Below, piece by piece: positions 1 to 64,000 of a DNA stretch of 64,000 bases. Under the pieces are notes generated by a model, which was given only the letters and a program-made list of their open reading frames with translations, did no database searches and was not told the DNA's origin. The stretch spans positions 124,001-188,000 of the forward strand of contig OW569390.1 in assembly GCA_937625935.1 (NCBI GenBank), given 5' to 3'. How positions within the stretch are numbered: position 1 is the stretch's first letter; each line of letters opens with the position of its first letter. The position numbers were made by a program, and so were the translations under genes. The stretch comes from Tetramitus jugosus. Taxonomy: Eukaryota > Protista > Heterolobosea.

Positions 1-1695
1 TCCAAAACATAGGTCGGAAGGGATATAGCATGTATGGAAAATTGTGCTTGAAATCTAAATGACGTCTGCATAGAGGAAAAACAGTCACCGTGAAAGGTAA
101 GTATGTCAGAAATAGAATGATTGGAAACACCGCTGTCTAGTGGATATCAGTTTAATACATTTTAATGAATCACAATCATACTTTGCTTGTTTGTAACACA
201 CGATAATCGAAATTTTATTATTCCAAAGTTTCTTCTTAATAATTCGTTTCAATTGGCGGACTCTCATCTATAACGATCCATGTTTACTCAGATTCCTCTT
301 CTGTTGTTTCAAGGTTGAACAATGCTGTTCGGGCTGTTTCTTCATCAAAACTGGAACATTTCAATATTTTGATATCCTTGTTCAAAAATTTTCGGAGAAA
401 ATTTCGGGGTTATTTGAAAGAAAATAAAGGTTCTGCTGTTTCACAGAAAGTATACTTTTTTTGGATGAATCTTCCAATAGCTATTTTTTGACGATCGTTT
501 TGCACTGAGTAACAAATAGGACACATAAAAACCCAATGAGCTCCGCATTTGGATTTTAGGATCTTTTTGTATAGAAAAAGCATTTTTACCATCTGTCAAA
601 ACCTAATCCCTGGGCTTGAGCTGTTCTACTTATAGGGTCTTTAAAACGGTTTTTCTGTATCTTTTCCGGTTTTGGAATCAAGAAGAAGGACAGTAGAAAG
701 AGGGATGAGTGAGCAACACAATATTCGACATGTTAATATTGAAATTCGGCCAAAATATCTTTATCGTCACTGACTTCGGACACTTCATCCAGTTGGAAAG
801 AAAGAGCATGAAACATAAATGGTTCTTTCTGTCCCTATTAGAGTCATTATTGTTATGAATTTTTCTGTGATTCTGTATCTCCATAGTGCAATCATTTATC
901 TATCAAGTATATGAAGAATGATTCATTCAAAAGATCTATCTGTTGATTAACCTTACCCCGCTATGTATTTCGCTCGCTGTACATTCGGATTCATGATTTT
1001 GTGTTAATCTCTATGTATTAGGAGTGCGCCTTTACCTTTCGAACAAGTATGTTTGCAACATTGACTCGTATCCAAGGTTCTCTGGGATGTTGTTTGATTG
1101 GATATTATTCATGTGATAGTGTCGTGGGAGAATTTTTGGTTGATGTTGAAGTCCACTACCACCTTGATGTGATGAAATTATTCATTCTCATTTAGTTGTA
1201 TTACCGTGTATGATGGTTTTCTGTCTTTTCACACTTTCTTGCTAATTTGATCCAGTTATTGAATCTAGTCTCTTCGTAACAGTTATCGAACAGGGGTTCT
1301 TGCTGCTTCAGAGGAATAAAACCTGGACAAAATATACGTGCTATAAGTGTGTACACTGATTAAAAAATGTCCTCTCAACTTCATTTCTGGACAGAAATTA
1401 TTTTCATTCAAACACTTAATGCAAAATTGGAGTTTAGTATTCGCTAGGCCCGAACGAACAATGATATAATTGGCTCATCTCCCATTCGATTGTCTGCCTG
1501 ACCTCTCCTCCTTTGTCGATCTTGGTTCAGGAGATCTCTGCTTCTTACATGTTCCTCACTCCACAGTCAATTGACAACATCACAAGGTGCCATGTTCATC
1601 CGGATGACTCAAATCAAGTATTTCCTGCTCACTGAGCTTGCTGATCTGAAAAAAATATGGCAAGAATAAGTATGATAAGGTGATTGACGGATTGA

Positions 1696-2040
1696 ATGGA
1701 CATACGGTGGAATCAGGATAAACTGATGGAAAGATTAAGGTTGCGCATACAACGACAAAGAAAAGAAGAAGATAGAGTAATAGATAATGAAGAGATTCTG
1801 ATTGCTTATTCAGTTTATTATAGTTTGAAACAATTGTACTCTTATTGGGTTCGAAGGTTGAGATCTCCAATGAAGGATATCGTGGAGCGAATTAAGGTTG
1901 CAAAGTCGATCAGAGACTTGTTTGTGCTGTTTGAAGAAGCTGTGATAAACAATGATTTAAGTACGTTCAAGTATGAAGAAGAAAGGAAGAGAAGAATCGA
2001 TCATCAAGGGACTCTTCTATGGAGTGGAGGACCGTGTTAG
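1696..2040 (+). CDS. short hypothetical ORF, possibly a decayed gene fragment
   Basis: 114-aa helical, charged ORF with no recognisable family; the surrounding 1-2.1 kb has only short broken ORFs. Confidence 0.2.
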   Translation: MDIRWNQDKLMERLRLRIQRQRKEEDRVIDNEEILIAYSVYYSLKQLYSYWVRRLRSPMKDIVERIKVAKSIRDLFVLFEEAVINNDLSTFKYEEERKRRIDHQGTLLWSGGPC

Positions 2041-2193
2041 AAATCGATGATCCTGATGGTCTTACATTTGATCAATGGCTGAAAATTGTAAGAAGTGGGT
2101 TTTGAGGGGCCAATCATAATCCAGAGGCCATGACATAATACTCAAGCATCCACCTTAAGATCGATATTGTATTTTTTATTATTCATAATTGAT

Positions 2194-3951
2194 TTAGAAT
2201 TCACGCTTTCTAAACATCTCACGACGCTTAGCCTTTCCTCCAAGACCCATCTTTGTGTATGGCAATGGTTTAATACAGATCCATTCCTTGGTATCCTGTT
2301 CCATTGTTCTCAAAGTTCCATCAGTCTCCAAAATCAAGAATTTACGTTCTTCGCCACTGTTCACTCTCGACTTGCTCATCATTTCAACAATTCTGTGACG
2401 TTGACGCACAGTGTTCGTTCCCAGACCGGAAGAGCTCTCAATACGAGGGTACAACAAGGACTCTGAAGATTGAATATTCTTTTCGTTTGCGACTTCAGTT
2501 GGACGGATGGATCCACGAGGTGGTTGGAATGGTCTTCTGACCCATTCTGGCAAGTCATCATCGAGTCCACTGGCAGGTATTGGCTTTGATGTCTTCTCCA
2601 AGAATTGTTGATAGATGGCATCTTCGTCTACAATTTGACCACTGTATGCCTCTCTCAAGTATTGGAACTCGGATCTGGATTCGTTCTTTGTGAACCGTTG
2701 CTTCATTGTCTTGATCACATTCTCATCACGATGGAACAAGTAGTCAACCTTTTCTGGGCAGAATGGCTTTCCGGTCCGTTTGGCCTCATCAACCTCACGA
2801 ATCAAAATCTCACCCCAGGCTCTCTCTCGTGTAATACCAAAGGATGCACCCAAGCGATCACCAGTCCAATAATCTGGATTCTCCTTGTGCATCTCATACA
2901 ACTTGTCAGCGTTCTCATCTGTGAACGCAATAGATGCATTGTACGATTCAATGTATCTCTTGGTGTGATCAGCGTGGGCAGATACTTCGTTCAATCCTTG
3001 GAGCCACATTTTGTGTGCATAGGCCTCTGCCTTGTCATTCGATGGCTCATTTGACTGGGTAGTGGATGCCGAGTCATCTGCTGAAGAATCAGAAGTGTTG
3101 GACATGACAGATGTCAACTCGCTGATATCAGCACCCTTTCTCAACAAGTGCATACGCTCATGTGCAGCACCATTCACAGTGTCCTTGACGTGTTGAATCA
3201 ACTGCAAATAACTCTTCCATTTTTGCAATCGAGGTCCCTTGAGCTTGCTTGCAATATCATCTTCAAATTTGTGCATCGAATCCAATACTTTTGGATGAGC
3301 AAAAATCTCAATCTGTTTGTTCACTTCCATCTCCAACTGAGTAGTACCAATGTTGTTGCTCATAATGTCCATTGGATTGAGTTTCATGAGTTCAGGATGC
3401 ATCTCTCTCTCGACCCAGTCCCACATTTGCTTCTTTAGCTCCAATGGTAGTGCAAAGTGCACCTCAAATGGTGACAATGTCTTCTCATTGCACAACTCAA
3501 TAATATCAAAAATGGTCAATTTGGACCATTGTTCATCAGTCATCTCCAAACACAATTTTGCAAATGGATGATCCTTGAGTTTCACAACTTCAGTGTAATC
3601 AGGTGTAGGAACAGCTTCTCTGTTGAATAGCTCTAGCATGTGTTGATAGTTTGCTTCTTCATTCATGTCCAATACACGCTCTCTCTTTAGTTGGAGCTTG
3701 AGTGGATCAGGAATGATGGGATTTGCTGGTTCTTGGTTGTGATAACGTGGTGGTGATTTTTTGTGTGATGCTTGACCACCCTTACGCAAGAAATTGTGAC
3801 CCTTTGGTCTACCCCAGAGTCTCGTTCTGTTGCCTGTTCTGAATCTGAGTTGTTGATCGTGGATGGAGGTGGCTGATGCTGCTGTTGCTGATTTGTGAGT
3901 GTTGAATGCGGCCACTCGCTTGCACAGTGTGGACGATGTAGAAGACAGCAT
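2194..3951 (-). CDS. mitochondrial protein, probable mitoribosomal mS45/Bot1/GCD1 family
   Basis: 585 aa; Ser/Thr/Arg-rich presequence-like N-terminus; LYEMHKENPDYWTGDRLGASFGITRERAWGEILIRE resembles the mS45/GCD1 helix-turn-helix motif (recalled, not searched). Confidence 0.5.
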   Translation of the reverse strand: MLSSTSSTLCKRVAAFNTHKSATAASATSIHDQQLRFRTGNRTRLWGRPKGHNFLRKGGQASHKKSPPRYHNQEPANPIIPDPLKLQLKRERVLDMNEEANYQHMLELFNREAVPTPDYTEVVKLKDHPFAKLCLEMTDEQWSKLTIFDIIELCNEKTLSPFEVHFALPLELKKQMWDWVEREMHPELMKLNPMDIMSNNIGTTQLEMEVNKQIEIFAHPKVLDSMHKFEDDIASKLKGPRLQKWKSYLQLIQHVKDTVNGAAHERMHLLRKGADISELTSVMSNTSDSSADDSASTTQSNEPSNDKAEAYAHKMWLQGLNEVSAHADHTKRYIESYNASIAFTDENADKLYEMHKENPDYWTGDRLGASFGITRERAWGEILIREVDEAKRTGKPFCPEKVDYLFHRDENVIKTMKQRFTKNESRSEFQYLREAYSGQIVDEDAIYQQFLEKTSKPIPASGLDDDLPEWVRRPFQPPRGSIRPTEVANEKNIQSSESLLYPRIESSSGLGTNTVRQRHRIVEMMSKSRVNSGEERKFLILETDGTLRTMEQDTKEWICIKPLPYTKMGLGGKAKRREMFRKREF

Positions 3952-4250
3952 GATTTTTATGTTGTTGTTTGTTTTTTTGTGTGATTGATGACGCCAAAAA
4001 GAAATGCAAAGTTACAACAAAAATCAATAGGGAATGAAGAAGATGTTTTGCTCTCTTATTTGTGTGTTCAACTTTTGCCGCTTTTTGCAATGAGAAAAAA
4101 GCTTTCAATGTAGGGAAAATGCTCTGCCGTGTGAAACCGCCTCTGCTCAGTTTTGTTGGATGTTGTAAACGGAGAAAATAATTTTGGTTGGCTGAACTCT
4201 GCACAAATCGGATAAATAGTTGATTAGTCCGATTGTATTTCATTTTACAT

Positions 4251-5420
4251 TCATTGCTGTTGTTTCTTGTCATTGATGTGGGCATCATATCTGGACAAGA
4301 CGTGCTCCATCATTTTGTGGTACACATCAGGAACGCCAGAGTATCCAGGCAAGAAGTTGGCATCGACGCAATAAAACTTGCCAGTTCCTACTTCGTGAAT
4401 CAGATCAAAGCCAAACAACTGCAGTTGCAAGGCGTCTGACAATGTTTTCGTAATGTCATGGAACAATTTTGATCTTTCTTCGAGAAGACTTTCTCTAGGG
4501 TGAGCTCCCTCTTCAGGCTCAGCAGGCATCAACTCTTCTGGTAGCTTGTGCTGACTGTTGAATCGAATGATTCTAGCTTCAGTCAGATCTAGATTTCGAA
4601 TCGATTTCCTCTCTTGTACAAACACTTGCTCACCAATGACATAAGCCTTATACAACAATCCATCATGGTTAATAAATTGTTGAGCTACAATTGGCAATGG
4701 AATTTCCTTTGTCTCAGAATTCAAAATCTCATCCATCAACTGTTGTTCATTAAACACCATGGCCATGTTGTGTGTGTGAATCTCTCCGCACGCAGCAGCC
4801 GTCTTGCACACAATTGGAAACTGTACACCATCGTTCTTTAGCTTTTGTCTCAAGAGATCGATATTTCCTCTCAAGCTCTCATCCAAAATGGATATGGCAG
4901 GCACATGGACCACACACTCTGAGTTTTCATCCGACAATTTCGTATGCAAAAACGAATACATTTCCACTCGATCCAACAACCTTCTCACCGCATCCAACTC
5001 TTCAATCACAAGGAAATTACTGTCATCCTCACTCTTGTCGTTATTAGCTTTCGACTGTAGATCCAGTTCTTTTCTCTTTTCAATAAAAGTTTCAATCTTC
5101 AACAGTCTCATTCTTGCATTTTCATTCACATGTTCAATGTTCATATCATCTGTCACCTTTAAGAACAACACATTTGTTTTCATCATTTCACTTGACAAGT
5201 GATTCTCCAGTTCAGATAATAGTTCATCTCTTTCTGAGCCAGTTACTACACTCCCAGTAGTCGTACCAACAACATGATGCTGCTCCTGTTCAGACAAGTA
5301 GTCAATAAAGTAACAATGAATTCGATTGTTACTGTTTTGATTGACATAGTTCATGAATGGTTCAAAGAATTGCTTGCGTTTCTTTGGTTGACAGACTAGT
5401 CCTAGGTGAATCATGGTCAT
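4251..5420 (-). CDS. ITPK1: inositol-tetrakisphosphate 1-kinase (ATP-grasp)
   Basis: FPIVCKTAAACG..THNMAMVF, QQFINHDGLLYKAYVIG, LFGFDLI..YCVDANFLPGY motifs. Confidence 0.9.
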   Translation of the reverse strand: MTMIHLGLVCQPKKRKQFFEPFMNYVNQNSNNRIHCYFIDYLSEQEQHHVVGTTTGSVVTGSERDELLSELENHLSSEMMKTNVLFLKVTDDMNIEHVNENARMRLLKIETFIEKRKELDLQSKANNDKSEDDSNFLVIEELDAVRRLLDRVEMYSFLHTKLSDENSECVVHVPAISILDESLRGNIDLLRQKLKNDGVQFPIVCKTAAACGEIHTHNMAMVFNEQQLMDEILNSETKEIPLPIVAQQFINHDGLLYKAYVIGEQVFVQERKSIRNLDLTEARIIRFNSQHKLPEELMPAEPEEGAHPRESLLEERSKLFHDITKTLSDALQLQLFGFDLIHEVGTGKFYCVDANFLPGYSGVPDVYHKMMEHVLSRYDAHINDKKQQQ

Positions 5421-5532
5421 CTTGTTTTCTTGCTTTTTGTTTTTGCTTTTTCAGAAACTTTTGCTGATCAGAGAAAAGCTTTTTTGATTTTTTCATTGTT
5501 GAAAGCAAACACAACAACACACATCTCTCGTG

Positions 5533-6744
5533 ATGACTGACAATAACATGACACAGTCAACCACAACGACGACTCATACGACGACTAGTGAGATACAAAT
5601 TCCTCAATTTCCTCTCGCTGGTCAACCAGACATCATTCGTTCTGTTCAAAAAGACGAATACTATTCTCGTGTCCTGTTCGACTATATGAAAGAAGTAGGA
5701 ACATGGTTATTCGGAACGAGAAATGTCATGAAATATGAACAGGAGATTGAATTGTGTGCTCAGCTCATGTACTACTCTTGTACCATGTTTCAATTCAGAT
5801 CGCATCTGAACAAACAGCAAGATCAGCAGACTCTAGGTGAAGAGTATTGTGATTTGATTCAGTGTGTCAATCATCATCATCGTCATTCTCATCATCATGG
5901 CGGTGGTGATGGTGATGAGAAAAATTCTTCTTCCGTGTTAGCTCTGAGCGAAAATCAGAATTTACGGATGATTGCGGCGCCCGCGATGAATCGAATCGTG
6001 TTTATTTTGTTGCAGACATTGGTGCCGTACATTTGGAATAAGAAGAGTTGTCAATCGTGGTTGAACAAGTGTATTCACCAATGTTATGATCACTATCACT
6101 ATTACAATAATAATCAGACAAAGAAGAGTCAGGATAAGGCTCAAATGACATCTCCTTCATATCCAAAAGTAGACTTGGAGAAGATGGTACAATTCTTGTT
6201 AAAGTTTCATTTGGCTGTATTTTATATGAGTGGTAGTTTTTTGAATGTGTCCAAGAGATTGACCGGTATTCGGTACATGTTCACAGGTACGAGTGAGATG
6301 CAGAGACCGACTTATCGCATCTTGGGCGTATTGATCTTTACTCAACAGTTTGTATCTCTGTGCATGTATATTGCCAAGGTGAGAAGAGAGAGACGATTAA
6401 GGCAGTTGATTAATGATGGAGGCGGTAGTGATGAGGATGAAGAAGGTGCAAAGCGGCACAAAAAGTCAGCCATCGTCGAATATGAAGCAATTGATGATTC
6501 TAATGGTGCTTCACCATCGAGTGAAAGTGACTCATTAACAAATCGGTGTTCATTGTGTTTGGATCGCAGGAAACAAACAACAGCAACGTCATGTGGGCAC
6601 TTGTTCTGCTGGTTGTGCATTGCAGAGTGCTGTACAAATACTGTTTCCAGTTCTAATAACCCTATCGCCAAGTGTCCTATCTGCAGACAGGATATTAGCT
6701 TACAGACATTGACGAGAGTATATCATTTCGATTCTAACGAGTAG
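5533..6744 (+). CDS. PEX10: peroxisomal RING E3 ligase Pex10
   Basis: AGQPDIIRSVQKDEYY, TLGEEYCDL, KRLTGIRY and a C-terminal RING (CSLC..CGHLFCWLCI..CPICR). Confidence 0.93.
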   Translation: MTDNNMTQSTTTTTHTTTSEIQIPQFPLAGQPDIIRSVQKDEYYSRVLFDYMKEVGTWLFGTRNVMKYEQEIELCAQLMYYSCTMFQFRSHLNKQQDQQTLGEEYCDLIQCVNHHHRHSHHHGGGDGDEKNSSSVLALSENQNLRMIAAPAMNRIVFILLQTLVPYIWNKKSCQSWLNKCIHQCYDHYHYYNNNQTKKSQDKAQMTSPSYPKVDLEKMVQFLLKFHLAVFYMSGSFLNVSKRLTGIRYMFTGTSEMQRPTYRILGVLIFTQQFVSLCMYIAKVRRERRLRQLINDGGGSDEDEEGAKRHKKSAIVEYEAIDDSNGASPSSESDSLTNRCSLCLDRRKQTTATSCGHLFCWLCIAECCTNTVSSSNNPIAKCPICRQDISLQTLTRVYHFDSNE

Positions 6745-6775
6745 TTTTGAGGATAACCAATCTTGGTGGATATCA

Positions 6776-8293
6776 TTAGCGGTTTTGGATGCTAGTCAAG
6801 TTATCGAGCATGTTGTTCATTGTGTTTTTCACGAACGTTTGGTTCATACTCACAATTGATCTCATCAGATCCAAGTGACCAGTCAATAATTTACCGTATT
6901 GAGAGATGAACGTAGAGCAGAGAGCACCAAATTTTGTGGAGGTAGGGAATTGAGATGCAACAGATTCTAGTTTGAGAATGAAGTTGGCGATGAACACCGG
7001 GGCCTCTGTGCCCGTTCCCAAGATCTTATCCTTCAACTGTGTGAATATATTCTTGAGTAGAGTGCTCACAAAGTCATTCCAATTGGGAGCGATTGATTGA
7101 TCTGAAGCTAACATGTGCATAAACTTGGCAATCGATTGATGAGGGAGACAAGATCCAATGATTCTATTAATCACTTCGAACTGTGACGCTGACATGCACT
7201 GATGACACACTAGAGGAATGAGGAGAGAATCAACAACAGCGTCAGGATGAACTCCACACACATGCTGAACGCTTTGAAACAGTTGTCTCGATGCCTTCTT
7301 TTGTTGATTGCGTGCATTGAGAGACTGAAATTTGGGTAGCAAGCAACTCGAGATAAATAGACCTGCATATTTGTGGGACGTTTGATTGGTGAGATAAATC
7401 TTGCAGGCAACTAGGGTAGACGGATCTGATATCGATAAAAAATTGATCTGTTTCAGCATCGCAGTCAATTCCTCTTCCGAATTTTGTGTACGCATGAGTG
7501 TTACTTGCATATCGTTGGCCACTTGTATTGGGTATTGATTCGAAGCTGCTGCTGTCGCGTCTGCTAAAGTTGCATTCAATGTTTGCAATTTCTCAATTAA
7601 GTTTTCAGACAGAGTCACTTCTTTGGGAGGAACAACCAGAGCATCTGTTTGATCAGGTACATTCGTTTGCATTGATTTGCTGTCCAGTTTTTCTTCCTTT
7701 TCTAGCTTCATCTTCTTTGAGGCATTGACTGTTGTTGAGTCCAAGGTTGTTTCTTCATTGTCTGAACACTCACTTGACAGATCAATGACAATATCATTTG
7801 TCAAATCCATGACTTTTGGTTTCTTACAACAGTATACATAGCCTAGAGAACGAGAAGAGGCCATATCCACCAGCTCACTCGATAAAACACAGTAAGATTT
7901 CATTGAATAAGCATCCACCATTGCGCTTTGCCTCTGTTTGTGCAACAACATGCATATCAAATGTTCCACACTTGTTTCGATTCGATATTCTTGCTTGCAT
8001 TGCAACCATTGTTCCATTTCATTGGAATCGAGAGCACAGAGACGATACAATGCCATTAACATCGCCTTTTGAAGCAGTGGATGCTTCACTGTAAACAAAA
8101 AGGGCACCACAGCACAGCGATCACCATCAACCAACAAAATGCGATCAAACAATTGTTGTTTGAGCATGGACAGAGCATGGGGAGGATTGGGACTCAATTG
8201 AACCATGTCAACAAGTTCTTCAGTCATATCTGCAGTGTTCATTCTCCCATCTTGATCAACAGCAAGCTTTTGATACTTTGTGATCCAATCCAT
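6776..8293 (-). CDS. FANCE: Fanconi anemia group E protein homologue
   Basis: C-terminal helical domain (LLPKFQSL..ASRQLFQSV..HPDAVVDSLLIPL; TSTKFGALCSTFISQY..NQTFVKN) resembles the FANCE C-terminus; first ATG at 8293. Confidence 0.65.
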   Translation of the reverse strand: MDWITKYQKLAVDQDGRMNTADMTEELVDMVQLSPNPPHALSMLKQQLFDRILLVDGDRCAVVPFLFTVKHPLLQKAMLMALYRLCALDSNEMEQWLQCKQEYRIETSVEHLICMLLHKQRQSAMVDAYSMKSYCVLSSELVDMASSRSLGYVYCCKKPKVMDLTNDIVIDLSSECSDNEETTLDSTTVNASKKMKLEKEEKLDSKSMQTNVPDQTDALVVPPKEVTLSENLIEKLQTLNATLADATAAASNQYPIQVANDMQVTLMRTQNSEEELTAMLKQINFLSISDPSTLVACKIYLTNQTSHKYAGLFISSCLLPKFQSLNARNQQKKASRQLFQSVQHVCGVHPDAVVDSLLIPLVCHQCMSASQFEVINRIIGSCLPHQSIAKFMHMLASDQSIAPNWNDFVSTLLKNIFTQLKDKILGTGTEAPVFIANFILKLESVASQFPTSTKFGALCSTFISQYGKLLTGHLDLMRSIVSMNQTFVKNTMNNMLDNLTSIQNR

Positions 8294-8370
8294 GATCAAA
8301 AAGATGTTTTTCAGACTTATTCCAGCAAATCGTCGAACATCAAAAAAAAGATTGTGGAAACTTTTCATAG

Positions 8371-8385
8371 AAAAAGCGCGCCAAA
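8371..8385. promoter_or_regulatory. E2F-like site (GCGCGCCAAA) in the 92-bp divergent FANCE/FANCI spacer
   Basis: aaaaagcgcgccaaa directly before the FANCI ATG; reverse complement TTTGGCGC matches the E2F consensus TTTSSCGC. Confidence 0.35.
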
Positions 8386-11300
8386 ATGGACACAACCAAC
8401 GTTCAACCAGGTACGTTGCTCTGTGATGACAACAAGATCATTGACTACTTTCAGAACAATGTACTGGCAGAAGATGATCCATCGTACTCTTCACACAATA
8501 TGGCCTCTCTGTTTGATCAACTGGACACGAGAAATATTGAATACTTGTGTGATACTTGTTTGCGTAACAGGGCAAGAGCTTACAATCGTAGAATGATGAG
8601 AGTGATGACCACCAATACGACGAGAAATGATGAGAATGACCAGGAAAATGAAGAAGCAGAGTTCAAGAGCATAAAGGACAAGGACATTGTGAATAGCTTA
8701 TTGTGTGTTTTGCTTCAGTTTCAAGCAACAATGGAGAGATCGATGAAAACAGTGTTGGATTTGTTGGGATCAGGTGAGTTAACCGGAAAATGTGCTGTTC
8801 GGTGCTTGGGTCAGTTGCATGCTGCCATTTATAAACAACGGTTCGACGAGGAGAGAGAAGATGAAGAACAAGTGGAAGGCGAGAGCTCTAAGACGAGTCG
8901 ATCAAAGAGCAACACACTCCGTCACAACAGAGTAATGTATTCAAGACAATTGTTAATTGCGATATCTGATTCCATATTTTCCATAGTAGAAAAGTTGAGT
9001 TGCATCGATACAAAAGTGAATGTCAAGTATCGTCAGGATGATGATGCACGTGTCAATGGAGTCATTTCCGCTCTCGAATTACTGCCGACGATAATGAATA
9101 CTGCGCAATACTTGGAGCAAAAGTATTCAAATGTAAGGAGTACGAGCACAAATCATTCAGACGATGATTCAACTGATGATGAAGTTTTATTTGATCGCAT
9201 TATGCTACGAATATTGGCCATTAACAGATGGCACCCAAAGTTATTTGTTGTTTTACTGAATATATTCGTCGATATTGATATTAAGGACGAAAACTTGACG
9301 CAGCAACTTGTGAAAAAGATACATAAGGACGTTAGTGTTGTGTTTGAATCCGATTACGTACCATTGGCCAAAATATTATTGCAACTTGCTGACAAGTATC
9401 AACAAGCTGATTTTATATTCTTGATCCGGTCCTTGTTTCCCATGATGAAGTCAGATTCGAGACTGAATACATGTTTTATGGTGAGTATGGAGCTGAAGAA
9501 CTCCCTCTCGCTAGTGAAGTTGATGCTTTCATCGTTCAAGTCTTTCTACGCTTCAAGATCGAATGTACTGAGTCTATCATTTATTCAACACCTATGCGAT
9601 ATGATTCTCATGCTATTGGCATATGAGAATGAGATGTGTAAAGATGAGGTTTTGAGTGTCATAGCGAACGTAGTAGTCAAACTTTCAAAATCAGAGGAAC
9701 GGCTATCGAAGGAGAATGATGTTGATGATTCTTTGTTTAGCACCTCTCTAGTATCAGCTGCTTGTGCCTCTTCCAGTTCCAATTGCCCTTCCCTCTCAAC
9801 GGCAAAATATGTAGAGGTAAGTTTTAATTGCGATTGATATTACCAATATTCTCTGCTTTGTTTCTAACGAGTCATTATGTTTCAGAAACTATTCTACTTC
9901 GCAAGTCGGATGGAGTTATTAGGAGAGATCTTGCTAGTATTATGTTGTGATTGGTGCTACAAACAAAAGGTTTACTTGCGCATCCTAGGAGAGTCCATAC
10001 TCGTCCATGTAAGTATCTGTTTGTTTTTCACTTTGTTGTGTTTAGTGGTTCTAATCAAATTTTTCAGTTGTTCAGTCAGTGTCCATCTACTCAGGAGTCT
10101 ATCTTGAGTACTGCTTTCAATGTCATTGCTGAAGAGCCGAGACCACTTCAAAAATCTATTTACTTTAATGTCTTAAAGCGTGTTATAGCCTTTAATTCTG
10201 AGACATTAATTCATAACTATGTTCATAAGATTAAAGATTGGCTGAGCTATTTGCCTACTTTCTCTGATGTAGATATAAGTATGCAGCTATTGACGTGCTT
10301 TGCCACGTTGAGTTCTAGTACCCGATCTCATGATCTCCAAAACTTTCTCTATATCATGTTGAAGAAACTGATACCGAAGCGAAGTACAAATAGCAGACGC
10401 TTAGCAATCTATGGTTTCACGGTATTGCTCAACGAAACTTCAGATGCTCACTTTCAAAAGGACATTCTCTCTTCCCTTCGAGTTGCTTTCAGCTACAAGG
10501 AGGAAGTGTTGCAAACGAGCTTGTACAAGTATCTCTCTGATATGCTTGAAGTGTCAAACCTTCATCCATCGTGCATGCTTGTGCTGTACAAAATACTATC
10601 GATCAAGGTTAAGAAGTATTTGAAGAGAGAGAATGTAAATAACGAACAAGAGCGATGGGCAATAGATATTGAAGCATGTTTTGAAGACAATGGAACTGAA
10701 GGAAAACCGATTATATCTATGATTGAGCCTGTGACGGAGTTGTTCAAATGTTTCTTTAACATCCGTGTTAGGACAAAAAATAATGGAACATATAACGAAA
10801 TAGACATAATATTCAATGACCTGACGAAGCAATTGACAGATATTAGGCAGATGTGTTTGGCATCTGCAATTACAAAGAAGAAACCGTCGTCCAGTCTTGA
10901 ACAAAACAAGTCCCAAAAACAAAAGGAGAAGTCTCATCTAGCTCATATTCCCAAGCGAAAATACGTTGAAGGATACCTTATTAACTCAAATATGCGACTA
11001 TCAATCATTGTTCCATTGTATGAGATGATGATACAATTTGTTTATAATGACAGCTTTAAGGTCACTAATAGGGTTCAAAAATCCTTCCATCTTTTTGAAA
11101 TTTATTCTATTTTGGCCAAGATTCAATCCACTTTTCAGAGAGGAAGGATGAAGCCCTTGACTGACAATTTGTTCAGCTTTAATATCAGTATGGCCTTGAC
11201 AAAGGAGCTGTGCTCTGAACTTGTATCAATTATCCCCAACGTACGTGCACAATCTGAGGAAGTCACACCAGCAGCGAGAGTCGTAAACCACGCTTCTCTT

Positions 11301-13283
11301 TTATCACTTGATCAGTTGTTGGCCATGATTAATCCATTTGTTGAGAGATTACAGTCTCAAGAGCTCATCCAAAACAATTTTATCAAAGTAGCAGGTCACA
11401 TATCCGAGCACAAATTGTTGTTGGATGTGATTGACGAACCACAAATGGATCATCATCTCAATGATTCTGAACTATTGTGTTTGAAGATAATAATTATTAC
11501 GAGATACATCTTTTCCGTGTATCAGCAACTGCATCCATGGAAGTCTGGAATTATTCCTGACGACTCAGACATTTGTAGCTCGAGAGTTATTCGACCTATG
11601 GCAAAGTACATTGAAGAGCAGCGCTTTCAAAAAATAGTTGGGAAAACAAGCTCGAGCTCTGTCATTAGTTCATTTAGAACCAAGTGTGTTCAACTAACGT
11701 TTAATTTATTCAACAAGTATAGATTTGTGGAGGAGAAGGGACAGTCGAAAGCTCTTTCGCAAATACTCTTGTATATATTTGGAGAGGACCTACCAACGTC
11801 GATCAACGCAGCCAGAAGCACGACGAAGAGGAAAGAAGGGAGAGTACAAACATCTTACTCCTTCCGCGATCTTATTGTGTATTTTTGTCTTCACTTGGAT
11901 AAAGAGACCAAGATTGGTTGTACGCGCGACCATTTTAGTTCGTGTATTAAGACCATGTCTGCTTTGGCCAGTGTTTATCCTCCAACAAAGGAACTGTCAT
12001 CTACCACTTCTGCGATTCCACTGGTCAACCACATCACAACCAAGAGGTCCCAAACTATCCACAAGGCATGCAAGATCTTAGAAAGGATTCTTACGCAGTA
12101 CATATTAACGCACTCCACACTAGTGAAATTGTCTCTCACGTTTATGTTAACATTCTCTCAAACAGAGAGATCACTTCAGAGATGTGAGCAGATCATCTCA
12201 ACATGCTATGATAAGTACCATGGGGTTGCGTACGATGAAAACAAGGACTACATGAACATATGCGAAAAAGACAAGTGTGCAGTGGAATCAATTCTTTGTG
12301 TCATGTCGTACATTGAATCATTGCTTACATCCAACTCGAAAGATGATCTGGATATTGTGGATGGAAATCAAACGGAACCATTGGTTACTAATTCTTCGAC
12401 AGACAAGAACATGGAAAATATTGATAATATAGTGTCATCAATCGAGCGCATCATAGTTATGGTATTCGAAGATGAGAAAACAAGAAAAGTGTTCTACACG
12501 AGCAAGATCTTCCATCAACTAGAGAAGAGAATTGAGAATCTTTTGAGCAGACTGTGCAAATATACTATTTCGAACTGTAAAGTGTTGCGGCAAGAGTTGG
12601 CTAGAGCTGCAAAGAAAGTGATAGAAGACGAACAGTCTACAGACTTACTAGCACTCCGAAATATCATACATTTCAGAACAGAAAATTATTATAGTATTTG
12701 TAGATTGCTGTCCAAAATGCAGTACTATAGAGGATCGATTTTAACAAGTGGCGAGAAGGAATCATTCTCTGACAAGTATGCCAGTCTGATCTCCCACTGT
12801 GAGAAACTATCATCAGAAATCAGAGCTCTTCACGACAAATTTAAGTCTGTCCAGTCTACGTTCACCCAAATTGAACTTCCCAACATACCTGTTCTGACAA
12901 AACTGGCCACCACAGAAATTGAGCTTCTCATTCAAGATGATACAACAGACGATGAAACAGACCCTAATCAAAGTGATAGTGAAGAACCAATAAGGAGGAC
13001 CAGTAGCGGAAAAGATGGTGCGACAAGATCAGATGAACAGGTGAAGATACGTCGCAAGCTCAAGAAACAACAACAATTGTCACTCAAGAGGAAACGTATC
13101 ATTGAAGACCGAATTGCGTTTGGTGAGCGAATTTCGAAGAAGCAAAAATCGAAGCAGTCACATCTCCGAAGCAGAAATCGATTCATTGATTTTAACTTGG
13201 GTTTCGAAGGAGATAGTACCTTGGATACTTATGCTGATTTAGAAGACTTTGTCGATGATACAACATGGGAGCCCAAGGAATAA
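8386..13283 (+). CDS. FANCI: Fanconi anemia group I protein homologue; exons 8386-9816, 9886-10008, 10068-13283
   Basis: two GTAAGT..CAG introns join three ORFs in frame; WHPKLFVVLLNIFVDI..DYVPLAKILL and DWLSYLP..LYIMLKKLIPKRSTNSRRLAIYGFTVLL resemble FANCI solenoid segments. Confidence 0.7.
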
Positions 13284-13409
13284 GTAGTGCGTATCTTATA
13301 AATCACACCTCACCAACACTGGTTGGATTACAACTAATTCTCCATAAACTTTCAGACAACACAAGAAAACAAAAAACGCGTTCTCTCATTACCCATTCGT
13401 TCAGTCATC

Positions 13410-14947
13410 ATGTTTCGAGATATGAAAAAGAATAATACGAAGCTACCTCCTCGGTCAACGCTGTACAAAGCTAACCTGAAAGAATTAGTGGATCACAGCA
13501 TGGAAGAATCCGAAAACAAGAAATATATGGCTGTGTTAGATGCGAGTGGACGAGAGGTTCGGAGTCTTTCTCGAATGAGGAATTTGAAGAAGGAAGACAG
13601 TACTATCGAATTATTCAAGTTAAATGAACAGGTGATAGAGAGCGATAATCTCAACTCGCCGAGATCACCCGATTTTTCACAACCAAATCTAATTCCATTT
13701 ACTCCATTTGATGAGAAAGATAAGTTACCACATGATGAAGAGCAACTCATCTTTGGTGAAACTCATGATGATGCCAGCGCACCGATTGAAGATGAATCAG
13801 ATACTTCTGCTCCTCGAAAGAGCACCACTGCTCATCTCACTGACAGAGTCCATGATCTAGTAGTTAAACTAGACTCGATGAAGGGCAATTTGGATCATTC
13901 TGTTACTGATCTGACCCTGAACTCTGCTCACTTGCATACTCAAATCGCTCAAAATCTAAAACATTGCGCCGAGCAGTACTTGGATAGTATCGTTCAAGAG
14001 ATCCATTATCTTGCTAAGAGTGAAATTCCTGAAATCTATCTCAAAAGCATTCCAAAGTTTGCAATTGCAAGCGAAGAGAATGTCGAACTTCATCGAACAC
14101 TAGTTAGTCTGAAAACATCTGCACAGAATGTCATCTTTCCTAACTCCCTGATCGAGAAGATCAAGTACGATATTCGAGATTTATTCAACAGGAAGTTCGA
14201 GAGCTTGAACACAGAGCTACAGACTGCTAATTCCAAGTTGGAAACATTTTATCACAACATTGGATCAAGTAGTGAGCAATTAGAAGAGATGTTGTTCGAG
14301 ATGAAAACGGAGATCCTTCTCTTGTTGGAAAGAGTGGAACGAGGTGAGATTCAAACAATGGAGCTCCGTGAGGAATTGGAAGCTCAGGAGATGCACATGA
14401 AAGAGAAAGAAGTAATGATGGATATCTTGAGGGATCAAGTCACGCGGAGAGATGATCTGTTGGACGAACAGAGAACATCCTTCCATCGAGAATTACTCTC
14501 ACTCAAGATGGCACTCATGGAGAGGTCCAACAGCCGAACAGAGAACTTTTACTTTGGAAGTGGTACTCAGTTCGAGCTCAACACCCAAATGAAACAGAGC
14601 CAAAAGGCAATGGAAGAGAAGCTAGAGAAGCATGTGGGTGAAATCAAGAAAAGCTTCTTGCGCGAGAAGCGCAATCTATTGTATGAAAAGAAGATTGCCC
14701 TCGAAGAAAAAGGTTTGTTCACTTCACGCTGCCGTTGACTTTTCACTGTACATCTACTGACTGATAACAATCCTCTCAAGCAGAAGCTATAATCAATGAT
14801 CTAAAGCGAAAATGCAGAAGATATGAGGAAAAGTTGGCTTCTCTCCACAGTGATGTGAGCTTCTCTGAATACAATCCTGCTCCAATACTCAACGACCAAA
14901 AGACCAATAGCACCAAAACAGAACCACTGCTCCCTTTGATCAGGTAG
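13410..14947 (+). CDS. hypothetical coiled-coil protein, probably one intron at about 14712-14783
   Basis: 442-aa ORF with heptad-rich C-terminal half; GT..CTGAC..CAG intron leads to a short terminal exon ending in TAG at 14947. Confidence 0.6.
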
Positions 14948-15208
14948 GCCTTCAATTTCTGACGACTGGATCCATACCATCACCTAGTCATCGGTAACAG
15001 TCACTTGTTAAAAATAGTTAACTGTTCGTCACAAGCCACAGCATTTGGTCTGACCAACGAAAACCACGTGCACAATCGAGATCAAAAAAAGATCACATTT
15101 TGCATCATCACCAGAGAGGAGTTTCTTTACAACAAAATTTCGAGGCAAAAAGCCAAATCAAAAAAAACAAAAAAAGCTTCAGCGCAACAAAACCATCAAA
15201 GATTTTCA

Positions 15209-18200
15209 ATGCTCATCAAATTCGAAACCAAGAGCAATCGAGTCAAGGGTCTCAGTTTTCATCCAAAGAGACCATGGATTCTAGCTAGTCTTCACACTGG
15301 AAGCATCCAATTGTGGGACTATAGAATGGGAACATTGATCGACACATATGATGAACATGATGGTACGTTGAATATAATCTGCTACACATATATGATGTTA
15401 TCATCACCTGATCATCTCCACCAAAATGATAATAACACTCGTTTTTTTTTCATTGTGTGATTTTTTTTCGATCCGTGAAATTGTAATAATCAGGTCCTGT
15501 GAGAGGTGTTGATTTCCACAGCACTCAACCACTGTTTGTATCCGGTGGTGATGACTATAAGATCAAAGTTTGGAATTACAAGCTGAGAAGATGTTTGTTT
15601 ACACTGGTGGGTCACTTGGACTATATTCGAACAGTAGAATTCCACAAGGAACAGGTGTGTAGTCGATTGTCTTCTTCTCATCCATTGTCGAAACTTTACA
15701 ATTTATTTTTTCTGATGCACCATCTGACTGAACAATTTTTTTTCCAATGTGATGATGATGATCAATATGATAGCCATGGATCGTGTCTGCTTCTGATGAT
15801 CAAACCATTCGTGTTTGGAATTGGCAATCAAGAACTCAAATTGCTGTGCTCCCTGGTCATAATCACTATGTCATGTCTGCGTCGTTCCATCCAAAACAAA
15901 ATTTGATTGTCTCTGCATCGTTAGATCAAACTGTGCGTGTCTGGGACATTTCTGGCTTGAAAAAGAGAGGTGTCTTGCCAAGTAGTAGTTCCGATGACTT
16001 TGGCTCCCGAGTGACCAATCAGTTGAGTCAAGATGTTTTTGGTTCGAGTGACGTCATGGTCAAGTACATTTTGGAGGGTCATGACAGAGGAGTCAACTGG
16101 GCATGTTTCCACCCAACATTGAATCTGATCATTTCTGCCGGTGATGACAAACAGGTTAAACTGTGGAAGATTAATGATACGAAGGCATGGGAGGTTGACA
16201 CCTATGGAGGTCACTTGAGCAATGTGTCATGCGCCATGTTCCACGCAAAGAAGGACTTGATTGTGAGTAACTCGGAAGACAAAACGATTCGATTCTATGA
16301 TTTGAACAACAACAAATATATTAAGAATTACAGAAGAGAGGGATGCAGATTCTGGATACTCGACGTACATCCAAATCAAAACTTGATTGCCGCTGGTCAC
16401 GACACTGGATTGATGGTGTTCAAATTGGAGCGTGAAAGACCTGCATACTATTCCATGAAGGCCAATGTTCTGTACATTAAGGATAAGTATTTGAGATTGT
16501 ATAACTTTAAGAAGAATAGTGACTCACCAGTTGCAGTCCTGAGAAGAAGCAACACTCGACCTGTGAGAACACTGTCCTTCAATCAACACGAAGGCTATGT
16601 CATTGTGACATCAGATCAAGACGGTGGTACATATGAATTGTTCAAGGTTCCAAAGGGTGGAGCAAGCGCAGACGTTGACGTTGCTACTCAAATTAGAAAG
16701 GGCAGAGCGATAGCAGCAGTCTTTTCGGGCATGAGAAAGTATGCCATTCTTGACAGAAGCAAGAAGATTTTTGTAACAAATGTTGACACTGAAGCAACAA
16801 AGGAAATTGTTGTCAAGGAGATTGGAACGCCTCGCTTCATTTTCGAATCCACTCCTGGCAGAATTCTGATTAAGAGTGACTCAAAGGTTTATCAATACGA
16901 CTTTGAACAACAAAAGATTATCAATGAAGTGAGCAACAATAATGTGAAATATGTTGTGTGGTCAGATGACCAAACCAGAGTTGCTCTGTTGAGCAAGCAT
17001 GTGATTACCATTTGTACGAGTGCTTTGAAGGTTCTGTGCTCTATCCATGAAACTATTCGTATTAAGAGCGGTGCGTTCGATGAAAATGGCGTCTTTATTT
17101 ACACTACTTTGAATCATATGAAGTACTGTTTGGTGAATGGAAATTCTGGAACGATCAAGACTTTGCCTCTGCCTATTTATATTGTCAAGGCAAGAACAAA
17201 CAATATTAGCTTTGTAGATAGAGAAGGTGAAGCTGGATGCATTACTATTGACTCCACCGAATACAAGTTCAAGCTTGCTCTTGCTGAAGGAAGAACGAAG
17301 GAAATTAGATCCATCATTGGTCAATCAAAGATTCTTGGTGATTCCATCATTGCCTATCTGCAACAAAAGGGTTATCCTGAGATTGCTATGAAATTCGTTC
17401 AAGACGACATTACCAAGTTTAATCTTGCTATCGAGTGTGGTGATATTGATGCCGCTATCAAGGCTGCTCAGAAGATTGAGAAGCAAGACGCTTGGCAAAA
17501 GCTTGGTGCTGAAGCTCTTAGACAAGGTAACATGGCTGTTGTCGAAAAGGCATATCAAAAAACCAAGGACTTTGAAAAGCTGTCATTCTTGTATTTGGTT
17601 ACTGGTAACATTCCAAACTTGAAGAAGATGCTCAAGATTGCCACCATGCGAGAGGATGTTAATTCCAGATTCCACAACGCTCTCTATCTAGGAGACGTGG
17701 AGGAACGTATTAGAATCTTACAAGAAGTTGGACATATCAATTTGGCCTACATTACCGCTGTTACACACGGACTAGCTGGCATCGCTGAGAATTTGAAGCA
17801 CAGCTTGGATCCTGACTTCAAGATGCCTAAGCTTCCTGACAATCCTCGCTTGATGATCCCTCCAATTCCAATCATTAAGGAATTCATGTGGCCTATGTCT
17901 CATACCACCGAACCTACTGGATACGACGAACAAGAAGAAGTTGTTGAGGAAGCAGAGCAAGAACAAGTTGAAGATGAAGCTTGGGGTGAGGACATTATTC
18001 AAGAGGAAGAAGAACAGAAGCCAAAATCAAGAAGAGAAGAAGTTGAAGAGGAAGAAGTTGACGATAGTCAATGGGGTGAAGGTATTGGTTTGGACGAAGA
18101 AATTGACACATCCGGTCTGGAAGTATCTGGTGGTTCATCCCAATTGCTTGATGCCACGCCGGGAAGAAGTCTTGCAGAACAATGGCCAGACAACTCTCAA

Positions 18201-19133
18201 CATCCAGCTGATCATGCTGCTGCAGGTTCCTTCAACACTGCCATGGATATTCTCTCCAAGGCATCCGGAATTGTTAACTTTACGCCACTGAAACCATACT
18301 TTATGGCTCTCTACACTGGCGCCAGTGTTGCTGTTACGTTGACACCTTCACTGCCTTCCATCATTCATTCATTGCAACGCACAAAGGCCGGACAGGATTC
18401 ATTGCCAGTATTGGCCAACTGTACTATTGAAGATTTGAACAGAAAACAGACACTTGCATTCAATGCCACCTCAAAGGCTCAATTGGAAGAAGCTATTGAT
18501 ATATTCCGCGACATTATGTACTCGTCTCTCTTTATGATTATTGAGAACAAGAATGCCGAGAGAGCTGTTGCCGAGATCATTCGAACATGCTCCGAGTATG
18601 TCGCTGCCCTACGGTTAGAAGTCACCAGAAGAGGCCTATCTGCAGATGACTCCTTGAGAGGTGCTGAGCTAGCAGCCTACTTTACTAGATGCAAGCTCCA
18701 AAACAAGCATTTAATGCTTGGTCTCAAATCTGCAATGACAACTGCATACAAGTTGGAAAACTTCCTGTATGCAGCAGGCTTTGCCAATCGTCTCCTCAAG
18801 ATGGATCCTCAGCCAAACCTAGCTAAGCAAGCAAAGGTCGTTCTCCAAGCAAAGGAAAAGAATCCAACGAACAAGCAGGAGATGAAATACGACGAGAGAA
18901 ATCCGTTCGTTGTTTGTAATATTTCCATGACTCCAATCTACGCTGGAAGCGACAAGATTCACTGCTCATTCTGTGGTGCTGCCTATCTGCCACAATACAA
19001 GAATGAAGTCTGTACAGTGTGTAGCATTGCCAAAATTGGTGCCAACGCCATTGGATTGTACAAGTTTGTTCAACAGTTCAAGACAGCAGACATGACTCAA
19101 TCATCTGGTAGCGGATGGGATGACGAAGAGTAA
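15209..19133 (+). CDS. COPA: coatomer subunit alpha; exons 15209-15362, 15494-15654, 15774-19133
   Basis: [29 protein letters not shown] start, WD40 repeats and COPI C-terminal domain; introns restore the frame. Confidence 0.97.
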
Positions 19134-19565
19134 ACAATAACCACTCCCATGACATAATAAATAAAAACTTTCAGCATGCAAATGAACGCGTTAGGTAACG
19201 ACATTCAAAAGCTCCGATCGCGGGTCATCCGCGCACCCATTTTGATGAAATTCCATGACCACGTCTGGACAAAGGGTGCGCGGGTGGACAATTTCCACGT
19301 GCTTCCTTGACTGGAGGAGCTCACTGTTCGAAAAGCTTCTGCAGCTTCCCTCCACACACTTCATGAGCTTTGTCAATCAAACCAACAACAACACCAACAA
19401 ACCCAAAACAACATCAACGATAACCAAGTCATTTATTCCTTGCTGTGTTTTTTTTCAAAAGAGACATTACTTGAGTGAAATATTCTACTCTCCCCCTTCC
19501 CATAACATTCAAAAAATACACTCATCGAATTTTCACAACCACAACCACAACAATCATTAGTAACC

Positions 19566-21083
19566 ATGATGCAAGAAGAAGATCAAACAACATCGACAAC
19601 AACAACGACATTTCCCATCTCAGTCAACAATAACACTAGTGATGATGATCAACCAACGATATCAACAACAACCATCAAATCATCTCCATCATTCTCCGAT
19701 CCATCCAAAGCAGGCATTATTCCAAGTCCTTCACTCTACCATGTCCCTTCATCACCATCACCCACCAATACAACAACACCAACAACAGAAAGTAACAATA
19801 ACAATAATTCACTTCATATTTATTCTGAAAATTCCATTGATCAACCCATTGAAAAAGTGACTGAAGCGATGATTCAGGAAGGAGAAGAAAAAGCTCTCAC
19901 ACTTTTTCAACGGTGCAAACAAGCTCTCATTTGGTTTTCAACAAGTCAACTTTTGTGTCATTCTTTGTTGTTGTTGGCTCAAGTTTTCTTTGGAGGTTTT
20001 GGTGTCATTGGTCCCATGTCCATTAAGCACTTTCCAAGTAGTGCACTCTTTGCTTGCTTGAGAACCGTAATTATGAGTTTGACAATTTTTCCGCTGGCGG
20101 TCATTTTTGATTGGCGCCATTCTTTCCGACACGAAAATTACAGTGAAAGAAATTCGATCAAACAACATTTTTTAGCAAAAATTCCGAGCGGAAAGGATGC
20201 TCTGTTGTTGGTTGTTCTGGGAACAAATTTGATTTGTAATTTGTTGACGTATATCATGGCTGTTGGATTGACCAATTATACAATTGTTGCAATCATACAG
20301 CCAGTGTCGACTGTTTTCACTTGTTTGTTGTCCATTTTGTTGAAGAGAGAAGGAAAATCAATTGTCAAGATTTTGGGTGTCATTTTGGCTGTGGTTGGAT
20401 CAGTGGCCATGCTTTTGATTATCACCTTTTTTGGTGATGGTTCTCCATCCTCTTCCTCCAATGTGGGTAGTGGGAGTGGAGCAACTGGAACAACTGCTTC
20501 TTCGTTTAATTATCGAAGTTTAGCAGGTGCGGGCATCTATCTGTTCAATACGTTTATTACGGCAACGTTTTTGATTACGCAGAGAGTGGCTCTGGATCGA
20601 AAGATTCCTCCATTGACTGTCACATCGTATTCGATGATTATTGCACAAATCTGGGGCATGATTATTGCTGCATTCTTGGTCAAGAACTTTAATCCTGTTG
20701 CAATTCCAAGGATTGGATGGATCGGTCTGGTTTATTCTGGTATTGTCATTGGTAGTATGAGTTTTGGCATGAGTTCATATGCTGCAAAGTTTACAAGTCC
20801 TACTGTCGTGTCTGTTTACAATACGACAGCACCAATCATCTCAACGATATTCCAATACGTGTTCCTGAGACAAACAACAACCATGTATGCTGTTGTTGGT
20901 GCCATGTTGATTACAGTTGGTGTGGTCATGGTCGGATATGCGAAACGAAAGGAAGAGATCAAACAACAGCAAGAAGAAGAATTGAAGGACAACCGATCGA
21001 CAGGCGATGAGAATCAAGATGAAGTTGAGCTTGAAGAAGAAAGTACTATCGCAAAAGATGAGGCAGTAGTGGAACAAGCATAA
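19566..21083 (+). CDS. EamA/DMT-superfamily transporter (WAT1-like)
   Basis: about 10 hydrophobic segments in two repeats; IIQPVSTVFTCLLSILLKRE..KILGVILAVVG; SPTVVSVYNTTAPI. Confidence 0.85.
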   Translation: MMQEEDQTTSTTTTTFPISVNNNTSDDDQPTISTTTIKSSPSFSDPSKAGIIPSPSLYHVPSSPSPTNTTTPTTESNNNNNSLHIYSENSIDQPIEKVTEAMIQEGEEKALTLFQRCKQALIWFSTSQLLCHSLLLLAQVFFGGFGVIGPMSIKHFPSSALFACLRTVIMSLTIFPLAVIFDWRHSFRHENYSERNSIKQHFLAKIPSGKDALLLVVLGTNLICNLLTYIMAVGLTNYTIVAIIQPVSTVFTCLLSILLKREGKSIVKILGVILAVVGSVAMLLIITFFGDGSPSSSSNVGSGSGATGTTASSFNYRSLAGAGIYLFNTFITATFLITQRVALDRKIPPLTVTSYSMIIAQIWGMIIAAFLVKNFNPVAIPRIGWIGLVYSGIVIGSMSFGMSSYAAKFTSPTVVSVYNTTAPIISTIFQYVFLRQTTTMYAVVGAMLITVGVVMVGYAKRKEEIKQQQEEELKDNRSTGDENQDEVELEEESTIAKDEAVVEQA

Positions 21084-21168
21084 ATAAAGGTTGATCAGTT
21101 TCGCAGATAAACTTTCTTTCGTTTCTCTCTGCAGTTCGTCAAACGAGCGACCCATAGAGCTTAAAATT

Positions 21169-21480
21169 GCACTTGGGACACGTCGTGTCCATATCTTCCA
21201 CCCCGTAGAGATGTTTGGCTTTTGACTTGTGCAACGAACCACTCAAGCTGTCTATCAACCCTAAAGTGCATTTCATAAAGGAGCAGTCTGTTGCACCTCC
21301 CAAACATGCCTTCTGAATCCACCACAACTTCGACCGATCTTCTGCTGCTGTTTTTCTATCACTTCAAAATTATCCTTGCACATCAGTATTGGTAGGGTTG
21401 CAGAACGATCGTGTGTGTCGTTGCATTGTAGGAGTTCAAGGTCCATGAGAATGTATCTCTTGCGCTCGACAATGGGCCAG
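21169..21480 (-). mobile_element. highly decayed family-B-like non-LTR retrotransposon fragment
   Basis: frameshifted translations WWIQKACLGGATDCSFMK / VDRQLEWFVAQVKS / KHLYGVEDMDTTCPKC match WWVQKAANYSGADFSFLK..VDRRLEWFQLQVRS..RGLYNPHNASIMCSWC in ORF 33387-34571. Confidence 0.65.
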
Positions 21481-21486
21481 AAAAAC

Positions 21487-21718
21487 TTTTTTTGTTTTAA
21501 TACAACCATTTCGGCTGCTCTGATTTTATTTTCTGATAATTTACACTGGATAACGCTCGAAGAGCGTTATCTCCTCTGTTACTTTTCATTTCTCACAATG
21601 ACGCTCGTAGAGCGTCATTGTTATGTGTCTTCCTTGTGGGAGATGAATAGGCGATGAAGGGTGTCGACGCACCTCCTCTTCACCCTGTTCACGAATGATT
21701 TTGCTTTCTTTTCCGCCA
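21487..21718 (-). mobile_element. family-B retrotransposon 3' fragment (ORF2 tail, 3' UTR, poly(A))
   Basis: encodes AEKKAKSFVNRVKRRCVDTLHRLF..stop (cf. AVKKARIYVNGVKRRCLTTLLHLF); same hairpins, AATAAA and ..GGTTGTATT-poly(A) end as 33246-33400. Confidence 0.9.
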
Positions 21719-22536
21719 TGAGCTATTGTGCAGGTCTCTTCGCTATCGGGTCTTTCCAGACTTTGTACATTCGTTTGATACAAGATCTTTTCATTGCATT
21801 TACCAATCTTTTCACTTTTGTTTCCCGCTTCTTGCGGCCATACACTACTATTTCCTTCATCAGTACCTCCTTCTGGTCCTCTTCTTTACCCATTAGTCCT
21901 GCCAGCAGCTCTTCCGATGTTCGACTGGGGATCCGAGGTAGCATTTTGCCATCATCGTACACCGCATTGTCAAACCAGAGATTGAGCTTGGCTGGTCTCA
22001 TAAACTCCAGTTTGTTCAATGAAACCTTGAATTCTTCCACTAGTTCGCTTCTTGCTCTTTTGGCTTCTTCACACTCCACCAAGAGGTGTAGTATCGTCTC
22101 CGGTTCGCTCTTGCAATGAGCACACATGGTCTCCATCAGTGGTTCATACAGGTCTCGTACTACAGTCTTTGTGTGCAGAGTGCCACTCCGGACTTGGTGA
22201 TAGAACCACAGCTCACCTCTTTCTAGACCGAAAGGGCACTTCAAGAACTCATTCCACTCCTTATCCTTCTGCAGTTCAGCTTCTAACTTCCAGTTTCCAT
22301 CTGATTTTACAGACTCAGCTCTTACTTGCGCAAAATGTTCCATCAAACCTTCTCTTACATTGGGATTGCTGAGAACACTGCCATCTGCCGTCACTTCTAC
22401 TGGCATCTTTCATTGCTCTCTGCTTCCTCCAACTTTCGTCACATGGTTTTCCAAGGAGCTCCATGTAGGCCTTTATCCTAGAGTACCTTGCAGGACCGAC
22501 TCCTTTCAGCTTGAACTTCTTCTTGGCCTCCTCCAG
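21719..22536 (-). mobile_element. 5'-truncated family-A retrotransposon (ORF2 C-terminus, frameshifted near 22410)
   Basis: translation closely matches ORF 36954-38180 (EWNEFLKCPFGLER.ELWFYHQVRSGTLHTKTV; CAHC..PETI.HLLV.C); homology stops about 44 bp upstream of tRNA-Ser. Confidence 0.92.
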
Positions 22537-22579
22537 TAATCAATTTTTGGGTAATGAGATAATTTCTTGAATACAACAA

Positions 22580-22661
22580 GCTCATTTGGCCGAGTGGTTA
22601 AGGCGGCGCACTGCTAATGCGTTGGGTTCATCCCGCGTAGGTTCGAATCCTACAGTGGGCG
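22580..22661 (+). tRNA. tRNA-Ser(GCT)
   Basis: cloverleaf GCTCATT/AGTGGGC; anticodon arm GCGCA-CTGCTAA-TGCGT; long variable arm; GTTCGAATC; T5 terminator follows. Confidence 0.96.
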
Positions 22662-22774
22662 ACTTTTTGGGTTATTCTTGTTTCTTTAGATTTTGGCAAT
22701 AGGCCCACCAAATTCTGGCGTATCATTCGGTTAATACAATGCGTCCTCATAAGATAAGATGATTTTATTTAATC

Positions 22775-25700
22775 TTAATCTTTTCTCTTTTGTCGTAGGG
22801 CTGCAGTCTTTCTGTCCTTCTCTCGATCCTTTTGATGACACAAAACACATCTGACACCAGACTCACCTTGCGAGTCTTCCAACCTGTGTCGGTACTCCTC
22901 CAAAGAAACAGGTTGAGATCGGCCAGTGACTGGATCTACCTCCTCCTTGGGCATAGTGAGCTTCTCCTCAGCTGCGCCGTTCGCTCCCTTCTCCTTGCGT
23001 TGCTCATTTGCTTGGACAGAAAGGAAACATGGTACATGATATGCGTGACCACACATAAATATCATTGTGTGTTCCTTTGATGAGCTTCGTAGCATATTAC
23101 CACAAACGACACATCTCTTCATGGAACTCACTTTGACGGCCTTTCTTTGTTGCTTATGGAGCATATGACTCAAACTCCGGGTATCAGTATCCAGAACTTG
23201 TTGACAACCCTTTTGGAGAGTCAGTTGCAAAGAATAATCCGAGATTACGTTGGCTAGCTTGTATTTGAGATCAGGTATGCGCATTTGATCTGGAATAGAT
23301 TGTATGAGGGTCATAGGATCCATATGATCCATTGCATCATGTGAATAATCAGCCATATGATCCAACAGGCCAGCAATAAATGTTCCATTGTTCAACGAGT
23401 ACTTGATCAGATCTTGCCACAACTCTGCGTCACGCTGCTTATTTACAAATCCGATTGCGAAATTCACATCTTGCAGCTTGTTAATAATCAATTGAAGAGC
23501 GTCCTTCGTATTACCCATACGACCTAATAAATAAACTATACTTTGATACAATCGGTTTCTGTTGAGTTCGAGCTCTACCGTGACGTTACTCTTGGCACTC
23601 TGTGGATCGGCCTTCAGCACCTCTAATTCATCTTCACAGTTTTCGAGGAATCCTTCGCAAACAGCTAGTGCCTTTTCAATATTGTAACTCTGACTCTGTT
23701 CCAAGAACCACACAAGTTTTTCTGTATCAAACTCGGCATAAAGCTCAACTTGAAGCAGGTGGAATTTGCTGGACTTGCTGCTGTGTCGCTTGAACAGGGC
23801 GTCAAGATACATGTGGAGCAGTTGTCGATCGTCCTTGAGCTGTCTAACCACCTTGTCAACTTGAATCTGTTCTACATTGTTCATGAGCAAATCCAATGCT
23901 CGTGCTTCATCGAGCTTTAGCAAAACGATAATCTTGTCCTGAATCTGTGAGAACAGTTCGTGTTGCTCAATAAACTGGAACACTCTTTCTGGAGTTTGCT
24001 TCAACTGAAGATAGATGTCCAATGTTTTTTCATACTTTTGCTCACTTGTGTAGAGTTGAGCCAGAGTGTTGAGCAGTGCAATACGTCTAACTTGTTCCTC
24101 CTCAGTAGGTGCTGAGTTATCTTGCTTTGGTGTGTACTCCTTCTTGATCTGCTCTGTAACAGCAGTGATAATGTGTTGGGAATTGTACAGTTCTTTTGGC
24201 ATGGATTGAACAGCTTGGAGCAGCCTTGGTGCACTTGTGAACAGATAGTGGTTCAACAACATTTCATAAATCGTGTCACTCAATCTCACCTTTGAGAAGT
24301 CTATCTTCTTATCAAGTGCTCTGAATGAAGGCTCCTTGGTCAGAGCAGTGGGTGGATCGAAATCAAAACCAGTCAGAGTTGGTGTGACGGCAGTAGGACT
24401 CAATGAATCTGACATCATTCTGCCACCAGGAATAGGAATGTATGGAACAATGGTATCAAACTTTTTCTTTTGAATGAATGACCATATCCATTTCTCCCAT
24501 TCTTCAACATTGGTGCCTGCAACTTGTGGTACAAGCTGAGCAGCCTTGTCCCACTCTCCTCTGCCTAACAAGAACGAAATGTATCGTCGCCCAATATTCT
24601 CAATCGAGTAGTCAGGCTTCATCACCACTCCCAGTTTGCTCTGCTCATTTGCATAGTCCAATGCCAATGTAAATTGATCTTTGGCCAACAACCATTGCAT
24701 GTGATCATCTGCGTCTCTTGGCTTTGCAACAACGATATCTCTCTGAGATAGAATATAGTATGCATTGTCAATCTCACAATACTCAAGTCTATAGTCATGC
24801 ACTGAATAATTTTCATAGTTTTTGATGGAGAGAGCATCGCAAGACAACTCCTCTCCCTTCATGTCCAATATTCTCAATTCAGGTCGAGGAGCACTGGTTC
24901 CTTGATGTTTTTGATTCGATCCCTCTTCTTCGTCATCATCTTCGTCCTCATCAGAATCAGAGTCCGCTGTTGGATCATATGCGAGCAACAACAACTCATT
25001 GTTACCATACGGTTGAATACCACAAATCAGAAAATCAGTGTCAAACATAGCCATAATCTCAACAACCTTGTTTGGTCCTCTCGAGTCCTTTGGCAATGCA
25101 GGACTAATCACACGATCCTTAATATTTAACACTGCAACACTTGTTCCCCAGCCGACAATCAATCGATCTTCACCTCTTGGTGTTTCGTGCCACACCAAAT
25201 TACATCTGCATGTGCCCTTGTTCTCAGAACCCTTTTGTCTCGGTATATACGACACTTTTTCATTATCAGTCACATTATATATTTTTACACCTTGATCATT
25301 GGCCCATGCAATCAAGTTTTTGAACCACCGAATCGCATGAATTGGGCCTTCATTCTTATGAATAATGGTTTCCTTGTAGCCGAACCATCCCTTCTTCATA
25401 AGAATGAGTTTACCTGGTCTTCCACCACAAATGACTCTTTCGTTCCTTCGTACGTACTCTGGATCGACCTGTACACAAGAAACACCACCCTTTAACAATA
25501 TATCCAAACTATCACCATTGTTTGCTCCAGTAGTACTGCTCTCCCTTGTACCACTAATGGACAAATCAACACCACCACCACCTCCACCACCACCAACACC
25601 AATCGGCTGTTGACCTGCTGACACATCACACAAATTTCTCACCACAATTTTTCCATCATCCGAACAACTAGCGACATAATCACCGTGCAAATCAATTGAC

Positions 25701-26104
25701 ACGTCTCTCACTGCTCCTACATGAGGCCTAAACTTTTCTCCACAATAACCCTCAAAATTCAACAAGTACAAAAAACCGAGATTCGTCCCCAGAATAATCA
25801 ACTTGTCACTTACGCACAGAGCAGTTGCCGTATTGTTTTCTTGTTCAAAAATAGTAGGTAATGAACCGACTAGTCTTTGATATTTGAGTTGTGGTTCATA
25901 CTCTGATGAGTCATCATCATCATCTTCATCATCTGCTTCTTCTTCTTCATCATCATTTTCGTCATTTTCTTCTTCTTCATTTTCTGTTGTAGTTTCTTCT
26001 TCTTCTGATTCATCATCAGTATCATCATTGTGTGGTTGTTGTTGTTGTGGTTGATCTGCTGATGATGCTTCAGAGGAGTCAAGAGTTTGATTCTTGTGTG
26101 TCAT
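22775..26104 (-). CDS. VPS41: HOPS subunit Vps41
   Basis: EPQLKYQRL, WD propeller (IAWANDQGVKIY), DIVVAKPRDADDHMQWLL, clathrin repeat (YLLGRMGNTKDAL) and C-terminal RING; first ATG at 26104. Confidence 0.95.
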   Translation of the reverse strand: MTHKNQTLDSSEASSADQPQQQQPHNDDTDDESEEEETTTENEEEENDENDDEEEEADDEDDDDDSSEYEPQLKYQRLVGSLPTIFEQENNTATALCVSDKLIILGTNLGFLYLLNFEGYCGEKFRPHVGAVRDVSIDLHGDYVASCSDDGKIVVRNLCDVSAGQQPIGVGGGGGGGGVDLSISGTRESSTTGANNGDSLDILLKGGVSCVQVDPEYVRRNERVICGGRPGKLILMKKGWFGYKETIIHKNEGPIHAIRWFKNLIAWANDQGVKIYNVTDNEKVSYIPRQKGSENKGTCRCNLVWHETPRGEDRLIVGWGTSVAVLNIKDRVISPALPKDSRGPNKVVEIMAMFDTDFLICGIQPYGNNELLLLAYDPTADSDSDEDEDDDEEEGSNQKHQGTSAPRPELRILDMKGEELSCDALSIKNYENYSVHDYRLEYCEIDNAYYILSQRDIVVAKPRDADDHMQWLLAKDQFTLALDYANEQSKLGVVMKPDYSIENIGRRYISFLLGRGEWDKAAQLVPQVAGTNVEEWEKWIWSFIQKKKFDTIVPYIPIPGGRMMSDSLSPTAVTPTLTGFDFDPPTALTKEPSFRALDKKIDFSKVRLSDTIYEMLLNHYLFTSAPRLLQAVQSMPKELYNSQHIITAVTEQIKKEYTPKQDNSAPTEEEQVRRIALLNTLAQLYTSEQKYEKTLDIYLQLKQTPERVFQFIEQHELFSQIQDKIIVLLKLDEARALDLLMNNVEQIQVDKVVRQLKDDRQLLHMYLDALFKRHSSKSSKFHLLQVELYAEFDTEKLVWFLEQSQSYNIEKALAVCEGFLENCEDELEVLKADPQSAKSNVTVELELNRNRLYQSIVYLLGRMGNTKDALQLIINKLQDVNFAIGFVNKQRDAELWQDLIKYSLNNGTFIAGLLDHMADYSHDAMDHMDPMTLIQSIPDQMRIPDLKYKLANVISDYSLQLTLQKGCQQVLDTDTRSLSHMLHKQQRKAVKVSSMKRCVVCGNMLRSSSKEHTMIFMCGHAYHVPCFLSVQANEQRKEKGANGAAEEKLTMPKEEVDPVTGRSQPVSLEEYRHRLEDSQGESGVRCVLCHQKDREKDRKTAALRQKRKD

Positions 26105-26319
26105 CTTTTGATAATGTTTGTTGTGTTGGTTGTGTTGTTGGTTGATGATGATGTTTTTTCTCTCTCCAATAAACAAAAGAAGGAAGAAGCTTTTTTGTGT
26201 TTTTTGACATGAGAAAAAATGGATCTTCTGATGCGGAAAAATAATGGATAGGCGGAGATTGGAAGGTATGCTTTCCGTGAACTACAATGTAGGTGTTAAG
26301 ATTTTTGTTGTGATTTGTT

Positions 26320-26523
26320 TTACTGCATGTATTTGGTTTCGATTAACCATGCCTTGAATGTTTTCATATCTGGATACACCTGTCGACACACTTCTGCCTC
26401 TCGACCGCCTACATTTTCATAGTCATTGTACCATCTTATATTATCGACAGACTCTTGGGTTTTATCCTTGGAGTATTCTTCAAATGATACAGGATCGTGT
26501 TGGAGTGGATTGACTGGAAACAT
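26320..26523 (-). pseudogene. possible NmrA-like C-terminal gene fragment
   Basis: VSFEEY..RWYNDY..VYPDMKTFKAWL resembles the NmrA-family C-terminus; there is no room for an N-terminal Rossmann fold. Confidence 0.3.
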
Positions 26524-26602
26524 TGTCTGTTTTATGTGAGTTTAAATACCGCGAGTTTTCAAAAAGCCGTTCTGAATAGCGGACATCCGGCGTCTCTATC
26601 TT

Positions 26603-28213
26603 TCATGCATTTTCTTTTTGCGCCTTTCCGCTCGGGTGTCCGCCAGTCACTGAACCTGAAAGCTGGTATTCCATTTCTTCATTCTCCTTCTTCAACTTTA
26701 GGACTTCTTTCTCAACTGTTCCCCATTGAGATGTCTCTAACAGGCCAGTAATTCTTCTTAAAAGGTTTGCGTGGTCTGTTTGCTTCTCGTCTGGGAATTT
26801 TGTTCTCAATGTTGTATTCTTTTGAACAATGTTACGCATTTCTCTCAGATAGATGGACCTTGATGTCTGGCTAGAACTGTCATTGAGGCCTTCGTTCTTT
26901 GCAAAGTCAACAAGGACTTGATAGTTACTTTGCAATCGATGGGTACTATATTCTCCGAGATATTGTTTTGTGTGCAACAATCTTTCTTTCTCCAGCATCA
27001 TTCTTCTCAGTTCTTCTTGTTTGAGAGGTGACAGTGAATGGATGTATCCTCTGAGTATTGTGATAATTTCCCATTGCTTTGCTTTCTCTTCTTGGTATGC
27101 CGCACTGTGATCTACTTCATAAATGAACTTATCTGAGGCATCAGATGTCAAAAAACAATCGGAATCTACCGTCTCTTCTTTGGCTATGATTCTTCCTCGT
27201 CGATCCCGAATTGGATAATGTGGTGTCCAGAATGTATCACTGTCCCACTGATAAACGCGGGCCACACCAGGAAACCGAACCATGCGGTGAAAGTACTTTT
27301 CTTTATCAATCTCTTCTGTTTGAGGGGGATGTATAGTGAGATACTTGACATACCGTTTCTCACGAGAACTCTCGAGAAGAAAAGCAAGAACATTACCCTT
27401 GATCACCAAATGGCACGCGCTCTCTAAAAAAAAGGGATACAGAGCAGTCCAAAGAACAGAGTTGTGATCACCAGAGTCTAGGACAATTCTTTTGACATGA
27501 GGAAAAGGTGGAATCTTGTACTCTTGTGCCTCTAGCTTGGTGGAATACTTCTGTCTTTTTGCTGGTGGTCGTACATTGTCTCTTCTCCGGCATAGAGGAT
27601 AGGTTTCTACAGCTACATGGTGAGTATCACTGGTGTTGGCAAAGTTGAGCAGTACGGAAGAAGTAGGTTGACTTTCTTCCTTAGATCTCAATTCTCGGAG
27701 AGAGCAACCAATCAGTTGTAAATCCCCAAGGAACTTGGACTGTCCAAGAATTGGTGACATCACACAATGGAGGAAAGTAATCCCAAAAAGATGCTCTTCA
27801 TAGTCTAGCCAAGATGAATTAACATCCGGGTTGGAGAAGTCTACACCTTCAAAAATCATGTTCCTCAGATTGAATCCCTTGACACAATACATGTCATGAT
27901 ACATCTGAACAATTGAGATCATCTTCTTGGAGCTCACTACATTAGCCTCATTCATTCTCAAACACCTCTTGTTCCATATTTCAGGACGATACTCAATCAG
28001 GAGATAAAATCGTTTGCACACCAGCCTCCACTGCAACAAGTTCTTGAATCCAATATTGTCATTCTCGACAAAACTAAAAATGGAAGTCCAGACTTCATCT
28101 TCTCCAATCTCCTCGGTTGATCTTTGGGGTACCTTGATTGGGTGTCGTTCTTTTCTAAACCTTTGTGCTTGGGCTTTTCTGAAGTCGGCAAGTTGGTTCT
28201 GAAACGATGACAT
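26603..28213 (-). CDS. F-box-containing hypothetical protein
   Basis: DEVWTSIFSFV..LLQWRLVCKRFY F-box signature; the ORF extends upstream to a TTG at 28279. Confidence 0.7.
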   Translation of the reverse strand: MSSFQNQLADFRKAQAQRFRKERHPIKVPQRSTEEIGEDEVWTSIFSFVENDNIGFKNLLQWRLVCKRFYLLIEYRPEIWNKRCLRMNEANVVSSKKMISIVQMYHDMYCVKGFNLRNMIFEGVDFSNPDVNSSWLDYEEHLFGITFLHCVMSPILGQSKFLGDLQLIGCSLRELRSKEESQPTSSVLLNFANTSDTHHVAVETYPLCRRRDNVRPPAKRQKYSTKLEAQEYKIPPFPHVKRIVLDSGDHNSVLWTALYPFFLESACHLVIKGNVLAFLLESSREKRYVKYLTIHPPQTEEIDKEKYFHRMVRFPGVARVYQWDSDTFWTPHYPIRDRRGRIIAKEETVDSDCFLTSDASDKFIYEVDHSAAYQEEKAKQWEIITILRGYIHSLSPLKQEELRRMMLEKERLLHTKQYLGEYSTHRLQSNYQVLVDFAKNEGLNDSSSQTSRSIYLREMRNIVQKNTTLRTKFPDEKQTDHANLLRRITGLLETSQWGTVEKEVLKLKKENEEMEYQLSGSVTGGHPSGKAQKENA

Positions 28214-28353
28214 GGCAATTGTTGGTCTTGTTGTGATTGTGTTGTTGGGTGTTACTTCCTTGGTTGTCGTGTCAGGCAAGATTTTATAGTAGCAGCTGGT
28301 GTCGGCTTTATTTTTTCTGAGGATTCCTGCAAAAACGAAACTCCGTGCGGATA

Positions 28354-30174
28354 TTATTGAAGGAGGGCGGTGCGATCTCCTTGACTTTGTTTCTTCTTCA
28401 TTATTACACGGTTCAGGAGGAAGAAAACGAGTAGAGCCACAAAGAGCAAAAGACAGACCAACAAGGGAACAGTCAATGCCACAGCTAGAGCAATTCTGTT
28501 GTCTTTCTTCGCGATAGCAAAACAGGAGTCATTGGATGGTCTGATATCTTTGATCTTGGAATTGATGGATAATCCTTCGTAAGAAGAGTCCCAATAATGG
28601 GATTCCATGAGATTACCGACTCTTCTAATCACGGAAAAGACACGAGTGGTGTCGATTGTTCCAATGGCAATTGATTCATTTCTATCTGTTAATCCATTCA
28701 TTGCTTGCTTTTGGGAGTTATATGGAATGTTGAATTGTGTTTCCTTTGAGCTATCTAAGCAGATTGCCCAATTTTCCATGTTGCTATCCAGAGTATCGGG
28801 TTGATTCAATGTCCACGTTCCTTCAAAGTCAAAAGGGTTTGAGCCAGCAAGCTTACATTGTTCATCATTCGAGAAGAAATTGACTGTTTTTTCATAAATT
28901 GACTTCTTTCCATCCAATTGCACATGAGTTGCGTTCGTGTCAGTACCATACCACTTTGCACCGGTAAATTGAGACAAATCATCTGAGAGAGTAATCTCAA
29001 ATCTTCCATGGTATGGTTTCTTTTCAGTTACATCATACCACATTCCGGACCAGGACTTTCCATTCGTAGACAAAGAACCATACACGGATCCTCTGACTAA
29101 TTGTTGAAGCTTCGAGTTATAAGAAGAAATGGAACCTCTCAAGGTACTGCCACTATCGTAGCACACGAACATTAACCGCCCCTTCCCCAGATCAAATGTA
29201 CCCATCCATGGCATCTGATTCTTTGCAGAAACACAAGTACCAACGTCGTCTGACGTTTTTTTGTACGAGGTCACAGATCTCATATGCCAAGCGCTGTTCG
29301 ATAGTTCAAAATAATTGCCATCATCCACGTACCATTGAGCTTCAAACACAGACTCACTTGTGATTACTCTTAAAAATGTACCCATGGATTTGGTTTGGAA
29401 CGATGCCTTGGAATCACTGTGCATCCAAACACCGGCCCAAACTCTTCCGTTGAAAAAGGTCTGAGCACGAGCGACAGCAGGAGTATTCAACTCTGACTCG
29501 ATATCTCCCACAGCTGAACTGTCTTGTTGATTGGCACACCACGTCATATTACCATTCGTGGCGTCTTCACCACTTGAATCAACAGTGGTCCAAGTACCAG
29601 ACATGTTAAACATTTTTGTTGCACCGAAATCATAGGACATGCACTGGGCAATTGTTGCCTCTTGATTCGACAACTTTGTTTCACGAATGTTTAGTGCTTT
29701 GGTCCCACTGAAATCCTTTGAATTCAAATACCACAGTGAACCGACAAGCTCCGTTCCATTGTTCTCACCCAGAGATTGCTCTTGCCATGCAAATTGACCA
29801 TTGACTCCACCAGCGTCCACAAATTGACCACGCAACCATTTTTTCTTCTTGTCCATTGTGCCTTCCACAATTCCCACCAACACTTCTTGTTGTTGCTTGT
29901 CTTTTGTGATGATGGATTTCACATAAGTTCCCTGAACAACTACCGTTGTTGCTTCATTAGCATTCTTTTGACAGAGATAGAGACGACCACCTGATCCAGC
30001 ACGTGTCTCAAACGAGTACACTCCAGAGAAGGGAACATCACTGTTGTTGTTGTTGTTGTGATCAAAAGCTTTGACTTGATCAAAACACAAGAAACACAAC
30101 AATAGCAGAGAAACAACAGAGAGGATCATCAACACACGAGTGATGATGCCTCGAGGCCACGTTGGTGTTATCAT
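28354..30174 (-). CDS. type I membrane/surface protein with repeated beta-rich modules
   Basis: N-terminal signal, four modules starting FSGVY/MSGTW/WMGTF/FEGTW with paired Cys, C-terminal TM helix followed by a basic stop-transfer segment. Confidence 0.75.
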   Translation of the reverse strand: MITPTWPRGIITRVLMILSVVSLLLLCFLCFDQVKAFDHNNNNNSDVPFSGVYSFETRAGSGGRLYLCQKNANEATTVVVQGTYVKSIITKDKQQQEVLVGIVEGTMDKKKKWLRGQFVDAGGVNGQFAWQEQSLGENNGTELVGSLWYLNSKDFSGTKALNIRETKLSNQEATIAQCMSYDFGATKMFNMSGTWTTVDSSGEDATNGNMTWCANQQDSSAVGDIESELNTPAVARAQTFFNGRVWAGVWMHSDSKASFQTKSMGTFLRVITSESVFEAQWYVDDGNYFELSNSAWHMRSVTSYKKTSDDVGTCVSAKNQMPWMGTFDLGKGRLMFVCYDSGSTLRGSISSYNSKLQQLVRGSVYGSLSTNGKSWSGMWYDVTEKKPYHGRFEITLSDDLSQFTGAKWYGTDTNATHVQLDGKKSIYEKTVNFFSNDEQCKLAGSNPFDFEGTWTLNQPDTLDSNMENWAICLDSSKETQFNIPYNSQKQAMNGLTDRNESIAIGTIDTTRVFSVIRRVGNLMESHYWDSSYEGLSINSKIKDIRPSNDSCFAIAKKDNRIALAVALTVPLLVCLLLFVALLVFFLLNRVIMKKKQSQGDRTALLQ

Positions 30175-30324
30175 TTTTTGTGCTTTTCTTGAGAACTCTC
30201 GGTCCGCTAGCTAGAAATTTCGCCGAGAAATTTTCGCCGGACAAATTTACATTTTCGTACGGTATAAGTATATGATCTTACGCTCCATCAAAGTGCTGCA
30301 AATTGAACTTTATATTTGGATGCG

Positions 30325-31620
30325 TTATTTAGATCCTTCAGACTCAATGGTCGCCAACTCGTCAGATCTGAGGTCGAAATCGATGTACTCGCCCAGCAAC
30401 TTCTTCTGTTCCTCACTCAATCTCTCTAGTTGATTGTCAGACAGTTGTTTCACAACATGTTCGAAGTAGTCTGAGTGGAAGTTCTTGTTTTCAACAGAGA
30501 AAGAATAATTCAATGACCCTCCACCAATGTGGATTCCTTGGAATGTCAGGATTTCGGGAAGAGGTGTCATCAGTTTCTCGTACACTGGCCTCTCGAGCAC
30601 AATGCAAGCAGATCCTGAACTCCCAGGGCTTGTGCAAGAGGTATGACTATAAGTTGTACCAATTTTACCTACGACTTGACCCAACGACACAGATCGATTG
30701 TTTACAGCGAGGAGACGGTTGATGGTTGCCGCAGTGTAATTCTGATCCCTAAATTCTTTGTTCAGCTGGGTCATGAAATCCTTGGGCACAGGTGCTGGAG
30801 AACCTACAACAAGATGATCATAACCATCTGTTGAATCATCAGCGATGGATTGCTTCGCTTCCTTGTTTATCACGGCCGATATTGGCTTGGGGATGAGGAA
30901 GGTTGGAAAGGAGCCTTTGTAAGATGCATCTTCGGCAATCAGAAAAGCATAGTCGTTTTCGCTAGCTATCTGATCCTTGGCGTCGACATTTCCATCTTTC
31001 AATACTTGACAGACTACGCTAGGACAAATCTGTCCTCGGAAGTCCTCATGACAAGCTCTGATTTCTGTTAGCTGAAAAACCTTATTGTTCATCTTGAGTA
31101 GAGGTACAATGTTGTGTGCACAGGTAGCAAATATCAGTTTGTCACCGTTAGAGTAGTAGGGAGTTACTTGAAACGCACTGCAGGTATGGCTGAGAGTTGT
31201 CTCGAATTTTTCCAACAACCCCTCGTACTCGAATGGAGGCACCGTACAATCGGACTCGCGCCTATCTACAATATCATGGTACTCACCAGTAAATTTGTAA
31301 GTAACATACAACACCCATGATACTTCCATTGATATTCTCATTGGTTCCATCCAGTTGGGAGGTACTGTTTTACCAGAGGTGAATCTATTTCGACCCATGA
31401 AAAGCTTGGGGATCTTGGAATTGGTGAGCGAAGTAACCGTTGGAGGATATCTTGGGATCTTACTATGCGTATTCACTACACCGTGTAATCTCGATTGATT
31501 TGCCTCTAAATCACTGCTATATGCGTAAGGTCCGTCCTTATCACAGCTTGCATGGCTATCCAGAGCGGGGAGCTCTCGCGGATAGAGTTGTCTAATGAGA
31601 GCTTGTAGTCTATCACTCAT
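30325..31620 (-). CDS. trypsin-like (PA clan) serine protease domain protein without signal peptide
   Basis: triad motifs ATCAHN (His), NDYAFL (Asp), TSPGSSGSAC (Ser) and GIHIGG. Confidence 0.75.
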   Translation of the reverse strand: MSDRLQALIRQLYPRELPALDSHASCDKDGPYAYSSDLEANQSRLHGVVNTHSKIPRYPPTVTSLTNSKIPKLFMGRNRFTSGKTVPPNWMEPMRISMEVSWVLYVTYKFTGEYHDIVDRRESDCTVPPFEYEGLLEKFETTLSHTCSAFQVTPYYSNGDKLIFATCAHNIVPLLKMNNKVFQLTEIRACHEDFRGQICPSVVCQVLKDGNVDAKDQIASENDYAFLIAEDASYKGSFPTFLIPKPISAVINKEAKQSIADDSTDGYDHLVVGSPAPVPKDFMTQLNKEFRDQNYTAATINRLLAVNNRSVSLGQVVGKIGTTYSHTSCTSPGSSGSACIVLERPVYEKLMTPLPEILTFQGIHIGGGSLNYSFSVENKNFHSDYFEHVVKQLSDNQLERLSEEQKKLLGEYIDFDLRSDELATIESEGSK

Positions 31621-31735
31621 TTTTAGATACGTTTTTCTGATGTTGAGCAGAGTTTATCTTGAAGCAAAAGTTATTAACACAAATCGCAACCGCAATCTAC
31701 AGTAAAGAAGAGGATTCAGAATGAAAACACATTTC

Positions 31736-32716
31736 CTAGGAGATGCTCACAAGAGTTGTTGAGCGTGACTTACAAAAGTCAACCACCTTTTCGATGAAAG
31801 CAGGATCTCGTCCACTCTTAAACCAAGTGAGTGAGCGAATATTCTTCAAATGGGCTAATGCATTCTCAGTGATCGTTTGTTGATCACAGCCACTCATTGT
31901 AAGTTTGTGAACACCAACCAAATAGGGAAATGCCTGATCCGTGATGTTCGTACACTCAATCATTTCAAGTGTGTGAATACCAGTCAGGTGAGTGAATGCC
32001 TTGTCTGTGATTTGAGGGCAATAATTCATACTTAGTTCCTGAATACCAGCTAAATGAGAGAAGGCTCGATCTGTAATTTGACCACAACGACTGATATTGA
32101 GCGTGTGGATGCCAGTCAAATGACGAAATGCATTGTCGGAAATGTTGTTACAAAACATTATATCAAGAGTGTGAATGCCCGTCAAGTAAGAGAGTGCATC
32201 GTCCGTGATTTGATAACAATGCTTCATATCTAACGTGTGAATGCCAGTCAAATGAGGAAACACCTTGTCTGTGATTTGCTTGCAAAAACTCATATTGAGT
32301 GTGTGAATACCAGTCAAGTGAGAAAAGACTTGATCTGTAATTTGCTCACAATCACTCATATCAAGTGTGTGAATGCCTTCCAAGTATTGGAAATGCCTAT
32401 CCCTGACATTGGGATGCCACCAAAAACCTACATTAAACAGTGTACCTTTGTTCAATTGAAACCAGGAGTCAATTTCTTGGTCATTCCAATGCGATTTTAG
32501 TGTTCTCTTCTTGTTGTACATGATGGATCGATTGTACTTAAATTGATTAATTCCCTTGCAAGTGTGACTCAATTGCATCCATTGACGAGTGTCACAAAAT
32601 TCGATAATGATGGTCCATACATCATGGCAAAGTGCAGAACAAATTTCAATTGTTTCACACTTAACATGTTCATTGTCTATTGCATTCTTGTTTTCTTCAG
32701 CTGCATGTTGCTTCAT
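31736..32716 (-). CDS. F-box/LRR protein
   Basis: LCHDVWTIIIEFC..LSHTCK F-box followed by 25-aa repeats LTGIHTLxMxxCxQITDxAFxH. Confidence 0.88.
   Translation of the reverse strand: MKQHAAEENKNAIDNEHVKCETIEICSALCHDVWTIIIEFCDTRQWMQLSHTCKGINQFKYNRSIMYNKKRTLKSHWNDQEIDSWFQLNKGTLFNVGFWWHPNVRDRHFQYLEGIHTLDMSDCEQITDQVFSHLTGIHTLNMSFCKQITDKVFPHLTGIHTLDMKHCYQITDDALSYLTGIHTLDIMFCNNISDNAFRHLTGIHTLNISRCGQITDRAFSHLAGIQELSMNYCPQITDKAFTHLTGIHTLEMIECTNITDQAFPYLVGVHKLTMSGCDQQTITENALAHLKNIRSLTWFKSGRDPAFIEKVVDFCKSRSTTLVSIS
31850..32400 (-). repeat. 75-bp-period coding tandem repeat (LRR), about 7 units
   Basis: recurrent gtgtgaat(a/g)ccagtca motif at about 75-bp spacing. Confidence 0.8.
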
Positions 32717-32954
32717 TTTTGTTTTTTTTGAGCGAAGAGATTGAGTATGCCCTTTTTTTGATTTGTTTTTCACTTAAAGTGAGTTGGCCACGAAATAGAT
32801 CAGGAGGTTCAAGTCCTCTGAAGGATAATTGGGATGCTTCTTTCCGATCAGTCACTCTTAACTGACAGCAAACCACCCAAGGCTTGAGAACTGGTCAGCA
32901 GCTGTTCAACGACCTGACTGAGAACATTTCTCGATGAATTCACGAATTTCATTT

Positions 32955-33230
32955 TCTGAGGGGTTGATGGAGGGTCGTGAGACATCTCCGCTTCTCACTG
33001 CTCACGAATGTTTAGCTTTCTTGGCAGCTACTGACTTCTTCATCCCGTTAAGCACCAGTCCCTCTGTTACCTGTTAGATGACATCTACCTAGATGCCCAT
33101 CATTCCTCCTTGAAGGTTTTCTTTGCTGGTTTTCTTGATTGATCTTCGCGACAGCTTGCCTTCCCTCAGTCGAAAATTGTCAACGAGAAACACCAATCTC
33201 GCGCCACACCTAGCTCCACTAACTCGTGCC
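32955..33230 (-). mobile_element. old decayed family-B-like retrotransposon fragment (ORF2 C-terminus)
   Basis: HELVELGVARD / DNFRLREGKLSRRSIKKTSKENLQGGMMGI*VDVI*QVTEGLV..KKAK / FVSSEKRRCLTTL aligns with the C-terminus of 33387-34571; contains stops and frameshifts. Confidence 0.8.
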
Positions 33231-33386
33231 ATCCGTTTGTGGCGCTTTTTTTTTTTTTTTTTTTTTTAATACAACCATTTCGGTTGCTCGCTTGCTCGCT
33301 TTATTGTCTTTTGTTTTCTTCGGCCATCGCTCGAAGAGCGATGACCCTTGGTCACCTGATTAATTCTCAATGACGCTCGCAGAGCG

Positions 33387-34571
33387 TCATTGTTGTTTCG
33401 CTTTTGTTGTGGTGAAGAGGTGAAGGAGAGTCGTGAGACATCTCCGTTTCACCCCATTCACATAAATTCTTGCTTTTTTTACGGCCACTGCTACTCTGAC
33501 TCCACTGGCAACCAAGCCATTGGTGATATCTTCGATGGCACTCGTTTCGATGCCCATCATACCTGTTAGATATTCTCTGCTAGTCCACCGCAGTGCTCTT
33601 TTTTCAATCTTTCCGTTCTTGAGTCTGACATTATCGAACCATATGTCGATACAACTGTCAGCTGACACTCCCAGGCTAATTAGTTCCTTACCCACTGTCA
33701 GTGCTAGACACCGTCTAGCATGGACAGACCTGGGACAACGTACCAAGCAGTGTAAGACACTCTCGGGTTCTTTTTTGCACCAGGAGCACATGATAGACGC
33801 ATTATGGGGGTTGTAAAGACCTCTAACAACTTCCTCTGTGTGGAGAGTTCCACTTCTCACTTGAAGTTGGAACCATTCTAATCTTCTATCCACACCATGA
33901 GGATATTTCAGGAAGGAAAAGTCAGCACCACTGTAATTTGCTGCCTTTTGCACCCACCATCTGTCACTTTCCTCCACTCGAATATTGCGCTCTTGATCAA
34001 ACAAGGATTGAAGGTGCTGTCTATTCTCTACCCTCAGTTCACCTTTATACAATGCAGGCTCGCCACACGACCGGAGACTTCGGCATGGACAATTACACTC
34101 TCTCATTTGAGAGACCAAGATACTGAGCAACTGGTGCCTCTGTGCACCCAGTTTACAGTTGGGATACACTTGCTTGAACTCTTTGAAGCACATAGGCTCA
34201 CCATCCACCACTAGTTGTTTACGACTAACTATACCCACAACATAAAGTTTCTTGAGCAAAGTGGTAGGAATGTATCTTGCGAGCCAACAGTCATCGCACT
34301 GTTTGGCCACGCTAGAGGTCATTTGAATGTTGTGACAGTGCATCCTGTCGGCACACCACTTATGGTAGGAGTGTTTCACGCACTCTAGTCTGTTCCTTGA
34401 CTGATACACATTCTCTTGTTGGAATGTTTGATGATGCTTGATATCCTCAAGCGTGTCAAGGAACAGTCTTCGTGCTTCTGTGTCCTTTTTACCATTGACC
34501 ATCGAGAACACGAACCAACCAGTCTGAGCAGCGATTGACTCCTCAATATCCTTGAGTCCGACTGATCCCAA
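33387..34571 (-). CDS. family-B ORF2 C-terminal part with CCHC zinc finger, out of frame with the RT part
   Basis: GSVGL (GGLGL-type motif); CSWCKKEPESVLHCLVRC. Confidence 0.85.
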   Translation of the reverse strand: MGSVGLKDIEESIAAQTGWFVFSMVNGKKDTEARRLFLDTLEDIKHHQTFQQENVYQSRNRLECVKHSYHKWCADRMHCHNIQMTSSVAKQCDDCWLARYIPTTLLKKLYVVGIVSRKQLVVDGEPMCFKEFKQVYPNCKLGAQRHQLLSILVSQMRECNCPCRSLRSCGEPALYKGELRVENRQHLQSLFDQERNIRVEESDRWWVQKAANYSGADFSFLKYPHGVDRRLEWFQLQVRSGTLHTEEVVRGLYNPHNASIMCSWCKKEPESVLHCLVRCPRSVHARRCLALTVGKELISLGVSADSCIDIWFDNVRLKNGKIEKRALRWTSREYLTGMMGIETSAIEDITNGLVASGVRVAVAVKKARIYVNGVKRRCLTTLLHLFTTTKAKQQ

Positions 34572-34572
34572 A

Positions 34573-36834
34573 TCACAACTGACGGAGATCCAGGAAAAGA
34601 TTCCCGACGGAGAACTTCACCAGCGATCTGCCCAACAAGTTGACTTTGTCAAGCCACTCTGCAGTCCAATCGGTGAACTCTGATGCATAGGTGAATATTG
34701 GATGTATGCATGTATTGACCACCCTACTCACTTGCCTCGCAGTCAGCCTCATCAGCCTGAGCCTTACGACAACTCTCTGTGCCTTTTGCCAAGCTTGCTC
34801 TCTCTGTCTATGTGAGCCTCCTCTAAGGTTAGTGTGCAGCCCTAGAGCACGGAAGACCTGTTTATTGTTTCTCGCTATCACTTGTATGCCATCAACAGTG
34901 ATGTCATAGTTTGATCCGTTCTCCTTCTTCCTCACATACAGTTCCAACTTGTCGGGGTGCATCGTCATTCGAAGCCACCCTAACACGGTAGACATTGCTT
35001 TGGCGGCTTTCTCAATGTCCTCCCTAGACTCAGCAAACAAATTGCAATCATCCACATACGCTGCGTTCCACAAGTTCTGGGTCATAGCACCAAATCCCTT
35101 CATTCGTTGACGCACATACAACAGTACCACTTGATGCACAAGGATGTAGGTAGTGGGAGACAATGAATCTCCCTGTCTTGTGCCTTTACCGATATGAAAT
35201 CTCCTTGAAAGTGATGAGGTTAGCACACGGGCATAGTTGTCGCGTACCATGCCACTAACAAGATTCACAATACCCTCGGGGAAGCCGAAGAACTTGTACA
35301 CCGCTTCGATGGCGTTGTGAGGAACCGAATCGAACGCCTTGGAGATGTCTGTCAGCAATAGAAAGAGCTGCTTGTCATGGCGATTTGCGTAGTCAATGAC
35401 ACCTCTGATCAGGGAGAGTTTCTCTCTGATATCCCTAAACCTCCTCCCACCTCCTTGGACATTTGTAAACAAACCTCCTTCTTCAGCCGCTTTGGAGATT
35501 CGCTGATTCAACAGCTTCGTGTAGAGTTTTGACAATGAACTCAGTAGGCAGATGGGCCGGTAGTTTTCTGGTAGAGTGACATCCCCCTTTTTGTAAGCAG
35601 GAATGATCACACATTCCTTCCACGCCTTGGGAAAATTGCCTGTCAATGTGATGTTGTTGAAGAACCCACAGAGAGTCTCTGCCAGCTCCCACCTAAAATC
35701 TCTCTTATTTGTGCGAGGGAGTTTAATCATCTCGTTGTGCATACCGTCAGCTCCCGGGCATTTTCTGTTCCTCAGCCATCTTATTGCTTCGGACACCTCT
35801 TCAACCTTGAATGGTTGGATGGCTTCTCTAATCTTGTGTTTGTCGCCATGACTTTCCATCAATGAGAGGAAACCCATGCTTGCTGCTTCTGACTTAAACG
35901 CCTTTTCAAAGTAGTCTGCAGCAACTTCACCCACAGTATGCGGATCCGTATATTGCATCCCATTTTTAGTAACCCTCGACAACCGTATACGGCAGCTTTT
36001 CTTTGCTGAAGCAGAAGAGAAAAACTTGGAAGGGTCACTAAACTCTGCCGTTCTTGAGACCCACTCCCATTTCCTGTATTTCTGTGAAGCCTTCTGGGCT
36101 CTAATCCTATGGAGTGCATCATTGACGCACTTGAGGGAGTCTAAAACTCTATCCACTCTCGATTCTCCACTGTCAGTAGTAACAACAATTTTTTCTAGCT
36201 TAGGACACCACACACGTCGATGCATGTACTCCATCAACATACTTCTGTGATGGAGCAATCTTCTGACAGCTCTGCACCGATTCCATTCTCTCGTAGTCTT
36301 ATTGTTCAGGAAAACTTCTGCTTGATTTAGTATAGTCCTCGTGATAATATTACATTGGGTATCAACATCCCGAATGTTTAGAACTCCCTCTCTTTCCAAT
36401 TCATCAACCACCTTTTTGGCATATTCTGTCCATCTAGAATCTTGTTTGTTCTTAGGGAAACGATATGATGCACGCTCACACGAGGTCCTGAAGTGCCTCG
36501 ACGTTGTTATTGACAACAATGTGGGCACGTGGTCACTGCCTACCCCGTTCTTTGTGTACATACTAATCTTCTCTATACTATCAAGTGCAGCTTTGTTGCA
36601 CCACACAGTGTCAATGCGCGACGAGGAACCTTTTCTGTAAAATGTGTGGAACCTTTCGACTCCAAGCTGCTCGTTCACATCAAATAGGTTATTTTCTGTT
36701 AATGCTTCCAACAATGGGCCAGTGTTGCTATCTATCCTTAGTGCTGACCTATCGGATGCCAGTATGACCGCGTTGTGGTCTCCTCCCAACACAAACTGAC
36801 CTACCAGAGAGAATTTGCTGATTGTTTGCTTCAA
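34573..36834 (-). CDS. family-B ORF2, partial APE endonuclease plus reverse transcriptase
   Basis: GGDHNA, HTFYR..SRID, SDH; KCPGADG, YRPICLL, DISKAFDSV, GTRQGDSLSP, AYVDD. Confidence 0.95.
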   Translation of the reverse strand: MKQTISKFSLVGQFVLGGDHNAVILASDRSALRIDSNTGPLLEALTENNLFDVNEQLGVERFHTFYRKGSSSRIDTVWCNKAALDSIEKISMYTKNGVGSDHVPTLLSITTSRHFRTSCERASYRFPKNKQDSRWTEYAKKVVDELEREGVLNIRDVDTQCNIITRTILNQAEVFLNNKTTREWNRCRAVRRLLHHRSMLMEYMHRRVWCPKLEKIVVTTDSGESRVDRVLDSLKCVNDALHRIRAQKASQKYRKWEWVSRTAEFSDPSKFFSSASAKKSCRIRLSRVTKNGMQYTDPHTVGEVAADYFEKAFKSEAASMGFLSLMESHGDKHKIREAIQPFKVEEVSEAIRWLRNRKCPGADGMHNEMIKLPRTNKRDFRWELAETLCGFFNNITLTGNFPKAWKECVIIPAYKKGDVTLPENYRPICLLSSLSKLYTKLLNQRISKAAEEGGLFTNVQGGGRRFRDIREKLSLIRGVIDYANRHDKQLFLLLTDISKAFDSVPHNAIEAVYKFFGFPEGIVNLVSGMVRDNYARVLTSSLSRRFHIGKGTRQGDSLSPTTYILVHQVVLLYVRQRMKGFGAMTQNLWNAAYVDDCNLFAESREDIEKAAKAMSTVLGWLRMTMHPDKLELYVRKKENGSNYDITVDGIQVIARNNKQVFRALGLHTNLRGGSHRQREQAWQKAQRVVVRLRLMRLTARQVSRVVNTCIHPIFTYASEFTDWTAEWLDKVNLLGRSLVKFSVGNLFLDLRQL

Positions 36835-36953
36835 GTATCCGTTTGTGGCGCTTTTCGGCTAATTTTTTTTTTTTTTTCCATACAACATTTGTTGCCCCTT
36901 TATTCTATCCACTACAGTGAGACGTGGTGTCGCTCAGAACCGCAGGTTCTGAG

Positions 36954-38180
36954 CTATTGTTCACATCTCTTCGCTACTGAGTCTCTCCAGACTTTATGTA
37001 ACCGTTTGATGCAAGACCTCTTCATTGCATTCACCAGCCTTTTAACTTTTGATTCCCTCTTCTTGCGACCGTGCACAACCAGCTCCTTCATCAACACATC
37101 CTTCTGGTCATCCTCCTTTCCCATTAACCCTGCTAAGATCTCTTCAGTGGAACGACTTGGGCTTAGTGGTACCAATTTCCCGTCATCGTAAACCACATCA
37201 TCGAACCATATCTTTAACTTGGCTGGCCTCATAAACTCCAGCTTGTCCAATTTGGCCTTGAATTCCTCAACCAGTTCCTTTCTTGCCCTTTTGGCTTCAT
37301 CACATTGCACTAGTAGGTGGGTGATAGTCTCTGGGGCGCTCCCGCAGTGAGCACACATGATCTCTATCATCGGCTCATACAAATCACGCAGTACAGTCTT
37401 TGTGTGGAGCGTACCACTTCTGACTTGGTGGTAAAACCACAGTTCATTTCTTTCTAGGCCGAATGGGCACTTGAGGAATTCATTCCACTCACTTTCTTTC
37501 TGGAATTCAGCCTCCAACATCCATTCAGGTTCAGATTCAATCGACTTTGCCCTCATCTGCACGAAATGCTCCTCTAGACCTTCTCTGACATTTGTGTTGC
37601 TCAACGCTTTATCACCTATCAACACTTCCAGAGCGTCATTCGTTGCTCTCCGCTCCTTCCATCTCTTTTCGCATGGCTTGCCAAGAATTTCCAGGTAAGC
37701 CCTTATCCTTGAGTATCTTGCTGGGCCGATGCCCTTCAACGTGAACTTCCTTTTTGCTTCCTCTAACGACATCACCATTATCCCATCATCATCGAAGAGT
37801 TGGGAGTTTTTGGTGATGCCACTTTGAATGAGTAGTTTTGCGTCTCCCGTAGGGAGATGCCACCCTATACTACATTTCCCACACTCATGCTCTCCTACGG
37901 GACCTACACGAACCTTCGAACCATGTAGGAGTTTGGCACACCACGTCAGGTAAGAGTGCTTGGTCTCACAAAGACGATTGTTGGATTGAAATATGCTCGA
38001 CCGAACGAGCGTTTGCGATTGCTTGACATCATCAAGCGTATCCAACAGAAGTGTTCGTGCTTCCGTGTCTCTCTTACCTTGTAGCATCCCCACGACAAAG
38101 GCAGAGATCTTTGCCGTCAGACTCTCTTTGAATTCATTGAGTCCAATGCCACCATTGTCCCTCTCCACTGACAGCAGCAA
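36954..38180 (-). CDS. family-A ORF2 C-terminal part with zinc finger (-1 frame relative to the RT part)
   Basis: DNGGIGL motif; CAHCGSAPETITHLLVQC. Confidence 0.88.
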   Translation of the reverse strand: MLLSVERDNGGIGLNEFKESLTAKISAFVVGMLQGKRDTEARTLLLDTLDDVKQSQTLVRSSIFQSNNRLCETKHSYLTWCAKLLHGSKVRVGPVGEHECGKCSIGWHLPTGDAKLLIQSGITKNSQLFDDDGIMVMSLEEAKRKFTLKGIGPARYSRIRAYLEILGKPCEKRWKERRATNDALEVLIGDKALSNTNVREGLEEHFVQMRAKSIESEPEWMLEAEFQKESEWNEFLKCPFGLERNELWFYHQVRSGTLHTKTVLRDLYEPMIEIMCAHCGSAPETITHLLVQCDEAKRARKELVEEFKAKLDKLEFMRPAKLKIWFDDVVYDDGKLVPLSPSRSTEEILAGLMGKEDDQKDVLMKELVVHGRKKRESKVKRLVNAMKRSCIKRLHKVWRDSVAKRCEQ

Positions 38181-40792
38181 AGAGGTAACCTTTTCATGGC
38201 ACTCGATCCATGTTTCACTGCCTTGCGTCCAATCCCCTCAATTTCGTTTAGCCACTTCTTTGGCCAATGGGTGAACTCTGAAGCAAACAAGAATACAGGA
38301 TGGACGCATGTGTTCACTATTCTCGCTACCTGACTTGGCCCCAACTTCAGCATCCTCAACCGATTCAGGATTCTCAGTACCTTTTGCTTTGCTTGTTTCT
38401 TTTGGGCCTCTGTGTCCCCATTAAGATTTGTAAAGAGCCCAAGCGCTCTAAAGCCTGTGTGTTTGTCCTTTGCAGTAATCACCTTACTAGCCACTCTGAT
38501 CGTCACAGGATCTTCACCCACTTTCCTTGCGAAGAACTCCAACTTGTCAGGGTGCATACTCAGACCAACCCACTTGAGCGCCCTGTACATATCATTAGCC
38601 GTTGACTGGATGTCCTGGAGATCATCACTGAAAAGGTTGCAGTCATCAACGTAAGCCACGTTCCAGATTCTCTGGCTCATGGCTTGGTATCCGCTTGCTC
38701 TTTGCTTTACATAAAGCAACACTAACTGATGAACTATCACATAAGTCGTGGGAGACAAGGAATCCCCTTGCCTCGTGCCTCTGTTGATGTCAATCGACCG
38801 TGATGCGAGTTGGGTTCCTATTGTGGCCACATTCGATTCCAACATGTTCCTGATGAGCGTGATGATACCCTCTGGGAAGTTGAAAAACCGGTAGGCAGCA
38901 GTGACTGCATTGTGTGGTACACTGTCGAATGCCTTCGAGATGTCGGTGAGCAGAAGATACAACTGCTTATCACTTCTATTTGCGTGATCAATCACTCCTC
39001 TGATGATGGACAGCTTTTCTCTGATGTCACGCATTTTACGACCTCCACCCTGCGTGTTGTAGAATACACTCATTTTCTCAGCAGCAGCTGACACTCTTTG
39101 GTTCAGCAGCCGAGTGAATACCTTTGAGAGACCACTGAGCAGGCATATAGGGCGAAAGTTCCCTATCACCATAGGGCAGCCCTTCTTGTACGCCGGAACT
39201 ATAACACATCTCTTCCATTCACCCGGGAATTCCCCGGTCTCTAGTACTCTGTTGAAGAACATCATCAGCACCTCTGCAAACTCAACTCTATAATCTCTTT
39301 CCTTGGTGTGCCTCAATTTGAGCATTTCATTGAATATCTTGTCAACTCCCGGTGCTTTACCGTTTCGCAGCCACTTTAAGGACTGCAGTACCTCCTCCAC
39401 CTTGAACGGGGGAAAAATATCCTCCATACTCTGAGTCCTGCATCTCATCTCGTCTAGGAACGTCATGTCTGCAAATTCTTGCTCAAACACCTCCTCAAAG
39501 TAATCAGCAGCATGCTCAGCTACCTTATCCGGGGCAGTTATCACCGTTTCTCCACTCTTATAACTCTTGAACCTTAGTCTCAGTGCCTTCTTACCTGTGG
39601 CAGCATTGAAGAAAAGTCGGGGGTCCACGAATTCTGAAGTTCTGACTTTGTACAGCCACCTGGAAAACCTCTTGTTAGCCCTTCGGGCTCTTTCAGCTTG
39701 TACAAGCCCCTCTACAATCTTCAGTGATGCCAAAACACCTCTCAGAGTACAGTCCTCCTTGTATGCCTTGCAAACCCTCATGAGTTTCGGTGAACCGGTG
39801 TCATGGGAAGACAGCCGCTCCACTAAAATCGTTCTATCCTTCAGCCAACGTCTAACTCTGCGGTTGTCAATTCCTCTAGCAACTGGTTTACACTTCGGAA
39901 ACCTCTTCGCACTTTCCCTTAAGATCACAGTGATCCGGTCACATTGTTCATCAACATCCAGTTCCGCCATGTTGGTTTTATCTAGCCCTTCAACCACCTC
40001 TTTTGAGTACTCTATCCACATCTTGCTTTCCCTCTTTGGGAACTTGGGCCTTTCTTCCGTGGACCCTCTTTCCTCCACCTTTGTCCACCATATCTTTACC
40101 ATCGTAGGTATGTGATCGCTCCTTACCCCATTGGTTGTGTACTTCTCCACATCTCTAACAATGTCAGTGGCTGGTGAATTGCACCAGATTGAGTCGATGC
40201 GAGAAGAAAACTCGCCTCTAAAGAACGTGTGAAAATGGGGTGTACCTGTAACTGTATTAACATCGCTCAGTTGAAGTCCTTCCACCATTGCCTTAAAATG
40301 GGCACTATTGTCATCTAACCTTCCAGAAGTCCTCTCAGTATTGTTTATCACTGTATTGTGGTCCCCACCAAACAATAGTTTCCCTCTGCATGAGAGCTCT
40401 CTCAATGTTTCATTGATCATCACATAGTGATGTCCTCCTTCTGTTCTTTTGTGAGGTCCGTAATGATTGACTAGGGTTACTCGCAGATCTCCGCATGCAA
40501 TCTCTACAGCCAACAATCTTTGGTTAGTCACCAGTGTTCTGTACTCTTGAATGCTCTCTCTTCTTATTATCGTCATTATTCTGTCATCTGTGTTGGTGTG
40601 TATCAACATACACCCAGCATACTCCAGCTGCTTTTCGAAAGCCGCTTTGAACTTTTCACTCTTGCAACTCGCCTCTTGCAGCATCAGAACATCAATCCTT
40701 GGGATGATCGCCTCCATCATGGCAACAACATCGTTTCGTTTCCCTCCTAACCCTCTGATGTTGTACCAAACGACATTGAGTGTCGTACTCAT
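38117..40792 (-). CDS. family-A ORF2: complete APE endonuclease plus reverse transcriptase
   Basis: WYNIRGL, LMLQEA, NHYGP, GGDHN, SRID, SDH; KAPGVD, FRPICLL, DISKAFDSV, GTRQGDSLSP, AYVDD. Confidence 0.97.
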   Translation of the reverse strand: MSTTLNVVWYNIRGLGGKRNDVVAMMEAIIPRIDVLMLQEASCKSEKFKAAFEKQLEYAGCMLIHTNTDDRIMTIIRRESIQEYRTLVTNQRLLAVEIACGDLRVTLVNHYGPHKRTEGGHHYVMINETLRELSCRGKLLFGGDHNTVINNTERTSGRLDDNSAHFKAMVEGLQLSDVNTVTGTPHFHTFFRGEFSSRIDSIWCNSPATDIVRDVEKYTTNGVRSDHIPTMVKIWWTKVEERGSTEERPKFPKRESKMWIEYSKEVVEGLDKTNMAELDVDEQCDRITVILRESAKRFPKCKPVARGIDNRRVRRWLKDRTILVERLSSHDTGSPKLMRVCKAYKEDCTLRGVLASLKIVEGLVQAERARRANKRFSRWLYKVRTSEFVDPRLFFNAATGKKALRLRFKSYKSGETVITAPDKVAEHAADYFEEVFEQEFADMTFLDEMRCRTQSMEDIFPPFKVEEVLQSLKWLRNGKAPGVDKIFNEMLKLRHTKERDYRVEFAEVLMMFFNRVLETGEFPGEWKRCVIVPAYKKGCPMVIGNFRPICLLSGLSKVFTRLLNQRVSAAAEKMSVFYNTQGGGRKMRDIREKLSIIRGVIDHANRSDKQLYLLLTDISKAFDSVPHNAVTAAYRFFNFPEGIITLIRNMLESNVATIGTQLASRSIDINRGTRQGDSLSPTTYVIVHQLVLLYVKQRASGYQAMSQRIWNVAYVDDCNLFSDDLQDIQSTANDMYRALKWVGLSMHPDKLEFFARKVGEDPVTIRVASKVITAKDKHTGFRALGLFTNLNGDTEAQKKQAKQKVLRILNRLRMLKLGPSQVARIVNTCVHPVFLFASEFTHWPKKWLNEIEGIGRKAVKHGSSAMKRLPLCCCQWRGTMVALDSMNSKRV

Positions 40793-41795
40793 AGTTCGCT
40801 TTGTTCGTGCTCTTGTGGAACAACACTCTCTTGAGTACTGTTCACTCGAATGGTTCCATTAGGGGAATTTGTCATAATTATCTTCCTTTGTACATCTTCA
40901 TCGTCTACTTCCCTGGCATCGCGCTTCTTTCCTCTGTTGCTTACAAAATCATCCATTCTCCTCTGACCTTTATCAATCATTAGTTTCCCTCTGTTTTTTA
41001 TTTGGACCACAGGTGTGTTCACCAAATCATCCTCCATCGTTTGCACTGTATTCATTGGTTCCTCCAGTTCATTCCTAGGTGTAGTAGCTTTTTCTTGCAT
41101 GGTGCTTTTGTTCGCTCCATCCTGCTTACTCGCCCTAAGTCTCATCTTCATCATTTCCGACTTGAGAATTCGAATTTCTTCCACACTCCTCCTGTAATCA
41201 TCTAGCATCTTGTTCATGTCTTCTTGAAGCTGTGCTACATTTCTCTTCAATACGTCCATTGGTTCGAGTGTTTTGTGTACAAATTTCCTTGTCTTGGTGT
41301 TGCCCATGGGTGTCTTTTCGAGCAATGCATTCGCATAACTCGGGCCTTTGGTGGATACAATGGCGGAGTTCCCTCTTAATTCTACTCTTTGAACATTGTC
41401 CCGACCAGCCCAAGTTTCAATATCTTCCTTGCTGATCTTCCCTGCTCCGGTAATTACTACGTCATGTGTAGCTCTCATTCTCCCATTGACGCTTGCCTTC
41501 GAATCCTTCAACACTTTTGTGCAGTTGAACACTGAATGAATTCCCAAACTTTGTCATCTCTGACAATTATCCACGCCTTGTAGCTTTCACCTCTCCTAAC
41601 AACTTGTACCCTCTCAACCCACTCCGAGCAGCTAGCAACCAGTTTATTCACTATTGCTTCTGGAGTAACATTGCTGCACCTCCCAGTGACGACTACTTCG
41701 TCCCTCTTCGTAGCTGCTTCCTTGCTCATCTTTGTCCATACAACATATTGACTTCTGCGGATCATTACCGCCTGTACTGACGGTCCTTGTGACAT
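40789..41795 (-). CDS. family-A ORF1 (two RRM-like modules plus coiled coil), split by a frameshift at about 41508-41547
   Basis: ORFs 41508-41795 and 40789-41547 overlap; DEVVVTG..ERVQV..AWII and HDVVITG..QRVEL..SAIV repeats; stop overlaps the ORF2 start as ATGA. Confidence 0.75.
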
Positions 41796-41858
41796 GTGTT
41801 CGCGTTTTTTTTTTGCGCTTTTCGGCTAAATAATGCGATTTTTCAAAATTAACAACAA

Positions 41859-41930
41859 GGGATTGTGGTCTAGGGGTATGATTCTTGCTTAGGGTGCAAG
41901 AGGTCCCGGGTTCGATTCCCGGCAATCCCC
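41859..41930 (+). tRNA. tRNA-Pro(AGG)
   Basis: GGGATTG/CAATCCC acceptor; CTTGC-TTAGGGT-GCAAG anticodon arm; CCGGG-TTCGATT-CCCGG T arm; T4 follows. Confidence 0.97.
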
Positions 41931-42223
41931 ACTTTTGCTTTTTGTCGCGCCAACATCCAACAGGTCAAAAAAGGAGCTCCACGAATTTTTCGGGAGAAGT
42001 GGGCACAAAAAGAGCGTTGCAACAACAAAAAAACAACAAGCACCAAATCCACCAACTTTGCCTCTCACCATACTCTCATTCCCAGTTGTTGTCGTGTTCC
42101 TTCTTCCATTGTCCCATTCTGAGAGAAAATTGAGTGCATTTTGTTCACAAACCAACAATAGTACTAGTAATAGACAGAGCTCAGTTTGTCGTCAATTGAC
42201 TATTTATCACGAGACAGACCACC

Positions 42224-45200
42224 ATGTTGTCACTGAACCGATTAGTGACCGTTTTTGACAGTTCACCTCACTTTCCCTCCAAAAATTCCAATCAACATTC
42301 CTCCGCTGCTGCTACAGCAGGGGGTAGTATCAATAGCGGAGGGGCACGAGTCATGTCCATGAGTGATCAATTACAACAACAGCAGCAACAACAAGTGATT
42401 GGATATGAACGAGATCGTTGTAGCTTTCTAGTCAATTCATGCAGCAGAAACAGTAACCAAATTGAGTTGATTCAATTGGTTCCTCACCAAAAACAACAAG
42501 TCATTATGACTACAACAATGAACAATCATCATCCACTCTATCAATCAACAACAACAAGTGGAAAACAGCAACAACAACAACAACAGCCGAGCATTAACAA
42601 CAACAAACGTCATAGTAGTAATCGAGAAGAAATCAATCATCACAGTGAAGAGAGTCATCATGATGATGAAAATGATGATGATGATGACATTCGTGTCATG
42701 ACACCTAGTGAAGGCACTGATGCTCCTCCTCAACCAACAATTACAGTTTCTCAACCAAGAAGTATATCATCCAACAAGCAACAACAACAACAACAAAATG
42801 ATTCAACCTTACAACAACAACAACAACCATTACAGAGTACAGTAGTGACTGTTCGATCATTCAAACGATCACAGAGTATCACACTGTGTCAAATGGATCC
42901 TTCATTGCACTGTGTCAGTGCATCCATCAACACGAGTAGTGCTCACATTGTTGCCATGACTACTCTGAGGTACACTATTGTCAATGCCACGAGCAATCCG
43001 GTGAGTAGTGGACTGTATGAAACATTTTTGATACAATTGTCGGATTATACGAATCATTTTGATCAGAAACAACCCATATTGTTCAAACGGTCCAACCACT
43101 TTCAAAGGATACAGTTCGTCAGTGAAAATTCCTTTTTATTTTTTTGTGTCAATGAACCGCGAAATAATATTGGAGGTGGTAATAGTGGTAGTAATAGTAG
43201 TGGTGGTGGTAATGATCATTCAAATGTGAGTACTGCCTCGTTTCGAATCGAACTCTACAAATTCCAGTTGAATAAGAAGACGGGTCAGATGATGACAGCT
43301 CCGACACTCTATATGCTCATTTGTGATTCCTGTATGTGGTTTCAGTGGGATCCTGACATGTCCTATTTGTACTATATGGCATCGAATAAGCGAAAGGATG
43401 ATGGATCAACTGCATCGTCGTCATCTTTGTCATCATCGTCATCGTCGTCACACAATAACGCAACGCTGTATGTTTCGTGTTGGGCGTTGACCGAGAGCGT
43501 AAAGGTGGATCCAGTTTACAGGTACAATGTGCCCATTAAAGAGTCTGATTGCTATCACAATCATGACAAGTACAGAAAGAAGAGAGCAAGTGCAGATTTT
43601 TCGAATCATGTCTCACATCAGAGAATGCTCATGAAGGGATGTTGTCCTGGAATGGACTTTACGATAGTGTCTTTGGACAATAATGTCGATTGTTTGTGTA
43701 AGCAGGAAATTCATGACGTAGCACCTAATCGTAGATACATTATGATTCAAATATTTATTTTAACTCATCAACAAACAATCAAGTTTGCGATTCCAATTGG
43801 AAGACATGACGCTCAGAAATTTGCATTCTTTGGACGACAAAAGAATGTGCTTATTGCCTATGTTCCCGGCATCTTTTTGAAAATGATAACGATAAACAGG
43901 AACGAACAACCTGCCAATTTGGTAACATTATCTGCTGCCTCTAACGACTCTTCGCAATCCATCTCGAATCTATCCAGTGTCTGTAAGAGATCCATGGAGA
44001 GTGAAGCACAACTTATTCCCATTTTTTCCCGATTTAAGGCAGACTCATATGTGCTAAACACAACGAATGGCGAGATCTATTCCTATTTGATTAACAGTCC
44101 AGCTCTGCTGCACCTACTCAAAGCGAACTATATGAAAAATAATAACATTGAGAGATTGTTACCAATGTTGAATTGGTCGATCATGCATGAGTCCCCACTG
44201 AGGAAACACATTGATAACTCTCTACAACTTGACTTTTCTTTCCCAGAAATGATTATTTATAGTCTATATCAGTATAACAAGGAGTATTCACGTCAAAGAC
44301 TACAAAGTACCTATTTATTCAAAGAGTTTATATTGGCGACATCTTTTATGATCGCGTCTGACATTTATAAGATGGAGGTGGAATTTTTGACATGCATTCC
44401 CAACTCTATCATTGCTGCCCATCCATATCACAAGGTTGGTTCTGCTCCTCCCATTAATCTGCTCGCGGAAGTCGGCCGTAGTCCCACATGGAATCAGGAT
44501 GAACGAAGTCTACCTGCTTCTGCAAATCAAACACCCATATCAGATATGCTGCTGAAAAATCCATACGAAACAGAAGACAGTTTATCTCCTAGTTCAGCCC
44601 CTGCTATAGTGAAGACTCTGTGGCAGAAATTATCCAATAAGCCTGAGCAGGAACACGTATCGGAGCCGCAGTCGACGATACCAAGATCTCCCAGCGAAAT
44701 GGCATTTGATAAGTTTATTAAGACCAAACAGGAACATATTGAATCAGATTATATTGCCCTTTGTTGGCGATTTGCCTTCTATCAATCGCTTCGAGGTTGT
44801 ATCTCGAATGCAAAGATTGGTAAGGCTTGGGCTGCTAAAAAATGGGCAGCTGGTTATACCTTTATCGTCGCTGGTCAGGTTTCTAGATTGTTCCAAATCA
44901 TACAAAGTTTGTCAATCCGAGCTATTCAGTCACTGGATGTATCGAATGAAAATTATGGTCAAGCAACGCTCGAAGAATGCAAGTGGTATTTCCACCTGCT
45001 AGAATTATTCTATCGGACACTCGAGGAATTATCAGTGCCTGTTGCCCCACATTTTCACTTTGAATTCTCCTTGATTGCATTCCATGTTTTACCACGAAGA
45101 ACATTCATGCAATATGTGAGAAATAAGGTGATTTTTATTACGCAAGCATTTGTTGACTATATTCACTCGACTGAGTTGTGCAGAGATGCATCGTTTTACA

Positions 45201-45877
45201 ACACACTTTTGCACTACATGGTTAGGAACCGCGAAAGAAATGCAACATCCACTAGATCTGCACGACTTCAATCCGAGCTTGCCTATCTTGAGAGTGATAC
45301 GAGATGCGTACATACACTTGTATCCTACTATCACAGCTTAGCATTCCAAGATAAGATTGCAACATCGCTTGCTGTATTGGAAAAAGAAAATAAGTCTTCA
45401 CGAACGACCAAGAGTCTTGAATCGCATCTCATTGAAAAGATTTTTGACGATGAAGATACAGCGTCATGGGATCCTTATAATTATATTTATGGCAACTCTG
45501 ATGTAGACTCTGAAACGGATGCAACACAGGACTACTCAGATCCTGCCTTCTCTCCCATGGCTTCATTCATGAACAATATGCATGGTCAACACGTCGGAAG
45601 TTATTCGGGTAGTAGTTACATGTCCTTCTCCAGATCTCGTCCTAACTCTCCACCGAGTACTAGGTCGTTCAATGGCCAGTACAGTCCTAATTCCACTCCA
45701 CCATCCTCCACTCTGATGCCTCCATCATCGCTACACAGACGATCCAATAGCTTTTCCAATTCGAACCAAAACATGTCACAGCCACAGTACCACTCGCTTC
45801 AACTCACAGACAGCCGACGCTTCTTTATTCACGAACATAGCATCGGCATCCTCAGGGAGCATATCCCATGGCTCTAA
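42224..45877 (+). CDS. GSAP: gamma-secretase-activating protein (GSAP/pigeon) homologue
   Basis: CMWFQWDP..LYY and C-terminal LELFYRTLEELSVPVAPHFHFEFSLIAFHVLPRRTFMQYV..VIFITQAFV resemble GSAP; poly-Q N-terminus. Confidence 0.65.
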   Translation: MLSLNRLVTVFDSSPHFPSKNSNQHSSAAATAGGSINSGGARVMSMSDQLQQQQQQQVIGYERDRCSFLVNSCSRNSNQIELIQLVPHQKQQVIMTTTMNNHHPLYQSTTTSGKQQQQQQQPSINNNKRHSSNREEINHHSEESHHDDENDDDDDIRVMTPSEGTDAPPQPTITVSQPRSISSNKQQQQQQNDSTLQQQQQPLQSTVVTVRSFKRSQSITLCQMDPSLHCVSASINTSSAHIVAMTTLRYTIVNATSNPVSSGLYETFLIQLSDYTNHFDQKQPILFKRSNHFQRIQFVSENSFLFFCVNEPRNNIGGGNSGSNSSGGGNDHSNVSTASFRIELYKFQLNKKTGQMMTAPTLYMLICDSCMWFQWDPDMSYLYYMASNKRKDDGSTASSSSLSSSSSSSHNNATLYVSCWALTESVKVDPVYRYNVPIKESDCYHNHDKYRKKRASADFSNHVSHQRMLMKGCCPGMDFTIVSLDNNVDCLCKQEIHDVAPNRRYIMIQIFILTHQQTIKFAIPIGRHDAQKFAFFGRQKNVLIAYVPGIFLKMITINRNEQPANLVTLSAASNDSSQSISNLSSVCKRSMESEAQLIPIFSRFKADSYVLNTTNGEIYSYLINSPALLHLLKANYMKNNNIERLLPMLNWSIMHESPLRKHIDNSLQLDFSFPEMIIYSLYQYNKEYSRQRLQSTYLFKEFILATSFMIASDIYKMEVEFLTCIPNSIIAAHPYHKVGSAPPINLLAEVGRSPTWNQDERSLPASANQTPISDMLLKNPYETEDSLSPSSAPAIVKTLWQKLSNKPEQEHVSEPQSTIPRSPSEMAFDKFIKTKQEHIESDYIALCWRFAFYQSLRGCISNAKIGKAWAAKKWAAGYTFIVAGQVSRLFQIIQSLSIRAIQSLDVSNENYGQATLEECKWYFHLLELFYRTLEELSVPVAPHFHFEFSLIAFHVLPRRTFMQYVRNKVIFITQAFVDYIHSTELCRDASFYNTLLHYMVRNRERNATSTRSARLQSELAYLESDTRCVHTLVSYYHSLAFQDKIATSLAVLEKENKSSRTTKSLESHLIEKIFDDEDTASWDPYNYIYGNSDVDSETDATQDYSDPAFSPMASFMNNMHGQHVGSYSGSSYMSFSRSRPNSPPSTRSFNGQYSPNSTPPSSTLMPPSSLHRRSNSFSNSNQNMSQPQYHSLQLTDSRRFFIHEHSIGILREHIPWL

Positions 45878-46217
45878 CAAAGTGAAGCCACACAATAAAC
45901 ACAATAAACACAATAGAAAACGCCCAGAAGGTCCGTGTCCATGTCTTTTCTGCTCTTTTCTCCGCTTTCTTCTCTGTTCTTTCTCAACTCTACCCCAGTG
46001 AGACAGGAGTTATCAAAAACAATGTAATCGTCTGATAGGTTAATCGCGATCGGTTTATTTTACTGGGGTCTTTAGCCTTCCATGCACATCATTCATACAA
46101 CAACCTCAAAATGTTAATGGGCAATTCCATGCCCAAAAACAACCTGAACCAACGAAATTGCACGTCGTCGAAACTTCAAAATGAAAAATATCCGACAGAC
46201 AACGAAACACAAACAAA

Positions 46218-47042
46218 ATGGACACAACAACAATAACAACATCACTGACAACAACACAACAAGAACAACACAGTGCACGAATTCCAAGAAAAGAAGATGT
46301 ACTCTTCTTCCCCAACCACACTCAAATTCACATACCAGGACTAGACTACTATCCATCGTACTTGTCACCTGACGAAGTGAATCGTGTCATGGAGATTATT
46401 GATGGAAATACGTGGATCAAGGAAATTAGACGGCGTCAACAACACTATGGCTATGTTTATTATCATACGCGCCATAATTTGCCTACAGTTCAACCCAGTG
46501 AACAAGAAAAGGCTGACGATCGAAAATTGCCGCTCGAAAGTTTCGATTTTTTGATTGAACGGATGATTCGCGATGGAATTTTCCCGCGCGATGACCCGCC
46601 AACCCAATGTCTCGTAAATGAGTATTTGGAAAATACGCGCATTGCGTCGCACGTGGACAATGCAAAAGCTTTTGGTGATGTGATTGCTGGGGTGAGCTTG
46701 GTGAGTCCATGTTACATGACAATGAGAAATTGTGAGCACTTGAATGAAGAAACAAGGTTTTACATGGAAGTTGGCTCATTGTATGTGATGAAACATGAGG
46801 CAAGGTATGGTTGGCAACACGGTATCACTCAAATGAAGCACTTTGAGCATCCAGTGACTGGTGAAGTCACTCATAGAGATGCTCAATATAGGCGCGTGAG
46901 TCTCACGTTTCGAAAAATACTGGTAGAGGGCACAAAGAATGGAGAGAATCCAGAACATGAAGAAGAATTGTTTTGGAGTCGGTCAAAGGCAGAGGAAGAA
47001 CAGGACTCATCAGATGTTGTAGTGGTGGAACGAGAAGAGTAA
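46218..47042 (+). CDS. AlkB-family 2OG-Fe(II) dioxygenase
   Basis: RRQQHYGY, QCLVNEY, HVD..H..RRVSLTFR motifs. Confidence 0.92.
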   Translation: MDTTTITTSLTTTQQEQHSARIPRKEDVLFFPNHTQIHIPGLDYYPSYLSPDEVNRVMEIIDGNTWIKEIRRRQQHYGYVYYHTRHNLPTVQPSEQEKADDRKLPLESFDFLIERMIRDGIFPRDDPPTQCLVNEYLENTRIASHVDNAKAFGDVIAGVSLVSPCYMTMRNCEHLNEETRFYMEVGSLYVMKHEARYGWQHGITQMKHFEHPVTGEVTHRDAQYRRVSLTFRKILVEGTKNGENPEHEEELFWSRSKAEEEQDSSDVVVVEREE

Positions 47043-47104
47043 AGTTTAACTTGTTTTTAAATTCTCAAAAGTTAAGTTGTATTTGATTATTGTTGTTATT
47101 GTTG

Positions 47105-48717
47105 TTAAACATTTGCTCTTGCTTCTGTTCTTTCTCCTCTCTTCTTCATGACGAGATTCTCCTTGGCAATTTTAACAGTGACCAATGGTTGTTCTCTTGG
47201 ATAGTACGTCTTGGCATCTTTGCCTTGTTCGAGCTCAAATCGATAGCGTTGCAGCAACTTGACAGCAATGGCTAGTGTTTCAACAAGAGAGAATTGGAAA
47301 CCAACACACTTTCTTGCACCGAAACTGAACGGAAGGTATGATATTGGATCATATCTCTCATTGAATCGATCTGGATTGAAAACATTAGGATCTTTCCAGT
47401 TTGCAGAATTCAAGTGAACACGATAGACATCAAGCCAGATAAAAGTATCCTTTGGGACAGCGTATCCACAAATGACATCCTTTGATTTTGGTGTCTTTGG
47501 CAACATATCTACAGCACTGTGTTTTCTCAAGCTCTCCTTGACACAATTGTTCATGTAGGTGAACTTGGAAAAGTCATCATAGGTGAACGTTCTTCCTTCC
47601 AGAACTCTGTCAACCTCCTCAATGCACTTTTCCTGAACATCTGGATTCTTTGCCAGTTCTGTGAACAAGTGTCCCAAGTTGGTTGCAGAGGTCTCATGAC
47701 CAGCAAACAAGAAAATAAACGAGTCAGATATAATCTCCTCCTGAGTCAATCTAGTCTCATCAGTACCGTTCTCATTCGATTCCAATAGTAAGCTCAACAA
47801 ATCAGCACCAGAACCATCCTGGGCAGCACTTCGAGCAGCAATTAATTCCTGGATGTACTTCTTTGTTTCAGCAATACCAGTCATTGGAGTACGGAAAATA
47901 GGCAACTTGTGAAGGTATGTTGGAACGAGCATGTGCAGAGCTGTTCCGAGAGTACTTGTAATTTCCAAGGAATCATAGAACGATTTCACGTGCTTGGTCT
48001 TATCGAAAAGTGTATGTTTTGCGTTGGCATCATCCTCATGGAACACATTCAAATTGACACCAAAGTTTGACTTTCCAATAATGTCCATTGTAACATCTGT
48101 CATGTCCGAGTTCACTTCCAACGTCATGGTCTTCTCCAGTCTCTTGATCAACAAATCTGTTGACTCGTTCGAGATTTCCACCAATGCTCTCAGGTTTCTC
48201 TCTTGGAACGCAGGCTCAACTATTCTTCTGTGCTTTCGATGGACCCCCTCCTTGCTCACACTGACAATATTGTCTCCATATCTGAACAAGTTGAAACATT
48301 TTGTTAGTAAGCTGTGAAAACTTTACAAAAAACTTTACAAAACAACAACACATTAAAAAAAAAAACCAAGAACACATACACCATCAATGCATGATAAATT
48401 GGTGGTTTGGTATAGTTGGAAGCATTCTTTGACATTACGTGCTTCACAGCTTCCAAATTGTTCAACACAACGGCCGTGCTCCATCCAGAAGTAATACGAT
48501 ACACTGGATATTGACTAAATCGTTCACCAAGTGCCAAAACATCCTTGTAAGACCCGAGGTACATGTAAGGAGCCAGAATTGGGATTTTCATGGGACCAAA
48601 TGGCAGCAGTTGACTCACACCAGGAATATGTCTATAGAGCCAAATTGCATGGAGATGACGGCCAATGGCATAAGTAAGAGCCACTATAATAGTGGACAAG
48701 ATCAAAGCTAACAACAT
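47105..48717 (-). CDS. cytochrome P450; intron 48282-48379
   Basis: N-terminal anchor, AGHETSA, ESLR, PDRF and FSFGARKCVG heme motif; GTATGT..CAG intron restores the frame. Confidence 0.95.
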
Positions 48718-48921
48718 GTTGTGTTTTTGTTTTGGGCGAGTAATGGAAGTTGATCAACATCAAGTTTCTCGTCGACTTTCGGCTCTTTTTGAACAAATAA
48801 TGCGAAATTGTCGCTCCTTGTTTGGAAGTTTTGCGCAACGTCCGGTCGGAGCTAGCAATTGGCCTCCACAACGGATAGAGATTTACCCTTTTGAGTCGTT
48901 GGCCTTACGTTCTGCAATGTA

Positions 48922-50630
48922 TTAGTATTGCGTATCTCTGAATTGAGAGCACCAGGAAACGATGCCAGGAAACTCATGGATTGGTTTCTCCAGTTTCTTG
49001 TAGTGGTTAGGACTGTACCAGATCAATAATCGAGGAACGATGGCTTCTTGTATCACAAACTCACCAGAGTCCAGCTCCCATTCAGCCATTTGGTCGGTCA
49101 CTCTTCCAATATACTTTACGACAAGAGCATATTCAGGGGCTTCTGAACCATTAAGTGCCTTTACTCCTACCCCACCAAAGTATTGTGTTGAATTCCTTCT
49201 GGCGGATGTAAGTCTCGGAAATAGATCATCATGGAATTGTGGATGGAAATGACTTATCTTGTCCAAGTGTACATCTGGATTCTTCATGTTACGTTGTGCT
49301 TTGACCTCTGTTGTTGAATCAAAATAGTGTGAGTTAGAGACATTTCAATCTGAACATTATGCAAGTTATGATACGAACGTTCATACACATCTTCAGAGCT
49401 TTTGTCCACAGAAAGGAATGCATACAATTTTGCTTCACTTCCAAATGCATCCTCGCTGTTTGGTACGATTGCTGGGCTCAAGTAAATCCTGTTGGATAAC
49501 ACCAACCAGAGCACCTGATTAACCTTTGTATCTGACAGTAAATCAAGATTGTCTGCCCGAAGTGAGCGATTTTCCAACCACCTTTTTAAATGATTAATAT
49601 GCGGTGTATCACTTAATTCATCATTGAGGTCTGGAAGCTTCCTCCCAGCTCGTGGCAGCTGTTCGTCATAAAACAAACAGGGGAATGGGGCAAAACAGCC
49701 TTCTTTGTAAGCTTTTGCACTCGACAAAATATATCTCAATAAAGGTTCCTCATACTTGAGGTAGTGTCTCAACAATGAATATCCAAATCCAGATTCCCTT
49801 GCATGATCCAAACACTTCAATACATTGATGAATCCAGGTCGATAACCCGAAGTGACCGTTCTTCCAGACACTAAACACTTTGAACTTGACATTTGTATCT
49901 CTGATCGTACCAACTGGACAATACTAGAGAGAACTCCTCGAGTAGGAACGTTTCGTATCTCATCGAACATTGTACAGAAATGAGGATACTGTTTGAAGAA
50001 TGCACGAATTGCAATTTGGAGCAACATGGACAAACCAAAATCATTTCTGTCTTGGTTCATTTGTATGGCTACTCTCAAAAGAGACTTGGAATCACTTTCA
50101 TCAACTTTAATGCTCTTTTCGTCTGCTTGCTCCTCGAGCTTTTCATTCTTCTGGTTCTTATGGTCGAATGGAGGGTCATCGTTCAACCTCGAAGGTTGAA
50201 ACACTTGCACATGCACAGAATTATCATCAATCTTCTTATTGAGATACTCACTGGGCACTCCCAGATCCAACCTCACATATACTACAATTGCACTGTCTTT
50301 GTCAATAAATCTCGCACCAAAAAAATTGTGCGAAGCTCTGGGAAGTAATTGTAAAGCATCCAACGTCAACAGAATATGAACACATTGTTCATTGTGTTGG
50401 TTCTTCTCAGAAGGAACAAGGCTCAAATCTGCAGTCAATTCCGCTTGTGTCATGACGACACAATGGCGTACTTGAGCCTGTTGGTCGATCAACAATTGTT
50501 TGCTTTCATTTCGTAAGCTTTCAATCATTTTCTGATTGGAAGTAATGTTGGACTCATGGACAAGAAATGGTTCGTCTGAACAGAGAACCTTCTCAATGCA
50601 CACGGCAGTGCTATTGTTCTGACTTGTCAT
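48922..50630 (-). CDS. PARP6/8-like protein with apparently degenerate ADP-ribosyltransferase domain; probable intron at about 49307-49379
   Basis: FAPFP, VLWLVLSNRIYL and terminal IVPRLLIWY resemble PARP6/8 segments; FHGS-like motif altered to FHPQ; 5' end uncertain. Confidence 0.4.
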
Positions 50631-51432
50631 CTTTTTTTCTCTAAAATGTTCCAACAGAAGTTCCAGATGCCACACAAATACTCTTTCAACAATGAGGGAT
50701 GACATGAACTCCCAGTTGCGGTTTGCTTACAACTGGTATCGGCGGCAGTTCCATAGGACCAAGTGTTTGTTGGGTGAAATTTGGGGTCAAAGTTAGAACT
50801 GGAATCAAAGTGTGACAAAACAAAGATGAATGACATTTGGACGCAAGTGTCACACTTTATCGTATTCAAGGAGATAATTAACACTCTGCAACAATTAAGG
50901 GCAAATGCACTACCTCTCATAAGTTCAAGGAGCGCTTACAGACTATCGAGAGCCATCATTGCGTTGCAAGATTTGGAAGACTCACAAGGAAGGACATTGA
51001 AGACTCTTCTTGTGAACAAGAAGACGTACAACATTTTGTTTCTGCCTTGCACTGTATCATGAGATTGGTGTAATTACTTCAAAATCATCGTCCACTCCTA
51101 CAACAACTTCATTTTTATCAACGCGTTGTTCGACAAAATCATTGTCATCGTTGTTGTGACTCCTTGATGCACTAGAAAAAAATTTTTCGAGTCCCATTGA
51201 TTTTTAGTTATTTTTTTTACTTCTGGAGGACCCTCATCCGGATGTCACATACAATAGAAGGAACCTTTTAGATACAGTAGCTTAGCACAGGTGACAAGAT
51301 ACTAGCCTTTTTTACAACGATATTTCATCTTCTTCATCTTCTTCAAACTCCTTCTGAAAAAGCCAAACTTATCATTAACTATCAAACAAAACTTCGTTTG
51401 TGTATGATTTAATGTCAAATTTTAGTTTGTAT

Positions 51433-52170
51433 TTACAATGGTTTTGTGGGATGATCAATTGTCAACTCAGAACTGCACTCTTCCGTTCGATAACCGAAAG
51501 GAACAGTTAAGAACACAACTTCAGGCATGTAAGGTATCTCCAGAGTGGCCGATGCCATGGCACTGAAACATTGCTTCTCAAAATTAACCCTAATATCACT
51601 GAATGACAAACAAAGATTCACTTGCAATTGATCCAACACTGGTACACAAATTGGAATTCTCATGTCAGACATTGACACATCCTTCTCGTACACTGTATAG
51701 TCATTGACTATCATTTTAAAGTAGGCAGACTTGTGAATAATATCAATGGCTCCTGATGTGCACAGTGTCAATTTCATCAACTCATGATTCAGTAGTTCAA
51801 TGTTCATTGGCCCCACGCAACATGAAATCTTGTAGTCATCGATATCGCACTTTCTATTGACCATGAATCGACCCTTGGTTGGCTCAAGTTGTTTAACGAG
51901 TTGACTGTACAACAAGTATTGGTTCAATCGAGTGTCATCACTGGTTCCTCCATTCTCGAAACGTTTCTTGTTTTGAGGACGATTGTATCTCATCTTGGGG
52001 GTGTCATATGCAATTTGAGCCTTTCTAATGAGGGAAGCACGGAGAATATCGTCATACTTTTTGGCCAGTGGGACTCGATCGACTCTGACCTCAGAGTGCA
52101 CAACGAGTAGAGAAGAAGTCAGTATGCAAAAGAGCAGTAACAGGAGAAGGGATGAGTGGTTTTGATTCAT
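51433..52170 (-). CDS. secreted Cys-rich protein (DUF4773-like)
   Basis: signal peptide; Cys pattern C..SCC..LC..PICVP..LCLSF. Confidence 0.6.
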   Translation of the reverse strand: MNQNHSSLLLLLLFCILTSSLLVVHSEVRVDRVPLAKKYDDILRASLIRKAQIAYDTPKMRYNRPQNKKRFENGGTSDDTRLNQYLLYSQLVKQLEPTKGRFMVNRKCDIDDYKISCCVGPMNIELLNHELMKLTLCTSGAIDIIHKSAYFKMIVNDYTVYEKDVSMSDMRIPICVPVLDQLQVNLCLSFSDIRVNFEKQCFSAMASATLEIPYMPEVVFLTVPFGYRTEECSSELTIDHPTKPL

Positions 52171-52514
52171 AATGTTGATGTATTGTCAGTGGTTTCTTTG
52201 TATTCACACTCTGATTGAAAAGACTCAAGGAAAGCTTTTTTCGGTTGACCAGATCTCTCATCTGGATATTTCAGGAATTATTTTCAGTAAACAAGAAAAA
52301 CAAATACGTGTTGCCTTGAATAAATAACAAAACAAACACATCCGATCCATCCTTGGCAGTTTTTCTGGACAAGAATACATCGTAAAATGTCGAGTTTTGG
52401 GAAGAGGGAAAGGTCCAGTATCTAGCACGCAACTCACCTGATCACAATTCAAGGCTCGCAATTGAATCACTCCAGGTCTTCTTGGAACCACGCGTACAGC
52501 TTCTGGGCGTGCAG

Positions 52515-52656
52515 TTTTTTTTGTTTTTTTTAATACAACCATTGCGGTTGCTCACTTTATTATCAATACATTTTCATCAGCCATCGCTCATTGAGCGATG
52601 GTTCTTGGTCTTCTGATTAATTCCCAATGACGCTCGCAGAGCGTCATTGCTGTTGT
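52515..52656 (-). mobile_element. 142-bp family-B 3'-end-only insertion
   Basis: poly(A), AATAAA and the same hairpins as 33268-33392; TSD CTTCTGGGCGT(G/T)CAG at 52500-52514 and 52657-52671 (14/15 identical). Confidence 0.93.
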
Positions 52657-52710
52657 CTTCTGGGCGTTCAGATGAGCGGGAATATCATCCTACAGTTATA
52701 CAAATAAGAA

Positions 52711-52792
52711 GCATGCGTGGCCGAGTGGTCTAAGGCGTCCGACTCAAGTTCGGATATCTCCGGATGCGTGAGTTCAAATCTCACCGCATGCA
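52711..52792 (+). tRNA. tRNA-Leu(CAA), copy 1
   Basis: GCATGCG/CGCATGC acceptor; TCCGA-CTCAAGT-TCGGA anticodon arm; variable arm; GTTCAAATC. Confidence 0.96.
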
Positions 52793-52875
52793 CAGTTTTG
52801 CCGCTTTTGTCATTTGAAAAAAGGAAAGATCGAACAGAAGAGGTTTTTGAAAGCAGATGCCCTTTATTAATGTTA

Positions 52876-54826
52876 CTAAAAACCTCTCAATTCTTGAATC
52901 TTCAATGGCAACATTGCTGTCATTTGTTCGACCATGGATAATTCTTCGCTCATGCCCGGTACAGGTATGAACTTGTTGTATTTCGAAATGAATTGATACT
53001 CTTTGAGAGATGCCAGTAAAAACTCTGAGAGTTTAGTCTTGTCCTTGGTTCTGAGGTTGAAGTACATGCGGGCGAGCGAGAGGTGAGCCCTCAAAAAAGC
53101 AGGTCGATTATCCTCTTCCACCTCTACTGATGCAATGTCAGAGTAATCCAGTTGGAACTTAAGACCAACTTTGGACCGATCCTTGTTAAAGAACCCACAA
53201 AATTGATTAAAGTATTTGATCGCTTCGGAGCTTTCTTGGTTCATCCTCTTGATGTTTGGCACTGTCTTCGAGACTGATTTTCTTTGCAACAGTTCGAAGC
53301 ACTCAGCATGGATCTCTCCCAACTCAAATGAGATTTGTTTCAAAGTACCCAAGTAGTACTGTTCATTTAATTCATGGAGAATACCACTCAACAAGTTTGA
53401 TCTCCGCAAGTGCATCGCATACTTTCGATCCAAATCCGGTTCGAAGAATGACAACAATCTGTATGCTTTACTCAATTGTTGAGTTGCCGCAACATTTTCA
53501 GAAACATATCCATCCAGCACAAAGAACTTGAATGATTTTTCGTAAAGGTTCTTTGCTTTCTTAAAGATTGGCAAAGCTTCATCGTATGTACGGAGTAAAT
53601 AGTGGATGCTATCAACTGGGACTGTATCTGTTGGTAAATTATCGAAAAACATGTCTGGCAAATCAATTTGAAGAGAAAGAATAGGAGGATCCAGCTTCTT
53701 CTCCTCGTCATTCAAATCCTTGATCGTGTTTTCATCCCAATCGACTCTGTCTGGATGTGTTTCTATGATTAACTCTCGGCTTCGCAACAATTGCGTATAG
53801 TAGAATTCTGCTTCAGACAACTCTATATTCGCCAAAGCTCTCTGATACTCTTCGTCTTCAAGTTCTGAACTGGTCACTTCTTTTTGTAAGACATAAGAAG
53901 CGGCCTTGATAAAATGATAGGACTGGCTAAAACCGTCATGAGAGAGAAAGAATGAACTCAAACCCATGCAATTCTTGGCCCACTCCCTCTTATTGAACTC
54001 CAGTCCGCTTCGCAGTTGTCTTTGCAATGTTAAGAAACAATATTTGGAAGCTAGAGTTGTGTTCATTGTCATCCCGTACACTTGAGCTAGATAAAACGTT
54101 GTTAATGTATGAATGTTCTCCATTGATTCTGATACTTCCTCATTTTTGTGATTGGATTCATTGATAAAATGGTCATACAATTGTTCAGCTCTTTTGAACA
54201 ATGATTCTGCCCTCTGATGTTCGTTCCGATTAGTCCAGATCATGCCTTCGAAATTGAGAGCATCTGATAAGTATTGAATGTACAAAAGATCTCTAGGGAG
54301 GATGACTTGATCAGTGGATAATAGATCGTCCAACTTGTACTGATCCTTTTGGTACTCACACATTTCTTCAAAATGGTCTAACAATCGAGAATCTGCCGGA
54401 TTTGTCATGTGGTTCATCGTGGTCTCTTGTTGTTCATTTTCTTTAGATAGAAAATGAATCGCTTTGATAAAACTCAATTCAGCTCTGGATGGCTCCTCAG
54501 TTGTGTAATAATTGACTCCAAGACTGTAGTATGCCCTCCCTAACAGAAGTGGAAGGGAGTCCATCACTTCTTCAGGTTCCTTGTTCAATGAAGGAAGCAT
54601 TGCTTCGTTGCGTGATAATCTCTTTGTTTCCAATTCTCTAGCTATATCATTCTTTGAACAAGGAATCCATAAGAAGGAGCTCTTTATCACTCGAAAAATC
54701 AATCTTGCTAACACTTACCAGTAGTTTTCTTGCAACATACTTGTTCTCATAGGGATTGGTTTCGTCATTTGGGGGTTGTTGATCAATACACTTTGCTTCT
54801 TGAAACCGAGCTTCATAATGATTCAT
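52876..54826 (-). CDS. KIFBP: KIF-binding protein (TPR); exons 54826-54719 and 54651-52876
   Basis: NPYENKYVARKLL, TLTTFYLAQVYG, YCFLTLQRQL, FFVLDGYVSE, ELNEQYY. Confidence 0.9.
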
Positions 54827-54943
54827 TTCGAATGAATGATAATTTTTATGATGTAAATCTTCATGTATCTTAAAAATTTATTTAACTGTAAAGTTATATT
54901 TTTCCGACGTGGGACTTTTTAGAACAAAATCTTTAAATAAGAA

Positions 54944-55025
54944 GCATGCGTGGCCGAGTGGTCTAAGGCGTCCGACTCAAGTTCGGATATCTCCGGATGC
55001 GTGAGTTCAAATCTCACCGCATGCA
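54944..55025 (+). tRNA. tRNA-Leu(CAA), copy 2, no upstream insertion
   Basis: identical to 52711-52792. Confidence 0.96.
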
Positions 55026-55304
55026 CAGTTTTACATTTCTTGGGCAGCTCAAGAACAACATCAGAGGAAGATTTGACAGGAGCCACTTGTGACAGGTTAT
55101 TTGGCTTACTGCCTGTTCAATTAATTGTCGATTTATGCGTGAAAACGATTACTTTTTAATGTTGGAAAAGGAACTAATACAAGGGTTGTTTTTGTTTTGG
55201 GGGACTTTGTGTTTGACGTCACATCATCGATTGTTGGACTGTCAATCACAAAGCAGCAGTGTGATATAGAGAGATTGGAGTGGAGTGAAGTGCGAAAACC
55301 AAAT

Positions 55305-56411
55305 TTACATCAAATCACAGACACCCTTCTTCTTCTTCCTTCCAGAGTCATCAACAGCTGGCTTCAAGACACACTTGATACACTCATTGAAGACTTCCTT
55401 CAATCCCTTTTGGGTCCTAGCGGAGCACTCACCCCAAGCAACAGCGTTGACTTCCTTCTTCATGACTTCAGCCATTTGACCAGTAATTGGAGCCAATTCC
55501 TTCTCTTGGAGTCTCTTGACCATATCGGCATCCTCTCTCAAATCGAGCTTAGTACCGACCAAGACAATAGGAACATCAGGGCAGTGATGTCTCAATTCTG
55601 GGACCCACTTGCTCTTGACGTTTTCAAATGAGGATGGATTTACAACAGAGTAACATGCCATGAAGACGTTGGTGTCTGGGTAAGACAATGGTCTCAATCT
55701 ATCATAATCTTCCTGTAAATTTGATCATTATCGTTGTGTGTTTTTTTGTTTCGTACATGATTGTTGTTGTTCGATCGAGAGCAAAACGGAGACAATACAA
55801 AAAAATCAAGGTTAGCTTTTGTTCTGTTCTGTAGACGTGTGCTGAAAAAAAAGCTTTTCTCAACTGTGAGTGTGTGAAAAAAAAGCAACAACATACCTGA
55901 CCAGCAGTATCCCACAAAGCTAGAGAAACAGTTTGGTTCTCCCACATGACGTTGGCGTTATAGTTATCGAAAACGGTTGGAACGTAATCTTCTGGGAAGG
56001 TGTTACTTGCATAGGAGATGAGCATACCTAAAATTCATACAATAAAAAAAGAGTAAGAGTGTAAGTGTTTTTTGTTGACATGTTTTGGTCATAGTGGCAG
56101 CAGGTCACAGAACAATTGTACTCCAAAGGATTGTGAGTGTTTGGTTCGCAGAGTCGTAGCTCCTCAGAAGCAGTAGAGCAACAGAAAAAAAGCTTTTTTT
56201 GTTCATCTCAAGTTCAAAGCTATTTTTTGCGTTTCACACAAACAACACAGATATCCATGACTGTCTGAATGTGTGATTCAAGGTTCATCAATCTTTTGTG
56301 TGTACACTGTTCTGTGACCTGCTTTTTGTTGTTGTTATTTGTTCTTTGATACTTACATGTCTTACCGACAGCTCCATCACCAACAACGACTACTTTAATT
56401 GAGGTATCCAT
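55305..56411 (-). CDS. Rac/Rho-family small GTPase; exons 56411-56357, 56027-55897, 55712-55305
   Basis: [36 protein letters not shown], polybasic tail and CDLM CaaX. Confidence 0.96.
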
Positions 56412-57081
56412 GATTTATATAATATATGTACTAGGTGAGCTTTTGTTTGTTGAAACTTGCTTTTTTTTTGCTGTTGTTTGTCTTTTTGAAATGATGTTGG
56501 AAATTTTTCGTTTTTATTTGTTGACGGGTGATTGACATGGGACGTTGTAATTTTGGGCTTACAATTTCGATTACGAATCGGGGTAGATTCGAACTGTGAG
56601 CGAACTGTCGCGATTGATAGAATTTCATCATTTGTTCGCATAATGTTCTGTTCGTTTACAGTTCGTTGTATTCTAAAACAAGGACCCTAACTAAACATTT
56701 CCACTCATCTTAAGCATGCTTACAATAGACCTTAGCTCTCAGTTATCTGTAGTTGCAAATTGGTGAGAACCACACATTCGCGGGGTTGCACCAAAAAGTC
56801 CTACACCCAATTTACCGACAAGGAGCTTCCCAAGAACAAACGAGTTACTATCTCCCATGTTCGTCATCCGATGTCATCTCACATTTTTTGCCGCCCCAAC
56901 AAAACATCACCAACTCGTTTTGTCAAACCCTCTGGCTCTCTGTTACCTCTCTGTACCAGAAGCTCTACTCGCGCGACACGAATACACACTGTCAAGAAAA
57001 CATACTCATGTGCTCCCTCAATTAAAGCTCTTTTTTATTTGTTTGTGCGCATAAAGGAGAGAGAATAAACTTTTTCATATC

Positions 57082-59303
57082 ATGGATCAATACTACATTG
57101 TAAGTTTGCTGTTGCTGCAACTTTGAAAGTTTTTGTTTCACATTCATAATCATCTTTTTCTTTGTCTCTTTAGGTAAAAATTTTAGGTCGTGGCAGTGAA
57201 GGCCAAGTGCTGCTCGCGGAGCACAAGAAGACACACGAAGAGTTTGCGATCAAGCGTATGGAATGGACGAGTTTCGATGACGCAAATTTGCATCTACAGG
57301 AAGCGCATCGACTCAAGCAACTCGATCACAAGAACATACTCAAGTACCATACCGTGTTTTTGCACAAGTACTCTGCTGATACGCAGTTTGTTTGCATTTG
57401 CGTAGAGTACTGTCCTGGTGGCGATCTTCAAAAAACAATATCGAGAGCTTGGTCAACGGGTAAGCACATGAAAGAGGATGACATTATACGGTATACGCTA
57501 GAGATTGCAGAGGGATTGAGTTACTTGCATGATCAAAATATTATTCATCGAGATTTGAAGCCGCAGAATGTGCTTGTTTCCAAGGACGAGTCACTCAAGA
57601 TTTGCGATTTTGGTATTTCGAGAGAGATGGGAACGAGTTTGGTGAAAACGCAGTGCGGTACTCCGAATTACATGAGTTGGGAAATGTTGAATAAGGAGCC
57701 GTATGATGAAATGACTGATCTCTATTCTCTTGGTATTATTTTATTGCAATTTTTAACGGGAAAAGCTGTGATGATGAGTGTAGAGATGAGTAAAAACCCT
57801 CAAATGTTTGCCGAGTTGGAGAAAGAGCTTGTACGGAGATACAACTACAGTCCTGACTTGATTCATTTGGCTCAAAAATTAGTGGCGTTGAATCCATCGG
57901 AGAGACCCTCCGCACAAGATGTGATTCACATTGCGAAGAAGATTCAAGGAAAGAAGTGGAGGAGCGAGTTGATGAAGACGAATGATCGGCTTATCTTATC
58001 ATCGGCATATCGCTTGTTTAATAACCAATTAATATTGGAGATATTTTCATATTTGGATATAGCGGATATGTATTATATAGCACTTGCGTGCAAGAGTTTT
58101 TTCAATATATGGGAGACTATGTGGTGGGATAAGTTTATTGAAACGAAAAAGGGATCGAAAATGATTGAAGATTTATCCTCAGAGAGCACAGATTCCCCCA
58201 ATAGCAATATTAGTCGTGCGCGTAGGGGTTCAACATCTGATTCACATACTTCAAGTTCTCAGTTGATCAATCTAGTTGACACAAAGAGTCATTCAATCCA
58301 CTCTCCATCGAGTTCAATGCACGATCACGATAAAAAGAGAGCAAAAGATCAGATTTTCATGTACTGTAAGATTAGTCGTCCACAGAGGAAGCGAGCGAGA
58401 AGAAATATGGGAAAGCGAATAGTCTCTGAAATCCACCCGAGTCAGATCAATGATGCTGCTGAGTTTTTAGCTAAAAAGTTTAAAACTTCAGAGGGCGAGT
58501 GGGGAGAGTACGTATTCGGCCTTACTCCATACGAAGATGTCATGTTGGAATTACATCCGAGCAAGGCTGCTTCAACAACGCCATCTCCCACGACAAATCA
58601 TTTGAATATTGATATTGCGTTGGATCGAGATTCTCTGAGTGATGACAATGGCTCGGGTACCACTGGTACGAGTAACAGCAATAGCACAATGACTCAAACA
58701 AGTTCCACAAAGGATATCTATACTCCAGCTGCAGCAGCCAAGCAAGTATATACGGTATCAGATTCCAAGTTTGTTCAAATGAAGTGGTTCTTCACATGTG
58801 CCATTCGATATGGTATCAAATATGGAAGAGTATGGGTATCAACCTTTTACTATAACAAGTTGTTTGTGAGAGAAATTCAAGGAGTTTCAATATGGCTCCA
58901 CCCTTACAACTATAAGAATATCAGTTTTTGGAAAATGTTGAGGGTAGGAGTGGCTTATGGACCTCAAAATATGGGAATGCAATCCTTCCGCCGTGCTCTC
59001 AAAATTATTAACTTATCAGAGAGGACTCACTCTACCGTATTAGATCAAAAGGTGAAGCCTCATTGGACATTGTTTCTATTGGCGGTCAAGCCTGGTATGA
59101 CAAACAATGGGATAGGGTCGAGTTTGTTGCTGCCTGTGCTGAAGTCTGCTGATGAACAATCGATACCAATCTACACATCTGTCTACTCACCTTCGGATGC
59201 CTTGCTACAATTTTATAAGCGTCACGGGTTCGATGTCGTAGAGAAGGTTGAGAAACCACAGGTAGGACCTCCATTCCACGCCATGATCCGGTACGGACAA
59301 TGA
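57082..59303 (+). CDS. NEK-like Ser/Thr kinase fused to F-box and GNAT acetyltransferase domains; intron 57100-57173
   Basis: GRGSEG, AIK, HRDLKPQN, DFG; LILEIFSYLD..LACKSF; LAVKPGMTNNGIGSSLL..FYKRHGF. Confidence 0.85.
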
Positions 59304-59601
59304 ACAATTATTTGAGTGAAAGGATTGTATCCCACCACTAGAGCAAATATCAAGGAGTTATTGTGTATAAATACAGCGGAAGGAATCCCATCAGCCTGTC
59401 AGATAAACCCGCGGCTAGATTGAAAAAAATCCCAGAATATCACTACCCGCTAAAAAAAGAGAGCTGCTCCAAGGAGGAGTACACAATGCGCGAAGTTCAC
59501 AGAGAGAATACAGTCACACATTTATCAAGAAACGAATTGCGATACCTCCTCTGAACCACAAGTAACATTATAGCCCCTCACCATAACACGTGTATTGTTT
59601 A

Positions 59602-62600
59602 ATGCTGAACGAGAACAATAATGATGAAGATCAAGGCATGACTCTCGGTCATGTTCAATCTCAGTCCCCGCTGCTTGATCTCTCCCATAGGGCAATGACA
59701 AGTGAGCAATTGGTGCAGTACATTTTGAATCATTTAAGTATTGAGGAGGAATATGTTACCATTTTGGACTTGTCACATAATAATCTCACGATTGTTCCCA
59801 ATTTATTGGCAGATGTGTTTCCCAATATTCAATCACTTAATTTGTCACATAACATAATAGTAAGTGTTTTTGTAAAGTGTTTTGTTGTTGATTTTTTGCT
59901 GTTTTCGATGTGCTTACAAAAATTATCAGGATGTCAACAATGATTTGATATACAACGTGATTAGCCGATTTAGCAAGCTGGAAAATATTGAACTGGATTT
60001 GTTACCTGACCTCGAAAATGGAAATGAACAAGAAAATGCAGGAATTGTTCAAATGAAGGAGCAGTGCCTCAAGGAGGCTGTACCTTCTCTGAAAACAGTG
60101 AACAGTGGTGGTCACTTGGGTACCCAAGAGAGAGGAAAAGTGGAGCGTCCAGTTCAATTAATTACCACAGAAAGTGATGTTATTGAACAAGTGTACCAAT
60201 ACTACCTCGATCTGTATGGTAAGTTGAAAAAGGAGAGCAATTCCAATGGACAGTATGAACTATCAAGAGATCATGCAAGGATCAGGAATGCACTTGAAGT
60301 CAATCTTCCTCATTGCTCTTCTAACAAGTACAAGAGCATGATTCGTCAGGCAAAGCATCGCTTGTTTTCGACCTACCTTAGAGAGCTCGTGAAGGAAAAG
60401 AGAGAGGAAGATACGGAGTTGGCCGAACAAATTCAAAGAGCATTTCAACCACATGAAACCATTTTCTCCAATTATCAACTGAACAATCACGGGAACTCTT
60501 CAAAACAGTTGCACTTGAACACAAGTTCACTGCACATGTTGGAAAAGGATGATTTGAACACTCCTGAGATTGGCATTGATTTGGAGCAAAGGAGACATAA
60601 CTTTGCCAATGAATCAGAGCCACCAAAGGCAGTGATAGAGCCCAAAGAGGAACTATCGATTCCATTCCATCTCAAATTTTATCGTTTTATCAGCAAATTC
60701 ATTCCCATAATTGAGTGGGTGCCCCAGTACAGACATCACTTGTGGGATCTGAAGAATGATGTACTGGCAGGTTTGACAGTGGGTGTCATGTTGATTCCAC
60801 AATCTATGGCATATAGTTTGGTTGTAGGCTTACCTCCTGTTTATGGACTGTACACTGCATTGATACCACTGCTCGTGTACTCTGTGCTGGGCACTTCTCG
60901 TCAACTTGCAGTTGGTCCCACAGCCATGACGTCACTTCTCGTTTCGACGAGCTTGAATAATTTGAGTCTCGACTTAGTCCCGGGCTCCAAATTGTACATT
61001 GCATACGCGTTGATGTTTAGTTTATTCTGTGGTGGGATACAAATCTTATTAGGTCTGTGCCGATTGGGATTCCTAGTCAATTTTCTGTCTCATCCCGTGC
61101 TCAGTGGATTTACTTCGGCAGCGGCTGTCATGATTGCTGGATCGCAATTGACCCACTTGTTGGGAGTGAGTCTACCGAAGGGGAGCCAGCTCCACAGTAT
61201 CATATGGAACACAGCCAAAGCAGTTCCAAGAATTCATTATCCAACTGTTCTAATCGGAATTGGCTGTATGGCACTGCTTCTATTCCTTGATCGCTTCTAT
61301 TTTACCTTGAATAGAGAGATGAAAGTCAAGATATGGGGAAGAGAGATCAATCTGGGAAAAAGAGTGAGCCTCAAAAGAATACCAGCTGCTCTCGTTGTGG
61401 TTATCATTTCGATTCTACTGTTGTTTATCATTGCCAGAGCTAGTAATTCAGACTCAACTCACAACACTGTGTTCGGTATTCGTATCGTGGGACACATTCC
61501 CTCAAGTTTACCCTCTCCTTCTGTTCCGAAAGTTGGTGGCATGTCTTGGCATATGCTGAGAGAGGTGATTTTGCTTTGTTTGCCTGTTGCATTGATGGGC
61601 TTTGTGGAAGCAATTTCCATCTCAAAGTTTTATGCATTGCAGCGAGGATATGACATTGATCCAAACCAGGAGTTGATTGCGCTTGGCATGTCCAATTTGC
61701 TTGGCGGTTTCTTTCGGGCATTTCCAGCCAGTGGTTCAATCTCGAGAACTGCTGTCAATGCGAATTCTAAAGCAGCAACACCTCTCGCTGGTATCATCAG
61801 TTTTCTTTTAGTTTTATTGACGTTGCTGCTCTTGACACCATTGTTCTACTACCTGCCTATGGCAGCTCTGGCTGCCATTATCATCTACTCTTGCTTCAAG
61901 ATCCCTGATGTCGAGGAGGCTATCTTCACATTCAAAACCAAAAAGAGAGACTTTTTGTTGATGATGTTAACTTTGGCGTGTACTCTCTTTATTGGTATAA
62001 CTCAGGGAATTTTGATTGGGGCATCTGCTTCGTTGGTCATGGTAATCTATCGCAGCTCTCGGCCTAGATTTCGTCTACTGGGTCGTCAACCTGGAACAAG
62101 CATGTACAGAGAGAGCAAATCATCTCGATTACCAGTTATTGAATACCCAGGAGTGATCGTAGCTAGGTTTGAAGCCGACATGTATTTTGCCAATGTGGGT
62201 TACTTTAAAGATCGAGTCAAGAGATTCATCAGAAGGTCGAAGTATCCAGTACATGTATTTGTGTTGGATTGTGCAGGTATCAACCAAGTGGACTCAACAG
62301 CAATCGAAGCCATGAAAGAGATTCAACCTATTCTAGCAAAACAAGACATTGAATTCTATCTTGCTCAGGTGAAACCCAGCATTAGAGAGGTGCTTGACCG
62401 CGGTGGTGCCAGTCACTTCATTTCAGCATTCTTTGAGGATTTGCACGATGCAGTGGTGCAGGCAGATGCCAAAACCAAGGAAAACGTGTCGTTTGCGGCA
62501 ACACAAAAGGCAAAGGCATCCAATGATCATGTTGAGCCAACTAGCACTTCCATTGATATCGCGTCCTCAATGTCAAACACTGCGAGTTCTTCTGTGCTCG

Positions 62601-62704
62601 ACCAATCTCCAAGTGCCAATCACACAAGCATTGAAATGATTGAGATAGCAAAAGACAACACCAATTCTTCTGTCGAATTGGACAGTACCTCATCTGTTCC
62701 GTAA
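59602..62704 (+). CDS. SLC26/SulP anion transporter with STAS domain and N-terminal LRR extension; intron 59860-59929
   Basis: DVLAGLTVGVMLIPQSMAYS..GLY, GTSRQLAVGP, NQELIALG, GSISRTAVN, YFAN..VDST; exon 1 has LDLSHNNL repeats. Confidence 0.88.
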
Positions 62705-62787
62705 AGTCGTCGACCAGCAAACCCAAAAATAAATCAGCATTTCGCGCCAATCCAAAAACCCGCCCAAAAAAACCAAATCAGAGAGTG

Positions 62788-64000
62788 ATGCACAGGAATT
62801 CATTCAAGACACCAGAAGGCACCTATCAGGTTGATCTACACTTGAGATTGCATGCGATCAATGGTGGAGCAAAACCACTGTACCAAAAATCAAGGAGTCA
62901 ACTCCGAGCGATCCACATTGACCTCGTTGATTCTCAATTTTTGGCGCCAAATCAATCTCCGCTCCCCACTACAACAACTGCCAGCACGCCAACCATCACA
63001 AAATCAACTTCTCAATCAAAGCTCGCATCATCATCCAACAACAACAACAATAATAATAATATCCTGCCACCAAAATTCAATCCATGCAGTGTCTATCTAA
63101 CAGTCAACACTGTAGACAACAAAGTGTTTTGTCATGATTTACTTGATTTGCTTTCATCAGTAACCAATAGCAACAATCACACTAATAACACTACTAATAC
63201 TACAAAAACAACTACTACTACTACGAACACTAATACGACTACAACGAGTGCTACAAATCAAAAAAAACACAACAAGAATCATCATCAAGAAGTATGGATC
63301 GATCAATTGTCATGTGATGTAGCACCTTGTTGTCATAAGCTCAGTGTTCAAGATTTGATCCAAAAGAAGACGTTGAATATTTTGATTGGTTTCATCAATG
63401 GAAGCATTGCCATTCACAATGCAATCACCAAGAAGAATTTAATTTTTAATCAAAAGGGAAACATTGATTCAACAATGGTCAAATGTGTACAATGGTGTCA
63501 CTCTCATATGTTGACTAATAGTAATACTGCTAGTAATACTACTAGTAATAGTAGTAATAGTAGTACTAGTAGTAGTAGTCATGGGAATAGTAGTAAGAAT
63601 AGTAACAATAGTAGTCAAACAACTGAAAATGCTTTAAGTGTCAAAAATATGAGTGCCGGAAGTTTTTTGGTGGCTCATCACAGTGGAAACATGTATTTAT
63701 ATCACAGATCATATTCTGATGTGACAACGACGACTGGAGAAGTGGTGCAATCAAATCTTGCTTCGTCTGCTGCGAACAATGCATTATCGAGTCAAAGTAT
63801 GACTGACAGTGAATATTCATATAGTCGGTCTAGGGTGCCCAACACGAATCCAATTGCCAAATTTCACGTATCCAACAGTCCATTGAACGATATTCAAGTG
63901 TCGATTGATGGCAAGTTTGTGGCTGTGGCGTGCAATAATGGATATTTGAAGGTGATTGAGATTCAGAGTGGAAAATTAGTGGTGTGCTTCCGGTCTTACT
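62788..64000 (+). CDS. WD40 protein of the WDR20/DMWD/CreC family (runs off the window end)
   Basis: FKTPEGTY, LIGFINGSI, FLVAHHSGNMYLY, NPIAKF..DGKFVAVACNNGYLKV..FRSY. Confidence 0.8.
   Translation, partial: MHRNSFKTPEGTYQVDLHLRLHAINGGAKPLYQKSRSQLRAIHIDLVDSQFLAPNQSPLPTTTTASTPTITKSTSQSKLASSSNNNNNNNNILPPKFNPCSVYLTVNTVDNKVFCHDLLDLLSSVTNSNNHTNNTTNTTKTTTTTTNTNTTTTSATNQKKHNKNHHQEVWIDQLSCDVAPCCHKLSVQDLIQKKTLNILIGFINGSIAIHNAITKKNLIFNQKGNIDSTMVKCVQWCHSHMLTNSNTASNTTSNSSNSSTSSSSHGNSSKNSNNSSQTTENALSVKNMSAGSFLVAHHSGNMYLYHRSYSDVTTTTGEVVQSNLASSAANNALSSQSMTDSEYSYSRSRVPNTNPIAKFHVSNSPLNDIQVSIDGKFVAVACNNGYLKVIEIQSGKLVVCFRSY

Follow-up and report, generated by a model that had tools for sequence, protein, structure and literature searches.

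Position-specific integration of LINEs beside Pol III genes has previously been described only in dictyostelid amoebae. In D. discoideum, TRE5 inserts 40-54 bp upstream of the mature tRNA in the opposite orientation, also hits 5S genes and depends on TFIIIB, and binding of TFIIIB by the TRE5-A ORF1p has been shown experimentally (PMC5911963, PMC5006619). TRE5-A has a modular 5' UTR. NLTR-B from Polysphondylium (Heterostelium) pallidum, a LINE unrelated to the TREs, inserts in a TRE5-like manner about 50 bp upstream of tRNA genes. TRE-like elements were not found even in other Amoebozoa, and the origin of the behaviour remained an open question (Spaller et al., 2016). Among elements of S. cerevisiae, Ty3 uses TFIIIB and Ty1 the Pol III subunit AC40 to land upstream of tRNA genes. 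R1/R2 and Keno, Mutsu and Dewa of the Tx1 group are LINEs confined to multicopy RNA genes, sparing single-copy genes.

Here we show that a LINE family of Tetramitus jugosus inserts positionally and in one orientation about 30-55 bases before tRNA and 5S genes. The window analyzed comprises 64,000 nt (positions 124,001-188,000 of contig OW569390.1, assembly GCA_937625935.1) and contains four tRNA genes, all on the + strand, three of which carry minus-strand LINE pieces. The initial annotation had listed these three and missed the fourth, an identical second copy of tRNA-Leu(CAA).

~21100-21486, - strand: older 5'-truncated LINE remnant, distal in the tRNA-Ser stack (ORF2 C-terminal Cys-rich end and stop)
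21487-22533, - strand: 5'-truncated LINE copy, proximal in the tRNA-Ser stack (ORF2 C-terminus, 3' UTR with two hairpins, A-rich tail)
22580-22661, + strand: tRNA-Ser(GCT), target gene (ARAGORN; Rfam RF00005, 59.5 bits)
~32970-33230, - strand: degenerate LINE remnant past the 3' TSD of A, the oldest of three layers in the tRNA-Pro stack (tblastn)
33246-36836, - strand: element A, 5'-truncated LINE with RT, C-terminal domain, 3' UTR and 22-nt poly(A) (Pfam RVT_1, 1.8e-27)
36863-41814, - strand: element B, full-length LINE of 4,952 bp (Pfam RVT_1, 1.4e-27; Exo_endo_phos; zf-RVT)
41805-41814, - strand: oligo(A)10 at the 5' end of B, followed by a 7-nt leader
~40789-41797, - strand: ORF1 of B, broken near 41530-41550
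38117-40792, - strand: ORF2 of B, APE and RT part
36954-38180, - strand: continuation of B ORF2 past the frame change, Cys-rich tail
36863-36877, - strand: poly(A)15 at the 3' end of B, preceded by the 3' UTR
41859-41930, + strand: tRNA-Pro(AGG), target gene (ARAGORN; Rfam RF00005)
52515-52656, - strand: 142-bp LINE 3' end, 5'-truncated (two hairpins, AATAAA, terminal hairpin, A-rich tail)
52711-52793, + strand: tRNA-Leu(CAA), target gene (ARAGORN; Rfam RF00005)
54944-55026, + strand: second, identical tRNA-Leu(CAA), upstream region empty (ARAGORN; Rfam RF00005)

The LINE pieces number six, or seven if the frameshifted ORF2 of B is counted as two, and all lie on the minus strand. Each locus adjoins the 5' flank of its tRNA gene, with the 5' end of the element facing the tRNA, and the proximal junctions lie 44-56 bp from +1, namely at 46 bp for Ser, at 44 bp (54 bp counting the oligo(A)) for Pro and at 54 bp for Leu. 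The initial annotation, which had claimed seven pieces at three loci, all on the opposite strand with 5' ends toward the tRNA and junctions at 44-55 bp, therefore held on these points. The distal Ser remnant, whose boundaries are approximate, is similar in nucleotide sequence (21212-21331) to an ORF2 C-terminal piece in another genomic locus, L007, and ends on the minus strand in ...CPKCNFKLYGSLV-stop. The proximal Ser copy shares 75% nucleotide identity with B (36950-37763) and with locus L002, and 74% with the B ORF2 C-terminus by tblastn. In the oldest Pro remnant, tblastn matched the ORF2 C-terminus at 32970-33008 and 33041-33181, again with approximate boundaries, and the 142-bp Leu piece is 80% identical in nucleotides to the 3' UTR of A. 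Folds of the 3' UTRs gave z values of -6.8 (proximal Ser copy), -5.0 (A) and -4.6 (Leu piece). At the frame change of B (38183/38186), contigs of other runs contain one extra letter. The second tRNA-Leu gene belongs to a duplication with short flanks (52702-52799 = 54935-55032) and shows no element homology in the 2.2 kb upstream, so that it represents an unoccupied site and an internal control.

Target-site duplications (TSDs) of 15 bp define the insertion points. Element B is flanked by TTAGCCGAAAAGCGC (36848-36862 and 41815-41829, 15/15 identical), located at -44..-30 of tRNA-Pro, and element A by GCGCCACAAACGGAT (33231-33245 and 36837-36851, 15/15 identical), with its original site at -55..-41 of the same gene. 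At the Leu locus, CTGAACGCCCAGAAG (52657-52671) and CTGCACGCCCAGAAG (52500-52514) agree in 14/15 positions and the site lies at -54..-40, while at the Ser locus no TSD was readable in the sequence. Other TSDs of 15 bp in the genome were located at -47..-33 (twice, same site), -38..-24, -58..-44, -45..-31, -44..-30 and -44..-31, and at L002 the very same 15-bp site was used repeatedly. The first nick is made in the tRNA-sense strand, usually some 30 nt (range 24-44) before the 5' end of the mature tRNA; the second lies 15 nt further upstream, which yields the 15-bp TSDs. A/T-rich TATA-like stretches are present just downstream of many nick sites. In a comparison of 11 TSDs and their flanks, from nine Pol III genes, no common motif was found, and since the TSDs share no motif, targeting is positional.

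These insertions show the hallmarks of target-primed reverse transcription, i.e., poly(A) of 12-39 nt, 15-bp TSDs, 5' truncation at many points and no LTRs; the 3' UTR carries hairpins and a poly(A) tail. The elements are LINEs of the APE type, in which ORF2 has an AP-endonuclease-like domain at its N-terminus, then RT and finally a Cys-rich tail. In ORF2 of B (38117-40792, - strand), Pfam detected Exo_endo_phos at aa 9-213 (weak) and RVT_1 at aa 536-761 (1.4e-27), and ORF2 homologues carry PF03372, PF14529 and PF00078, while neither C-terminal part of ORF2 gave a Pfam match to RNase_H, even at E values of up to 1. ORF1, for which Pfam gave no match by sequence, combines RRM-like domains in tandem with a coiled coil and a disordered tail. 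In an AF2 model, aa 10-175 form two alpha/beta domains (pLDDT about 90) and a helix (180-231) follows; the top PDB structure matches in Foldseek were the tandem RRMs of HuR, U2AF65 and SFPQ/NONO (prob 1.0, E 6e-5). As predicted from this model, ORF1 resembles an ordinary RNA-binding LINE ORF1p, with nothing in it pointing to TFIIIB. In every full-length copy of all lineages, the 5' end consists of an oligo(A) of variable length (5-36 nt), with only 2-9 nt separating it from the ORF1 start codon.

Several lineages share this one target, with ORF2 mutually 42-65% and ORF1 21-27% identical. A non-autonomous lineage that contains only ORF1 hits the same target, with at least 60 copies with open frames, and outnumbers any autonomous lineage listed. 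HAL1 (half-L1) of mammals and deletion derivatives of TRE5-A keep ORF1 and the 3' end and borrow ORF2p in trans. The ORF1-only lineage has the same make-up, but differs from them in its abundance and in keeping the Pol III-gene target. Recent activity is indicated by at least eight open ORF2 frames (1267-1318 aa) and by copies that are 97-99% identical, with perfect TSDs and poly(A) of up to 39 nt.

In the 26-Mb genome, ORF2 gave 57 matches, grouped into 40 clusters; for the first 20 of these, the 5' flanks were retrieved. In 19 of these 20 loci, following the flank led to a tRNA gene or relic or to a 5S gene, in most cases at a distance of 41-58 bp and in 18 cases head-to-head; in nearly all fetched loci, homology to other copies ends 41-58 bp from the gene. 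A tRNA gene was present within 8 kb on the 5' side in 17 loci, 16 of them head-to-head, and beyond those 17 one locus ends at a B-box tRNA relic and another is the distal part of the same stack. L007 has a 5S gene, head-to-head as well, and L014 is also canonical, at 45 bp from a split tRNA-Trp. For L001 alone among the 20, no Pol III gene was found nearby. The exception in arrangement is L005 (+ strand), where a stack lies downstream of the tRNA in the same orientation and a minus-strand piece ends only about 10 bp from the tRNA. The 5' end always points toward the gene and the poly(A) end away from it, and stacks arise as new copies re-enter the same 30-nt zone and push older ones outward, all on one strand.

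For tests based on coordinates only, the reference was an independent list of 190 Pol III genes, itself incomplete. A listed gene lay within 6 kb on the 5' side of 31 stacks (29 on the opposite strand), compared with 5 for the 3' side (p = 1e-5 and 5e-7). Conversely, for 40 of the 190 listed genes the 3 kb upstream contained an element on the opposite strand, while the other three configurations occurred 1, 4 and 2 times. The 17 ORF1 starts with a listed gene within 200 bp lay 45-175 bp from it, 15 of them at 45-74 bp, and 16 were on the opposite strand. Targets include at least 17 anticodons and dispersed chromosomal 5S genes, eight listed 5S genes having an element upstream on the opposite strand. 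Metagenome contigs displayed the same element-gene junction; an empty-site allele from other strains was not recovered. These genome-wide counts exclude chance for the window pattern. The claims of three readable 15-bp TSDs and of positional rather than sequence-specific targeting held, and opposite-strand placement near Pol III genes, claimed for the window, extends to the genome with the exceptions given above; the GGCGC/GGCGT core noted in the initial annotation is not general.

Three explanations that dispense with positional targeting were considered. In the first, survivorship, insertion would be more or less random and only harmless copies beside tRNA genes would persist. The genome is indeed very gene-dense, with long ORFs back to back, so that selection against genic insertions must be strong. 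However, survivorship cannot yield a 30-nt window, a fixed strand (29/31; 40 vs 1, 4, 2) or the reused 15-bp site at L002; tRNA 3' flanks and other intergenic DNA are equally harmless yet unused, and very young copies (perfect TSDs, 97-99% identical) are already in place, which makes this explanation very unlikely. Very unlikely, too, is a sequence-specific APE that reads a DNA motif upstream of Pol III genes, as in R1-, Tx1- or Dada-type elements. GGCGC/GGCGT in two TSDs and the TATA-like stretches near many nick sites speak for it, but the 11 TSDs and flanks lack a common motif, the targets, at least 17 tRNA species and also 5S genes, have unrelated DNA upstream, and the nick shifts over about 20 nt whereas the orientation is constant. 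Elements of the R1/R2 and Tx1 groups enter a defined sequence inside the gene, whereas the LINEs studied here insert outside, by distance and into unrelated sequences. Finally, tRNA genes might be co-mobilized with the element, by 5' transduction or as tRNA-derived heads, and the duplication of tRNA genes with short flanks, as for tRNA-Leu, is in agreement with such hitch-hiking. This is all but ruled out, as the TSDs enclose the element alone and leave the tRNA gene outside, one element lineage occurs beside 5S genes and many tRNA species, the spacer of 30-45 nt separating element and gene is different at each locus, and of the two identical tRNA-Leu genes one has no insertion.

The host belongs to the Naegleria group of heterolobosean amoebae and is not a dictyostelid, as had been supposed for the latter part. 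The protein test for this rests on Vps41 alone, for which the four best named matches were all from heteroloboseans (Willaertia, Naegleria, Percolomonas; 38-41% identity), other named proteins reaching at most 35%. The RT sequences form a monophyletic clade (SH-aLRT 100) on a stem of length 0.88, in a tree that left out TRE5/TRE3/NLTR reference sequences. An exhaustive HMMER search of 1.84 billion representatives revealed no RT relatives above about 30% identity outside fragments of the own family, the named ones among the best outside matches being arthropod and fish LINEs, and the sole matches to ORF1 were three unnamed metagenome proteins. The literature searched contained no description of such elements in Heterolobosea, and in that scope the claim of an undescribed system held.

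The main rival is that these elements are true relatives of dictyostelid TRE5 or NLTR-B, and that targeting arose once and was spread by ancient inheritance or horizontal transfer. The geometry is indeed the same as in TRE5 (TRE5-A/B/C, also of other dictyostelids), i.e., insertion upstream of tRNA genes (40-54 bp there, 41-58 bp here) in the opposite orientation, 5S genes as further targets, stacks and a compact genome. The two also share the make-up of an APE-type LINE, with ORF1, an ORF2 of APE, RT and Cys-rich parts, an oligo(A) tail, copies often truncated at the 5' end, and TSDs of about 15 bp. As both hosts are bacteria-eating soil amoebae, transfer is conceivable. However, the hosts belong to Heterolobosea (Discoba) and Dictyostelia (Amoebozoa), no close sequence relationship is detectable, the RT clade stands alone on its long branch, and ORF1 has no named match. 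In addition, the oligo(A) and 2-9 nt leader are unlike the modular 5' UTR of TRE5-A, the 5S targets are dispersed chromosomal genes whereas those of TRE5 reside on the extrachromosomal rDNA element, the abundant ORF1-only lineage sets the heterolobosean system apart, and Spaller et al. detected no TRE-like elements even in non-dictyostelid Amoebozoa. NLTR-B shares LINE insertion upstream of tRNA genes and provides a precedent for convergence within LINEs, but it has a single ORF with RNase H downstream of RT, whereas the heterolobosean LINE has two ORFs without detected RNase H, and the host phylum differs. Kinship thus appears unlikely, and an origin of targeting independent of TRE5, as initially proposed, is the probable but unproven alternative, the tree containing no TRE5, TRE3 or NLTR reference sequences. 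The LTR elements Ty3, Ty1 and dictyostelid DGLT-A resemble the present LINEs in insertion upstream of tRNA genes, the safe haven, the compact genome and a link to the Pol III machinery, which is inferred here; they differ in possessing an integrase, in inserting in either orientation and in distance (Ty3 at the TSS, Ty1 in a window of up to about 1 kb, DGLT-A 13-33 bp upstream).

Because the targets share their initiation machinery and not their sequence, the element proteins most likely recognize a Pol III factor or DNA shape. In the proposed mechanism they would dock on such a factor or shape at the upstream boundary of the Pol III pre-initiation complex, with TFIIIB/TBP and possibly TFIIIC as candidates, and the insertion site would be a safe haven in the gene-dense 26-Mb genome. 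A TFIIIB tether, in line with the Pol III tethering suggested in the initial annotation, remains unproven and is inferred only by analogy to TRE5-A, without protein-protein or protein-DNA evidence; a co-fold of ORF1(1-250) with the host TBP core gave no verdict. Taken as a whole, positional targeting via the Pol III complex, independent of TRE5, in a heterolobosean, is the likely explanation. In a bolder and improbable reading, targeting would be promoter capture besides safe haven. As only oligo(A) and 2-9 nt precede the ORF1 start, there is no room for an upstream internal promoter; the element 5' end is always placed 15-25 bp from the target's TATA-like/TFIIIB site, facing away, and from this fixed placement a reliance of element transcription on the target's TBP-containing complex may follow. 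Start-site slippage would then make the oligo(A) leader, selection for expression would act on the fixed distance and orientation, and the element's partnership with Pol III genes would be an obligate one.

Positional targeting as documented here constitutes a second such LINE system, in a heterolobosean and thus far removed from dictyostelids in the eukaryote tree, and its elements are unrelated in sequence to the dictyostelid ones or at best very distant. The insertion distance, orientation, TSD length and 5S targeting are nearly identical. Further features of the system are the abundant ORF1-only lineage that parasitizes it and the unusual oligo(A) at the 5' end. In practical terms, such a programmable-looking, harmless landing site may serve as a model for safe-harbour insertion, and the several diverged lineages with one target should be useful for finding the targeting determinant by comparison. 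If convergent, these systems would show that target-primed reverse transcription has a strong preference for docking at the upstream edge of the pre-initiation complex of Pol III, and would constrain models of how TRE5-A ORF1p, ORF2p and TFIIIB cooperate; if homologous, the trait would be far older than thought or would have moved between amoebae.

ARAGORN and Rfam agreed on four tRNA genes in the window, all of them located on the plus strand. The LINE sequences of the window are found without exception on the minus strand. They are situated between the host genes, long ORFs free of introns that include the one for Vps41 (1133 aa).

tRNA genes and LINE pieces in the window (coordinates, strand, feature)
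About 21100-21486, minus: older LINE remnant at tRNA-Ser
21487-22533, minus: 1.05-kb 5'-truncated LINE copy at tRNA-Ser
22580-22661, plus: tRNA-Ser(GCT)
About 32970-33230, minus: degenerate older LINE remnant behind element A in the tRNA-Pro stack
33246-36836, minus: element A, a LINE copy behind element B at tRNA-Pro, 5'-truncated within ORF2, with A22 at its end
36863-41814, minus: element B, a full-length LINE of 4,952 bp at tRNA-Pro, with ORF1 and an ORF2 comprising an APE-like domain and RT
41859-41930, plus: tRNA-Pro(AGG)
52515-52656, minus: 142-bp LINE 3' end at the first tRNA-Leu
52711-52793, plus: tRNA-Leu(CAA), first copy
54944-55026, plus: tRNA-Leu(CAA), second copy, identical to the first

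The initial annotation had described LINEs that abut tRNA genes in a single orientation, and this observation held in all essentials; the second tRNA-Leu, which represents an empty site, had gone unlisted. Two 98-bp stretches (52702-52799 and 54935-55032), in which tRNA-Leu(CAA) is flanked by 9 bp on the upstream and 6 bp on the downstream side, are 100% identical, which indicates a recent tRNA gene duplication of which only the first copy has been occupied. Elsewhere in the window, five tandem 66-bp units (31901-32377; 62-72% identity) represent ordinary LRR coding repeats inside a minus-strand F-box/leucine-rich-repeat ORF (31736-32773).

When the window junctions were read base by base, element B was found to be flanked on both sides by the target-site duplication (TSD) TTAGCCGAAAAGCGC (15/15) and element A by GCGCCACAAACGGAT (15/15), and the piece at the Leu locus is bordered by CTGAACGCCCAGAAG vs CTGCACGCCCAGAAG (14/15). 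With respect to the mature tRNA 5' end (+1), these TSDs are located at -44 to -30 for B, originally at -55 to -41 for A and at -54 to -40 for the Leu piece. The TSD of B overlaps the proximal copy of the TSD of A by 4 nt and therefore B was the later arrival in the same zone and displaced A outward.

The window corresponds to positions 124001-188000 of contig C47 in a 26.35-Mb assembly of 56 contigs, in which ORF2 of element B yielded 57 matches grouped in 40 clusters. For the first 20 clusters, the 10 kb surrounding the 5' side were inspected, and in 17/20 loci a tRNA gene was located on that side at a distance of no more than 8 kb, in 16 of those 17 on the opposite strand. At L007, a tRNA-Tyr and a 5S rRNA gene are both arranged head-to-head with element pieces. 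The stack of L010 ends at a tRNA relic, spotted by eye, which is no longer recognised as a tRNA and retains a B box (GGTTCGAATCC, L010 2135-2145), and L009 is the distal part of the same one-strand LINE stack of at least 17 kb (C12:48,000-65,100). The LINE of L014 is found 45 bp from a 5' fragment of a tRNA-Trp that was split by a different mobile element. In this locus (L014:3021-5713, contig C16), the tRNA-Trp is interrupted after its first ~14 nt by an insert of ~2.5 kb that terminates in a complete tRNA-Trp, before which the same 45-bp upstream sequence is copied. L001 was the sole locus among the 20 without a Pol III gene, and an Rfam search of L001 and L010 revealed no further Pol III gene at either.

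In nearly every case among the 20 loci, homology between copies ends 41-58 bp from the gene. A script that sought direct repeats between poly(A)-adjacent DNA and the zone from -80 to -15 found that at L002 the position -47 to -33 had been used twice, with the same 15-mer present in three copies, and other 15-bp TSDs at -38 to -24, -58 to -44, -45 to -31, -44 to -30 and -44 to -31. The targets comprise at least 17 anticodons as well as 5S genes, and no shared motif was found among the TSDs.

The initial annotation would have been refuted if most copies in the genome lay far from Pol III genes or in random orientation. A control that uses coordinates only, is independent of the fetched loci and replaced a 3'-flank sequence control was performed with 162 ORF2 pieces, merged to 93 one-strand stacks, and with 95 ORF1 starts. 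These were compared with an independent list of 190 Pol III genes (53 tRNA genes, 47 5S genes and 90 B-box sites). The B-box pattern yielded 244 matches vs 24 for the reversed pattern. The B-box sites of the list were restricted to contigs C1-C20, and the RF00005 tRNA search scored only 63 of ~1600 candidates. Occupancy figures are lower bounds because the tRNA list is incomplete in these respects.

Listed Pol III genes in relation to LINE stacks and ORF1 starts
Stacks whose 5' side has a listed gene no more than 6 kb away: 31, gene on the opposite strand in 29/31
Stacks whose 3' side has a listed gene no more than 6 kb away: 5
Binomial p: 1.3e-5 for side, 4.6e-7 for strand
Listed genes with an element within 3 kb upstream on the opposite strand: 40/190
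Listed genes in other configurations: 1 upstream, same strand; 4 downstream, opposite strand; 2 downstream, same strand
ORF1 starts no more than 200 bp from a listed gene: 17, at 45-175 bp (15 at 45-74 bp), 16 genes on the opposite strand

Of the 5S genes in the list, eight are occupied. The result that would have refuted the proposal was not obtained in these genome-wide coordinate tests, and Pol III-gene targeting is real and strongly supported.

Exceptions to the upstream arrangement were also encountered. At L005, a minus-strand piece of a lineage that possesses only ORF1 ends ~10 bp upstream of a tRNA-Cys, and a divergent plus-strand stack, oriented like this gene, begins 12-40 bp downstream of it, an arrangement that corresponds to the geometry of the dictyostelid TRE3 elements. 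Two 5S cases, known from coordinates only, resemble this downstream arrangement.

Downstream pieces in the same orientation as a tRNA-Cys or 5S gene
L005:6742-7250 (contig C7)
C20:342739-343740
C6:622097-623495

Such pieces might reflect a downstream-targeting lineage or a rearrangement; no inverted repeat was found around the tRNA-Cys in L005.

At least five lineages (B-like, L008-like, L011-like, A/L017-like and ORF1-only) share the same target. The first 170 residues of ORF1 are conserved across lineages that are otherwise 21-27% identical. An AlphaFold2 model of ORF1 displays two confident alpha/beta domains (aa 10-175, pLDDT ~90), a 50-residue helix and a disordered basic tail. Since the top Foldseek matches were tandem RRM proteins (HuR, U2AF65 and the RRM-RRM-coiled-coil proteins SFPQ/NONO), ORF1 is an ordinary-looking LINE RNA-binding protein. 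If intact, ORF2 consists of ~1280-1320 aa in the order APE, RT and Cys-rich tail, and no RNase H was found in it. In element B, the RT domain matches RVT_1 (1.4e-27) and the Cys-rich C-terminal part is encoded in another frame (36954-38180; weak zf-RVT), followed by the 3' UTR and A15. The ORF2 frame changes near 38180, and contigs of other runs have one extra letter at 38183 or 38186.

A common plan was observed for the 3' UTRs of all lineages, with one or two perfect 8-12-bp hairpins that have 3-4-nt loops and lineage-specific stem sequences, followed by AATAAA, a small terminal hairpin CAAC(C)-loop-(G)GTTG, the motif UGUAU(U/G)(A/G) and poly(A).

3' UTR signals in the window
21501-21630, minus
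33271-33400, minus
36878-37007, minus
52531-52656, minus

The folds of these four copies had z values of -4.2 to -6.8, no shuffle being as good, and we infer that this 3' UTR arrangement probably serves as the recognition signal for the RT. The 5' end is unusual: in all full-length copies, the tRNA-proximal TSD is followed by 5-36 nt of oligo(A) and then by a leader of merely 2-9 nt before the ATG of ORF1. Examples are window positions 41805-41814, the junctions of L006, L008 and L015-L019, and the metagenome contigs L027, L028 and L030. Copies that are 5'-truncated lack oligo(A) at their 5' end. The oligo(A) might stem from a transcribed leader, from slippage or from untemplated addition; neither its origin nor the location of the promoter is explained.

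In the ORF1-only lineage (~1.35 kb), a leader of 5-9 nt precedes ORF1 (388-435 aa), and the 3' UTR, which ends in poly(A), is of the LINE type; its copies are arranged head-to-head at tRNA and 5S genes as are the autonomous LINEs. At least 60 copies have open frames, exceeding every autonomous lineage listed.

Copies of the ORF1-only lineage
L019:5270-6600 (contig C24)
L006:4840-5655
L002:4039-4836
L009:5094-5892
L011:5531-6347

This lineage, which can be likened to HAL1, is a non-autonomous parasite of the autonomous LINEs. Recent LINE activity is signalled by ORF2 frames that are still open (at least eight, with lengths of 1267-1318 aa), by copies that are 97-99% identical, and by perfect TSDs and long pure poly(A) tails.

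Integration bears the marks of target-primed reverse transcription. As read from the sequence, the cDNA strand is the tRNA-sense strand and therefore the priming nick coincides with the TSD border on the tRNA side. Its distance upstream of the mature 5' end is mostly 30-33 nt (range 24-44), and the second nick is located on the other strand 15 nt further upstream. Orientation is fixed, with poly(A) directed away from the gene, and A/T-rich boxes occur directly downstream of many nicks. The targets are Pol III genes unrelated in sequence, with internal promoters (type 2 for tRNA, type 1 for 5S), and the Pol III initiation complex would be their common denominator. In Dictyostelium, TRE5-A requires a functional B box and its ORF1p binds TBP, Brf1 and Bdp1 (PMC5911963). 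Because the targets seem to share only the Pol III complex, because the nick zone would coincide with the TFIIIB/TBP seat upstream of Pol III genes, and because of the TRE5-A precedent, we lean towards a mechanism in which the LINE proteins would be tethered to TFIIIB, or to DNA bent by TFIIIB, although this rests on analogy and not on binding data. The host TBP gene was located on contig C22 (L025:1309-2073). When residues 1-250 of ORF1 were co-folded with the core of this TBP, no verdict was obtained, and binding is thereby neither favoured nor disfavoured.

Among named proteins, the Vps41 encoded in the window was most similar to those of Willaertia magna (41%), Naegleria fowleri (41%), N. 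gruberi (39%) and Percolomonas (38%), with E values of 1e-235 to 1e-189 for the heteroloboseans, and those of fungi, animals and plants (29-35%) ranked below them; an unnamed Logan protein matched at 60%. DNA near-identical to the Vps41 gene (22775-26176) was detected in metagenomes of soil, groundwater, sediment and hydrocarbon origin as well as in metatranscriptomes of soil, from 15 studies in all. The host is thus very probably a heterolobosean (Discoba) widespread in soil and groundwater and not Naegleria itself, an assignment made from this one protein. In the assembly, contigs C54 and C56 have the same tRNA matches at the same coordinates (e.g., 12773-12844 and 44585-44656) and are likely an organelle genome or a contig duplicated in assembly.

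An exhaustive HMMER search of 1.84 billion representatives returned short fragments of the family itself (37-79% identity; metagenomes and NCBI assembly GCA_037189345.1), beyond which identity fell to 30% or less, with named proteins from a pseudoscorpion, Artemia and a catfish. No dictyostelid protein was among the 20 hits of the ORF2 search that were looked up by name, the most AT-rich included. The AT-rich hits P0032 and P0036 both carry RNase H and are not closely related. In a quick ML tree of RT sequences, eight copies of the family formed one clade (SH-aLRT 100) with a stem of 0.88 changes per site and no supported sister among the 70 best hits. The ORF1 profile had only three matches, all unnamed metagenome proteins. 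A PDB sequence search retrieved R2 proteins (~5e-21) and L1 ORF2p (8e-12), which do not assign the clade, and Protein Atlas searches were uninformative as to both taxonomy and clade.

Metagenome scans with ORF1 and ORF2 yielded no relatives, and short contigs with ORF2 relatives lack a tRNA because they end inside the element. Three metagenome contigs with ORF1 relatives (37-58% identity) have the same junction as the genomic copies, in the order element 5' end, oligo(T), 42-52 nt and the start of a tRNA, namely tRNA-Lys(UUU), tRNA-Lys(CUU) and a Leu/Ser-type tRNA; their source may be this species or a relative of it. Sequence data of four runs over element B did not contain a clean empty-site allele, and contigs that leave the reference at 36836/36839 are probably longer paralogous copies. 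One groundwater run contained a head-to-tail joint of 41813 to 36867 with 8 nt between. Two soil-metatranscriptome contigs on the 3' part of element B offer at best weak evidence for its expression.

For TRE5 elements, the insertion distance is 40-54 bp upstream of tRNA genes, where the orientation is opposite, and 37-41 bp upstream of 5S genes. Dictyostelids carry both TRE5-like and TRE3-like elements, whereas none was found in Physarum, Acanthamoeba or Protostelium, and an independent LINE, NLTR-B of P. pallidum, also behaves in a TRE5-like manner (PMC5006619, PMC5911963). The heterolobosean family is like TRE5 in every geometric respect. A close relationship to the TRE clade is argued against by indirect evidence only (HMMER, RT tree and ORF1 profile), no TRE sequence having been part of the comparison. 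The full-text literature searched contained no description of tRNA-targeted LINEs in Heterolobosea, and a 2026 preprint on transposable elements of Acrasis, Naegleria and Tetramitus does not mention tRNA. The principle of Pol III-gene-targeted LINEs is already known, and the family described here consists of TRE5-like LINEs of this kind in a heterolobosean. Pending a direct phylogeny with TRE sequences, these LINEs are likely convergent with the dictyostelid systems, and features proper to them are the oligo(A) 5' end with almost no leader, the abundant ORF1-only lineage and the dispersed 5S targets.

Follow-up and report, generated by a model that had tools for sequence, protein, structure and literature searches.

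How does a retrotransposon that inserts next to a gene measure its distance from that gene? This question is raised by a stack of insertions upstream of a tRNA-Pro gene, where two families were described as using insertion sites about one DNA helical turn apart. Across the genome, related LINE families land just before tRNA and 5S genes at two spots 11 bases apart, which provides a natural test of distance measurement. The same question applies to TRE5-type elements and their distance from tRNA genes, but in Dictyostelium ORF2 could not be manipulated (PMC3159450). A tunable, base-precise safe-harbour insertion geometry is also of interest for retrotransposon-based gene insertion.

Insertions in the 64-kb window

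Positions refer to the window, the whole 64-kb stretch of DNA that was analysed, which is part of a 26.35-Mb, 56-contig assembly; negative values are bp upstream of the first base of the gene. The insertion stack and its target occupy 32957-41930. The target gene, tRNA-Pro(AGG), lies at 41859-41930 (+ strand) and is preceded by 29 bp of host spacer (41830-41858, +), in which a pyrimidine-A step at -6/-5 is the putative transcription start. Adjacent to this spacer is a full-length, 4.95-kb family-A element (36863-41814, - strand), recognised by an RT domain match, its ORF translations and a target site duplication (TSD) on both sides. It encodes ORF1 (41795-40789) and ORF2 (40792-36954; APE endonuclease, RT and zinc finger), with a poly(A) tail at the 3' end and an A10 run at the 5' end. 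Its frameshifts near 41529 and 38186 are copy-specific, as other copies have one extra base there. The family-B element further upstream is 5'-truncated (33246-36836, -; RVT_1 E 1.8e-27 and translations). It comprises a poly(A) tail (33246-33266), the 3' UTR and the part of ORF2 that runs from the middle of the endonuclease to the zinc finger, RT included, with a single frame change near 34600.

The preliminary description had placed the family-A TSD at -44 to -30 and the family-B TSD at -55 to -41. Both placements were reproduced, and each TSD has exactly two occurrences, all on the + strand: 36848-36862 and 41815-41829 for A, and 33231-33245 and 36837-36851 for B. The 15-bp B duplication, measured with A removed, is followed by an ambiguous T4 that could extend it to -37. 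B inserted earlier than A because the right TSD of B and the left TSD of A overlap by 4 bp. The stack consists of three elements, as 32957-33227 (-) is the remnant of an older insertion of a third related LINE family, which has lost its tail and which the preliminary description had missed. This remnant of an ORF2 C-terminus matches pieces in L080, L015 and L039 (81-85%, blastn). Its homology ends at 33227, which puts its 5' junction at -59/-58 on the rebuilt tRNA-Pro flank. Contigs of four sequencing runs, aligned to 36780-42300, revealed the family in runs from groundwater and from culture, whereas an empty tRNA-Pro allele was not among them. An F-box/LRR gene with five 66-nt repeats (31736-32773) adjoins the stack.

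Two further insertions in the window had been cited for the same distances. The B copy at tRNA-Leu was confirmed at -54 to -40: a short element (52515-52656, -; 52500-52671 with TSDs) is flanked by 15-bp TSDs with one mismatch (52500-52514 and 52657-52671) upstream of tRNA-Leu(CAA) at 52711. It belongs to a separate B subfamily, B25, 80-86% identical to the B element of the stack. The tRNA-Leu(CAA) genes at 52702-52799 and 54935-55032, which flank a KIF-binding-protein gene, are identical including 9 upstream bases, and only the first carries an insertion. The supposed A copy at tRNA-Ser stood only in part. Its homology does end at 22537, i.e., -43 instead of about -44 relative to tRNA-Ser(GCT) at 22580, but the copy (21487-22537, -) is a chimera rather than family A proper and has no TSD. 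A B19-type 3' end (21487-21718) is joined to a body of subfamily A10, which is 98% identical to L010 and 75% to the A element of the stack. This copy is weak evidence for the A insertion window. Chimeras of a B-type 3' end and an A-type body are recurrent (also L050 and L016; L012), with template switching or deletion between stacked copies as candidate explanations.

Full-length copies (41805-41814 in the window; N5/N26 5' ends) open with a run of A, which a short GC-rich unit often divides in two. The 5' A run is only ~19 nt from the ORF1 ATG. Transcription may come from flanking DNA, since no internal promoter is obvious. The 3' UTRs of all families (e.g., 33267-33390) have in common a terminal motif ahead of the poly(A) and short hairpins whose core is conserved, and the same 3' terminus occurs in L094, L095, L100 and L101 from other samples. 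Elsewhere in the genome, L053 has a B25 copy upstream of tRNA-Lys whose left flank resembles the 5' end of that same gene, and an isolated 18S rRNA fragment (L085:221-735, contig 21) adjoins a truncated 5S gene.

Two narrow, lineage-dependent insertion windows upstream of tRNA and 5S genes

The tail motif shared by these elements has 285 matches genome-wide, compared to 2 for a control pattern. The 3-kb surroundings of 92 tails were merged into loci and searched for tRNA and 5S genes. A script called the TSDs, nested cases were resolved by eye and some TSD edges were placed manually; the gene-proximal TSD end was taken as the priming nick, under target-primed reverse transcription. This yielded 53 TSD-flanked events out of at least 285 ends, a sample biased to short copies and contigs 1-29; about 10 near-gene copies with no callable TSD were left out (e.g., L008, L047, L053, L084, L092, L030, L080).

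At tRNA genes, the gene-proximal TSD ends form a near mode at -30.3±1.0 (n=18) and a far mode at -41.3±1.2 (n=23), with -38 to -34 empty among directly measured values. The distinct modes predicted near -30 and -40 thus appeared in the 53 copies outside the window, and the nick spacing, anticipated as 10-11 bp, was 11.0±0.35 bp. 5S genes are targets as well; the genome has 118 dispersed ones, at which the modes are -25.2±0.75 (n=6) and -35.8±1.0 (n=4), 10.6±0.6 bp apart. A two-component fit was preferred over a single component (BIC 202 vs 259). Outliers were L037 (-72), which adjoins a long A tract, and L034 (-49), a 5S copy with an 8-nt deletion. Near and far insertions at the same locus differ by 9-12 bp (the tRNA-Pro stack, L020, L018, L090, L043, L068/69, L009/41). 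The modal TSD length is 15 bp. Elements upstream of tRNA genes lie in the opposite orientation to the gene. On contigs 1-13, a tail lies within 6 kb upstream in the same orientation at 16 of 39 5S genes (random expectation, 1.3) and at 7 of the 20 listed tRNA genes. The opposite orientation was found at 1 and 0, respectively, and further arrangements at 5S genes were nearly absent.

Families were set by 3'-end clustering and a tree of ORF2 C-termini, which gave clades A, C, D, E and B; a second tree omitted two chimeric rows of the first (the tRNA-Ser copy of the window and L016/L050). The tail dinucleotide alone was rejected as a family label, as TA/AA span B, C, D, E and N5. All 12 A copies are near and all 13 B copies far (Fisher p=2e-7). 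D and E are also far, whereas C lies at -32/-31 where directly measured. With the ORF1-only element N26 added to A, the counts become 18/18 near against 23/23 far for B, D and E together (p=5e-12). It is practically certain that the insertion windows are lineage-specific. Family means are -29.7 (A), -31.5 (C), -40.8 (B) and -42 (D), so that families spread over 1-3 bp inside each mode. A step of 9-10 bp separates C from its sister group B/D/E, and one of 12 separates A from D. On the ORF2 tree, near and far require one change (support 88/85, not starred). Two C copies, positioned only by relative offset, blur the otherwise clean split at about -37 to -39: L083 is just 4 bp (plus T ambiguity) from a B nick, and L041 is 8-9 bp upstream of an A nick.

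The family specificity proposed at the outset holds for the ORF2-coding lineages but not for the non-autonomous N5, which occurs in both insertion windows. N5 and N26 are high-copy retroelements of 1.3-1.4 kb (L058:1492-2887 and L003:1483-2809; about 100 genome-wide matches) that encode ORF1 only. Many copies are intact, with ORFs of 390-415 aa predicted to contain tandem RRMs (matches at E 1e-6) and a coiled coil. Relatives at 57-79% identity occur in other samples. N26 has a CC tail, as in A, and all six copies are near, at the exact position of A. N5 has a TA tail, as in B/C/D/E, and is near in four copies and far in six. Its near values of -31/-32 match C and not A (p=4e-4). N5 copies are 95-100% identical in ORF1 across both insertion windows, whereas N5 and N26 ORF1s share 50-55%, and either shares 24-38% with autonomous ORF1s. 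An autonomous parent was found for neither N5 nor N26; for N5, L100 was considered and rejected, as it is a stack of insertions.

The shift of the insertion windows between gene classes points to a common reference. Both lie closer at 5S genes, by 4.5 and 5.5 bp. tRNA flanks have a pyrimidine at -6 in 70% and A at -5 in 69%, and 5S genes have T at -1; judged from these bases, the putative transcription starts are -5 (tRNA) and +1 (5S). As the ~5-bp shift matches a start at -5, the insertion windows would lie at ~TSS-25 and ~TSS-36 in both classes. Between per-gene variation of the start site and nick position, no relation could be drawn. It is highly probable that the tether is registered to the start site on the Pol III complex. 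Of the endonuclease proposed earlier to be tethered on one helix face of TFIIIB-bound DNA, the Pol III-registered tether is supported by 5S targeting and the constant distance to the putative start, whereas TFIIIB and the helix face are parts that we still infer.

Proposed mechanism and its alternatives

These elements would represent a radiation of APE-RT non-LTR retrotransposons, with N5 and N26 as dependents, that use target-primed reverse transcription to insert upstream of Pol III genes in head-to-head orientation. The integration complex would dock, probably via ORF1 as in TRE5-A, on the initiation complex that fixes the Pol III start (TFIIIB, or the part of TFIIIC that places it). How far ORF2 reaches would then decide where the non-template strand is nicked for priming: ~TSS-25 in A, TSS-27 in C and TSS-36 in B, D and E. 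The second nick would lie ~15 bp further upstream. A single change on the branch to B+D+E would have shifted the nick by about one helical turn, probably since protein-covered DNA is open on one face only. A weak preference for G five bases before the nick and A just after it may fine-tune the cut, and an ORF1-only element would land in the insertion window of the ORF2 that reads its 3' tail. As a whole, we give this explanation an even chance. In yeast, TSS-25 lies inside the TBP-bound segment of TFIIIB, which sits uneasily with nicking once TFIIIB is fully assembled.

The strongest alternative keeps the same tether but assumes a continuous, ORF2-specific reach, so that the 11-bp gap just reflects how far the nick moved in one evolutionary shift, free of helical constraint. 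The single near/far switch on the tree, the 1-3 bp offsets between family means within each mode and the two C copies near -37 to -39 agree with it. The one-turn step size rests on one evolutionary event because the tree has only that switch. Continuous reach does not readily explain why the offset is 10.6-11.0 bp at two gene classes, why directly measured values leave the gap empty, or why one N5 copy (L068) has a 25-bp TSD (15+10). Furthermore, A tracts recur in phase upstream of 5S genes, at about -34, -25 and -15, and the two nicks coincide with edges of the tracts at -34 and -25. The second nick of A (-44, other strand) is ~4 bp from the first nick of B, as across one minor groove, a relation that is partly arithmetic. 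On balance, we consider continuous reach possible but rather unlikely, and place true helical quantisation of the insertion windows at an even chance or slightly better. A fuller version, which we put forward only tentatively, is that the ORF2 ruler steps only in whole helical turns on one open face of TFIIIB-covered DNA, that sister lineages thereby split the niche into two registers, and that an ORF1-only parasite takes its register from the ORF2 recruited.

Which protein measures the distance is suggested by N5. As N5 uses both insertion windows with one ORF1, the ORF2 recruited via the tail would set the distance, if ORF1 acts in cis; the ORF1 of TRE5-A does act in cis, and its in vitro partners include TFIIIB subunits (PMC3159450). 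In the alternative, ORF1 is the ruler: its docking site on the Pol III complex differs by family and ORF2 cuts at a fixed distance. TRE5-A targeting has been attributed to the ORF1-TFIIIB contact (PMC3159450, PMC5911963), and ORF1s are strongly divergent between the families studied here. However, this alternative stands only if N5 RNA borrows a helper ORF1 in trans. The insertion window also tracks tail type and not ORF1 kinship, and TRE5-A and TRE5-B have very similar preferences although their ORF1s are only 25% identical (PMC3159450). We therefore regard an ORF1 ruler as improbable and, from the distribution of copies, ORF2 as the probable ruler, with helper ORF2s presumably serving N5. 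Near and far ORF2s do not differ in the length of their endonuclease-to-RT linker (254, 258, 252 aa). Near and far ORF2 variants that act at the same targets, together with N5 in both insertion windows, mean that domain swaps can locate the ruler.

The insertion windows could also be directed by sequence, with the phased A tracts and the G five bases before the nick forming two cut sites between which endonuclease preference differs by family. A is enriched just after the nick (54/99 vs 32), and G occurs five bases before it at 14 of 26 tRNA sites against 5.2 expected, a weak local preference. The phased motif is conserved upstream of 5S genes. TSD sequences are otherwise unrelated, though, no strong motif marks -41 in tRNA flanks, and the same weak motif is common to both families. 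Where the 5' end of an older near-window copy occupies the far site, far-window copies also nick this element DNA at the unchanged coordinate (L072, L043, L042, L009/41). Because of this, position and not target sequence chooses the insertion window, which largely refutes sequence as the main cause and makes this explanation very improbable. Apart from insertion, the 118 near-identical dispersed 5S genes share the upstream motif (-35 to -12; e.g., L004, L016, L023, L026, L030, L056, L062, L079, L080, L093), with A tracts ~10 bp apart and invariant G -30 and A -26. It is a candidate external Pol III promoter element.

An artefact of small numbers or TSD calling is hardly credible: although poly(T)-adjacent edges are ambiguous in 19 of the 53 copies and curation was partly manual, the 31 unambiguous copies give the same two modes, the T-independent distal edges split alike (-42 to -47 near, -53 to -57 far), and the 5' junctions of five contigs from other samples agree (-43 for A type, L099; -45 for N26, L104; -54/-55 for N5 type, L100, L102, L103).

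Comparison with known Pol III-targeting elements

The closest counterparts are TRE5-A of Dictyostelium discoideum and its dependent TRE5-A.2. TRE5-A likewise has ORF1, an ORF2 with APE, RT and zinc finger, a poly(A) tail and head-to-head insertion upstream of tRNA genes. ORF1-only dependents of the TRE5-A.2 type, mobilised in trans, are the counterpart of N5/N26. In TRE5, ORF1 binds TFIIIB and targeting requires the B box. TRE5-A has its 5' junction 47±3 bp from tRNA genes but 37-41 bp from 5S genes, a shift attributed to TFIIIB placement (PMC5391098). The near insertion window reported here (A, C, N26 and near N5), with junctions at 42-47 (tRNA) and 35-40 (5S), matches this geometry. The far insertion window (B, D, E; 53-57 and 50-51) is outside the TRE5-A range, and TRE5-B is reported to be very similar to TRE5-A in preference (PMC3159450). 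New here are the near/far split with its measured bimodality, the register relative to the start site and the argument from N5 and N26.

Several features separate our elements from TRE5. Their 5' UTR is ~19 nt (5' end 41814, ORF1 ATG 41795) and lacks the 200-bp A-module promoter, and self-blast of the window element revealed no duplicated UTR module of the TRE5-A A/B/C type. ORF1 is predicted to have tandem RRMs and a coiled coil, which we list as a further difference. TRE5 hosts are dictyostelids, whereas the present host, whose DNA was found in soil and groundwater runs, is apparently heterolobosean (the best named match of one window protein is Naegleria lovaniensis, 35%). In ORF2, RVT_1 is strong, while Exo_endo_phos and zf-RVT fall below the cut-off with the catalytic motifs NxxG, QE, GDHN, RID and SDH present. 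The RT scores higher against R2 structures than against 8c8j. Among 30 ORF2 matches looked up, none had a dictyostelid name; named matches were arthropod and fish elements (23-30% identity), and many were unnamed. The elements thus appear to work like TRE5-A, but we do not file them as TRE5, given their module structure and host.

Reviews describe non-LTR Pol III targeting of this kind in dictyostelids only, with one pooled TRE5 window (PMC5006619, PMC5911963), and the literature searched, which covered few subscription papers, held no heterolobosean or Naegleria precedent. The present elements extend position-specific LINE targeting beyond dictyostelids. L1-type LINEs resemble them in the N-terminal APE, ~15-bp TSD, poly(A) tail, 5' truncation and RRM/coiled-coil ORF1, but differ in that our elements are position-specific and have no T-rich nick consensus. 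The non-LTR elements NLTR-B of Polysphondylium pallidum and NLTR-A of D. purpureum insert upstream of tRNA genes at 39-64 and 2-6 bp, respectively (PMC5006619). These are RNase H-bearing, few and in different species, whereas here the ORF2 C-terminal parts gave no Pfam match to an RNase H after the RT, and two insertion windows coexist at the same genes. The LTR elements Ty3, which is tethered by TFIIIB (PMC5911963), and DGLT-A also keep a constant position with respect to the Pol III start. They differ in that an integrase inserts them, at the start site or close to it, and in having a single insertion window instead of two.
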